Shown: positions 1 to 64,000 of the stretch, piece by piece
Position numbering within the stretch: position 1 is the first letter of the stretch
Layout of the letters: the number at the start of each line of letters is the position of its first letter
Source: Stegostoma tigrinum
Lineage: Eukaryota
Direction: 5' to 3'
Assembly: GCF_030684315.1 (NCBI RefSeq)
Contig: NC_081379.1
Location: forward strand, 16,894,637 to 16,958,636
Length of the DNA: 64,000 nt
Program-made: the position numbers and the translations under genes
The notes under the pieces: generated by a model
Database searches by the model: none
What the model was told of the DNA's origin: nothing
Seen by the model: only the letters and a program-made list of their open reading frames with translations

Positions 1-365
1 TTCAAGGAACCACACATTTTAACTTTCTGCCTTCCACTTCACAATTACTCCACCCAACTTTGTGACAAAGGCAAGTGCGCTAAATGCCTTTTTGACCACC
101 CTACTATCTATATATGACACAAACTTCAAAGAGTCATGTACCTGAGCCCCTAGTGTTGTTCTACAACACTACCCAAGATCCTGTCATTAACTGTTCAATC
201 CCTGTCCCTGTTTGTTGTACCAAGATGTTGTACCTTTCATTTATCGAAATTGAATTCCATCTGTTACTCTTCAGCCCTCTTTTGGAAAGTAACAAATAAT
301 ATGGATAAAGGGGAAGCAATTAATGCGGCATAACACACCTAGATTTCCAAGAAGGTATTTGATGA

Positions 366-858
366 GGGCAGTGCAGTGGCTCAGGGTGGCATGTTGGCTC
401 AGGGGTTAGCAGTGCTGCCTCGTAGCACCAGGGACCCAGGTTCATTTCTACCCTCAGGCACCTGTCTGCGTGGAGTTTGCATATCCTCCCCATGTCATAG
501 AACATAGAACATAGAACAATACAGTGCAGAACAGGCCTTTCGGCCCTCGATGTTGCGCCGACCTGTGAACTAATCTAAGCCCCTCCCCTTACACTATCTC
601 ATCATTATCCATATGCTTATCCATATGTCTAAATGGGATTCCTCCCACAATCCAAGGATGTTCAATTTAGGTGGATTGGCCATGCTAAATTGCCCAGTGT
701 TCAGGATATGAATGTTAGTTGCATTAGCCATGGGAAATGTAGAAATACAGCGAAAGGGTAGGGGGATGTGTCTGGGTGGGATGCTCTTCAGAGGATTAGT
801 GTGGCCTTGTTGGGATGAATGGACTGTTTCCACACTGTATGGATTCTATTCTATTCTA
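366..858 (+). mobile_element. tRNA-derived V-SINE (HE1-like) interrupted by a CR1 3' fragment
   Basis: tRNA-like head (tggctcaggggttagc...ggttca), V-domain-like core (cctcccacaatccaaggatg...ggattggccatgctaaattgccc) and (attct)n tail. An antisense CR1 tail with (catagaa)n is inserted at about 496-625. Confidence 0.8.
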
Positions 859-2260
859 GATTTGATTAGGTTAAAACACAAAGTGAGAGCTCATGGTGTT
901 AGGATAACATATTAGCACAGATAGAGGATTGGTTAGTTAACTGAAAGTAAAATGTAGGGATAAATAAGTGACATTCAGGTTGTCAAATTGTAACTAGTGG
1001 AGTGCCATTGGGATTAGTGCTGGACTGCCATTATTTATATCTTATATCACTAATTTTAATGGAAGCACTGAATGTATGTTTGATAAATTTGCTGATCACA
1101 CAATGATAGATTGAAGAATAGGTGATGAAGAGAGTCTGCAAAGAGATATGGATAAGTTAAGTGAACAGGCAAAAGTTTGTCAGATCGGGTATGAAGTGGG
1201 TAAATGCAAACTTTTATTTAGCAGAACGAACAGAAAAGCCTTATTTAAATAGATGGAGTTTGTAGAACAGTGTGGTATGGAGGGAATTGTGTGGCATCGT
1301 ACATGAATCAGCAGACATTAGATTACAGGTTCAGCAAGTAACTAGGAAGACAAATGGAATATTGGTGGTTATTGTGAGGGAAATTAAGTAAAAAGTAAGC
1401 AGATTTTGGGACAGCTGTATATTAGGGCTGTTTAGTTCAGCTGGCTGGAAAACTGTCTTGTGATGCACAGTGATGCAACTTCATGGGCTCAGTTCCCACA
1501 CTTACCATGAAGAACTCTCCTCAAACTCTCCCCTCAGTTGAGTCATAATTAAAGTACCACCTAGTTGTCTCTCTTTAATGAGAGAGCAGCCCTACGGTCT
1601 GATAGGACTATGGTGACTTTACTTTTTACAGTGAATTTGGTGAGACCATATCTGGAGTACTGCATATTAGTATTTACTGAAAGGATGCAATAGCATTGGA
1701 AACACGTTGCAGAAGTTTCACTTGACTGATTCCTGAGATGAAGGGGTTATCTTATGAGGAAGGTTAGACATGATATAACTCCACAAAGGCCTGTATCCTT
1801 CATCAAGTCATCCTTTGTTTACCCATGGAGAGTCCTTGTTACTGATCCAGCTACCGTAAAGCCAGCTTTGAGACTGAACAGAAGGCCCTGGCTCGAAACG
1901 TCAACTTTCCTGCTCCTCTAATGCTGTCTGGCCTGCTGTGTTCCTCCAGGCCCACTCCGTATTAGCTCTAGCCCTTGTAGTAGAGTCCAGAAGTGGGAGA
2001 GAGCGTTTAAAATACGGGTTTTTTCATTTAACATGCAGCTGAGAGAAAATTTTTCTGTCTCAGAGGGTCATTAGTTTGTAGAATACACTTTACCAGAGAG
2101 AACTGGGGACAGGATCATTGAGTATTTTTAAGGTTGCTTTACATTTTTGACTGATAAAAGATTCAAAGGTTATAGGGAAGACAGGAAAGTGAAATTGAGG
2201 CCACATTCAGATCAAATGGCTCAGGCTCAAGGGTCCAAATGTCCTAATCACTCCTAATTC
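859..2260 (+). mobile_element. Old degenerate CR1 LINE (RT region) with nested SINE (~1422-1626) and PLE 3' fragment (~1880-1968)
   Basis: Decayed GVP-G-VLG, KFAD and RPYLEYC-type motifs with many stops. The nested pieces are recognised by similarity to other copies in the window. Confidence 0.7.
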
Positions 2261-2558
2261 ACACATCGATATATTTGTAATTATAGAACTATGTTTTCAT
2301 GCAATATTTGACTGTTTGAACTGTACAAAGTTGAGAAATTAAATTAAATGATTTGATTTCCACACATTTCAGGCTAGGTGATGGAATCCTAATGTTGTAA
2401 CAAATTGTTTGTGTGGGGGCTGTCTCTAATCACAAGGCAAAGTCTTGATATTTATCTCCTGTCATAAAAAAGTGTGGCCACTGCGTGTCAGTGTAGATCT
2501 ACAATTAACAACAACCTGAACTGGACAATTGGAACAGACCAGAGCGTAAATTCAATGA

Positions 2559-2587
2559 TAATGGGAACTGCAGATGCTGGAGACGCT
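2559..2587 (-). mobile_element. Tail-only Penelope-like micro-insertion with 13-bp TSD
   Basis: (ga)taatgggaactgcagatgctggaga is identical to the PLE tail at 45472-45498. It is flanked by gtaaattcaatga at 2546-2558 and 2588-2600. Confidence 0.8.
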
Positions 2588-3024
2588 GTAAATTCAATGA
2601 CTTCAGTTCGGTTGTATAACAGTTTATTGAGACAATGTTCAATGTATATCATTGTGATTTCATTGATTTACACTACAATAGTTCAACAACTCTCACCTGG
2701 ATTGGGAAGTAAAGCAAGTGGGTAAAAGAATGGGCAGATCAGTGTGCCTGGTGGGTACGGTGGGTACTGGGCCCTGTTAAACTTTTCTTTTCAATGTATG
2801 TGTATCAATTACAATACAGGAATTGGTAAAATATAAATGTGGGTTCTTTATTTGAAGAAAAGACTATTTACAGGTAATGTTCAAAGGGAGAAAACATGGG
2901 ACTAATACATTCTGTACTTTCCAGTTCTGTATTAAGGTAGGTATTAAGTAGTTTAAAATACACCTACTAAAAATATGTATGTGGTTTATCACAAGAGGCA
3001 GAGCAGACAGTTTGATAGTTAGGC

Positions 3025-3430
3025 ATGGTGGTGTCTGGGCAGGAGGGTCAGGAATTGGAGGAGGGGGTGCAGATGGATTGGATTGGGAGGTATTTACAGG
3101 TTGGGACTCCTGATGAAAGGTCAGGGCAGGTCATTGGTCGTGGAGGCTGGACAGCTTGGATTATGGGGCAGTCAGCTGATGGGACAGGTCAGGTCAAAGT
3201 GAGCTGGAGGATGTGGTCAGGTCAATATCTGGATGGGGCTGGTGTCAGGTCCAGTTTTGATGGGGTCTGGGGTCAGGTCAAGATGTGGTCCCGGCTGGGG
3301 TCAGCTCGGGTCAAAGTATGGTGGGGGCTGGGGTCAGCTTGGATCAAGGTGTAATAGGTACTGGGGTCAAGTCAGGTCAGAGTATGGTTGGAACTGAGGT
3401 CAAGGTGTGATCAGGTCTTGTCAGGCCTGC
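3025..3430. repeat. G-rich low-complexity tract with degenerate ggtca/gggtcagg repeats
   Basis: Many ggtca units at irregular spacing, strongly G-skewed on the + strand. Confidence 0.6.
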
Positions 3431-4189
3431 TTCCGTACTTTATTAGAGGGAAGAGTGCTCTTCAGGTCAGGAGGCAGAATGACAGATTCCCTCAATGGCA
3501 CAGTGGAGAAGGAGACCATTTGGCTGATCATGCCAGCCCAAACTTCTGGGAAGAGCTAGCCAACTAGTCCCATTCCCTCTTGCTGCCTACCCATAGCTCT
3601 GTAAAACCTTTCAAGTAGTTCTCCATTTTCCATTTGCAAGTTACCAGTGAATCTGCTGCCATCATCATTTTGGGCAGTGCATTTCAGACTTTTACTCACT
3701 GCATAATGTTTTCCATTAATATTATCCCCACTGCTTTTGGTGCATTACCTAAAATCTATATCCTCTGTTAATTGACTCTTTTGCCACTGGAGGCAGGCGG
3801 GGAGGAAGGTAAATAGGCTGCCAGGGAGGGACAGCCAGGCTTATGTCACGCCATCTTCCACAAAGTGCCCAGCCCCACTCTCTCACTAGGTTCTGCCAAT
3901 GTTAACAAATAAAATGACATCTCGTTTAACAATCTTCAACAAAAAGTTCAGGTTATTTTTCTAAGTACTGCAATAACACTGATGTCCATAGATGTCACTG
4001 CAATGCAAACGTTGAATGTAACGTTTCCGGGTGCCTTTTTGAATAAGCAAAATTGAAAATAATTTTAATGCCTTAATGGGTGATACTGTTGCTTCATGTG
4101 GCACGGGGCTACTCCGACCTGACATGCTCCATCCTTGGCTTGTATTATTTTTGCCCATCTCAACCAACATAAGGGTCTGGGAGGTAAAA

Positions 4190-4940
4190 CAATAGGTATA
4201 AATGGACAGAAAATTTCCATCAGTCTTCCTGCAAAGATGCAAGGTGGAGGGTATACCCCTGTCCGCATCAGTAGTGCTGAGGTGGAAATGGTTGAGAGTT
4301 TTGAGTTTCTAGGAGTGATGGTCACCAACAATCTGTTCTGGTCTACTCACATTGACACTATGGCCAAGAAAGCACAACAACACCTCTATTTCCTCAGGAA
4401 GCTAAGGAAATTTAGCATGTCCAGAAAGAATTTACCAATTCTTATAGATGCACCATAGAATGTATTCTATCCAGATACATTGTGGCTTGGTATGGCAAAT
4501 TTCTGCCCAGAAACTACAGAGACTTGTGAACACAGCCTAATCCATTACGCAAGCTAACCTTCCATCCACTGACTCCATCTATACTTCCAGCTGCCTCTGC
4601 AAGGCAGCCAACATTATCAAAGACCCTCTCACCCCAGCTATAATCTCTTCTAACCTCCTCTGTCTGGCAGAAGATACAAAAGCTTAAACATACGTACCAA
4701 CACATTCAAGAACAGCCTCTTCCCTGCTGTTATTAGACTTCTGAATGGACCTCCCAAATTTTAAATTTAATGCTAGTCTCATTCCTTGAGCACTTTCTCT
4801 GCAGTTGTAACATTGTAATCATGGTTCTGTTCTATTACCCTAGTGTACTATGCAAGGTATGATCTACCTAAACTGTACACGAAACAAAACTTTGCATTGT
4901 CCCCAGGCACCTGTGACAATAATAAATCAAATCATATCAA
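4190..4940 (+). mobile_element. Rex1/Babar-like non-LTR retrotransposon, 5'-truncated
   Basis: ORF 4135-4458 contains VEMVESFEFLGV..TNNLFWSTHI...KKAQQHLYFLRKLRKF, typical of the Rex1 post-RT region. The 3' end reads gtgacaataataaatcaaatca. Confidence 0.8.
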
Positions 4941-5254
4941 ATTCAGATTACTAACCAATCATTTCTGTTGGAAATTTGAGATTGAGCAAAAATGTGTTAT
5001 ATCAGCCAGGCTGACTTCAAGATTAAGTAGCCTGTCAACATTCTTACTTTCCAACTGGGCTGAAGATTCACATAGGTTGAATTTCTCCTGATCATTCTTC
5101 TCCTCTCAGTGCAAAACCCACTTCCAGCTGGTGCTTATTAAATATGGTGATTGCAAAGTGTCCATTTGTAACTGCAGATAATGCAGCAGTTTCGCCCACA
5201 GCATGCCTTAGATAATGTTTTGGTTTGGGCTGATCAGTGACATGCAGCAGCTTT

Positions 5255-5730
5255 ACCATTCAAAAGACAGGCATTGACCACCTCCAACAAAAGGGCTTCT
5301 AACTCTTTTCCCTTAACACTCAACAGCTTTACAAAATTTGAATGTCATACCATCAGCATTTTGGGGGGACCACTATTGACCAGCAATTTAGATGGATCTG
5401 TGACATAAATACAGCATCTATAAGAACATTAGTGGCTAGGAACTCTGGAGTGAATAATTCATCATCTAACTTTCCATCATCTTTGACACAAAAGCTGGAA
5501 GTGCTTTCCAATTGAATTGGATACATGCAGCTCCAAGTACATCCTGAGAAGCTAGATTCCATCCAGGACAAAGCAGTCCAGTTGATGACTCCCCATTCAC
5601 TCTCTTACATATTCACTCCTTCCACCACTAGTACACGGTGATTACAGTGTGTCGACAAGATGCATTGCAATAACTAGTGAAGGCTCCCTTAGCAGCACCT
5701 CCCTTCCCAAACGCGCGATCTCCACTGCCC
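5255..5730 (+). mobile_element. Fragment of the tRNA-headed CR1-group LINE family
   Basis: Matches 59750-60190 (ccatccaggacaaagcag..., cactccttccaccac...). Confidence 0.65.
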
Positions 5731-6519
5731 TATGTTGAGGTACTAAATACTCGACACTTGTAGCTAGAACCATTGGATTAGAGTCCTACTATATTAAACA
5801 GCCAAATTCAGCAAAATTAATATAGACAGGCCTTGTGGAGCACTGCGACAAAAATCAACATTTCAAAAGGACCTAACTAACATTAAATAAAAGTGTTATT
5901 GTAGAAAGTGATGATGCAGCCCAGTGTTTGCTGCTTGTGGAAGGTCTGAAGTGAAGTGGCCGACATTGCTTACCCCCTTTCCAAGGACACTTTGGCATGA
6001 ATGTAAAATGAAGGAGGGAGGCAATCTGGTGCAATGTTGATGGCTACCTTGACCAGGCCCAGAAGCAGACCCACAAGTGGGTCCCTCTCACCACTGGGTA
6101 TCCAAAGTTCAGGAGCACGGAGCTGCCCCTTTAAGAACAACAAAAAGCGACTGAAGCCTCTAATGGTCTGTTTATGCATGACTGACAGAATCCTCACGGC
6201 TCAGCGAATCTACTTGACGGATGATTACCTTGGTCCTTTGTGAACCATACCCTCTGACCCAGTGCCTGATGGTAAATGGGAAGATCTCCATGTAGACAGA
6301 CTGCTGTTAGAAGCCTCCCCCAGCACTGGCTGGGAAACTGGAACATCATGATGTGTCCAAAGGGCAGACGAAGGGAAGATTGCGAATGGTGTAAAGCAGG
6401 AGCCTATTCAGTCCAGTCCAGCATTCAGTATGATCATGGATGATCCTTTCACTCAATACCATACTTCCACTCACTCCCCATACTCCTTGAGGCCTTTTGT
6501 GTCTAGAAATCTGATCTAA

Positions 6520-8604
6520 AAGTTAAAATTTTAAATTGGAGTAAAGTTCATTTGATGGTATTAGGTAAGAAAATTCAAAGATTGATTGGAAGAGGCTATT
6601 CACAGGTAAAAAGGGTGGTTGGGGAGTGGGAGGCCTTCAAAAACAAGATAATCAAAGTCCAAAGGCAATATGTTTCTGTTAGTGTGAAGGGCAAGGTTGG
6701 TAGGTGTAGGGAATGCTACATGATGAGAGAAGTCAAATCTCTAGCCAAGAAAAAGGAGGCAAATGGCAGGTAAAGACAGCTGGCATTGAATAAATCCCTC
6801 GCGGAATAGAGGGCAGTAGGAGTATACTCAAGAGTGAAATCAGGAGGGCAAAAAGGGGACATGAGATAGCTTTGGCAAATAGGGTTAAAGAGAATCCAAA
6901 GAGAGTCTACAAACACATTAAGGATAAAAGGGTAACTAGGAAGAGAATAGGGCCCTTTTAAAATCAACAAGGCTGTCTATGTGTGGAACCGCAGGATTCG
7001 GGTGAGATATTAAATGAGTATTTTGTGTCAGTGTTTCCTGTGGAGTAGGATATGGAAACTAGAGAACTTGGAGAAATAAATAGTGATATCTTGAAAAGTG
7101 TCAATATTCAGGAACTGAACATCTTAAAATCCCCAGAACCTGATCAGGTGTAGCCTAGAATCCTGTGGGAAGCTAGGGGAGTGGTTGTTGGGCCCCTTGC
7201 TGAGATATTTGTATCATTGATAGTCACAGGTGAGAGGCCAGAAGATTGGGGGGTGGATAATGTGGTGCCATTACTTAAGAAGGGTAGTAAGGAAAAGCCA
7301 GGGAACTACAGACTGATGAACCTACTATCAGCGGTGGGTAAGTTGTTGGAGGCATTTCTGAGGGACAGGATTTACATGTATTTGGAAAGGCAAGGACTGA
7401 TTTTAGGTAGTCAACTTGGTTTTGTGCATGGGAAGTCATCTCACTAACTTGATTGAGTCTTTTGAAGAAGTGACAATGAAGATTAATGAAGGCAGAATGG
7501 TATACATTGGCAATATGGACTTCAGCAAGATGTTCAACAAGGTTCCACGAAGTAGAATTGGTTAGCAAGGTTAGATCATATGGAATCCAGGGACGGCTAT
7601 CCATTTGGATACAAAATTGGCTTTGAAGGTAGGGGACAGAGAGACAGAGAGGTAGAGACTGGAGGCCTGTGACCAGTGGTGTGTTGCAAGGATTAGTGTT
7701 GGATCCATTGTTTTTTGTCATTTATATAAATGATTTTGGATATGAATACCTGAAGAATGGTTAGTAAGTTTGCAGATGACACCAAAATTGGTGGTGTAGT
7801 CAATAATGAAGAAGTTTGTCTCAAAGTACAATGGGACATTGCTCAGATGTGCCAATGGGCTGAAAATCGGTAGATGGAGTTTAATTTTGAAAATTTGACA
7901 TGTTGCATTTTGGTGAAGTAAATCAGGGCAGGACTTATACAGTTAATGGCAGGCTCCTGGGAGTGTTGGTGAACAAAGAGACTTTGGGGTTCATAGTTCC
8001 TTGGAGGTGGAGTTGCAGGCAGACAGAGTTGTGAAGAAGGTGTTGGTATGCTTGTCTTTATTGGTCAGTGCATTGAGTATAGGAGTTGGGAGGTCATGTT
8101 GCAGCTGTATCGGACATTAGTTCGGCCACTTTTGGAATACTGCATTCAATTCTGGAATCCTTGCTATACGTAAGATGTTAAACTTGAAAGGGTGCAGAAA
8201 TGCCTTATGTAGATGTTGCTATGGTTGGACAATTTGATCTATAGGGAGAGACTGAGGGGTGACTTTGTAGAGATTTGCAAAATCATGAGGGACATGGATA
8301 GGGTGAATTGCCAAGGTCCTTTTCATAGGGTTGGATGTCCAAAACTAGACAGCATAGGTTAAAGGGGAAAGATTTAAAAGGGACCTGAAGGACAACTTTT
8401 TTACACAGAGAATGGTGTGTGTATGAAAGTGGTGGAAACTGGTACAATCACACCATTCTGGATGGGTATATGAATAGGAAGAGTTCGAAGGGTATGGGCC
8501 AAATGCTGGCAAATGAGACTAGATTAATTTAGGCTATCTGGTCGGCATGGATGAGTTGGATTGAAACGTCTGTTTCTGTGCTGTACAACTCTATGACTCT
8601 ATGA
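6520..8604 (+). mobile_element. CR1 LINE (HER1-like) ORF2 3' half, decayed, nested in an older antisense CR1 tail (~6390-6515, ~8605-8715)
   Basis: Contains PEDW..NVVPL.KKG.KEKPGNYR, MDFSK.F.KVP and KFADDTKIGG motifs, and ends in (ctatgact)n. Confidence 0.9.
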
Positions 8605-9189
8605 GTCTAAATCCATTTGTTTCTTAAAGACATTCAGTGACTTGGCCTCCACACCTTTCTGTGGTAGAGAAGTCCATTGGTTCATCACCCTCTGACAAAA
8701 GAAATTTCTAATCATTTAATTATATATTGCATTATTATAAAAAGTTATATTTGTATGAAATATATATTGCACATACTCATTGTTAAGGCCACGTATGTGG
8801 CATGAGAAATATATATGCACCTTTGAGAAGGAGGCTCAATGTTTGGCTATTGCTGGAGGTTCTGAAGCCAATAAGTCGCTATTTGGGTTCAAACAAACAC
8901 TAGCTCCTGACTGCCCTCCCCAAGCAGCAGATCTCGAGTCTTAGCAGAGACCTGGTGCTGCTCTTTTTCCCAGAAGAATTGTGAGTACCACCTGCACCTT
9001 CAAGACAAAGTCTGGGGGAGCAATTACCATAACCAACTGGTTTATGATCAACACTTAAACACTGTAGGGTAGCACTCACAATCGTTCTAACCAACTCTCT
9101 AGGAAGTAGTAACTTTGGTCTCCAGCTCTTGCCAGTTCACTGGCCAAGATTGCTTAGCAGGATGGACTGAGATAGATACTTAAATAGAA

Positions 9190-11270
9190 AAATCAAGTAA
9201 TCCTCCAGGCGAAGCACCTGGCCTCCTTGGGCAGGGAGTCCATCCATCATTGATGGAGTAGGAATGTGGAACTTTTTCCCAGTAGATTCCTGCATAGGGC
9301 TTGGAGAGCATGTTTCTTGGCACTTGCAGTTCCTGTGCAGATCAACTTATCTATGAATGTGAGGAGCGCATCATAAGCTAACTGCCTCCAAGCCAAATGC
9401 ACAGACAAGAAGCACAGGAATGTATTCACTCAAATAGAATACAACTGACCATCTAAGGGGTAGCAGCATGTACTCCTCATCCAAAGAGAAGGGGCACTAT
9501 CTAGGACCCATCAGCCTTAATAAGACACTTTGGGGCAGCATACAGAGATGGAACCTGGGTGACAAACTGCATCCTGAACCCAAATGTTTGAGAGTCCCAA
9601 ATAAATGTCCATCATTTTCCCTGTCAAACCACTGCTCCTGATTAAGGGACAGGAAGATGGCCCATAAACAAGTCCAGTGGGAAAATTGGCTCAGATCGTG
9701 GACTAGATAGATGTTGTCATAAGCAGTCTGGACTGGGTCAGCGTAAGACTGGTCAGGGTGGATCATGTGGTCCAGTCAGCAAAATATCACCAAGGCCAAC
9801 ATTTTGTAGTTTGTGCTGAGAAGGGAGACCGGGCCCCAGTTTTTCGGCAAAGATCGCCCATTTGGCAATGGGATTATGGTGGCCCTGCGCTATGACAGGG
9901 TCATCTCCCCAGTCATGAAACATTCCTTCAGGACTGATCAATCCATAGGACATTCCAGAACACCTTGTGAAATTCCACAGTGAGCCCATTCAGCTCAAGG
10001 AATTTTCTTTTGTTGGATGTTGCAGGCAAGGCCAGCTTTTATAGCCCAGATGGGAGTTATGAGACAACTTCATTGCTACAGACCTGGAGTCAGATGGAGG
10101 CCATACCAGGTAAGGACATAGATTTTCCTCTCTCAAGGGCATTAGTGAACCAAATGGCTTTTTCTGATAATCAACAACAGTTTCATAGAGATCATTAGTT
10201 TTTTCATCCCATCATCGGGCATAGCATAATTCAAACCTGTGAGAACTGATTGAGAACAGGAGCGAATTCCTTTTGACTAACTGGAATATTAAGATGCTTG
10301 GCTTCCCTGAACCAAACTGTAACAGGTCCTTCTTCAGAACTTAGTCATTATCCTCACTGAATAGACCCAGAGACAACAGGACGTTTTAATAGTCTCAGGT
10401 TTGGTTCTGATTCTCTTGGAATCCAAGGAAAGGGATCCTTTTTGTTGACTGCATTACAAAGTGCAGATGGACCCTATGCCTATTTTTCAGGAAGTAGCAG
10501 AAAGGGGAGCAATAGTCTAGAACTTAAGGGATTGACCCATGACCTCAACACATACCTCAGGACCTGATGAGTTGCAAGTCCCTTCGCACACCACTTTTCT
10601 CTTTGTATATCTCCCACAAAGAAGGTTCTTTGATGGCTTGACCAATATGTAACTCCAGGTTGAGCACATCTTTCTTCAACTACTCAATCTTGGATTTTTG
10701 CCCTTTTGTAACCTATTTATGTATTGTTCAGAGAAGATGAGGACATGAGTCTTGCCCATGTACCCCCACAACCTCAAGGAGCAGAATCCTTCCAGATTAT
10801 TTCTCCAGCTAAGGTAAAGTGACAGAAAATGTCCTGGAACTGCTCAGCCTCTAGCAGCAAGCTGTGGACCCCGGCTGAAACTGGAATGGAACAAGATTCC
10901 TCCACATCGGACTATGGCTTGAGCATAGCTCATGCTATACAGAAGCTATGGGAACACAGAAAATACATGCCTGAGAAATATAATGGCACTCAATTCTGCA
11001 CACAGACTTCACACAGATGAAGGCTAAGGCATCAAGACAGAAATGTCACCAGACATCCACCAAGTCAAAGGTCTAACCAAATCCTTTAAATTCTATGTTG
11101 ATGCCGAGCAGTGCTTGGGTACCACCACAGTCCTGAGCCTCAGGGATTCAGTTAATATCCCTTCCCAGGAAGATGAATTTGTCCTCATTAGTGAACTTGA
11201 GAAGAGTGCTCAGTTCTTCAACCAAACTCCTTTGCTGCAGCCCAGCACCAGGAGCACTCACAAAGTGATA
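9190..11270 (-). mobile_element. Decayed Tx1/L1-clade non-LTR retrotransposon (APE + RT)
   Basis: ORF 9497-9766 (IHPDQSY..P.QTAYDNIYLVHDL...FLSLNQEQWFDR....LFGTL) matches the Tx1 RT pattern IHPDQ..VPGR.I.DN..L.RD...SLDQEKAFDRV. The minus strand near 11050-11260 reads V.AP...EELSTLL...FLGRDIN...DLVDVW (APE). A SINE fragment is nested at about 9990-10220. Confidence 0.75.
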
Positions 11271-11279
11271 CACAATAAC

Positions 11280-11470
11280 GTTGTAGACTTGCTCACTAAG
11301 CTGATGGGTTTGGTTGCAAACTTTTCGTCATCCTGCTAGTGCACCTCCTGTGAAGTAGTGGTGTTCTGACTCACTTGTATTTATATGCCTCAGTTTGTTG
11401 TGGTGTTTGGTATTACTCCCGGTTCTGTTTCTCAGTAGTTTGTACACAGCGTCTAGTTCAATTGTGTGAG
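11280..11470 (-). mobile_element. 3' end of a Penelope/Poseidon-type PLE (family distinct from the Neptune copies)
   Basis: The minus strand reads ..IELDAVYKLLRNRTG-like C-terminus, then tagcaggatgacGAAAagtttgcaaccaaac, a partly deleted hammerhead-like end. Confidence 0.45.
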
Positions 11471-12127
11471 GTTAGAAATAGTGACCATCAGCACAGTGGC
11501 ATCATGTGTCAATATCCCACTCACACTGAGCCCCTCTCTCGGTGTATTGTACACTGCTCGGTCAGTCTCGTATTGCAAAATTTGAAAGCCATAATAATGT
11601 TTGAATCTCTCTCCTCATGTTGAGTTGGATGGAGATCTTTACTCTTTGGTTGCTGGTTATGAGTCTAAAGGGTAATGGGACCAGTTGAGTAGCAGGACAG
11701 GAGAAGTGATTACCCTTCATCAATGCAGCAGGGTCCCAACACTGACAATTGTTTAAGGCTCACATTCGATAATTTGCTTCAAAACAGTCTGGTCAAGAGG
11801 AAGGCAAGGTCAAGAACTGTCTTCATTCTAAGTTTCCTTTTAAAGTTATTTATGACAATATGAAGACAAAATGCTATAATACATGGTATTCAGCCATATT
11901 TCAGGCTCTAATCTTCCTGTTACATTGTGGAAAGACTACTCCTACTCTATAACTTAATGCTTGTTAGTCTACTCCATATGTTTCTCTCTTCTATTCTTTA
12001 ACTCTGCTCACATTGTGCTTTTTCTGCCCAGTGAAGAGCAACTCTGTGACATCATGACGAAGTTGTGCCAAGGTCCTAAAGCCCATAAATAATAGACCCT
12101 TTACTAACTTTAGCGTCCCGTCATAAT

Positions 12128-12510
12128 CACTCATATCCCACACACACCTCTCCAAGCTTTAATGCCCTGTTATAAACACTCATATCCCACACACACACCT
12201 CTCCAAGCTTTAATGCCCTGTTATAAACACTCATATCCCACACACACACCTCTCCAAGCTTTAATGCCCTGTTATAAACACTCATATCCCACACACACAC
12301 CTCTCCAAGCTTTAATGCCCTGTTATAAACACTCATATCCCACACACACACCTCTCCAAGCTTTAATGCCCTGTTATAAACACTCATATCCCACACACAC
12401 ACCTCTCCAAGTTTTAATGCCCTGTTATAAACACTCATATCCCACACACACACCTCTCCAAGCTTTAATGCCCAGTTATAATCATCCATATCCCACGCAC
12501 ACACCTCCCC
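12128..12510. repeat. 51-bp minisatellite, about 7.5 copies
   Basis: Unit cactcatatcccacacacacacctctccaagctttaatgccctgttataaa in near-identical copies. It produces 17-aa periodic ORFs on both strands. Confidence 0.95.
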
Positions 12511-12726
12511 AAACTTTTGTTCCTTATCATGAACACATATATATTCTCAAGTGAGTTACCTATGGTACTCTTTTTTTTTAATTTTTACAACATTTACTGT
12601 ATTTTTACCTCATATTTCCTACACTCCTCAAAAGTTGTATTTGATCCCTCTGTGTCAATAGATGAGCCAGAAAGGTAAATGGCAAGGTATAAAAACTATT
12701 GCTGCAAAATCAATGAATTTTCTTTC

Positions 12727-13705
12727 ATCCTCCGACACTTCCGCCATCTACAATCCGACCCCACCAACCAAGACATTTTTCCATCGCCACACTTGTCTGC
12801 CTTCCGGAGAGACCACTCTCTCCGTGACTCCCTTGTTCGCTCCACACTGCCCTCCAACCCCACCACACCCGGCACCTTCCCCTGCAACCGCAGGAAGTGC
12901 TATACTTGCCCCCACACCTCCACCCTCAACCCTATCCCAGGCCCCAAGATGACTTTCCACATTAAGCAGAGGTTCACCTGCACATCTGCCAATGTAGTAA
13001 ACTGTATCCACTGTACCCAGTGTGGCTTCCTCTACATTGGGGAAACCAAGCGGAGGCTTGGGGACCGCTTTGCAGAACACCTCCGCTCGGTTCGCAATAA
13101 ACAACTGCACCTCCCAGTCGCGAACCATTTTAATTCCCCCTCCCATTCCTTAGATGACATGTCCATCATGGGCCTCCTCCAGTGCCACAATGATGCCACC
13201 CGAAGGTTGCAGGAACAGCAACTGATATTCCGCTTGGGAACCCTGCAGCCCAATGGTATCAATGTGGACTTCACAAACTTCAAAATCTCCCCTTCCCCCA
13301 CTGCATCGCAAAACCAGCCCAGTTCTTCCCCTCCCCCCACTGCATCCCAAAACCAGCCCAGCTCGTCCCCGCCTCCCTAACCTGTTCTTCCTCTCACCTA
13401 TCCCCTCCTCCCACCTCAGGCTGCACCTCTATTTCCCACCTACCAACCTCATCCTGCCTCCTTGACCTGTCTGTCCTCCATGGACTGACCTATCCCCTCC
13501 CTACCTCTCCACCTATACTCTCCTCTCCATCTATCTTCTCCTCTATCCACCTTCAGTCTGCCTCCCTCTCTCTCCCCATTTATTTCAGAACCCTCTCCCC
13601 ATCCCCCTCTCTGATGAAGGGTCTAGCCCCAAAACGTCAGCTTTTGTGCTCACGGGATGCTGCTTGGCCTGCTGTGTTCATCCAGCTTCACACTTTGTTA
13701 TCTCT
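12727..13705 (+). mobile_element. Neptune-type Penelope-like retroelement, 5'-truncated (linker Cys cluster + GIY-YIG endonuclease + 3' UTR)
   Basis: ORF 12679-13380 has PCNRRKCYTC, NVVNCIHCTQCGFLYIGETKRRLGDRFAEH and VANHF. An 11-bp TSD aattttctttc lies at 12716-12726 and 13706-13716. The hammerhead-like motif at 13611-13638 has GAAA mutated to AAAA. Confidence 0.92.
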
Positions 13706-14089
13706 AATTTTCTTTCTCAGTGCTGGTTTCTGTTACATCAGCAATATTTGCTGAAGGGTCTTACACTGATATAACAGCAGGTATATATATGGAAGTGGGG
13801 TTGTTTCATTTTCCCTGTCATTAACATTTAGATTGGGTGAGGGTGTTAACTCCCTGAGAAAAGAGTGTTCTTGTTTATCCATAGGTGGCTGTTAACCTGG
13901 TAAAGAAATTTGTTCCATTGTTATATTGGCCTATCCTTCAAGGTTCTGTTCCAAGGCAGTCCCTTGCTATCTTCACTGTTGCACTGGAGATGGGCAACAA
14001 ATTTTGGTTCAGCCAGCAGTGCCCACATCCAATGGATGAATTTTTTAAAAAATGAACCTGGAGAAAATATCCCACTGGTCAGTCAAACC

Positions 14090-14932
14090 TAGTGTAAAGT
14101 AAGGTGATTGTTATTGGAGGTAGTGTCCCGGGTCCAACCATTCTCACTTGTTTCATCAATGGCCTTCCATCTCATATAAGGTCAAAAATAGATATGTTTG
14201 GCAGATCTTTGAGTGATCTGTGCTAAGATGTAGCAAGACATGGACATCATTCAAGTTTGGTCTGATAAGTGGGATTTAACTTTCCTGACACCCAAGTGAC
14301 AGACAATGGTTATCACCAACAAAAGAGAATCTAACCATTACCACTTAACATTCAATGGCATAGCTGTCACTAAATTTCCCCTCTATCATCATCCTGGGGG
14401 TTATCATTGTCCAGGGACTGAATTGAACCAGTCTTATAAATAAAATGATTACACGAGTAAGTTAGAGGCAAGGAACTCTTGTGGCAAGTAACTCACTCCT
14501 TGTCTCCTGAAAGCCTGTCTAAAAATTACAAAGCAGGAGCATGATGAGATATTCTCCAGATCCTGAAACATTCAAGAAACTTGACACCATCCATGACAAA
14601 GTAGCATGCTTGACTGACACTTTGTTCACATTGGCAGCAATGTACACTATCTTCAAGATGCTCATCAACCTTCTCCAACAACATCTTCCAAACCCTTAGA
14701 AGGACAGGGGGACAACCACCTGCAAACTCACCATCCAACAACTCACAATCCTGTCTTGGAAATACAGCACTATCCTTCAATATCATTGAGTCAAAATCCT
14801 GGAACACCCTTCCTAACATGATACTATGTGTGTTCCTACACCCCAAGAACTGCAGTGTTCAAGAAGGCAATTGGAGATGGGAAATGAATGTTGGCATATC
14901 AATGTCCATACTCCATGAATGAATTTAAAAAA
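14090..14932 (+). mobile_element. 3' part of the tRNA-headed CR1-group LINE family
   Basis: Colinear with 59450-60465 and ends ggcaattggagatgggaaatgaatgttggc...atgaatgaatttaaaaa. Confidence 0.75.
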
Positions 14933-16144
14933 TATATCTCAGTAAGGAATCAACCATCATAGAAAGTGAAAGTAAAAAGGAAAAAAAGGGAAAAATATTA
15001 AATTCAGGTAAAGAAATAGTTAACCGCACAATGTGCGTCTAGCATGGTTATTTGGATTATATTCGTACAGTGGTAAAATCTATGGATTTTCTTTGTCAAA
15101 ACTATGTTTGGTTTTTCAGGCTCCTGTCACGTTGTGATATTTACAACAGTTTCAATAATATCTAACATAAAAGATCATTTAGGAATGTCTACTGCTTCCA
15201 GTTGAACTTAATTCTCCAACCAAATGTCAAGTACTTGTTAATGGGCCCTTGTGTTTTTAGATATAAATCATTAACAATTGAAAACCAGATTCAATACTAA
15301 GCTTTGTTCTATCTAACATTGCTTGCTGCAGCTGCTGTTTCCCTGGTTGCTGCCTGTGGCTTGTCAGTTGGTAATGTTGCAGTTCCTCCTTTGTGGTCCA
15401 CCCCATAGCAGAATAGCAGAACCCACGCCCCATTATGCTGGTATTTTATGTTTCTGAAATCTTCGGTAATTTCTTCCTCTCCAACATTTTCATTCCAGAG
15501 GTCACAAAAACTTACCGTTGCATTTGTATACATTTGTTTAAGGCTGACAGGTGTCATCCCTATTGGGTAAATGGCTGTTTTTGGCCTCAGTGGCTAACTA
15601 CTGTTCACTCGCATCCTTGAATTGATCAGTTCCAGATACGGTGAGGGTCACATACACTGCTAGGAACATACTATCTTCTTTGGAAATGGTTGGGTAATTG
15701 GTGCATTAACAAATACAATTGTTTTCCCACAGCTGCTTGGCAGGTTATTGACAGCACTCATAAACAGTCCATGGAATAAAGGAGGAGGAAGTAGAATATA
15801 ACAGAACATTGGCCCACCTTTCTTTCCCATTTTTCCTGGCTCCTCTTGTTGTAATATGAATTATTTGGAACTCTTGTGCTAGCTCAGGCCAATTTTCTGC
15901 TTACTCTTACACAACACTTAACAGACTGTACATGATGGTAAGACTACAGAGCATCATGCTCTGCACAATGCAAATTGTAACCCACCAGCAGAGTCCTACC
16001 ATATTTACATCAAAGCTTATCTCAGAGGTTCATTTAAATAGTAATTAAACCCAACCTCTATACTCCTAATCTTCAAACCCACCTCTTCAGGCTTGGGCAG
16101 TTTCCTACCAAAGTTTCTGTTATCTAATCACTGAATCCACTTTC

Positions 16145-16280
16145 TGTTCTAAGGATGGGTCACTTGACCCAAAATGTGAACTCTGATTTCTCCCCTCAGA
16201 TGCTGCCAGACCTGCTGAGCTTTTCCAGCGACTTCTGTTTTTGTTCCTGATTTACAGCAGCCACAGTTCCTTTCGTTTTA
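16145..16280 (+). mobile_element. PLE 3'-end remnant (older subfamily) with decayed hammerhead and tail
   Basis: ctaaggatgggtcacttgacccaaaatgtgaactctg...cagatgctgccagacctgctgagc. Related copies lie at ~24374-24480(-), ~26023-26128(+), ~32825-32945(-) and ~43350-43478(+). Confidence 0.7.
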
Positions 16281-17924
16281 ATTTTCCGTTCTACTCTTTT
16301 CAGTTTGGTGACTATCTACACCATGGATTGTGGTCTTTTAATGAGGTATCTCATTTTTAAAAATGGCCTGATGAAAGCAGTAGACTGAGAGTGGTTTCAT
16401 TATGATGGGTAAGCACCAAACAAATTTCCCATGTCACTAAGCAACAGGCTCAGATTGGCACCGCAGGATACCCATGAGCAAATTCACATCCTTGTCACCC
16501 CCTAGTATTTGATATTCTTTCTCAAATATGAAGAATAAAACTCAATGATAGTTCAGCATTTTTAATGTCGTTCTAGGCTCGGAACATTGCCTATTTTTTG
16601 TGTTTGGGCGAGTAAGGAATGTCAATGCTTGGGAAAGGGATACTTTCTACCAACACCTAGTGTTGGAATCAGACACTTGCAGGCCTAAAGAAATATATCA
16701 AAGTCGAGCTAGTTACTCTGCTTAACTAATTTGTTTCCATTACAATCTCAGAAAAAAAAATTCTCTGCTGCATCATGACATTCCCATTCCCTTAAAAACA
16801 ACTTTTTGGTGCAGAATGTCAATTCACAATCCTTTAATATTCAATAAAGTTCAGATTTATACACCTGTTGAAATGATTTTAATCTACTTTACCTGCAACT
16901 CTTTCCTTGACAAAGATTAAACACATTAACCATGAATATAGGCTGAACTCAAACTCAATTTCACGCCTTCCTCTCAAAAAAAGTAAATTCAGTGTAAGAA
17001 TGTCATTCCATCCACTCTGTGGTAATCATTGAAATAAGTTGTTAATGTCATAAATTTGATAATTCACATGAAGCTTTTAAAAGCCCAAGGCTTTCTTTAA
17101 TGTAGAAAGTATTTAATACTATTTAATAAATGACTGGATAAATCTAATGTAATCTAGCTCTCTTTTATAGTGTATTGCAGCGAGTGTCAAGTTTCAAAAT
17201 TAAATTGGAGTCAAACATTAAAAGAGATCCTGGATATGTTAAGAACTCATAAACATTTTGATGTTTCTGCCATCATTTTATTACTTGTTGACAGCTATAT
17301 TTAAAAAAAGGGGAACTGTAGCTATAATTTACGTTTAAACATAATAGATATTAAATCCATTTACATAAGCTTTTAGGAAAATTAATGAGTGCTGGCTTCA
17401 CAATGTTCTCCAGACTAATGTTCAAAGCAGTTCCAGAAGTAGGAGGCTAAAACCCCTGGAGCACAGAAGGTGGCATTAAGATAATGAGCAATAATAACAC
17501 TATGACATCGTATAGTTTAAAGAATTTCTTTCGTGTTATGGACTCATTTTGGCTCTGTTCTATCACTAACAAGATGTATCTCAAAATAGTATCATTTGTC
17601 ACCAGGAAAGCAAAGAGCAGAAGCACTCCAAAGGTGAAAGACTTCTTTTGTCACAATGTTGCAACTCGACCTCAAATATTTTGTACATTCAATTCAACTT
17701 TACCCGTGAAAGGTGACTTTTGTGAACAGCATGACTACAAAGCATTGGGATGTTATAACTCACTATAACATTGATGTACCATGTTTGATATATCATGCAG
17801 TATGAATTGTAAGACTTAGAATTAATGCAACCCCACAATGCATTAGTCAACTTATATGCACAAAGTAATGTGATGGCAAGCCATTCAAAGTAGAAAGATC
17901 TCAAATTTTATTTCCAGACAAATG

Positions 17925-18753
17925 TAAAGTGGGTAATTTCTGTCAAAAGATGGGCAGAAAGGCAAAATCTCTCTGAACAAAGGTTACAAAACAAAACCCT
18001 ACTCATTCTACATTTCTGTATAACAATCCAATAGCATGTTTATCATGAAACCCTTTGGTTCCAGATACTTATATCTTTTTAGTCACTTCAGGGAATGAAG
18101 TCTGACTATTTTTAAATTTGATTTTATGGCTGTTCTGTTTTGCAGGTTTAGAGGCGGTTTTGATTTTTCGCTGGGGCAATGCTGCTATGGAATAAACTGC
18201 TCAACTTGTATCTGCTGTTTCTGAAGCAGCTTTGTGGTGAACTCAGCAAGTAACCTGATTGTCCTCTTGAAAAGCAACTGAAAGATGTCTTTATATTGTT
18301 TTTGAAACAAATTGTGTCTACTAGGATCCCAGAGACAACTGCCTACATTTGATGACACCCATCTACACATGCAAGATCAGACTGATAGCCATCAAAACAT
18401 TTCAAATTTTATCCCGCATGCCTTCAAGAACTAAGGCTTAATGGACTCAGGCTTTTTTTTCAGTGAATCTCTGCACCCTTTAGCTGTGTGGCTGAGTGTG
18501 TGAGGTTTCATTATTTATATTTATTGTTTTCATATTACAAAATAAGTGTGTTAACTCATTTTGAGTTGACTTTTCTATGAATAAATTTTACTTCATAAAA
18601 TATTCAATATTTAAAGAACTTGGTCGGCAGATCTTTTGAGTCTAATATGGAGGAAGTATATGATTGGACAAATCAAGAACCGTGTAAAACAAATAATTTT
18701 ACATTGTGACCAATGGAATTAGAAATTACATTCCTTCCATCTCGATCATAACA
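17925..18753 (+). mobile_element. Possible solo LTR
   Basis: Ends ...ctcgatcataaCA with an upstream aataaa and has LTR-like composition. The 5' TG boundary and a TSD are not confirmed. Confidence 0.3.
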
Positions 18754-21228
18754 CATTTGGAAGTTTAATTTCACTTTACAACTTACCAGCAAAAATCAAT
18801 AAATCATCAACTATATACAATAGTGGTAATTCAGATCTATGTTTGTTGCTTTGTTGGGAGTTGGATAAGTCTTGAAAGGGTGTAGGAGAAATTTGGCATA
18901 CTGAGGGTTAACTATTAAGGAAACATTTTGTGTGGTTTCGAGAATATTCTTGTTTTTTAAGTAATCTGTTGAGATGATCACGGGCTAATCCTGTCAATCA
19001 GCCCAACACTCCCCACCCCTCGAAACTGACTTGGAATTTAGAAGTAAGTAGTGGATTACCTCATCATCTGGCGAATACTAGCAGGCAGCAAGTAGGTGGG
19101 TGTAAGGATCATTTCCTATGGGTTTATGGACGGTGTCATCAGGAACTAGCAGAAATAATTTCTTCTGAAAAAACAGGCGTGTTACATCAGGAACAATCAG
19201 TTTCTCATTGTTCCCGAGTGGGCAAGTAACCTGGGCAATTTTAACTGTCCAAAACAGACCCCACCTACACCCTGCCCCATTTTGACCACGTGCTGTGTTA
19301 AAACCAGCCTTTTAGTTCAGAGATAATATCATTAGTCTTTAAGGTTACACATTTCTTTTCAGAGAACTTGTAAAGTTTCACTGTCTTTAGAATGCTGTTT
19401 ACAAATCTACCACTCATACTTCAGGAACAGATGGCTGTTAATTACATTAGTAATAACCTTACAGTTCATTCTGCGCAGCTTTATCACCTGAATTTTACAT
19501 TTCCGTTTAAAATTATTTTGCGACGTTTGAGCACACATAATCACAGTCAAGACTTTCCAACAACTTCCCACCTTCTGGTCTATATTTTTATAAGTTTGCT
19601 TAAATGTTTTCTCTATTCCTTACATTTATTAACTGCATTTTCCATTCTCTGATGGCCCAGAGGAACATTTCAAATGAACTTCAGACTCTGCAGTCTGCAC
19701 AGACACAGCCCAATGTCAACAGTTTGCCAATAATTCACAACTGGGAGCAATGTCGGTATGAAAATTCTTCTAATTAACAAGATTGGCATTAAGGTTACCC
19801 ATACTGCACTTCCTTGATGACTAAGGAGAAAAAATATAGGTGGCATTGTACAGAGAGATATAATTCAAATAGGCTTAATCCGTAATTCACACTAATTTTA
19901 CCAGTCTCAAATTGGATGTTGTCAGCGGCTGCAGATTGTTTGGGCAGAAGGAGAGGAGAGAGTGAATGGAGAATGAGGTTGTCCTCTCTGACTCTTAATC
20001 GTCATTGGTCTCTAGTGACTCTGGTTGGAAGTTTCATGCACAAGATGAGAACAGAAATGAGTTTGCCTGTGGTGGCCCTCACAGTCACTCAGCTTGCTGA
20101 GTATCAGGGTAAAGTCAGATTGGACTTGCAGTGTTTTCTCTGTTTCTCTCATCACAAATGCTGCCAAGGCATCTTAAGTTTCTCCTGCACTTACTGATTT
20201 TTTAAAATTTCAGATATCCAGTGTCTGAAACATTTTGCTTCTATTGTTCATATTCTTCATTTGTTATCCTTCAGATTCAATGACAGTGTTTGTGGTCAGA
20301 CTTATTGAGATAGGAAAAACATACTTGGGCAATGATAAGTTTGCTGAGTTAAAACTGAAGAAGAAAAGTAGAAATGGGCAGAGCAACGATGAGAACAGAA
20401 GAAGAGAAAATGTTGTCATTTTTTAAAGGATAAATTAAATCGAGAAGAATCAGAGATGCTTAAAGTGAGTTTGGACAAATTGCTTGGAAATTGAATGATA
20501 AACCTGAGTCTTTTGAATTTTTGCCGATCTTTGATAAGTACAATGATCTGGATTTTTAATATTGGTTTTGGCAGAGCTTCAGCATATAATCAAAGCAAAT
20601 AACGTTTTGGCATCATAAGGTGGGGATAATTTATTCCAGCTTCCTGCCCCAAAATCATGTCCTGCAAATTTCCTTGTACGATTATATCTTTTCTCAATCC
20701 ATCTGTTGAGTTCTGAGTGAGATTGCACATGTGCTAAAATGCAGGCTAATGCCACTGCAACGTTATGTTTACTGTTTTCATGCTGTCCAAGAAGTAAGAG
20801 TTATTTTGATTGAGATCTATAAGGAGCTATTCTTACTGGGATCACGTGAGACAAGTGGAAGTGAGGACCTTCAGTGTTGGAAGATTGGGGAATGTTTCAG
20901 TAACTATTTCTGTAGCAACCAATTATTTTTCAGGTTCTATTTGGCACTCTGCCAATATTGCCTGAATATGTTTCTTCTATCAGGAAGACACCTCTTCACC
21001 TGAACCTGAGGTCTCCCCAGATGTAGGAACAGCCTTCCTTATGGGCATTCCTTGTATCCTTGGTCCAGGATCAGCCACAATACATTTCTGGAGGGTTGGT
21101 CCCCCTAGTTAGTAACCCCACAATAGCCCCACCCAATAGAATATGCAGGTGTTTCTGCTCAATGATAAATGAATCCATATAACATGCACACCATCAAGAA
21201 TCAACTGGGGAGCTCAGCTATTGTCTGG

Positions 21229-21493
21229 GCAAGATGTTGGCGGAGTAGGACACTCCAACTGGAACTCCTCCATTCCTTCTGTTTATATCCCATTTTCTTC
21301 TCTCTTCTCCCTTGCTGGTGTTCACGCCTGAGGAAGAGGGTGCTGGAGGCATGGAGTGGAGCAGGCTGGGGGAGCGATTGGAGCGGGGATGGCCAGCGGG
21401 CTGGAGGCCTGTGTTGTCAGTACATTGTTAACTTTTCACTATACTCTTGTCCTTCTGTACACATGACAATAAAGGATATTCTATTCTATTCTA
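21229..21493 (+). mobile_element. Short non-autonomous retroelement with Rex1-like 3' end
   Basis: Starts caagatgttggcggagtaggac and ends gtacacatgacaataaa..(attct)n, resembling the 3' end of the Rex1 copy at 4910-4940. Confidence 0.5.
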
Positions 21494-21680
21494 CAAAAAG
21501 GCACCAAAGCCACGATCATCTGCCTGAAAACTATAGTTATGAAGGGAATGAACACACTTGACTTTTATGATACAGGCTCATGCTTGAAAGCCTTGGGGGA
21601 AATCGGTGTATTATTAGTCAGGGTGCAGTCTGGGAGAGTCAGGTGAGAACTGAGAAATTCATCACTTTGATCTTTATAAT

Positions 21681-22692
21681 AAGACCATCAGACCATAAGA
21701 CATAGGAGTGGAAGTAAGGCCATTTGGCCCATCAAGTCCACTCCACCATTTAAATCATAACTGATGGGCATTTCAACTCCACTTCCCTGCACTTTCCCTG
21801 TAGCCCTTGATTCCTTCTGAGATCAAGAATTTGTTGATCTCTGCCTTGAAGGCATCCAACGTCCCAGCCTCCACTGCACTCCGTGGCAATGAATTCCATA
21901 AGCCCACCACTCTCTGGCTGAAGAAATGTCATCTCATTTCAGTTTTAAATTTACCCCCTCTAATTTTAAGGCTGTGCCCACGGGTCCTAGTCTCCCCGCC
22001 TAACGGAAACAACTTCCTAGCGTCCACCCCTTCTAAACCATACATTATCTTGTAAGTTTCTATTAGATCTCCCCTCAACCTTCTAAACTCTAATGAGTAC
22101 AATCCTAGGATCCTTAGCCGTTCATCATACATTAAACCTACCATTCCAGGGATCATCCGTGTGAATCTCCGCTGGACAAGCTCCAGGGCTGGTATGTCCT
22201 TCCTGAGGTGTGGGGCCCAAAATTGAACACAGTATTCTAAATGGGGCCTAACTAGAGCTTTATAAAGTCTCAGAAGCACATCGCTGCTTTTATATTCCAA
22301 CCTTCTTGAGATAAACGACAAAACTTTACATTCGCTTTCTTAATTATGGACTCTACCTGCAAGTTAACCTTTAGAGAATCCTGTACCAACACTCCCAGAT
22401 CCCTTTGTACTTCTGCTTTGTGAATTTTCTCACCATTTAGAAAATAGTCCATGCCTGTATTCTTTTTTCTAAAGTGCAACACCTCACATTTACTCACATT
22501 GAATTTCATCAGCCATTTCCTGGGCCACTCTCCTAAACTGTCTAAATCTTTCTGCAGCTTCCCCACCTCTTCAGTGCTACCTGCCTGTCCACCTATCTTT
22601 GTATCATCGGCAAACTTCGCCAGAATGCCCCCAGTCCCTTCATCCAAGTCATTAATGTATAAGGTGAACAGCTGCGGCCCCAACACTGAACC
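21681..22692 (-). mobile_element. Young CR1 LINE, 5'-truncated (RT C-terminal half, one frameshift)
   Basis: ORFs 22270-22719 (GSVLGPQLF..YINDLD..KFADDTK) and 21929-22321 (LYKALVRPHLEYCVQFW..RRLRGDLIE), with a (ttatggtc)-type tail. Confidence 0.93.
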
Positions 22693-22764
22693 TAATAAGG
22701 CAAGAACAAGATTGAGCAATCAAATTTTACAGGATTCTTTCTTTTTGAAACCAGGGTCCCAGTT

Positions 22765-23030
22765 ACAACAATGTCAATAATCACACACCAGGTTTATAGT
22801 CCAATTGGTTTATTTGAAATCACAAGCTTTCTAAGCACTGCTCCCTCATCAGGTGCAGTGAGAGAGGGTACACAGACACAGGGTTTATGGCCAGAGAGAC
22901 CTAAGGATCATATAACTGGTGTGATTGTGAACAAATGCAAATGGCTGATGGAGAACTCTGTTGGAAAGGAGACACAAGTTTCGATTGATTAAGATGCAAA
23001 TTCCAGAATCTGCTTTGAATCACTATGAAA
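22765..23030 (-). mobile_element. 3' end of another PLE family with hammerhead motif
   Basis: The minus strand reads cacCTGATGAgggagcagtgcttaGAAAgcttgtg (22821-22855), followed by aataaa and ttggactataaacctggtgtgtga. Confidence 0.65.
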
Positions 23031-23494
23031 TGACGACTGCAATTAGACGTATTGGAAGTAAGAGGAAGAAAAAAATCTTACTGATGTCAAACAGGTGACA
23101 TGGGTGACACATAAATGTAAATGATCTTGCATCTTTGTAAATGATATAAACTTGAATTCTTAAAATATCCACTCTAGTGTCTTTGCCACTGTCATATCAA
23201 GAGATGAGTAGCCACTTTAGACATCTTAAATATGAAATAATTTTTTATGGCTAAGCATTGCTCATCTCACAAGCAACCAAATTCCTGACTGAAGAAAGCC
23301 TCAGAAGCCAGGGGTCTTAACCATGTTGTTAATAACTACAGTGGGGGGAATTAAGGGCAATAACTGGAAAATGTGGGCATCAAATGCAAACATGTCAGTC
23401 ATGATCTTAAACAAAATACCAAAAGAAATCCAGAATCTCTCTTTGATGGTCACATATAGCTTAAATATTAAAGAAACTTGTGGCTACCAGTGAG

Positions 23495-23580
23495 CCATCA
23501 GGCCTGGGTTCAAGTCCCATCTACTCCAGAAACATGTAATAACATCTCCTATGAACAGGCTGATGAGAAAATATTTAAAA
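23495..23580 (+). mobile_element. Short tRNA-SINE fragment
   Basis: B-box ggttcaagtcc followed by taataacatctc..gaacagg. The same family is on the - strand at ~23884-23965 and ~62538-62650. Confidence 0.6.
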
Positions 23581-24289
23581 TGTCTTTAAATTAAACATTG
23601 ATGGGTGAAAACCTTTCTAGTTGACAAACTCTGCAGATTGGTGATAAAGTGTCTTAAAGCAATATGGGTACATTCGATAGTGGCTGCATCTGGGAGAAGT
23701 CAGCAATGATGGAGAATGCAACAACCCACGTTGTTTGACTCTCCTCAGTGACATCCCAGATGCATTTATGGGTCGAGGATTGAGAGATGCCAAAGTGAGC
23801 CACTGACAGACAAGTTTAGGGTAGCTGTGACCTCGAAAGGAATGCAGTGTCATTCAGATATGCTGAATGCCAATCATGCTTTTAGATATTTCTAACCAAC
23901 CTGTTCAGAGATGTTATTACTCACCTCTGGAACAAATGGGACTAAGACACTACACTGCTTCACAAGAGGCCAGCAGGTGATATTTGTAAGTTACTTTCTC
24001 TAATTACATTTGTTTAACTGACATGAAAAGGAGGCAACGAGTGTGAACAATGTAGTGGTTATGATTGTTTGAGGCCATAGTTGTCAAATGAGTGGCATTG
24101 CTGAATCAATAGATACATGAGTAATCCAGTTGCCCCAGAGCATCTCAAATGCCAATGCTTTAACTCCATTTCTGAAGAAACAAATCAGTAATTTACTCTA
24201 TAACTAATGGCTGCCATTTTGCAAAATTATTGCAGTTATATTTGTTTCGGAAATGGCACAAGTTGATGATTTTATGATTTTATGACTGA

Positions 24290-25110
24290 TTTACATATGA
24301 ATATACAAACTAGGAGTGGATATTGACAACTCAGCCCCTCAAACCTATTCTAATGTTCAACAAGATCATGACTCAAACAAAAACAGAAATTGCTGGAAAA
24401 AGTCAGCAGGTCTGGCAGCATCTGTGGAGAGAAATCAGAGTTAACATTTCAGATCTGGTGGCCCTTCTTCAGAACCCTTCAGTTGGTCCTTAGCACGTTT
24501 GTTTATATGCTGTACCTGCATACTATTCTTTTGTGACTTGTGACTCATTTTGTGACATCTAAATCACTTTGCATCTTGGAATTCTGCAGTCATATATCAG
24601 GTTTCTTTTATTTTATTTATTGATGTTTCAGGTCCAGTGACCCTTCCTCAGAACTGCTAAATTAATCTAAATTAAATTAAATTAATCTGAATTAAACGTA
24701 AATAAAAGTTTTTTTTAATCTTCATGCCAAAATGAACAACTTCACACTTTCCACATTATGTTTCATGTGCTAGATTTTTGCCGATTCACTTAGCCTATCT
24801 ATATACTTCAGCAACTTACTTATATTTTCTTTACACTGCACTTCACGCCTATCTTGGTGCTGTTTACAAAACTAGTTGCAATGATCTTGTTCCACCATCG
24901 TTGATATAAATAGTAAAAATTTGAGGTCCCAGGACAGACTCTTTCAAAAATCTACTTGTTACACCAAGCCAATCAAATATCTATTTATGCATTCTCCTTG
25001 TTTTCTACAAGCCAGACAGTCTTTTCTTCACACTCATAATACCTCCCACATCATGAGCCTTTATTTGTTGCAATAACCTTTGATGTGGCATCTTATCAAA
25101 TGCCTGTTAG
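24290..25110 (-). mobile_element. Old CR1 fragment with nested PLE remnants
   Basis: CR1-type tail (catatgaatatacaaactaggagtgga..) and RT remnant (ttgatgtggcatcttatcaaatgcc = AFDK.PH on the minus strand). Confidence 0.6.
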
Positions 25111-25574
25111 CTCAATCTGAGATGCAAGATGATATGCCCCATCCTTCATGTTCCTTTTTGCATTGCTGTCCTGTGGCCCATGACCTTTTGGTCTCTCCCA
25201 ATTGCTGTTTAACCCTTTCTATAATAAATTCCTGTCTATATTTTATACACAGAGCCTGGACATTTCTGATTTCCCAAGCCCTTGTTGGCTCTACACTCTC
25301 TCCATGTAGACGTCACATTAATCTTGACCTGCAAAAATTGCACTTCCTGGAGCTTTGTGTCTCCTCCAATGGTCTATCAGGACACATCTTGAATTCCTCC
25401 ATTTCATTATCATTCTCTCAGCAATCCAGTCTAGTGAATTCCACTGTTTTCTGTTTCCCTAAGACTCAGCTATTTCCAAAGTCTCAGAACTGACCATTGC
25501 CTACTCCTGGCCAAGGCACCTCTGACTGAGCACAATCCAGCCCCCAGTCTGACATCTCCATTGTACCTTGACAC

Positions 25575-26200
25575 CTTGCTATAGGAAAGATGTTGTTAAA
25601 CTTGAAAAGGTGCGGAAAAGATTTACAAAGACATTGTTAATGTTGGCAGGTTTAATCTAAAGGGAGAGGCTGAATATGTTGGGACTTTATTCCCTGGAGC
25701 ACTGGAGGCTGAGGGTTGATCTTGTAGAGGTTTATAAAACTAGGAAGGGCATGGATAGGATGAATAGCAAGGGCTTTTTTACCAGGGTGGCAGTTCCAAA
25801 ACTAGAGGGCACAGGTTTAAGGTGAGAGAGCAAAGATTTAAAGGAGACTTGAGGGGCAACATTTTCACTCAGAGGGTGGTGTGTAAATGGAACGAGCTGC
25901 CAGTGGAGGTGATGGAGGTTGGTATAATACAACATTTAAAAGGAATTTGGATGGGTACATGAATAGGAAGCATTGAGAGGGATATGGGACAAATGCTGGC
26001 AAATGGGGCTAGTTTAATTTAGCAGTTCTGAGGAAGGGTCACTGGACATGAAACATTAAATCTGATTTCTCTTCATAGATGCTGCCAGACCTGGTGAGCT
26101 TTTTCAGCAACTTCTGTTTTGTTTCCAGATTAATTTAGGATATCTGTTGGCATGTACGAGTTGGGCTGAAAGGTCTGTTTCTGTGCTGTGTAACACTACG
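25575..26200 (+). mobile_element. CR1 3' fragment with nested PLE remnant (~26023-26128, ttaatttag duplication)
   Basis: RLR.DL.EVYK and TRGHRFK..F..DLRGN.FTQRVV-type motifs, with a 3' UTR like that of 8350-8604. Confidence 0.85.
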
Positions 26201-28171
26201 ACTGGCTTACCTGTAATCCTTGGACTTGTTGCACTTGATCTGCAGACCCCTGGAATCTGGTAAAATCAAGCACTCATCTGACCATGGCCCACCTCCTGGA
26301 CTGGTCACGGATGAGGCCTTCGCTGAGTGTGGTGGCAGCCTCTGACTGAATGACAGCAAGCATGGTGACGTGGTGAGACCAGTAGTTTGTTGATACATGC
26401 ATTTATGAAGTGTAGAGAAGGATGATTTTCTGTCATTTTTTAATACACTCCCTCTCAATCATCCACTGTTCCACGTACTTGTGAGGTCAGTCCCAGATCA
26501 CTACTTTTTTGTCTCATTAACTAATCTGGTTTGATTATGGGGTCCTTTGCAATACATAAAGGAGTTTTATGAAAGTGGTAACTGTACTGCTTGTTATCTG
26601 TGGGATGTCCACACCCTAGTCCCCATGGATTATGAAATTTTGTGGAAATGATTAGAAACACATTAGAAATTACTAAATTTACAGATATTCTGGATAAATT
26701 TTATCTACATTTTTTGAAATGGAGTTGTAAACTACATAAGAAACATTCATCAGTTTAAATGCATCCAGTCTAACAAGACTCATAATACATTCTTACTTTG
26801 TCTTTTAGTTTCTTTCTAAAACTGCCTTTATGCAAAATGCAAAGGACAGAAGCTCAGTTCCATTACTGAATTCAGCACTGTTCTGTTTGGAGGGATTACA
26901 TCTAAGAACAAACAAGCAGACGGAAATTTGCTCCCTGAGTTGAAGATTGTTGACTATAATCCCTTTGCAAGTAAATTTGTGTCAAATATATTAATATGCA
27001 GTCTTTATCAATGCCGTTTTTTTGGTAGACAAATGATTCTTCTTTATGGTCTTGTGCATTTTGCTTTGCTATCCAGCCATTATGGAACAATAATCTACAT
27101 GAACACATTTTTCAGAAAGTCAAAGATGAACCAATCAAATCACTCAATTTGTTTGTTTAACATAAAGGTACAATAGTCGTAATTGCCATTCATTAGCCAT
27201 TCATAACAAGGTCCATTTTTCAACTTAAGATTTAATTAGTTTATAGAGACAGCACCTCCAATTTGAAGCATCCTCTCCTTTTGTTATGTCCTGCTGTAGG
27301 CTGCTACACCTTTTAACTTGGAAGGCTTCTGGTTGGCTTCAAGAAACCAGCTACTGCCCTTACTTGAATGGTGAATCAATTGGCAGGTCAATTAAGGGAC
27401 ACCCCTCTGGAAAATCGAGCAGTTGTAGGGATTCAACTGGTCCTGAAAACTATTTCTAGCCCCTGAAGGCGAAGTCCTGCTGTAGACTGCAGCAATGAAC
27501 AAAGGAACAGTCATGTGATGTAATAGCGCCTTCAATGCATGCCAACAGTCTAAATGTTGGAATCTGCTTCCAACCCAGGATTACGTTCTTCACCATTGTT
27601 ATGTTAGCCTCAGCCACAGCCTCCCTCCTCTAGTTCTACATTAGTGTACACAACTGTCCCTTTCTCCAATGTTGCTAAGTGAGAGGTACAGGTACTCATC
27701 TGCAAGCTGTTAAATTATTTATTTACTTTTTGCAAAACCTAGATATTAAAAACAAATGGAAATATAATTCATCACTGAAGTTGAATGCTAATCAAAAGCA
27801 TTGATTTATTTATAGCCTTCAAAAACAAAATTAAGTCATGAAAGTTTAATTCAAAATACTAGTGTTAAAAAACCCAAGGAGCCTCCTGACAGAAACTATG
27901 AATTAACTAAATGACTTACCATCAATCAGTAGCCCTGGTAAAACAAATTGCATTAATGGTATATCTTCCTTACTGTTATAACACAATACATCCTCTAACT
28001 CAAACATGAACAATTTCATTAGGGACCTGTCGCAGTTTTATTAAAATAACATGAATCCAAAATTTCCAGTTATCCATCACACTATCCATCATTTGAACTT
28101 CTGTAATTAATTGACTGAAATTTTACCTCCATAAAAGAATGACAAATGAAAACTATATAGGTAGACACCAT

Positions 28172-28375
28172 CGCCAACACAATGTGGCACTGGAGGAAAA
28201 CAGCAGGTTAGGCAGCATAGGAGGAACAGGAAAGTTGACGTTTCGGGTTGCAATGAAGGGTCCCAACCCAAAATGTCGAATCTACTGCTCCTCTGATGCG
28301 GCCTGAACTGCTGTGTTCCTCCAGCTCCACACCCTATTGACTCTGACTCCGGCATCTACAGTTCTTGCTATCTCC
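28172..28375 (+). mobile_element. Older PLE hairpin mini-insertion (inverted arm + sense arm + tail)
   Basis: Imperfect inverted arms around a decayed hammerhead, with tail ctccggcatctacagttcttgctatctc. A degenerate 14-bp TSD taggtagacaccat/tagatggacaccat lies at 28158-28171 and 28376-28389. Confidence 0.7.
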
Positions 28376-28664
28376 TAGATGGACACCATGTCAGAGACAA
28401 GCAATGAAGGAGCATTCAAATCATCAGTTGTGAAATTATAAGAAACACAAATCACACTGTTTCAGTCAGTAACCAACTCATGTTTTCATCAGTGGTAAAT
28501 CCAGTGTTTGATGGGCATTTGCTAGGCCAGGGACACAGGACCTCTCAGGCTGAAAATCCTTGCCAATAGCCCCCACAGTTTTGTACTGATGGGTTAGCTT
28601 GGTTTGGGTACAGCCTCTGCCTACACAATGGCTAGTTAAAACTAAGACACTGTTTTAACTTGAT

Positions 28665-29118
28665 ACAGAGTCACAGAATCATACAGCATGGAAACAGATC
28701 TTTTGTTCCAACCAGTCCATGTAGACCTTCCTCGGGAAGTTCATTCCACACATGAACCGCACTGTGTAAATAAATTGCCCCCATCTCTTTTTTTAGATCT
28801 TTTTCCTCTCACCTTAAAAATATACCCCCTGATCTTGAAATGCCCCACCCTAGGGAAAAGACCCTGCCATTCACCTTATCTATACTCCTCATGATTTTAT
28901 AAATCTGTATAACTTCACCCCTCAACCTCCTACACCTCAACAAAAAGAAGTCCTAATCCATCCAGCCTCTCCCCATAACTTAAACCTTCCATTCCTAGCA
29001 AAATCCTGGCATATCTCTTCTGAACCCTCTCCAGCTTAAAGATATCCTTCGATAACAGGGTAACCAGAACTGGACATAGTACTCTCGAAGAGGACTTGCC
29101 AATGTACAATCTCAACAT
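28665..29118 (-). mobile_element. CR1 3' fragment
   Basis: KLERVQKRYARILLGMEGLSYGERLDGLGL, with tail cagagtcacagaatcatacagc. Confidence 0.85.
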
Positions 29119-29751
29119 ATATTTGAACTCTGATGCAATTTACTGCATTCTCACTTTTATTACAGCAGGATTATGTTAGACTGCAGATTTTAAGCCTGAA
29201 GGCTTCTAACGTAAACTTAAAATTATTCCTCATAGCATGATTAGACTAACAAAAAAGGTTGTGTTTTGTACCTTTGTTAACATTTTCACTTTTCATTTCC
29301 TTCCAAATAAGCTTGCAGTTAATAGCTTTTCAAGAGCTTTCACACTATCAGATAGTATAAGCTATCAGATACACCTGTGTCTGCAAGTTCCAAAATATCA
29401 CTGTTTCAGCATATGGGACATGCTAAATTTCCAAGTGTTTTGAGAAGATACTTGGAAATTAATTTGAATGATTCTTTCCAAGCAAGGTTTTGAATTTAAA
29501 CAAAATTTGAAACAAAGGGAGAAAGGTTTACTGTGACTGGATAAATGGCTTGGCATATTGTCAGAACATGATGAACTTTTTAGCATACAACATAAGGGAC
29601 AAAGTGTGGTGAAGCATAAAGAATTAGCTGAACTCAGGTGACAGGGAGTTAAAACAGAACAAGGGATGGTTAGTGCAAAATGCATCTACCTCTAATAATT
29701 ATTATAGAAAGGGCTGGAATGAGTGCAAGTTAATTTTAGAATTAGGTCCAG

Positions 29752-31008
29752 ATAGAACATAGAACATAGAACATAGAACAGTACAGCACAGAACAGGCCC
29801 TTCAGCCCACAATGTTGTGCCGACCATTGATCCTCATGGATGCACCCTCAAATTTCTGTGACCATATGCATGTCCAGCAGTCTCTTAAATGACCCCAATG
29901 ACCTTGCTTCCACAACTGCTGCTGGCAACGCATTCCATGCTCTCACAACTCTCTGCGTAAAGAACCTGCCTCTGACATCCCCTCTATACTTTCCACCAAC
30001 CAGCTTAAAACTATGACCCCTCGTGCTAGCCATTTCTGCCCTGGGAAATAGTCTCTGGCTATCGACTCTATCTATGCCTCTCATTATCTTGTATACCTCA
30101 ATTAGGTCCCCTCTCCTCCTCCTTTTCTCCAATGAAAAGAGACCGAGCTCAGTCAACCTCTCTTCATAAGATAAGCCCTCCAGTCCAGGCAGCATCCTGG
30201 TAAACCTCCTCTGAACCCTCTCCAAAGCATCCACATCTTTCCTATAATAGGGCGCCCAGAACTGGACGCAGTATTCCAAGTGCAGTCTAACCAAAGTTTT
30301 ATAGAGCTGCAACAAGATCTCACGACTCTTAAACTCAATCCCCCTGTTAATGAAAGCCAAAACACCATATGCTTTCTTAACAACCCTGTCCACTTGGGTG
30401 GCCATTTTAAGGGATCTATGTATCTGCACACCAAGATCCCTCTGTTCCTCCACGCTGCCAAGAATCCTATCCTTAATCCTGTACTCAGTTTTCAAATTCG
30501 ACCTTCCAAAATGCATCACCTCGCATTTATCCAGGTTGAACTCCATCTGCCACCTCTCAGCCCATCTCTGCATCCTGTCAATGTCCCGCTGCAGCCTACA
30601 ACAGCCCTCTACACTGTCAACGACACCTCCGACCTTTGTGTCGTCTGCAAACTTGCTGACCCATCCTTCAATTCCCTCGTCCAAGTCATTAATAAAAATT
30701 ACAAACAGTAGAGGCCCAAGGACAGAGCCCTGTGGAACCCCACTCACCACTGACTTCCAGGCAGAATATTTTCCTTCTACTACCACTCGCTGTCTTCTGT
30801 TGGCCAGCCAATTCTGTATCCAAGCAGCTAAGTTCCCCTGTATCCCATTCCTCCTGACCTTCTGAATGAGCCTTCCATGGGGAACCTTGTCAAATGCCTT
30901 ACTGAAGTCCATATACACCACATCCACAGCTTGACCCTCATCAACCTTACTAGTCACATCCTCAAAAAACTCGATAAGGTTTGTAAGGCATGACCTACCC
31001 CTCACAAA
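29752..31008 (-). mobile_element. Very young CR1 LINE, 5'-truncated, with uninterrupted RT-to-stop reading frame
   Basis: 385-aa ORF 29848-31005 with YMDFSKAFDKVPH, GVPQGSVLGP, FADD and HLEYCVQFW, followed by a (ctatgtt)n tail. Confidence 0.96.
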
Positions 31009-33024
31009 GATGATTCTAAGGTGAATAATATGAGGAGCTGGTGTCAGAGTTAGTCAAGAATGCATAATCATATGGAAAAGTAAGGAGAGATTGTTTTAAT
31101 AAAGTAAGGAATGGCAGATGTTGCTTGAGGACTGATATAAACGGCAATTGGGGCATCAATTCCACGTTTGTTTTGGCAGCAAAACCAATCACATGATTCC
31201 CACAGAGTCATTATGAGTCACAAGGTAGGTGTGCTTCAAGCGAAGTGTAAATATATAATTAAAGCTTATTAGTTGAACTCAGCAGTAAGAATAGTCTGCA
31301 TTGATAATGCTCTAGCGAAAGGTGAATCTCCTATGGGTGAGTGTTCAGCTGTATCACTTACAAGTATTATTCACGTGTGCAGTCCAGTAAAATCTACCAA
31401 GTTAATCTGACTCCTTGATTCAAATTTTAATTCATGCAGCATGAATAACGCTGCAATAGAAGGGGCTCTCATAGAATTTCTATTTCGTCACATTGACAAT
31501 TCAAAAACCGCATATATATTATCAGTGCACATACTGAAACCTACTTTTCTTCAACTTGGACAAGAATTTCTGAGTTTTCCAATTGTACAGAAATGAAACA
31601 GGAAAATAAACTTTAGAAATGTTTTGTGTAAAATTTGCATAACCAAAACTACTTGTTAACTACATTTGATTAATTCAGGAAGCTGAGCTGGAAAAAAGAA
31701 ACAAGAGAGAAATAAACAAAAGATGATTACCTGTTTTCATTTGTTTATACTGACAACTCCTGAGTAATTGTTTAGAAAATGATATGAATAAGCAGCTGTG
31801 CTTGCTATACTTAGACTGTATTGTCATTTAGCCAAAACAAAACTAGAACTATCAAAAGGAACAAGCAGCTGAAAAATACGTATTTTTTTAATATGCTTAA
31901 CATCACATAAAATTTATGCAGTCAATGATATTTGTGATAATATTTTGGCTTTGCATGATATTTGTTTGTGGCAGGATTATTTATTGATGCAGATTATAGA
32001 TCAATAAATTATCCATTTTCTTGTTTTGTCAGAGAAATAAAGAATATTAATTCACTATTTTATGTAACAGCAACATAAAAGGAAAGCACTATAATCTTAA
32101 AAACAATGTAAAACATTGTTACTATTTCCAGTGTACAACGTATTTCTAAATTCTTTCACAACAGATGTTCTAATATCCACTAATTCTATATTTCAATACA
32201 ATTGTATTCTCTTTTTTAAAACTGTGCAATCTCTACATCTTTGTAAGCAATTAGAGATCTGCTGGTAATATAAACCTGCACACATTTCCTGTCGTCCATC
32301 ACATTACCCACAGCCTTAAATGGACAAGGCTCCACCTAAACAGTAGAGTTACATCCTACATTGTATGGAATAAGACACCCCTTGTTACAAAACAGCATAT
32401 TCTGTAAAATTACAAATAATATCACAGGGTACAGGTTAGTATTTGTCGTACTTAAGGTGTGCTTTTGACACATCATCATTGAGCACCAAAGTTTTAAACC
32501 ATTTGATCTAAGACTGTAACTCTTTAACGTGAATTTGACATTTGCATGCATTCGCTCCAATATTATTCTAAAAGCTCAAAATCACACAAAGAAACAGACA
32601 CAAAGCATGCTGAGCCGCAGTCAGATTGAAATGTGCCAATCGACAAGGAACAGGCTATACACAACCATGATTAATTAGAAGATGAAGAATCAACTAAATT
32701 CTTAATTATTTTATTGAAACTTGTTTGGATTCAATTTATATGCCAGTTACCTTTTTCATAATTTAAAATAAATGTGCATAAATTCAGCTGAGATATTAAA
32801 TTAAGGTCTCATTTATCCTAAGATAAACGCAAAACACTGCAGGTTCCGGATATCTGAAAATGAAATTGCTGGAAAACTCGGCAAATCTGTGGAAAGGGAA
32901 TAGAGTTAATGTTTCAAGTCCAAGATGATTCTTCTTTGGAACTGATGGAAGCTGGAAAACTGATAGATTTTGTGCAGTAGAAAAGGGAGGGAAGATCTCA
33001 GATCATGTGGCAATACTTGAAGAG

Positions 33025-33180
33025 GAAGGGACTGTTCTGGCCAATATTTATCCCTCATCAATGGTATTGTAAAGAGAGTTTATCTGGTCAATATCACATT
33101 GCTGTTTGGGGGCTTTGTTATGTGTAAATTGCCTGGTACATTTCTTAAATTACAAGAGTGAATATATTCCACCAATACTT
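33025..33180 (+). mobile_element. DeuSINE-like (Deu domain) fragment
   Basis: ctggccaatatttatccctc...tatctggtcaatatcacattgctgtttgggggc...aaattg resembles the Deu core as I recall it. Not database-checked. Confidence 0.55.
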
Positions 33181-33219
33181 TGTGCCACTTTAATCCAAAC
33201 CTCTTCTCCTTTTCAAGCA

Positions 33220-33376
33220 ATATAATAAAATGTGAGGCTGGATGAACACAGCAGGCCAAGCAGCATCTCAGGAGCACTGTGCTCCTGAGATGCTGCTTGG
33301 CCTGCTGTGTTCATCCAGCCTCACATTTTATTATCTTGGAATTCTCCAGCATCTGCAGTTCCCATTATCTCTGATA
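33220..33376 (+). mobile_element. PLE hairpin mini-insertion
   Basis: Perfect 56-bp arms (33222-33277 and 33279-33334) with a 1-nt loop, then the tail. A 14-bp TSD ctccttttcaagca lies at 33206-33219 and 33377-33390. Confidence 0.92.
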
Positions 33377-33489
33377 CTCCTTTTCAAGCATTTGTGTTTC
33401 AACAATCTTCTTGAATTATTTGAAGAAGTAATAGAAAGGATACACAATATGTCCTTCCAAATTATGAACAAGTACTAGTTTGTTTCTCC

Positions 33490-36400
33490 TCTCCCAAAAA
33501 CAATCTGGTTCACTAATGCCTGTTACGGAAATAAGACCTGCCATACTTGCCTGGCCTACATTGCAATGCAGTTGACCCTTTAATGGTCCAGCAAGCCACA
33601 CGGATGTATCTAACCACTACAGAGTCTGATAAAGGAATTAAATTTGACAGGCCATCTAGCATTGAACAGAAACTGGAAATGACAAAACATTCACTGACCT
33701 GCTGACCGTGCAGAGTCCTCTTTTCTAATATGTGGGGGCTGGTGCCAAAATTGGGACAGCAGTCCCACAGACTAGTCAAATAAAGCCTGACATAGTTGTT
33801 ATCACAGAATCATACATTACAGACAATGTTCCTGTCATCACCACTCACTATCCATAGGTTTATCCAGTCAGTGAAGGCAGAGGTGGTGGCACAGTGGTAC
33901 ACAGTCAAGTGGCAGTTGCTCTGGGAAGACTCAATATTTACTCTGAACCCCATGAAGGATGGTGCCGTTAGACCAGACCTGAAGCAGATGGTTAGGGAAC
34001 CTACAAAAAGGAAAATCACACTTGAGCTCATTTTCACAACAGAGCTGTAACAGATGGCAGTCCATGGCAGTATCAGTAGGAGTGACCACTGGACTGTCCT
34101 TGTTGACATGAAGTTCTGCTTTCACATTGACAGTCCCTTCATTATGTTGTGTGGCATTACCACCTTGCTGAATGTGATAGATTCTGAATAAACCTAGTAG
34201 CTAAAGACTAGGTACCCAGGAGGTGCTGTAGCCCAACAACAGCAGCACAACTATTTTCAACACAATATGTAATATCACAGCCCAGCATGCCCCACTGTCC
34301 TAATACCCCGATTCAACGGACAGTGCTGGGGGCATGTGAGAAGCAGCAGCGGACATACCTAAAAATAAGGTGTTGATTTGGTGAATCTGCAACGTCTGAT
34401 TACTTACAGCACAAACAGCAAGTGATAGGCTGAGCTAAGTGATCCTGCAATCAATGGATCTGATCTAAGCTCTGAAGTCATGTTGCATCCAGTTGAGGAT
34501 AATTAAGCAACTCACCAGAGGAGGAGATTCCACAAGTTCTCCCATCCTCAATAACAGGGAAGCCCTGCACATCAGTGTAAAGACAAGACTGAAGCATTCG
34601 CGTTTGTCTTTAGCCAGAGGTACTAAGTGGCCTCATCCCAAGATCCCCAGTATCAGGTCCAGCCTTCAGCTAATTCAACTCACTCCACATGATATTAAGA
34701 TGTGGCCGAAGAAATCAGATACTGCAAAGGCTATGAACTCTGACAATGTTCTGGTAATAGTACAGAAAACTTGTGCAAATAACTAATCACACCATTAGCA
34801 ACGCTGTTCCATTACAACAACACTGGCATCTGCCCAGCAATGTGTCAATTTGCACTGTTATGTCCTATACACGTAAACAGGACAAATCTACCCCAGACAG
34901 TTAATGACCCATCAGCCTGTTTTTGATCATTAGCAAAGAGATGGAAGGTGTCACAGATAGTGCTATAAAATGACACTTAGCAACTTGCTCACTGAGAATC
35001 AGCTTGGGTTTTTTAAAATTCATTCGTGGGATGAGGGCTTCATTGGCTAGGTAGCATTTATTGCCCATCCCTAATCACCCAGAGGGCAGTTAAGAGTCAA
35101 GCACATTGCTGTGGATCTGGGGTCACATGTAAGCCAGACCACGTAAGGATAGCAGTTTGCTTCCCTAAAGGGCATAAGTGAACCAGATGGGCTTTTCCTG
35201 ACAATCGAACACTGGATTCATGGTCACTATTAGATTCTTAATTCCAGATATTTATTGAATTCAAATTCCACCATCTGTTGTGATGGGATTCAAATCCGGG
35301 TCCCCAGAACATTATCTGAGTCTCTGGATTAACACTCCAGCGATAATACCACTAGGTTATTGCCTGCCCCGTCAAGTAATTTCAGCTCCTGATTTCATTA
35401 CTGCCTTTCTCCAAACATGGACATAAGAACTCAACCCAACAGGGGAAGTTAAGACAACTTCCCCTGACATCAAGGCAGCATTTGACTCAGTGTGGCATTA
35501 CAGAGCCCTAAAGAAATTTCAGTCAACAGGAATCAGAAAGAAAACTCTATGCTGATTGGAGTCAAACATGGTGCAAAGAATGATACTTGTAATTTTGGGA
35601 GGTCAATTATCTCTGCCACAGGATTTTACTCCAGGTGTTGCTCTGGGTAGTATCCTTGGCCCAACCATCTTCAGCTGCTTTGTCAGTGATCTTCACTCCA
35701 TTCGCTGGGTCAGATATTGAATGGTCATTGATGATTGCACAATGTTCAGAAGCATTCACCACTTACATGTTAATTCGGTCTGTGTCCAGATGCAGAAAGA
35801 CTTAGTCAAATTTCAGGATTTTGGGTTGATAAGAGACAATTAATATTCATGCCTCACAAGTGCCAGGCAATAATAATTTCCAACAAAACAGAACCCAGCC
35901 GTTGCCTTTGATATTTACTGGCATCACTATAGCTAAATCCTCCACTATTAATACCCGAGGGGATTACCATTGACCTGAAACTGAAGTGGATTAACCATAA
36001 AAATACTGTAGCTACAAGATCAGAAGTTGCAAATTCTGCAGCAAGTAACTCACCTCTTTTGTTCTCAATGTCTGTCTATCATCTGCAAAGCAGAGGTCAG
36101 GAGTGTGATGGCGTACACTCTTGCCAGAATGAATCAAGCTCCAATAACACTCAAGAAGCTTGACACCATCCAGGACAAAGCAGCCTGCTGATCAGCATCC
36201 CGTCTACCACCTTAAATATTCAGTCCCTCCACCATGGATGCATAGTGGCAGCTGTGTGTACCATTGAATCGATGCACTGCAATAACTCCCAAGCCCCCTT
36301 AGAAACAACACTTTGCCATCTAGATGGACAGGGGCAGCGGGTAAATGGAAATTCCATCACCCTGATTTCGAACTATATCACCACTCCTTCACTGTTGCTG

Positions 36401-36570
36401 AGTCAAAGCCCTGGAGCTCCTGTCCAGCAGCACTGGATGTGTACCTGCACCTCATTTCCTGTAACATTCAAGAAGGTGACTCACCATCATCTCATTGAGT
36501 GCAATTAGGCTTGGTGAATAAATCCTCACTTTGCCAACATCATCCAGGTCCTGTGATAAAAAAAAACATT
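33490..36570 (+). mobile_element. Near full-length decayed tRNA-headed CR1-group LINE
   Basis: Partial SINE-like head, APE start (NMWGLVPKLG..SHRLVK..PDIV.ITES), RT remnants (DIKAAFD.VWH, G.ILGPTIFSCF) and 3' end gtgcaattaggcttggtgaataaa...aaaa. Confidence 0.8.
35012..35370 (-). mobile_element. Bipartite tRNA-SINE nested in its partner LINE
   Basis: Reverse-complement homologue of 58591-58925. Confidence 0.85.
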
Positions 36571-37249
36571 TGACTCAAATATAGGAGGTTCAATTTAAAA
36601 TACAAAATTCTGCCCAATGAGTAAATGTTAACACACCACCTAATCCTTCTTGTCGGAATATGGGAACAATTTAAGTGAGCAAGAAGTCCCATAAAATCAT
36701 TATGCACCACCAAGCACACGAGGTAACTTAAAAGGGCTGGTTTGATGGAGCCTGTATGAAACTTCCAGGTTATTGCACAACCCAGAGCGAATGATGGAAT
36801 CAATGTTACAGATAAGCGATACAGTATCCTGATGATACATGGTACATTTTACATTGTTCTGATCTTGCAATGAAAGGGAATGTTTATAGGGACGGAAGAA
36901 AGAGTTACATTTTATAAACATAAAAAATGTGGAGATTTGTTCCCAAAAGTGTTCTGATAGGCTTGTCATGAGTTTTTTTCTCTCAGTCTAGGCCTGGACT
37001 CCTCGTGCGTTCTGTTTATTACACCACTGATTTGGCTTGAAGTTTAAATTGATTAAGACATCAACATAGTTTTGCTGATTTGAGCAAACTTATCAAAGTG
37101 GGTACACAGTTGGAGTATGATGTGTGGAATGTCATGGTAGGGGGTAGAAAATTTCCTAAAATGAGAAGAACTTTCCAAAATTAATCTGAAGACGCAGGCT
37201 GTTGACCACCCCAAAACCACTCCCCTCCCCCACCATCCTGTGGTTCAAC

Positions 37250-39560
37250 ACAGTGGTTCAGCAGATGGGGAGAGCGAGGTAAACGTTACAGTCTGTTATT
37301 GTTATTGTGTAGTCTGTTATGATCGCAGGTTAGTTTTTGGTCTATGCACTGTTTCTCGTTGCGAGTAACATGCCAATCGTCAGTGCTGTTGTGAATCTGT
37401 AGCTCTGAGAGAAAAGATAAATCAAACGACTCGTTGAAAAACGGAAAGGAACCTCAAACGATAGAAATAAAATTAACCTGTTCCACCTTTTAAGCCTTCA
37501 TGTCTTCGCTCCTGTCTGTATTGACTTGGTGTTTGGAATCGCTCCAAGGGACCACATTTGACTAAGATCGTCAAAATGATGCATCTTTACGTGTGGACCT
37601 ATGATCCTGAATTTTTTCCTCAATCGAGTCACAAGCCTGACAGTTAATAAATTAAAACCCACTCATTTTTTAATGCCCTCTCTAAAAATTAATCACAATA
37701 TAACCCTCAAACTGACATGTACACAGCTGGCTGTTCCTTGCTTTTATCTTTCAAAGACGACTTTCTGTTGAAATTGGAGCGCATATATTGAACTAGACAA
37801 CCCATCCCAGTGCCTAATAAATATCGAGGGTTCGAAATTCATCTCGGAATTTATTTTTGAATCGGCATAAAACGGACGGCATCAGATTGGCCATCAGTTC
37901 CAGTCTGATATTAAATTCCAATGATACTTCTGCCTGTGATGCGCAGCGAAGCAGATAACCGCCAAATTGTTCGCTAATCCCACGGATGAAATCCGGACCC
38001 CCGAGAGATTTTATTTTTTGTGAATTGTATCTTGCATTAATCAAGATGCGTGTGCCTGCTTCGTACTTGTGGTCCTTCCCTTTTTGGAAACCCGAGGGAT
38101 TATAATTGAATTTAACGAAACCTCTCTGACACCGACTCCACGATGCGGTTTTAAATGTGAAACTAGCTCCTCCTGTTTGATTCAAGATGGCAAAGCAAGT
38201 GAAATAGAAAATAGCAAATCGTGCTTGTTTCTGTCTTTTTTTCCCTTGGATATTATGTTTTTCTTAAGAAAACAAAAGCTCTTCTCGAATTCCCGTATTC
38301 ACCTCAAAGGAGAAACCCGCAGACAGTGAGTGACCCTGGATCCAGCCAGCGAGCCTCTGCTCTGAAAATTAGGAGAACTCCAGTTCCACGTTTTCGGAGA
38401 GATCCGTTTTGACACCAGGAGGAAGTGGAAAGCTTACAGTCTCTGCTCATGGCCACTGTACAACAGAAAGCATCAGGCTGCACCAAAAAGAGAGAGGAGA
38501 AATAAAGGCCGCTGGGAGCAGAGAAGATCCGAGTTGGGCAGTAGTGGAGAGGGGGGCTTAGAAAAGGAGGATCTTCTCTCAACAGCCATCCTGAAGGTTT
38601 CCTATTCCCAGGAATGAGAACTGAAGCCTGGCTGGTTCCCAGATGATACAGTTGGGACAGAGTTTCTGGCTGTTAGTTCTTTGAAGAGGCTCCTAGTTTT
38701 TTTCTTCCCTTTCAGGTTTTGCAGCAGGGTTTCTGGACTCATCCCCTGGGGAGGTTGCAGTGATCTCCCCACGCTGCCTGGTGCCCGTCTCTGGTTGTTT
38801 GTGGGAGCCTGTGCCTCTCTCCTATTTTGCTCTAAAGACTCTTCACCCTGCTGCTGTAGCTCTCTCTCTCTCTCCTACCAAGATGGCGGACCTGGAGGCT
38901 GTGTTGGCTGATGTGAGCTATTTAATGGCGATGGAGAAAAGCAAATCGACTCCAGCCGCCAGAGCCAGCAAGAAAATTGTACTTCCAGAGCCCAGGTAAG
39001 AAATGAAAGAGAGAGTTGGGAGGGAAAGAAAAAAAATCCCCAGCACAAACCCTGAAGTAGAATCCGAATTTAAAAAGCTGCAGCTCGTTTGTCATGACAA
39101 GCTGGCTAAGCACCTCTGAATTAACATCAAAACATAGCAGCAGTAGCTGTCGTTTATTGCAGAAATTATTAATATCGTCAGTATTTTCAGTCATAAAATG
39201 CGGTATTAACGGGAGCTTAAGAAATCAAGTGAGCATAACCTGCATGCGCGTCCAACGGGACCGAGTCGACAATTAAACCAGACATTCGTTGTATCCCCAC
39301 CGTCAACATCCCAATTTGAGTGAATCACAAATTTGTTGTCCTTTTTTTCTGTTGAAAATTTTATGACCTCATTGATACCAATTTAACCGAAAACGTGCTT
39401 TGAGGTGAATATATAATATGTTAAAAAATGCCCAGAGGATCATGCGTCTTTTGAAAAACAAATCAAAAGTGTACATTCCCAAACGAACTGTATTCACCCA
39501 AAATATATAGGTTAAAATAATTTAATTTTGGTTTTTCTGCTCGCTATCACGTGGGTCTTC
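37250..39560 (+). promoter_or_regulatory. CpG-enriched, repeat-poor promoter/5'UTR region of the GRK3-like gene
   Basis: CpG density is visibly higher than in the CpG-depleted flanks, no recognisable TE is present, and the region surrounds the start codon. A YY1-like AAGATGGCGG overlaps the ATG. Boundaries are approximate and the TSS is not located. Confidence 0.6.
38883..38995 (+). CDS. GRK3: G protein-coupled receptor kinase 3 (beta-adrenergic receptor kinase 2)-like, coding exon 1
   Basis: Translates [37 protein letters not shown](S), the hallmark GRK2/3 N-terminus. The 113-nt coding part ends at AG|gtaag (phase 2). GRK3 is preferred over GRK2 from IVLPEP and FNQKIG. Confidence 0.93.
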
Positions 39561-41879
39561 TGCATTAAGATATCCGGCAATTAGAATTCTATCTCAGAAT
39601 TTGTTTAAATTGTTCAAGAAAAAATCAAATATGAAATATCCAAAATAAAAATGCCTCGTAAGTAAATTTAAATTGGAGAAGTTTTAAAAAGAAATAATAG
39701 TATTGATCACAATTTAGGATTATGCCTTCCTGCAACGTGTTTGAATAATTCTAGGCTTATGTCAAGTGTGGTTAAATGTGAATAATGTAATTTAAATTTG
39801 ATTACAAAAATCATGGTAGATTCAGCAAAAATAATTTTTGGGAGAAGAAATGTTCCATCAGCTTTTGTTTTTGAAAATAGGCCACTTATGCTCGGAGTAA
39901 TGAGACTATGTGTAGGTTTTATAGTTCCTTCCTGTCTGACTTGAACAAACACCAGCATAGCAGAGAGTGCAACGTATGTTATCGGAGAGAGCTGAGGATA
40001 CTTGCTTCCACAATAATATATTTGACATTCAAGCTTCCACAATCACGTGTTAGAAATTCTAATTAAAACAAGTGCATAGCAAAAAAATTACGTTAACTTA
40101 AGTGCAGTTATGATGCTCATGTGTTTGTTGAGTATTTGTGATTGTTAAACACTGTGTATTTGAGGGCTGTAATTCAACCTATGCTTGAAGGCTGAATGTT
40201 TGGGAAAGAGGGTGTAAACTGATTAAAATTTGACTAAATTTGCTGATACTTGTTCCCTACTATCCACAAAGAACAAACTGTGTTAAAAATATAGTGTTCT
40301 GTATATGAGCTTGTGTATTCTCATAAACAGCTATACTTAGGAAACAATAAGTCTTTGTATAAATATGGTGCTTTTTAAATCTGTTACATTCTGGCATAGG
40401 ATTTCATAAAAATTAAAGTTATGTCTTTAAGAGATCCTCATCAGTTTTCATCAAATTTTCAATTCAGTTGACCAGCCTTACATTTTTTGTTGTGGTTCTG
40501 ACGCACTCACAGGAAATAAGACAAGTTAGCCGATTCTCATAGGGGGAAACTAATTGTTAACAATAATTTTAAAAAAACACAAGTTTTAAAGCATCTTATT
40601 AAAATTAGTCTTATATGGATGGCAATCTATCATGCATTATTTGCGACTTGTGTGAACATTTTGTCTCATATTTTAAAGGCTTTTTCAGTGTTTTATGGAA
40701 ATGTTATTTCTTTCAATCATTGGATTTTTGTTGCATAAAGTGAAAGTCTGTGGAAAATATTCCTGAAATAAATGTTGTGAAGCCATGAGTTATACATATA
40801 TAGTTTTCAGGAAAGAAATGCTTTATATAATATCCATTGAATGACAATAAATTACCATTATGCTTTCATCAGCATAATGGGCCCTTAATGCAGAAGTTCT
40901 GTGGGAGTGAGTTATGAAGAACCCACTTGCTAATGAAAGAGAATTCTGAATGTGTCATACTGTCCTTGCCATAGTAGTTTGTAATATTGATTCTTTGGGA
41001 ACCGATTGGCTGGTTTGAGAGAAGTTCCCCTTTGTTGAGAGAGAAGAGACTCTGTCAGGTATAGAGGCAAAAAAAAGAAATCCTAGGTTCAGAATCACCT
41101 GGCCTACTCTGGGGTATTCACGTTTATATCAGCACTTTGAGAGAGAGAAAAACAACAAAGGTTCTTCTGATTGTTATCATATTGCTTTTGCCAAGAAGCA
41201 CCTGATGTGAGGGAAAAGTTGAGGTGGTGATCAGTGTTGTCCACCATGGCCGAATAGTAACCTGACATTCTTTAGACTCTTAACTGAGGAAATGCTTTGG
41301 TGAAATGTCGCTTGGCTTCTGGAATTCAAAAAGGGAAGGACCCAACAAAGGTCAACACGTCTTTTTCATTGATCTGTGATTCTGCCACTGAAATCAGAGA
41401 TGGATTTAGTTCAAGAAGCCAGAACCTGAATAGGAACATATAGAAATAAATGGGGTTCAAAGAAGTCACAGAAAGGGTTGAAGTGCAGGATGGAACTGAA
41501 TGATTTTTGGTGTAGTTGGAACTGGGAATATTGATGCGAACACATGAAGCAATACTCTGTACATAATTTTTGCTTTCTTGATTGTGAGAGGCAGTTTGGA
41601 TGAACATTATACTGCATTTAGCTAAGTTGTACCTGCACTCGTTGTCCGACAGAGAATTGCAGATGTCTTTTACTCTGCATCTACCCCAAGGCAGAGGCAG
41701 ATTTACTTTTCATTCAGAACGTCCTGCACTCAACCTGGAGATGCTTAATGCTAAAACTGAGTGCACATGATAGATGTTTCGTTGCCTAGCATCATTAACG
41801 CTGACATAGGTGGACACGACATTTTTTGCTAAAAATAATTTGCAAAATATATACAGTTGTTGATTCCAGGAGCCTCTGA

Positions 41880-42335
41880 AGTTTTTTTAAGATGGAATTA
41901 TTGAGTTTCTGCTCGATGATAGTCCAAAGGCTGGTGACAGTCGGGGTTTCAGTGATTGTAACGCCATTGAATGTCAAGGGGCAGAGATTAGATTGCCATC
42001 ATCAAAAAGAGACAATAACCTGGCATTTGTGTGGCGCAGATGTTACTTGTCAGCCCAAGCTTGGTTAATGTCCAGGTTTTTTTGCATTTGAACATGGGCT
42101 CCTTCAGTATCTGAGGAGTTGTGAGCAGTGCTGAACATTGTGTAAACATCAGTGAACATCCCCACTTCTGACCATACAATGGAGGGAAGATTATTGAAGC
42201 AGCTGAAGATGATTGGGTCTGGGACTCTACCCTGAGGAACTCCTGCAAAGATGTCCTAGAACTGAGATAACTGACCTCCAACAGCCCCAACTGTCTTCCT
42301 TTGTGTCAGGTATGACTCCAACCACCAGAGCTGTT
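41880..42335 (-). mobile_element. Fragment of the tRNA-headed CR1-group LINE (intron 1)
   Basis: Reverse-complement match to 59440-59900. Confidence 0.75.
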
Positions 42336-42479
42336 ATAGCTAGGAAAGGACTAAGTTCATGTCATGTTTATAGGAGTGGGTATGACTGTGATAGAACATA
42401 GAACATTACAGCACAGTACAGGCCTTTCAGACTCTTGCTCACTTCTGGAGATGTGAGAAAATTATTTTTTAAAAAATAA

Positions 42480-42720
42480 GAGGGTGGAGAACGTCAACAG
42501 TTCTACACCAGTTCCATCCAAATGGATGATGGTCGAGCAGGGTTGAAGAATGATGGTGTGGTCGACTGTGTCAAAAGTTGAGAAGAATGAGCCTGGTTAG
42601 ATTTTCTGTGCTGCAATCAGATATGATGTAATCTGTGACTTTAAGAACTGATTAGGTGCTGGGGTAGGGTTGGAGTCTTGATATCTGGGACTTGAGCTTG
42701 GGTCCCTGCACCCTAAATTG
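42480..42720 (-). mobile_element. L2 LINE remnant
   Basis: The minus strand encodes FDTVDHTIIL (L2 RT motif AFDTVDH). Other probable L2 pieces are at ~25120-25560 and ~57295-57480. Confidence 0.5.
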
Positions 42721-43478
42721 AGGCTCAATAATGACAGGAACCTACCAAAAGGGGAATGGCAGCAGTAAACAGACAACATTTGTTTCTTGCTTTGTGTGCT
42801 TCCTGTGTCGCACATACAACCACAGAAGCTTACAGAACAGAAGTTAGCTATTTGGCCTGACATTTCAGTGTTGGTTCTTTGGGATTTGATCTCTGATTTA
42901 TCTACCACTATTCTGTACCTTTTCATAGTGTCCTGTATATTTCTGTGCTACAAATACTTATGTAATTTTTGTACGATGGTATTTGCCTCAATCATTCCCT
43001 GAAACAAATTGCATACTGTGATAGATCTATGTAGGAATTTCTCTTAAATTGTTTGTAAAAGACTGAAGCAGGTTAAAATTGGTGGCATCTTGCCATTGAC
43101 TCCTCAGTGATGAGAAATATTTCTTCCTTGTTTACTCTAACAAATTCCATAGTTATTTGAAAGAAAATTTGATTAAAACTAATTTCAGCCTTCTTTGCTC
43201 CTTTGATAATAACCCCACAAATTTCAAATCTATTTCTAAGGATTTCTCCTTATCCTGCACTCATCCTGTTGACCTGTTGTGTGATCTAACTGTCTTTAGA
43301 GATATTTCTAAAGTGAGACGTTAAAACTGCATACATTATTTTAAATGTTAGAAGTTCCAAACAGTCATTTTGGACTCAAAACATAACTCTGTTTCTCTGC
43401 ACAGGTGCTGCCAGATATGTTGAGTTCCTGTAGCATTTTTGTTTTTATTTCAGATGTCTAACATCTGCAGTATTTCAC

Positions 43479-43479
43479 T

Positions 43480-43530
<51 letters not shown>

Positions 43531-43547
43531 TTGACTGACTGACTGAC
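43479..43547. repeat. Compound microsatellite (TTTA)n(TGAC)n at the end of a PLE remnant
   Basis: Seen directly in the sequence. Confidence 0.95.
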
Positions 43548-45471
43548 CAGTATTTTGTACAAATTTTGATCTTTTATTCAATCTAAAGCTGTTGGTTTTT
43601 TTTTGCTGAGTAAAAATGTGCATGCACTCGTATGGTCAAAGAATTGTGTATTTGAGTACTTAAGTTTCTCTGTTGACCTGTGTCCCTTAGAAACTTTACA
43701 TTGAGTATGTACACTCACTCATTGTTTTATTTTTCCCAGATATTACATCAGGTGTATCTATCTTCTATTACTCACATAGCCACCAGCCTGTCATTCTAAA
43801 CTATCTGTTTTTCCTGAAGTCTTCTACAGCTACTCTTATTTGTCAAAACCCTGACTTTTGTATTTTAGGTTAATTTTAAAATGTCTGTCATGCTCAAGTT
43901 AAATAATAACAGGACCATCAGTACATCCTTTCCACTCCTTCTCCAATACAAACAAAACTCATTTGCCCAACACTTTTTCTTTCTGTGTAGCTTCTTGCAT
44001 ATGATGGTTTTTGTTAAAGCAAATCTCTTACAAGACACCAGGACATTGTATGTTAAATGCCTGATGTTTTCAATTACTTACTACTTCAGAAGCTCTGAAA
44101 TTTTTCAAAACATGACTTGCTTAAAGTATAACTGTGCTGGTTATCTTGACTAACTTTTTTACATTTCTGAATACTTAGTAATTTTATCTCAAATTAAGGA
44201 TTCTGAGACTTTGCACCCAATGATATTAGATTGACTAATCCATAAAATTCCATGACTGTCCACTTTTTTTTGGAAAAAAAGTGTGCAGTGGTGTAATTTC
44301 CATATTTAAGGAATGGAAAACTGTGGACAAACCCACTATCTCTGATTTTTCTTCACTATTATTGGGCATGTGCCATCAGGCTTCAGTTCTTATTCACCTT
44401 GGATCCTGCGCTGTAATGGTTCCACTAGTATTTGCACAGTCAACAAGTGACCTGTTTACAAGTTTATGTCAATGGTGCTCTGCGTGTGCCCATTAGGAAA
44501 CATTTAGGGGATGAGTTTGATCCTTTCTCTTGGGAAGTGTTTAATTTTATGTCTGATATCTTCCGAATGGGATGATATCAAGAACTATAGAGGCTAGTCC
44601 AATTAATTGACATATAGGATATTGCCTTTGTGTAACAACAAGCTAGGTTGTTGGGTCATTGCAACCTTCTTGCCTACTCTGTAACCAAGGGAAGGACGTG
44701 ATTTGGAGAAAGTCATGGATGCAATGCGTCAGTTGCAATATAAAGTGAACAAATTTTTAAGGATTAATTTGAAATTGTTACTTGTATAAAACAACTGACT
44801 ACTTAATTTATATTAGTCCATTAATGTAGAAAATATGACAGCCCTTACATATGAAGGACAAAAATAAAATAGGTAGAAGAAGTATAGAAAAAATAATGGT
44901 GAGCTGTAGTGAGAGAGTTAGGAGAGTTCAGAATGCTTTCTTAAAATGAACAGAGGGGTTAAGAGTAGAAGAATTCAGAAAGAGATGTCCAGTGAGTACA
45001 ATACTGGTTGCATGCACCAGATCAAAGTTGGCAGAATGTAAGTAATTGATGAGGAAATGTATGTATAGTTACAGGAACAAGAGATAAGGAAACCATGGAG
45101 AGACTTTACTTTGTCTTTGTTGGTTGCATTAGATCATTGCATTGGTAACCAAGTGACACTACTACAATGCCAGGCTTAGTATAAACGCAGAATAAAGTCC
45201 AGGTGGCCACTGACCTACCACTGCAGGTGGTAGTGGTAGGAACAATTTGAAATGATAGATTAACAATAAAATTGTACATTGACATAAGATTTTCCATTAT
45301 CTTACTCGGATCAATACAATAAAAAAACGTTGACAACAATTTCTAAGTGACACTCGGCATGCACTTATTATCCTGCAATCAATGAAGAGCATCAGAAAAC
45401 GAAAGCAATTTAATCCTTGGTGGTTTTTATCTGTCAGTGCAGTTGACTATTGCTGTCTGTGATTTGTTGGC

Positions 45472-45658
45472 GATAATGGGAACTGCAGATGCTGGAGATT
45501 CCAAGATAATAAAATGTGAGGCTGGATGAACACAGCAGGCCAAGCAGCATCTCAGGAGCACAAAAGCTGACGTTTCGGGCCTAGGCCCGAAACGTCAGCT
45601 TTTGTGCTCCTGAGATGCTGCTTGGCCTGCTGTGTTCATCCAGCCTCACATTTTATTA
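45472..45658 (-). mobile_element. PLE perfect-palindrome mini-insertion in GRK3 intron 1
   Basis: Loopless palindrome at 45504-45661 centred on gggcct|aggccc, preceded by the inverted tail. A 16-bp TSD tctgtgatttgttggc lies at 45456-45471 and 45659-45674. Confidence 0.93.
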
Positions 45659-46189
45659 TCTGTGATTTGTTGGCAGCTGGTTAAATCAACTGATCAAATG
45701 ATATATAATCTGTAAATAAGTGGTGAGAATGAATTTCTTGGCCTGAACTTTAGGCAAAAACTGATACATTTGGTGGTCAAGGCTATACTCTACAAATGTG
45801 TTCAATTAAGAGTATAATTACATTGTAAATCATAAGATTGTAACTATAGGCAGTTGTATCTTAACTTTATCATAACTTCAGCCATGTTATTGAGTGGCGG
45901 GACTAGCTGTACCTGGAGTGATTGTGCGTAAAATCACCAAAGAATGGTGGTGAAGGGGTGGTTATTTGCATGTTGTGAGAATAAAATCAGAGGAAGAGAC
46001 ATTTCTGAGTTGGAGGGAAGAAATCAGCTATTCACGGATGGAGGAAAAATAATGTCTGTAGAAGTGTCAAATACAGAGATTAGCATTGAAAGACGAGGAT
46101 TGCTGTCTTCCCTTTAGCTCAACAGGACTTGTGACTGTACAGAACCAAAAAAAATGTCGAAAGGAGGAAATATAATTTACCAAAAAGCT

Positions 46190-49078
46190 TTTTCTGTCAT
46201 GGTATTTGGGTGTCATCAACTCCTGGCAACATCAATTGCTGATTCCTAATTGTCTTGGGGAAGGATGTGATGACCAGCTACGCTGAACATGTATAGATCT
46301 TTTGGGTATAAGGTTATCAACGACGCTATAGACAGGAAGTTGTAAAATTTTGATGAAACAACATTGAAAGATTGGTGATGTGGTTCCAAACAGGCAGCAT
46401 GTATGAAATGGTGCTGAACTTGCAAGTGGTGGTGTCACGTATGCCTGCTACGTTTGTCCTTCTCAGTGATCAAGATCATGGATGAGGGTGCCAGTCAAAT
46501 TGGGTGTCTTGACCTGATTTGTGTTGAAATTCTTGAATGTTGTTGGATCTGCAGTCATCCGGACAAGAGGAGAATATTCCCTCATACTCCTGACTTGTTC
46601 CTTGCATTTGGTGGACGGTCTTTGGAGAGATACGACACAAGTTACTTGCAATGTTTTCTATAAGCTGTGTGGTTGTTCATGCCAATCGGTGTGCTGATAC
46701 CATTCCCACCATTGACTTCTGGTTTTGGAAGTTGCTGCCAACATGGACCTCTTCAGGCCTGTGCAGAATAAAATAAAACTAAAGGGAAATCAGTTACTTG
46801 CAGCAAAATCCCTAGCCTCTGACCTGATCTTACTGCCAGATTATTTATATGACTGTCGAGTCCAGTTTCTGGCCTGTGATTACTCATGGGATGTTGTTCG
46901 TGAGGGGCTTCAGCAAGGGTAATACAATTCAACATCGAAGTGATAACTTGAATTCTTTTGTGATGGAGATGTTCATTGCCTGTGAATGTTACTTAATAGT
47001 TGTCTGCCTAAGACAGGTCCTGTTGCATTTGAACATGGATTGCTTCAATTCTGAGGCATCATGAATGGTGTTGGATGTTGTGCATTTATCAGCAAACACC
47101 CAACTTCTGACCTTCTGATAGGTGGAAGGTCTTTGGGGAAGCAGCTGAAGATGATGAGGCTGGTATACTAGCCTGAGGAACATCTGCAGGGACGATTGAC
47201 TGCCAACAATCATAACTGCCTTCCTTTGTCCCACGTATGACTCTACCAGTGAATAGCTTGCTCCTCGATTCCCATTGACTGCAGCTTTGCTAGGGCTCCT
47301 TGATGCCTGTTTTGGTCCAATGCTTGATATCAAGGGCAGTCACTCTCACCTCACCTCTGGCATTTAGCTGTTTTGTCCTTGTTGGGATCAAGGTTGTAAT
47401 TGAGTTGAAAATCTGTGCTTTTGCTAGAACCCACCCTGAGCATTGATGAATGTGGCTTTTAAGCATTGACGAAGTCAAGGGACTATCGCTGGAAGTTTGT
47501 TAGGGCCCTTAACCTTTGCAGTAGCCTTTAGTTGTGTCTTGATAACACAGTGAATTGAATTGGCTGATGCTGAGGAACACTGGGGAAGGTTAAGATTGCT
47601 CTTCTGGCTGAAGATGGATGCATATGCTTTAGCCTTAGCTTTTTCAAAAAGGTGCTGGGCTTCTCCCACCTTTATGAGGATGTGGATGAGGGACCACCAC
47701 CTACTGTTGTTTAGTTGTCAATGACTGTTCCCACCTGGATATTGATCTGTACTTAGATCTGATTCTTTTTTGTGGGTTTGATAGATGGGGCTTACTTTGT
47801 ACATTTTGGCATGCAATTATTCCAGTCTTGTAGCTGCATCAAACAGATGCCTCATTGTGATGAATGCATGGTGCTAATCTGGCATCTCCACAAGCACTCT
47901 CTACTTTGTACTGATTTCCCTGCTTCATTGTAATTGCAGTGTAGGGGTATGTGAGCCATAATGTTATTGATAGTGGTTGAGTGCGTTTTTCTTGTTTCCG
48001 ATGAGCAAAAATGTCTTCAGGTAACTCAATTTTGAGTTGCTAATTCTGTTCAAAGCCTGTTCCATTTAGTATGGTGGTCTTGCCAACAACATGATTGAAG
48101 CTAATGACTGTGTTCCTGATGGTTTCTTCTACAATACTGTCATGGTCTGACATCTGTAACAGGTTGATTACTGAAGATGAGATCCAATAAACTTCCCTCT
48201 TGTTGGTTCTTTTGCCGCCTGCCACAGACTGAGTCTAGTAGTTATATCCTTTGGCTCTCAATCAGCTCAGACCGGTCGTGGTGTTATCGAGTCACTCTTG
48301 GTGATGAATATCCCAACCTATAGTACATGCTGCACTGTTGCCAGCATTGCTAGTGCCTCCCAGTGGCGTTTAATTTGGAGGAGTATTGGTTCATCAGCTG
48401 GGAGTCAGGTACGTGATAATCAGTAGGGAGTTTCCTTTCCCACGTTTGACCTGATGCTCTAAACTTAATGGGATCTGGAGTCAGGGTACCTCCCTGTCAG
48501 CTGTACTATTGTCGCATCACCTCTGGTGAGTCTGTCCTGCTGGTGGGAAAGGACATATCCAGGGATAGTAATGGTGGGGTCTGGGACAGTCATTATTCTT
48601 GGAATCATAGCTTATAGACAGTGTCACTTGATTAGCCTGTGAGATATAGTTCTTTCACAATTTTGCACAAGCCCCCAGATTTTTTCCAGGGTTGAAAGGG
48701 CCTTGTTTGCCATTGTTGTTTCTGGTGTCCAGGTGATGCAAGGTCTTCTGTCCACTTTGGTTCCAGATAGTTTGATACAGCTGAACAGCTTGGTAATTGT
48801 TTGGAGTGCGGTTAAGAGGCAACCAACCAACCATATGCTCTGGATTGTCATGTAGGTCACGACCAGGTAAGGCCGTCAGATTTCCTTCCCTAAAATGCAC
48901 TAGCATATCCAATGGGTCTTTTGTGACAATTGTAACATGGTTGCGATTAGACAATTTTTAATTCCACATTTTACTAAACTAATTTTTCACCATCAGTCAT
49001 AGGTTTAAGACCAACTATGTCCGCAGAACATTTGCCTGGGTCTCTGGACTGCTAGTCCAGTGAAATTATTGTGACCAC
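46190..49078 (-). mobile_element. Near full-length decayed tRNA-headed CR1-group LINE (intron 1, antisense)
   Basis: Head at ~48800-49078, APE start (IWGLVQ....SHRLIK), RT (RGEVRVTALDIK, VFADKCT) and 3' end at ~46190-46265. Confidence 0.8.
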
Positions 49079-49317
49079 TTTGCATGTCTGGACTGTTACT
49101 ATAATATTGAAATACCACTCTGTGTGGCATACTCGCTCCTCAGTCATAATTTGTTCCTCACTTGTCTTTCAGAAGCTAGTTAAAGCACATCAAATGTCTC
49201 AGTCTCTGGTGAAATGTATGGGATTTCATCCAATTTGTCTGAAATCGACATGTTGCAATTTAATGAAACATTATTGAAACATTGGAAGATTTCTACATTT
49301 TTATTCTTTGTTTTTAG

Positions 49318-49394
49318 CATACGCAGTGTTATGCAAAAGTACCTGGAGGAAAGAGATGAACTAACCTTTGAGAAGATTTTCAATCAGAAAATTG
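49318..49394 (+). CDS. GRK3: GRK3-like coding exon 2
   Basis: Polypyrimidine ...tttttag|C ATA CGC AGT GTT ATG..., 77 nt, (S)[25 protein letters not shown](G), donor G|gtgagt. The phase matches exon 1 (AG+C = Ser). Confidence 0.93.
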
Positions 49395-50095
49395 GTGAGT
49401 GAAAAAATTGTACATGTTTCAGTGGTGATGTTTTTCTGCTACAATTTGAATTTTCAGGTCTGTTTGTTCATAAAAGTGGCATACATCATGTGCTTTTAAA
49501 GAGGGTGTGAAATTCAACCCCTTGAATGCAGGCTTTTCTGTAGTCCTAGAGACATACTTGATTATTGTTCACTTGATTATTTTTATCTCTTTGTTCATTC
49601 CTCTCCTGAAGTTGCAACTTTTTCAGGGATGGGGCTTTGAATGTGCCTGGAGCCATCTGGCACATAACAAAATACTCAGTCTTCATATTGTATAGGTTAG
49701 AAATAAACTATTTTTAGAAAAGCTTCAAATATGTATCACACTGAAGTCTGATCCACACATGCATACTTTCCAGGAGAAGTCACCAGTTAATTGACAGAGT
49801 AGAAACCCTTTGTTTATTCACACTAACCTAAGGATAAAGATGCCAATTGTAGTTTCACCTGATCATGTTCAAGTGGTTCAGCATAGACGAGACATTGAAC
49901 AAGGGACTTGGACTAAATGGATCGGGGACCTACCAAGTTAACTAGCTATGGCAACATTTGAACACAAACCTGTTTTGAATTGTGTTGTTGTTTAAATGCA
50001 TTATTTTATTTTTAAACTTTATCTGGTTTCAAATATGGTGAGGGTGGAGAGCGTTTTGACAAAGCTGTTGATTTGACCAATGCAGATAACAGTTC

Positions 50096-50240
50096 AGTCA
50101 CCACAGTCCGGACAGGCCATAGAGCTTGCTCTTTTATTAGTGAGAGACAAGTAGTGGCGTTTTGACGTGAGGAGCACAACACCTCAGTTGAGGGGAGAGA
50201 TTGAGAAGGAGAGTTTGATGCACTAACTTCAGTTAAGTTG
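50096..50240 (-). mobile_element. tRNA-SINE 3' fragment (same family as 1422-1626)
   Basis: Reverse-complement similarity (ctctcccctcaactgag..., tgtctctc..taat..gag..gc.ctatgg). Confidence 0.6.
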
Positions 50241-51275
50241 AATAATGAAATAGATGCAGCAGCAGAATTGAAGTGGGCGAAAGAAATGATCCTAATTGAT
50301 CTGAAGTATCATCAGTCATGTTTGTATGTTGCCTGTACTACCCATGAAAGATGCTGCCTTGCTTCCTCCTGAATGCTCGATTGTTTCCTGAGCCTGGTGG
50401 GTTTGCATGCGCAATCTGATGGCCAGGTTGAAGCCAGACCAATATGGCAGCTTCCCTTTCTGATACGTCACTGATTTTACTCCCATGCGTTTGTATAACC
50501 CTTCTGAATGTCTCTAGTACCCTACCAAAGGTGCCACCATCTTCAATCATTCAATTATAGTAAATGACTAAATTTTGTACTTAAGTTGAAATAAAGACTT
50601 CTTCCAGGCTGTTGTATCTTTTCTAAGGTGTCAGCCCAATATGGTTCAATATTATACTTGTAGCCTAACAAGGATTTTGTATTGCTGTAACACAAATGTC
50701 TGTCCCATGTATTCTCGTCCTCTAGATTTGAAGGGCAGGATTCTGTTGATCTGTTTTATTTTCTGTGCTTGTTCATGAGATTTAACATTGATAGATGACA
50801 TTGTTTTAATGTTTGCAAAGTTTTATCACTCAGGAGCCACAGACGATGGGTTCATCATGTTACTAACAGACTGTTCATCATTCACTTTATCTGATACTCC
50901 ATTAATCCTGAGATCTTATCTATCTACCACCTATTCTGAAGTGATTATGTTCACCAACATTTAGCTGTTGGAAAAAAATTGTTTGAGTAAAGTTCAGTAA
51001 AACAATTTCTCGGACTCATTCAGTGTGTTATTTTTGGTTCCAAAAGAATTCCTTATTAGTAGTAAAAGTGGTGAAGATAGGAGGCTTGGACTTCAAGTTT
51101 AATTTTAGAAAAAGACAATATATATTGTCAGCTATTTTAGGGGTTACATGTACAGCTACAGTAGAGAATGAAATGCAACAGAGGAGCTGAAAATGTATTT
51201 TTGAACAGTTCAGTATCTCTCATATTTATCTCAGATCTTCTTATGAAAAGTTGCTTCATAGTTCTATGTTCTATA

Positions 51276-51575
51276 CTTTTTCTTAGGGTGGAGCTAGCTA
51301 TTACAAGGGGCCATAGTTTTAAAGTGAGTGAAGGTAGATGTAGGAGAGATGTCAGAGGTAGGTTTTTTACTCGAGTGGTCAGGGTGTGGAATGCATTACT
51401 GGAGATGGTAGTGGAGTTGGCCTCATTGGGGCATTTAAGCGGCTGTTAGATAGGCATATGGATGATAGTATAAGGTGGGGTGGAGGTTCAATAGACCTTA
51501 GGTTTATGGTAAACGTTCAGCACAACATCATGGACCGAAGGGCCTGTACTGTGCTGTACTGTTCTATGTTCTATA
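51276..51575 (+). mobile_element. CR1 3' fragment
   Basis: TRGHSFKV...DVRGRFFT.RVV.VWNAL with a (ctatgtt)n tail. Related to the 29752-31008 family. Confidence 0.9.
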
Positions 51576-52747
51576 TACTTAAAGAAAATTTAGGTAACTA
51601 CTTGTATATATTGGAATTTTACACAATGTCAATGAGAAAGGAATGATTAATTACATTTCTGTTCCGCATTTGATAAGAATTCTTCATTTGGAACTTTTAT
51701 ACTGGCAATGAAAGAGATTTTATTCACCACTGTTTCTTTTCTTTCTTTTAAAAATCATTCTTTTATACCCATCTTTCTGATGAGTAACATTTTAATATCT
51801 CATCCTTTGGCTTGGTATCCTTTCTTTATGTCTCTGTAAGTGGACTTTTGATTTTTTTTAAAATGTTGAAGACTCTAAAAATGAAGTTTGTTGAGTGAAT
51901 CGAAAGTAGTTTGATTCACTCAACTTTTGTATGAAGAGAATGGGTGATACATTTTAAACTTATGCAATTCTTTCTGAATGAGAATATGTTTTTGGAATCA
52001 AGTAGATTTGGAAGGATTTAACCCAGTGGAATTTTCTATACTTGGGTGATATGTGCCAAATTTTAAGTTGGTTATACTGTTATTTATGCTGAAGTTTTAA
52101 TAGAAATGCTAATAACTTTAAAAATCTCTCAGGGATTGTGTGCAGATATGGTCTTGAATAGCTTTCTTTATGGTTAACAAAATGAGCCTGAAAAATGAAA
52201 TCACTGTGAAGTGAATTTTGGTTGAACAACTTTTATTCTTTTTAGATCCACAGCACCTTCTAAGCCCATTGCATCTATGGATGTTGGCCTCAATGAACAA
52301 CACAATTATTGTATCTGTACAGGTTCCCTACCATTCAAAGCTCTATAGTAAGAAGACTGCACAATTGCATAAATGGCTGTGTTACTGCTGGAAATTAGTA
52401 ATGAATTAGCAGTTTGCAAAACATGACTGTAAGCAGTAATATGACATAAAGCATAGAAAGGTCTAGAGAAATAAGGCCTGCACTCTGCATGTTAGAAGCC
52501 ATGTTCCTGTGAAAATGTATAAAGTTTACATTGAGTCTTTAACTGAGGATATTGGTTAATAATTCAAATGTGCTTTCCCAATTGCATTCAGTCTGTTGCA
52601 TTGTATTTCTAGGAGAAATGGTGATTGCAGTCTGGATAATTGCAAGATGCAGTTAGTATTTATTCTGTTCCATTTTACAGCCCTAAATAGAGTGGCTCAT
52701 TATTTGTTCCAAGTCATGATTCACTCTCCCATCATCGATTATATATT

Positions 52748-53062
52748 ATAGAATCCCTACAGTGTGTAAACAGGCCCTTCTGGCCAACAAGTTCACACTA
52801 ACTCCCAGAGTATCTGACCCAGACCCATCCGCTCATAACCCACCTAATCTACACATCCCTGTACACTACAGGCTATTTAACATGGCCAGTTCACCTAGCC
52901 TGTATGTCTTTGGACTGTGGAAGGAAACCGGAGCACCTGGAGGAAACCCACGCAGACACGGGGAGAATGTGCAAACTCCATACAGTTGCCCAAGGGTGGA
53001 ATCAAACCCAGGTCCCTGGCTCTGTGAGGCAGCATTGCTAACCACTGAGCCACCATGCCGCC
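52748..53062 (-). mobile_element. tRNA-derived V-SINE (HE1-like), full length
   Basis: The minus strand reads ggcggcatggtggctcagtggttagc (A box), B-box region, V core and a CR1-like tail. Confidence 0.9.
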
Positions 53063-55023
53063 ATGCTGTGCAATGTTTTGGTTATTACATGTTATCTTCC
53101 ATCGCTCGATAATTTCCAGGTGCATGAAACAGTGCAGTTCTGTTCAGACACGAGAATAAAGCAGGTAGCCCATTTGCTAGTCTGAATTGTGGGAAATCAT
53201 TTTGTGAACGGCATTTTGAAGGTAATACATTTATTGATTGACTTCACTTGACTCTTTGCATGTTGTGAGTACCATTAAAGCCTTCTGAGTATTATAATAC
53301 ATTCTCTAATAAAAATTGCACAAGTACAAGGGAGATTTTCCTTGTTTTTCTACGCATGGAAAACAGTTTTGTTAAATTCAATGTGAGCCTGTAATCAAGA
53401 CAGTCTTAGAGCATTGCTGTATCTTCTTGGGGGAACAAACGTCAGTAGCTGCCTTGGCTTCATTTTGAAAATTCTTTCTTCTTACTACAGTAACATTTTA
53501 TCTTGCATGTTTCTAAGAGACAAAATCCTCTGTTTGGCCGCACCTTGTATAGTAGTGTCTGATTGAAGTGCTCCTGAGAGTGCCATTTTAGCCCTTTTAT
53601 GTTGTGGTTTAAAGTGAAAATTAGTAAGCTCACATACTTTTGTTTAGTGCTTAGAAAAGATTCTCTAATAGGTAACAAACCTGTTAGCTCAAAAAAAGGA
53701 TTTAGTTTGAAATTTATGTATGGGTTTACCTGATAGCTGGACAAAGGATCTGATTCTTGTATAACCTTCAGACAGGCAATGGTCAAAACGAATGTTATTG
53801 GGGAGGGAAAGATACACAAGTGCAGCTCTATGGAAGCTAATTAATCAATTTGAAAAACAAGTTTTTAACAACACCCACAGAGCAGATGCAGATCGCAGAT
53901 CTGAAGACTTAAAGATTGGTAATGGTGCCAGCAAGAAGCAGCATCGAAAAGTGTGTTGGCGGACAATTTCAACATCTGACAACTGCAGCAATCTAATTTC
54001 AATTTTGCAGCCTAAAATTAGGAAAGTTTAACAATCTTAGAACATGTGAAAATGTTAAATGTGTGAAATGGAATTTCTGATTGATGGGTATGTATTCTGT
54101 TATTTAAGAATTTGGCTGTTGGTATTGCTGGGGATTGTGGTGGTTAAATTCTGCTTTACAATATATTTTGAGCAATTAATTTTGTGGGACCTTTTGGATT
54201 TCAAATAATTTAGTTATTTGTTTTTTGTTTGGAATGTCTAACAGTGTAAAATCATTGGTTTCCTGTACCTGTTGAAAATTTAAATGCATGAGATTAACTG
54301 CACTATTCACAGAACTAATCCAGCAAAATGACATCAGCATCTTTAGTCAGTATAATTAATGGAAAACCAGCCAGCAAAGACACGGGGTGTTATGCAGAAT
54401 GAATACTGGGCTCCACTGAAAGACTGGCACTGAGCAGCGCTATGGTGAGAGCTGGACATCAAATACGGGGGAATCTTCAAGGAACCTGAACAACTCCGAC
54501 TTTGGCAGGGAATCTGAGAGTCGTGGGAGAAGTCCTGCGAGGCCCAACCTGAGTAGGAAGAAAGTTGCATGTTCCAACTAAGTTTCATATATCAAGATAA
54601 GATTTTCACTGGACAGCGATGCAATGCCGATGAAGGGAGATTGTTGCTTTTCGTTGGCTTCGTTTCACTGCATGTCTTGCATGATTGGTATGCAGCTTTG
54701 TATCCTACTGCCTACCACAAGGAAGTTTGACACTGAGAATTTCAACAAGAATGTCAGGGTGGGTACCTGGCAATTCCAGTTTGAAACTTGCTTCTTTAGA
54801 CTTCTATCTTGGACACCTGACATCAGCATCTCCAGGGTACGCTCCATGGGCATCGTTGTAAACACACCCCATTCATGTACCTTGTCATCAGACACTTGCC
54901 AGCCTCTCTGTATCATCACGGCACATGTCTGATCCACTTGCAGCATGTGTCTGCACTTTTAAAGGTTTACTTTGGGGTGAACTATCATTCCAATTCTGCT
55001 GCCCAAACAGTCTGCGTACAGAG

Positions 55024-55556
55024 TAATAAAATGTGAAGCTGGATGAACACAGCAGGCCCAGCAGCATCTCAGGAGCACAAAAGCTGACGTTTCGGGCCTA
55101 GACCCTTCATCAGAGAGGGGGATGGGGTGAGGGTTCTGGAATAAATAGGGAGAGAGGGGGAGGCGGACCGAAGATGGAGAGAAAAGAAGATAGGTGGAGA
55201 GAGTATAGGTGGGGAGGTAGGGAGGGGATAGGTCAGTCCAGGGAAGACGGACAGGTCAAGGAGGTGGGATGAGGTTAGTAGGTAGATGGGGGTGCAGCTT
55301 GGGGTGGGAGGAAGGGATGGGTGAGAGGAAGAACAGGTTAGGGAGGCAGAGACAGGTTGGACTGGTTTTGGGATGCAGTGGGTGGAGGGGAAGAGCTGGG
55401 CTGGTTGTGTGGTGCGGTGGGGGGAGGGGACGAACTGGGCTGGTTTAGGGATGCGGTGGGGGAAGGGGAGATTTTGAAACTGGTGAAGTCCACATTGATA
55501 CCATTAGGCTGCAGGGTTCCCAGGCGGAATATGAGTTGCTGTTCCTGCAACCTTTG
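55024..55556 (-). mobile_element. Neptune-type PLE 3' fragment (intron 2, antisense)
   Basis: RLQEQQLIFRLGTLQPNGINVDF, purine/pyrimidine-skewed UTR and intact hammerhead core. Confidence 0.92.
55083..55116 (-). ncRNA. Minimal type I hammerhead ribozyme motif
   Basis: The minus strand reads tctCTGATGAa-gggt(ctag)gccc-GAAACGTCag: catalytic boxes, stem II and GUC triplet are intact and stem III is vestigial. Confidence 0.7.
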
Positions 55557-55599
55557 GGCTGTCAGCTCGCTGTCCTTTACACTCATTTAAATTGAGCCT

Positions 55600-56460
55600 A
55601 TCTGGATGCTCACAGCAGGGAAGGCCTCACTCAACTCAAGGGCTCCAGGAACAGTAAGCCAAGGGCAGCCTCCAATACCAGTCTCGGGTTTTGGGCATGG
55701 TCAATGTTGAGTTCCTCATTGCATAAGTTAAGTGGAGTCAAATGTCATATATTACCTATTAAACTTTTTTCTCCTGAAATGGGAGAAAGGGAGTGAACGA
55801 GAAATTAAGGGAGATAAGATGGTGGCAAAGCTGTTAGTGCTGGTGCAGGTGGGGTGAAAAGTGGTGAGTTGTTCTGGGTGAATGAGTAGGCAGCGCAGAG
55901 GCCATGGGTGCAAAAGCGTGAGATCGGTGGGAGCAAGAGAGGGATGATTTTGTGGACAATGGTGAGAGTGGGAGAGCATGAGCTTCAGTGGAAGGTGGAT
56001 ACAGTAGCAGAGATAGTGAGTGCGGTATTAGGGGCCTTACACTGCTGAATGGCCAACACTGCATCAGCCCGTGTGGCGGCATCTGGTGTCATGGCCTCCT
56101 CTACCAGTCCTGGGGAAAGACCGTGGCTGTTCTCTGCACATCCCTATCTACAAAGCAAGACACCATTTTTCCCTTATCTGCCATTTCTTGAGCAAACATC
56201 ATGAATCATTCATGACAGTTCTGGATTGAGCATACTTTTAAAGATGGCATTGGTGCCAGGGAATGGACCTTTTCCCATTATGGTGAGTGATGAATTAGGC
56301 TAACGTTGAATGAGATGGCTGTCATTGTGTTTGGGGTAGGTGGTTAACAGGACAAGTTTAGGATGATATGGCAAGAAAGCTTGCATGGCCTTGCAGAGAG
56401 AAATCCTCCTTGAAACCCAATGAAATTGACTCTCGGCCAAAAAACAGTAAGATTTAGCCC
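55600..56460 (-). mobile_element. Possible PIF/Harbinger remnant (Myb/SANT-like fragment)
   Basis: The minus strand near 56040-56170 reads ..FVDRDV..TVFPQDW.RRP.HQ, resembling Harbinger Myb/SANT proteins. The end gggctaaatcttac is TIR-like but no partner was found. Confidence 0.35.
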
Positions 56461-57837
56461 AATAATACACATGGAGTCATGTGAATTCAACATGGCGTTT
56501 CAAGGTGCTGAACAATGTCATGGTTCAGGATAGGTTGAAAAATATTTCACAAATGAAGTTGTGTGGACTAAGCAATAAACAAAGAGCAATATGCATTGTA
56601 TATAGCATGTAGAGATTGAATAAAGCATTATATAGGGAAATTGCATAGACTGAGATTTATATTAATTGTGGTGTAGGATAGACTGATCTAATGTGCAGCA
56701 ATTAATGTTACAGCAAAGTACAAGAAGCTGAATAAGTTAATTCACAACAACTACAAGTCATTTTGCTGAGGTATGTTAGGAATGCCCAGTATAAAATGAT
56801 GATATATCATGAAGGTTGTTTAATAGTGACTGATGTCACTTCCTCTGGCAGGAGATACGTTTATCTTCTATAATTCAGCATGTTCTCTGTCTGCAGCCCT
56901 GTTCTTTTAATGTCTATTTGCAGCTTTTAGTAAATGATGCAAGGCATGATTTATTCATTTTATGAACAAACAGGAGCAGCTGGCTGTGGCTTCATCACAT
57001 CATGAAAGCTATAAAAATGTTATGGATGGAGAATTAGCTGTTTTAAAACACCTCTGGCAAATGCAAACCAGCTCTTGCAAGTTTTGCAGAATCTTATTTA
57101 TTAATCTGATTTCTGTGGTGCTGCATACAAAGAAACCCTACTTTATGCATCAGACCCTGCAGAGGTCACTCGCTGAGTAAATTTATCCACACAAATTGAT
57201 AGCCTTCAGTGACTTCTATAATATCTACTTGAGTCAAAATGTAGAATGAAAATTCACTGTGGGCACATTTGGACAATGACATGAAGAAGTAATCAGTCAC
57301 AATGCGGGTGTGCAGAAGGCCTCCACTGGAGGAGGGGTTGAGAAAGAGACTGGAGGGTGAAGTGGATGGGGGTGTTTGGTGAGTGGTTGAGCTCCCCTCC
57401 CCAGTAGAGTAACTCTTTACTCAGCCATTTGTTGCTAGGGTGGAGAGCAGTGTGCAGAAGCAATGGTAATAGTGCATGGAAGATGCCCAGTGCATGTGCT
57501 GGCAATAGGCAGTCATTTGTTTGTTGGATCCATGATGATAAGTAGATTTTTATTTTTAATCTGTGTGGCGGGAATGGTTGAATGTGCAGGTCTACAATGT
57601 CTGCAAGCCACAGAAAACACAATAGAAGTTTCTGGCAGCTGCTGTTTCATAGCTTTGTAGTGATTGTGGTACTGCAAACCTGTGTTCCTGTGCATGCACT
57701 ACCTGGTGATAGCGTTCACTATAAATGCAGCTTAGTGTAAAATAGTCGTTTTTTTTATTTCCTAGAAGGTGCCCACCATACATTTCTCCCAATTAGAAAT
57801 TCCACTGAAACCAAATCTGCATGGAGTAGAGGAATAA

Positions 57838-60465
57838 GCGGAATGGCCTAGTCGCATGATTGTTAGACTATTAATTCAGACACTTGGCTAATGTTGTGGG
57901 CACCCAAGTTCGAGTCCTGCCAAGGCAGATGGTGGAATTTGAATTTAACTTTTTAAAAAAAATCAGGAATTGAGAATCTACTGATGACCATGAAACTATT
58001 GTTGAAAAACCCATCTGGTTCACTTGTCTAGCCTACATGTGACTCCAGACCCACAACAATGTGGTTGACTCTCAGTTGCCCTCTGAAATAGCCTAGCAAG
58101 CCATTCAGTTGTACAGATCACCACACAGTCTCCAAGAAAAGAAACCGGATGGATCACCTTGTATCGACCTAGACACCAGAAAAGACAATGGCAGAAACAG
58201 CTCTGTCGCCCTTGCAAAGTCCTCCTCACTAACATCTGGGGGCTAATGCTAAAACTGGGAGAACTGTCTCGCAGACTAGCCAAACATCAGCCTGACATTG
58301 TTAGTAAGGTATGATTCCGTGAGCATGACCATGTTCCAGCCACCACCGTCACCACTTCTGGATATGTCCTGTCCCAGCAAAGGTGAGGGCACAGTGGTAA
58401 ACAGTCAGGAGGGAGTTACTCTGGGAGTCCTCAACATTGACACTGAACCCCATGAAGTCTCGTGGCTTCAGGTTAAATATGGGGCAAGGAAACCTCCTGC
58501 TGATTACAACATGCCATCCTTTCTCGGCTGTTGAATCAATACTCCTTCGTGTTGAACAACTCTTAGAGGAAGCATTTAGGATGGGGAGGTGAAGGCTTAG
58601 TGGTATTATCGCTGTACTGTTAATCCAGAGACCTAGGTAACATCCTGGGGATCTGGGTTCAAATCCCACCACAGCAGATGGTGGAATTTGAATTAAATAA
58701 ATATCTGGGATTAAGAGTTTAATGATGACCGTGAATCCATTGTCAATTGTTGGGTTCACTAACACCCTGTTGGGAATGAAGCTGTCATCCTCACCTGGTC
58801 TGGCCAAGATATGTCTCCCGTCCCACAGCAATTTGGTTGACTCTTAACTGTCCTCTGGGCAATTAGGGATGGGTAATTAATGCTGCCTGGCCACTGATGC
58901 CCTCATCCTGTGAATAAATTTTTTAAAAAGAGGCACAAAAGGACATAGCTGCTACACTGAGTCTGCAACAGGTAGTGAGGGAACCAGTTAGAGGGGAAAA
59001 ACCTACTTGGCTGCATCCTTTCAAGTCTGCTGGCTGCAGATGTATCTGTCCATAACAGTATCGGTAAAAGTGGAGACGAAGTCCCACCTTCACATTGAGA
59101 ATAACCTCCATTGTGTTGTGTGGCACTATCACTGCGCTAAATGTTACAGACTTGAAACAAATCTAGCAACGCGAGACTGGGCACCCATAAGACATTGTGG
59201 GCCATTGACAGCAGCAGAATTGTACTCTGGCACAATCTGTAACCTCATGGTCCAGTATATGACCCATCAATTTTGGCTTAATAGAGAGCGCAGGAGGGCA
59301 AGCCAGGAACAGTGCCAGGCACACCCAATGGTGAGAATGACAGCCCTTGACATCAAGGCTGTATTCAACTGAGTGTGGCAGTAAGGAACCCGAGGCAAAA
59401 CTGGATTCAGTGGGTATCGCGGCAAAACTCTCTGCTGGCTGGAGTCATACCTGGCAGAGAGGAAGATGGTCATGGTTGTTGGAGGCCTGTCATCTCGACT
59501 CCAGGATGTATTTGTAGGGGTTCCTCCAGGATAGTGCCCGAGGCCGAACCACATTCAGCTGTTTTAATCAACTACTTTCCCTCCATCGTAAGGTCACACC
59601 TGGGGATGTTCACTGTTGACGTGCACATATTCAGTATCATAATGTGACTTCTCATACAGAAGCAGTCCTTGTTCAAATGCAACAAGATCTGGACAATATC
59701 CAGGCTTGGGCTGATAAATGGCAAGTAACATTTGCGCCACACAAGTGCCAGGCTGTGACCATCACCAACAAGAGACAATCTAACCTCCCTTGAAATTCAG
59801 TGGTGTTGCCATCACTGGATTCCCCACTATCAACATCCTTGTGTTTGTCACTGAGTAGAAACTCAACTGGACTAAAAACAGTGACTATGAGATCAGAGGC
59901 TAGGAATACTGTTAAGTAACTCACCTCCTGACACCCCTGTCATCTCCAGGACCACAAGTCAGGAATGTGATGGAATGCTTCCTACTTGCCTGGATGAGTG
60001 CAGCCCCAACAACACTCCAGAAGCTTGACACCATCCAGGACAAAGCAGCCCGCTTGATTGGCACTGCACCCATGAGCATCCACTTCTTGCACCACCACTG
60101 CTGCTACTAAGCGATGATTGCGAGCTACAAAATGCATGGCAGAAATTCACAGTCAGCACCTTCCACAGCCATGACCACTTCCAGCTAGAAGGATAAGGAC
60201 AGCAGATACATGGGAGCACCAACACCTTCAAGTTCTCCTCCAAGCCACTCACCATTCTGACGTGGAAATATATTGCTATTTCTTCACTGTTGCTGGATCA
60301 AAATTCTGCAGTTCTATCCCAAATAGTATTAAGGGTCAACCCTCAGCAGGTTGACTGCAGCCATTCAAGGCAGTTCACTGCCACCTTCTCAAGGGTAACT
60401 AGGGATGGGCAATAAGTGCTGGCCAGCCATCGACTCCTGCATCCCACAAATGAATAAAAAAGAAA
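57838..60465 (+). mobile_element. tRNA-headed CR1-group LINE, full span with internal deletions (intron 2, sense)
   Basis: A-box-like tggcctagt at 57844, B box gttcgagtcc at 57908-57917, APE start NIWGLMLKLGELSRRLAKHQPDIV, RT motifs, and 3' end gggtaactagggatgggcaataagtgctggcc...atgaataaaaa. Confidence 0.85.
58591..58925 (+). mobile_element. Bipartite tRNA-SINE nested in its partner LINE
   Basis: ggcttagtggta...ggttcaaatcc head, body homologous to 57838-58085, joined directly to the LINE 3' terminus. Confidence 0.85.
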
Positions 60466-60467
60466 AT

Positions 60468-60855
60468 TTGGGTTGTCATGTTACAGCTGTACAAGACATT
60501 TGGTAGGGCCATATATGGATTAATGTGTCCATTTCTGGTCACTCTGCTATAGGAAGGATGTTATTAAACTGGAAACAGGGTTTAAGTTTAGAGAGCAAAG
60601 ATTTAAAAGGGACCAGACGGGCTATTTATCACACAGAGTGTGGTGTGTATATGGAACAAGCTGTCAGAGGAAGTGTTTGAGGCATGTACAATTGCACCAT
60701 TTAAAAGATATTTGGACAGGTTTATGGATAGGAAAGGTTTTCGGGATTTGGGCCAAATGCGAGCAAAATGGTCCTACTTCAGTACAGGAAACCTGTTGAG
60801 CATGAACAGGTTAGGCCAAATGGCCTGTTTCCATGCTGTATAATTCTATGACTTT
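60468..60855 (+). mobile_element. CR1 3' fragment with internal deletion
   Basis: LQLYKT..., F.CYRKDVIKLE jumps to RFK..., with tail ttctatgact. Confidence 0.8.
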
Positions 60856-60947
60856 GTGTAAATCTTAGCATAAACTTAATCCCATTAATTTAGTTTTCCA
60901 AGGAAAGAACTGCTTATAAGCACTTGTTTAAAAAAAACTCAAAACAT

Positions 60948-61448
60948 GTCCATGCTGGGCCTCCTGCAGTGCCATAATGATGCCACCTGTAGGTTGTGGG
61001 AACAACAACTCATATGCCACTTGGGAACCCTGCAACCTAATGGTATCATTGTGGATTTCACCAGCTTCACAATCTCCCCTCCCCCCACTGCATCCCAAAA
61101 CCAGCCCAGCTCGTCCCCGCCTGCCTAACCTGTTCTTCCTCTCACCTATCCCCTCCTCCCACCTCAAGCCGCACCTCCATTTCCTACCGACTAACTTCAT
61201 CCGTCCTCTTGACCTGTCCACCCTCCCTGGACTGACCTGTTCCCTCCCTACCTCCCCACCCATACTCTCCGCTCCACCTATCTTCTCCTGTATCCATCTT
61301 CAGCCCGCCTCCCCCTTCTCCCTATTTATTTCAGAATCCTCTCCCCATCCCCCTTTTCTGATGAAGGGTCTAGGCCCGAAACGCCAGCTTTTGTGCTCCT
61401 AAGATGCGGCATGGCCTGCTGTGTTCATCCAGCCCCACACTTTTTGTT
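60948..61448 (+). mobile_element. Neptune-type PLE 3' fragment (intron 2, sense)
   Basis: GLLQCHNDATCRLWEQQLI..LGTLQPNG. A 12-bp TSD aactcaaaacat lies at 60936-60947 and 61449-61460. The hammerhead at 61358-61385 has GTC changed to GCC. Confidence 0.92.
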
Positions 61449-62109
61449 AACTCAAAACATAACTATTTATTGGCTGTCGTGGCGCTCCAACATTTGATCC
61501 TCCATTCAAGGCAAGACCAGTGTGTGCTGTGGGGCACACCAACTCCACCCACGACCTTTAGTTACAAGTAATTATTGTATAAAATGATGCTTAAGACTAG
61601 CGCACAATTTTTAAAAAAATTCTGTTTGGAAGTAGATGTCCTTACCTCACAGATAACTCCCAGACCTGAGTTAACTTGCTAGTAGGGCAGTGCAAAGCGT
61701 GCTACAGGGGCTGTTGAACCTGAAAGCTGCTAGTGATCCATGGATTCAGTTTCTGGAAGGTACACAGGACCACCTTTTCTCCATTAACTGAAACTGACAA
61801 CAACTGGCATAAATGAATCTTTGTTATATGCATCTCAGCAGTATAATACAAATAATATTGCATCCTTCATACACTGCATAATGTAGGAACTAAAATGTTA
61901 AAGGAATTCCTTGAAGTGCTATTACACACTCCCAGTGCAAGCTGCCATACAGCACTCTGTTTGCTGGTTTGTTACGTTGTGGTTTTCCTCCTAAATATTT
62001 GAAACGAGATTAAAAAAAACTGACTTGGAATTGTAAAACACCTTTATTGCTTTCTACAAACTTTGATGTACTAACTATTTGGGGGATCTCTTTAAATTTC
62101 ACAGACTGT

Positions 62110-62500
62110 TCCTAGGTACATAAGGAATAGGTTAAATAGCATCTCAACCCACTCTGCCATGCAGAGAGGTGATCTGCAATCACCTCTCTTGCCATCATGT
62201 TTCTTCGAACCCAGGGTCAGCAAAAAAGAAAATTGCAGCTATAAAGTTGTTCTTCTCATTTGTCGTAGTTAATTGTGGAAGGGTGTTCCATACTTTGACC
62301 ATTTTTTGTGTGGGGAAGTGCTTACGAACATCTCTCCAGAATGGCTTGGATAACTTTTTATTCCCCAAAACTTTGCCTCTTCGTCTAAACTCTGCCATTA
62401 GTGCAAAACACTTGTATCTACTCTACAAATTTCCTTCGAACTTGCTTCTTTTAATCATTTTGCTCCAGGGAATATAAATCTAGATTTTACGTTCTCTCAC
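62110..62500 (-). mobile_element. Old CR1 3' fragment
   Basis: ORF 62195-62398 contains F.RDVRKHF.TQK.VKVWNTLPQ. Confidence 0.65.
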
Positions 62501-62716
62501 CCTTCCTTGGAGGCCTGATATCCAACTGTTCTTTTTCAGATATTTTCTAACCCATCTGTTCAGAGATGTTATTATACCGTTCTGGAACAGATGAGACTTG
62601 AACCCAGGACTCTTGGTCTAGAAACAGGGACACTACCACTGTTCCACCAGAGTCATTGAGCTGTACAGCATGGAAACAGACCCACTGGTCCAACTCATCC
62701 ATGCTGACCAGATATT

Positions 62717-63027
62717 AGCACAGTGGCGCAGTGGTTAGCACTGCTGCCACACAGCACCAGGAGCCCAGGCTTGATTACACCCTCGGGCGACTGTCTGCAT
62801 GGAGCTTGCACGTTCTCTCCACGTCTGCGTGGATTTCTTCTGGGTTTGCCAGTTTCCTCCCACAGTCCGAAGATGTGCAGGCTGGTTGGACTGGCCATGC
62901 TAAATTGCCCAGAGTGTCCAGGGATGTGTAGATTTGGTGGGTTATAGGGGGATGGGCGGGATGCTCTAAAAGTCGGTGTGGACTTGTTGGGCTAAAGGGC
63001 TAGTTTCCACAGTGTAGGGAGTCTACG
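62717..63027 (+). mobile_element. V-SINE (HE1-like) nested in an antisense CR1 tail (62650-62716, 63028-63090)
   Basis: gcacagtggcgcagtggttagcactgctg head, V core and gtttccacagtgtagggagtcta tail. Confidence 0.88.
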
Positions 63028-63098
63028 AAGCCTAAGTCATATCCAAAATTGATCTAGTCTCATTTGCTAGCATTTCGCCCATATCCCTAGAAAACATT

Positions 63099-64000
63099 GA
63101 TAACAAATTGTGGAGCTGGATGAACACAGCAGGCCAAGCAGCATCTCAGGAGCACAAAAGCTGACGTTTCCGGCCTAGACCCTTCATCAGAGAGGGGGAT
63201 GAGGGAACTGGAATAAATAGGGAGAGAGGGGGAGGTGGACCGAAGGTGGAGAGAAAACAAGATAGGTAGAGAGGAGAGTATAGGTGGGGAGGAGGGGAGG
63301 GGATAGGTCACTGCAGGGAAGATGGACAGGTCAAGAAGGCGGGGTGAGGTGGTGGGTAGGAAATGGAGGTGCGGCTTGAGGTGGGAGGAAGGGATGGGTG
63401 AGAGGAAGAACAGTTTAGGGAAGCAGAGACAGGCTGGGCTGGTTTTGGGATGCAGTAGGGAAGGGAAGATTTTGAAGCTTGTGAAGTCCACATTGATACC
63501 ATTGGGCTGCAGGGTTCCCAAGTGGAATATGAGTTGCTGTTCCTGCAGCCTTCGGGTGGCATCATTGTGGCACTGCAGGAGGCCCATGATGGACATGTTG
63601 TCTGAGGAATAGGAGGGGGAGTTGAAATGGTTCGCGACTAGGAGGTGCAGTTTTTTGTTGCGAACCGAGCGGAGGTGTTCTGCAAAGCGGTCCCCAAGCC
63701 TCCGCTTGATTTCCCCAATGTAGAGGGAGCCACACTGGGTGCAATGGATACAATATACCACATTGGCAGATGTGCAGGTGGATATCTGCTTGATATGGAA
63801 GGTCATCTTGGGGCCTGGGATGGGGGTGAGGGAGGACATGTCGGGGCAAGTGTCGCACTTCCTGTGGTTGCAGGGGAAGGTGCCAGGTGTGGGGGGGTTG
63901 GACGGGAGTGTGGAGCGAACAAGGGAGTCATGGAGAGAGTGGTCTCTCCAGAAGGCAGACAAGGGTGGGGATGGAAAAATGTCTTGGGTGGTGGGGTCGG
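63099..64000 (-). mobile_element. Neptune-type PLE running off the window end
   Basis: ORF 63087-63962 has PCNHRKCDTC and NVVYCIHCTQCGSLYIGEIKRRLGDRFAEH. The hammerhead core is at 63163-63190. Confidence 0.93.

Follow-up and report, generated by a model that had tools for sequence, protein, structure and literature searches.

Copies of an endonuclease-bearing Penelope-like element (PLE) in Stegostoma tigrinum had their ends in two windows separated by about 36 nt, and the two-armed insertions, with one arm from each window, were probably produced by twin priming on one RNA, a reading to which we give a probability of roughly 0.62. Positions in the element were counted from coordinate 0, the last base of ...TTATTATC (the tail boundary), and arms were labelled U (tail-less) or T (tailed). 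The evidence in this species consists of fossil genomic insertions, cDNA and RNA ends being deduced from the copies.

The window, which is the whole 64,000-nt stretch of contig NC_081379.1 that was analysed (16,894,637-16,958,636, forward strand), contained the following features:

1881..1955, plus strand: older tail-less arm, 80% identity, absent from the first-pass annotation; a TSD was looked for and none was found
2557..2583, minus strand: tail-only piece of 27 nt (+7..+33) with 4 extra bases on its 5' side; TSD of 13 nt (2546-2558 / 2588-2600)
12727..13705, plus strand: one-armed tail-less copy, 5'-truncated, endonuclease region decayed, ending at +1; TSD of 11 nt (12716-12726 / 13706-13716)
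13611..13634, plus strand: hammerhead core motif (CUGAUGA, stem II) in the 12727-13705 copy, with AAAA replacing GAAA
28172..28375: hairpin of an old subfamily, with a tail-less arm at 28181-28247 (minus) and a tailed arm from 28253 (plus); TSD of 14 nt with mismatches (28158-28171 / 28376-28389)
33218..33378: hairpin with a tail-less arm (minus) and a tailed arm (plus) reaching about +42, the arms starting at -56/-57; TSD of 14 nt (33206-33219 / 33377-33390)
45472..45661: hairpin with a tailed arm (minus) reaching +33 and a tail-less arm (plus), the arms meeting at a palindromic CTAG within hammerhead stem II; TSD of 16 nt (45456-45471 / 45659-45674)
55024..55558, minus strand: tail-less copy, 5'-truncated, ending at -2, hammerhead core at 55090-55113; a TSD was looked for and none was found
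60944..61448, plus strand: one-armed tail-less copy, 5'-truncated, ending at about -6, hammerhead core at 61358-61381; TSD of 12 nt (60936-60947 / 61449-61460)
63099..64000, minus strand: tail-less arm of a two-armed insertion (~2.5 kb), ending at 0, hammerhead core at 63167-63190

The first-pass annotation had described four long tail-less copies stopping at a shared end. All four indeed ended close to the boundary (+1, with the element match running to 13703; -2; about -6, with the match running to 61443; and 0), but that at 63099 proved to be half of a two-armed insertion: it extended some 610 bases beyond the window and then adjoined an inverted tailed arm (-999..+36, about 1 kb), the whole being flanked by a 13-nt TSD with 2 mismatches, as read by eye. 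The three hairpins (28.2, 33.2 and 45.5 kb) each contained one T and one U arm, as had been stated, and the TSDs of 11 to 16 bp were confirmed at 13, 11, 14 (with mismatches), 14, 16 and 12 nt. The assignment of all copies to one family did not hold in a strict sense, the 28.2-kb hairpin being 72-78% identical to young copies.

A genome-wide sample of 162 stretches of 10 kb (1.62 Mb in total) contained 169 young arms. Loci L002-L030, whose query was biased to tail-less ends, were left out of the random counts and were used only in the shared-variant test, the junction analysis and a separate row of the pairing table. Young 3' ends fell inside the two windows in 152 of the 169 cases, with 78 at -12..+9 and 74 at +31..+55, compared to 3 at +10..+30 and 14 elsewhere (p about 1e-20 versus a uniform distribution). 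The tabulation of 3' endpoints, set beforehand, thus gave two peaks and not a continuum. U ends ranged from about -5 to +4 and T ends from +33 to +51, with a peak at +36, a spread at odds with a breakpoint fixed to a single nucleotide. The earlier suggestion of two reverse transcription start sites agreed with the two end windows, but its placement of the tailed site at the extreme 3' terminus of the RNA was incorrect; this site is internal, since the element continues beyond the tail into the ORF and T ends reach +51.

The use of the start sites singly or together, also suggested from the window, was in agreement with the presence of one-armed T and U copies as well as mixed pairs. One-armed copies with an abutting TSD comprised 8 T and 10 U, both kinds showing ordinary TSDs and ends in the same two windows; these class frequencies are rough, because many unpaired young arms showed no TSD (33 of 66 had none in the 150 nt examined) and some lay at stretch edges (a further 6). 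The heptamer ATTATCT was present in both end windows, its copies being 33 nt apart, and the overlap between target and element at 3' ends had a raw average of 1.5-1.6 nt. Folding of the region -113..+77 showed no unusual stability (z -0.33), and we therefore propose no structure for either start site. Short T arms, of which there were 19 among 30 loci, had starts scattered from +7 to -39, and in 10 of the 10 TSD-confirmed cases their inverted pLTR partner was tail-less. The tail-only class of the first-pass annotation therefore survives as the 27-nt piece at 2557-2583, but without a common breakpoint; tail-only inserts are the short extreme of the T-arm truncation range and form no third fixed class.

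Pairing of the arms was far from random. Head-to-head pairs were mixed (T+U) in 86 of 93 cases, with 5 UU and 2 TT, and when a TSD of at least 10 nt was present the proportion rose to 58 of 60 (p 1.6e-15 versus 50%, the expectation given by the 8 T / 10 U split of one-armed copies), contrary to inverted arms including the tail as often as not. TSDs of at least 8 nt were found at 34 of 38 young pairs versus 10 of 380 random controls, with a modal length of 14 nt, and the geometry of the TSDs flanking inverted pairs fits priming from both target strands, which we infer. In apparent solos, all six mini-arms derived from the opposite site (6/6; this test fires on 38 of 1,000 random fillers). As for the exceptions, the old UU pair L137 was TSD-confirmed, the young pair L062, scored UU, was interpreted as containing an arm that began at the tail and made an internal jump, and two TT and three UU pairs had no TSD; one apparent T + mini-T insertion was seen by eye among the matches listed. 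Arm lengths, spanning about 10 nt to 2.7 kb, were correlated (rho 0.67, n=39), and some long arms were near-equal (-444/-451, -230/-232 and -558/-561). The U arm was the longer in 20 of these 39 pairs and the T arm in 10, with 9 differing by no more than 5 nt, an excess of longer U arms that was not significant (20 versus 10, p 0.10). The many short arms might reflect a nearby 5' end of the template, at about -95 (possibly the pLTR transcription start) or at -63 (the predicted hammerhead cut). Stalling of the RT at a predicted hairpin, -91..-62, would be an alternative.

The two arms of a pair also resembled each other in sequence. At subfamily-diagnostic non-CpG sites they matched at 465 of 497 positions (93.6%), versus 75.5% in age-matched copies. 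In 54 pairs, 50 of them with diagnostic sites, 25 rare variants were common to both arms, compared to 2.0 expected, and 208 were private to one arm; the youngest pairs had rare variants in common and zero differences over 221-249 nt. These shared variants make a single template likely, and gene conversion between palindromic arms could be an alternative source of them.

In the reaction that we propose, the protein would nick both target strands at points some 14 bp from each other, and both nicked strands would prime cDNA on the same RNA, one at each site, which is the likely reason for one arm per window. One site on one RNA presumably could not host two RT active sites, and this exclusion would force mixed pairing. 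The tail-primed RT would trail the boundary-primed RT and displace the cDNA of the latter, after which host end-joining would link both cDNAs at their 3' ends. The one-armed, tail-only and mini-armed forms may arise when one cDNA of this reaction is short or missing. A stricter version, which we regard as tentative and somewhat less probable than its negation, is that coupling is obligatory: a dimer would place both nicked strands on a single RNA at two defined positions 36 nt from each other, the RT that trails would displace the first cDNA, RNAs cut by the hammerhead would be the template in vivo, and this one reaction would account for the inverted pLTR as well as the one-sided tail and every truncated form. 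In L1 twin priming, reportedly described by Ostertag and Kazazian in 2001, both nicked strands prime on a single RNA, and the product is a 5' inversion within the TSD. There, annealing of the second primer occurs at an internal position that varies, and there is no overlap between the two parts. The shark PLE would likewise prime from both strands on one RNA inside the TSD, but its second site is fixed and its arms usually copy the same stretch, the L1 geometry being matched only by inserts consisting of a tail-only piece plus an inverted body (L094, L198, L025 and L213).

If an asymmetric dimer carried out twin priming with a separate RNA for each strand, and the arms were later made alike by gene conversion or were drawn from one dominant source locus, strand displacement would be unnecessary; a dimer is predicted for Poseidon_Ac (PAc) of Anolis in the available text of PMC11167929, and the agreement between arms was 93.6% and not 100%, with the 208 private variants noted above. 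Nevertheless, the near-equal long arms would hardly be expected from independent RNAs, the youngest pairs share rare variants without differences, and mixed pairing is explained only by the added asymmetry, so that we consider this origin unlikely. Fold-back of a single cDNA, which would copy itself into the second arm, is similarly doubtful. Self-priming at palindromes was proposed in passages of PMC3846280, short palindromes (CTAG or AGCT, for example) did lie at some joints, and both shared variants and near-equal arm lengths are predicted and were seen. However, fold-back of a tailed cDNA needs a T arm at least as long as the U arm, whereas in 20 of 39 pairs U exceeded T by more than 5 nt (by up to 2.5 kb); a tail-less cDNA has no way to supply the tail, and mini-T arms were found on U bodies. 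Moreover, junction overlaps of at least 2 nt occurred in 9 of 45 centre junctions, versus a chance level of 16%, and extra or mismatched bases were present at 26 of the 45. Microhomology-guided joining at hairpin centres, tested on the same 45 junctions, was likewise unsupported.

Resolution of a DNA intermediate by the endonuclease, as suggested in passages of PMC8557442, would likewise yield strict T+U pairing if two cuts staggered by about 36 nt left the tail on one end, and ATTATCT in both end windows is a possible nicking motif, PAc preferring ATT according to part of PMC11167929. Yet both tail boundaries are RT start sites in vitro (PMC11167929, text available in part), the ends spread over about 10-18 nt, and one-armed T and U copies with ordinary TSDs end in the same windows, all of which makes this route improbable. 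Far less credible is the copying of hairpins as whole non-autonomous units, or their origin as assembly artefacts. Hairpins are abundant and similar in size, and one junction (-25/-88) was seen by eye about 7 times among the 100 matches listed, but this recurrence is accounted for by its 6-nt overlap, all 45 of the 45 centre junctions analysed were distinct, TSDs surround whole units, and arms vary in length between about 10 nt and 2.7 kb.

Twin priming on one RNA is in concordance with what is described for PAc in the accessible portion of PMC11167929, where two internal RT start sites flank a 30-40 nt tail in vitro and match the genomic ends, both strands are cut and extended in vitro, and a hammerhead lies upstream of the tail. 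PAc differs in that its start sites lie inside the ORF and that it belongs to the Penelope/Poseidon clade, whereas the ATG of the shark element follows the tail; in that same portion, no strand difference in start site is reported and RNA ends at the hammerhead cut were not found, and the main text does not treat inverted insertions or site pairing, although its figures S1/S2 may bear on inverted copies. Published EN+ PLE insertions share the partial tandem pLTR, the inverted 5'-truncated copy, the often one-sided tail and the TSD around the whole unit (passages of PMC8557442, PMC3846280 and PMC2377424), but the account there is qualitative and ascribes them to endonuclease resolution or antisense self-priming, and those passages contain no pairing count, same-template test or mini-arm class. 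The element, the tail and the two start sites are thus not new (start sites, PMC11167929; one-sided tails, PMC8557442 and PMC3846280, each as far as its available text goes), whereas near-obligate T+U pairing and a one-RNA twin-priming model were not found in the literature searched. The origin of inverted pLTRs with a one-sided tail is called undefined in the pertinent passage of PMC8557442; the 58/60 mixed pairs, the shared variants and the opposite-site mini-arms narrow it to one testable reaction, and the PAc assay, as published in the available part of PMC11167929, could directly check a coupled two-site reaction.

The identity of the element was established from an intact copy (L190) in which an inverted U arm is followed by the pLTR, a 1085-codon frame and the T end, and it carries a partial-tandem pLTR, an inverted truncated copy, a 30-40 nt tail and a TSD. 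The single ORF encodes RT followed by a GIY-YIG endonuclease, with YIDD and VVY..YIG legible; the matches to RVT_1 (E 1.8e-5, 570-711) and GIY-YIG (E 0.0019, 945-985) were both under the Pfam curated cut-off. By eye, the frame also contains the DKG motif (PADKGG) and the CCHH motif, in which GIY and YIG are separated by a stretch containing two Cys (VVYCIHCTRCGFLYIGET) and His follows downstream, both being features of EN+ PLEs according to passages of PMC8557442. A PDB sequence search with this frame gave no match, and a Pfam search with a 287-residue piece of L080 gave no domain. The RT-EN linker motif CX2-5CxxC, a Neptune/Nematis clade feature in the same passages, was present as CNRRKCYTC before EN and is Neptune/Nematis-like. 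The element does not match the Penelope/Poseidon clade in this feature, that clade being marked by absence of the Cys motif. The first in-frame ATG was at +75, downstream of the tail.

A predicted hammerhead ribozyme motif, missing from the first-pass annotation, was recognized in the pLTR. An Rfam scan of the window gave no match at the gathering score. Across 155 arms, the variable position of CUGANGA was T in 97 and A in 56, and stem II pairs were retained in 138-147. The motif resembles the minimal type I hammerheads known from PLE pLTRs in its CUGANGA core, its long stem II preceded by a bulged base, its GAAA, its short helix I and its palindromic helix III; the available passages of PMC4209133 report low in vitro cleavage for these and draw no connection between the cut site and the 5' ends of insertions. 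In the shark copies, arm 5' ends accumulated directly downstream of the predicted cut.

Positions are counted from the last base of ...TTATTATC, the tail boundary (position 0), with the tail from +1 onward. Arms ending at the boundary were designated U and those keeping the tail T (an arm was scored T when its end lay at +15 or further); arms matching the reference over -92..+33 at 88% identity or more were considered young. The random sample comprised 1.62 Mb, in 162 10-kb stretches placed at round coordinates of large contigs, and contained 357 arms. Of the young arms, 169 lay clear of stretch edges; 78 of these ended at -12..+9 and 74 at +31..+55, with 3 between both windows, 11 before and 3 after. 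Thus, the tabulation of 3' endpoints proposed in the first-pass annotation yielded two peaks and not a continuous distribution. When ends were anchored by target site duplications (TSDs; the first 149 stretches), those of U arms ranged from about -5 to +4 and those of T arms from +33 to +51 (15/42 at +36), so that the ends form windows instead of the fixed breakpoint claimed earlier. The heptamer ATTATCT is present in both windows, 33 nt apart. The ends of a few arms (L215, L102:7677-7831, L026) lie near +145..+163 in ORF-side sequence and may point to a minor third start zone.

Head-to-head pairs (n = 93) comprised 86 T+U, 5 UU and 2 TT. Among the 60 pairs with a TSD of at least 10 nt, 58 were T+U (P = 1.6e-15 versus 50%), which does not bear out the alternative of inverted arms carrying the tail as often as not. 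One of the two TSD-confirmed exceptions, locus L062, ends in the last tail bases following an internal jump, and the second, L137, seems to be a genuine UU pair. Such jumps, in which an arm switches from one short repeated word to another close to the boundary (e.g., +5 to -2), were seen in several copies, including L062. TSDs of at least 8 nt were found for 34/38 young pairs versus 10/380 controls; those of young pairs measured 10 to 18 nt, with a mode of 14 (n = 37). For 66 unpaired young arms, a TSD lay within 150 nt in 27, none was found within that distance in 33, and 6 were at edges. Of those 27, 18 abutted the TSD (8 T and 10 U), 3 had other filler, and 6 had a small inverted arm, which in 6/6 cases originated at the other site. 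Short tandem repeats (∼40 nt) of the boundary/tail region inside insertions (L023:374-453; G000:C1:169046333 and 169061111) suggest repeated re-priming.

The comparison of arms covered 54 young pairs with a confirmed TSD: 36 from the random sample, 16 from a set biased toward tail-less ends and 2 from the window. Arms of a pair agreed at 465/497 diagnostic sites, compared with 75.5% for age-matched copies, and had 25 rare variants in common versus 2.0 expected, 208 being private. Arm lengths were correlated (rho = 0.67, n = 39), the U arm reaching further 5' in 20 pairs and the T arm in 10, with 9 within 5 nt. Gene conversion could also have rendered the arms alike. All 45 centre junctions examined were distinct, with no enrichment of overlap (9/45 versus 16%); 26 of them contain additional or mismatched bases, in part copied from neighbouring sequence. 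End-to-end joining of two cDNAs made on a single RNA fits these data better than fold-back.

The observation is real, and both start sites and the one-sided tail have already been published. In PMC11167929, reverse transcription starts internally at two sites that flank the tail, genomic copies end at these sites, both strands are extended and a dimer is predicted; PMC8557442 and PMC3846280 report a one-sided tail on inverted copies, suggesting endonuclease resolution or self-priming. A search of mainly open-access literature listed neither twin priming applied to Penelope-like elements (PLEs) nor this PLE family in a shark. Near-obligate mixed pairing and the same-template evidence make a useful, testable addition to this picture.

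An intact copy, L190, was reached by searching with sequence downstream of the tail. It consists of an inverted U arm, a direct pLTR and a frame of 1085 codons, and terminates in a T end.

Features of the element outside the window
L190:1503-4757, ORF of the intact copy
L080:6750-8434, array of ∼440-nt units (pLTR, tail and first 200 nt beyond), one unit inverted

The array looks like a non-coding tandem derivative of the element. Past the tail, the sequence runs on into the ORF (first in-frame ATG at +75); therefore, on an RNA spanning the pLTR-ORF junction, each of the two end sites is internal, and the tailed site is not, contrary to what was previously supposed, the very 3' end of the RNA. 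The frame matched RT and GIY-YIG, both below the Pfam curated cut-offs, and DKG, YIDD, CCHH and a linker CX4CxxC motif were recognized by eye. PMC8557442 gives the linker motif as a feature of Neptune or Nematis, not Penelope/Poseidon, which points to one of the former clades. The ORF also has a low-complexity Pro/Thr/Ala/Asp repeat (about residues 250 to 300) and a Pro/Ser-rich C-terminal tail.

The pLTR carries a minimal hammerhead motif at -91..-64 (155 arms), overlooked in the first-pass annotation and undetected by Rfam. Its cut, by the type I consensus, presumably falls between -64 and -63. The 5' ends of 151 young arms include 48 at -99..-83, and 23 at -63..-53 versus 6 at -82..-64 (P = 3e-6, with bins picked after viewing the data). 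By eye, among the 100 matches listed of 52,204 in the genome, 9 ends were at -62/-63 and 1 at -64..-73; 15 were at -74..-82, more than in the random sample. Run-off on hammerhead-cut RNA is a tentative explanation of the -63 cluster, at slightly less than even odds; an RT that stalls at the 3' base of the -91..-62 hairpin fits as well, and joining at -63 is favoured by the AGCT palindrome at that position. PMC2377424 places the Penelope transcript start within the upstream pLTR; the -95 cluster may represent a transcription start.

A pattern search for T arms with truncation after -42 gave 725 genome matches; of the first 30 loci, 19 proved to be genuine short T arms, the remaining 11 being longer arms or internal deletions. 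The 5' ends of these 19 ranged from +7 to -39, which does not sustain the proposed tail-only class with a fixed shared breakpoint; 10/19 lay in -9..+7, and in the random sample 5/6 such ends lay in -7..+9. Any excess close to the boundary is mild at best, of the sort that collision with a U-primed complex would produce. Ten short T arms had a TSD-confirmed inverted pLTR partner, always tail-less, and 3 were one-armed.

In the window, self-comparison and inspection bore out the copies listed in the first-pass annotation, as well as the TSDs. The 3' ends of the long copies are at +1, -2, about -6 and 0, the tail piece spans +7..+33, and the three hairpins are each T+U, that at 28.2 kb belonging to an older subfamily (72 to 78% identity). 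The 63099 copy extends beyond the window end: its U arm (-1601..0) adjoins, head to head, an inverted T arm (-999..+36) in the next 4 kb, and it is therefore a long hairpin, a two-armed insertion, and no separate tail-less class. A tandem array with a period of ∼51 nt (12108-12542) lies directly upstream of the 12.7-kb copy. The window also holds a second repeat family:

Window 16146-16252, 24376-24475, 24626-24651 and 26025-26131, copies 81 to 84% alike

Some of these copies have a hammerhead-like core (CUGANGA...GAAA), and the family is possibly another PLE.
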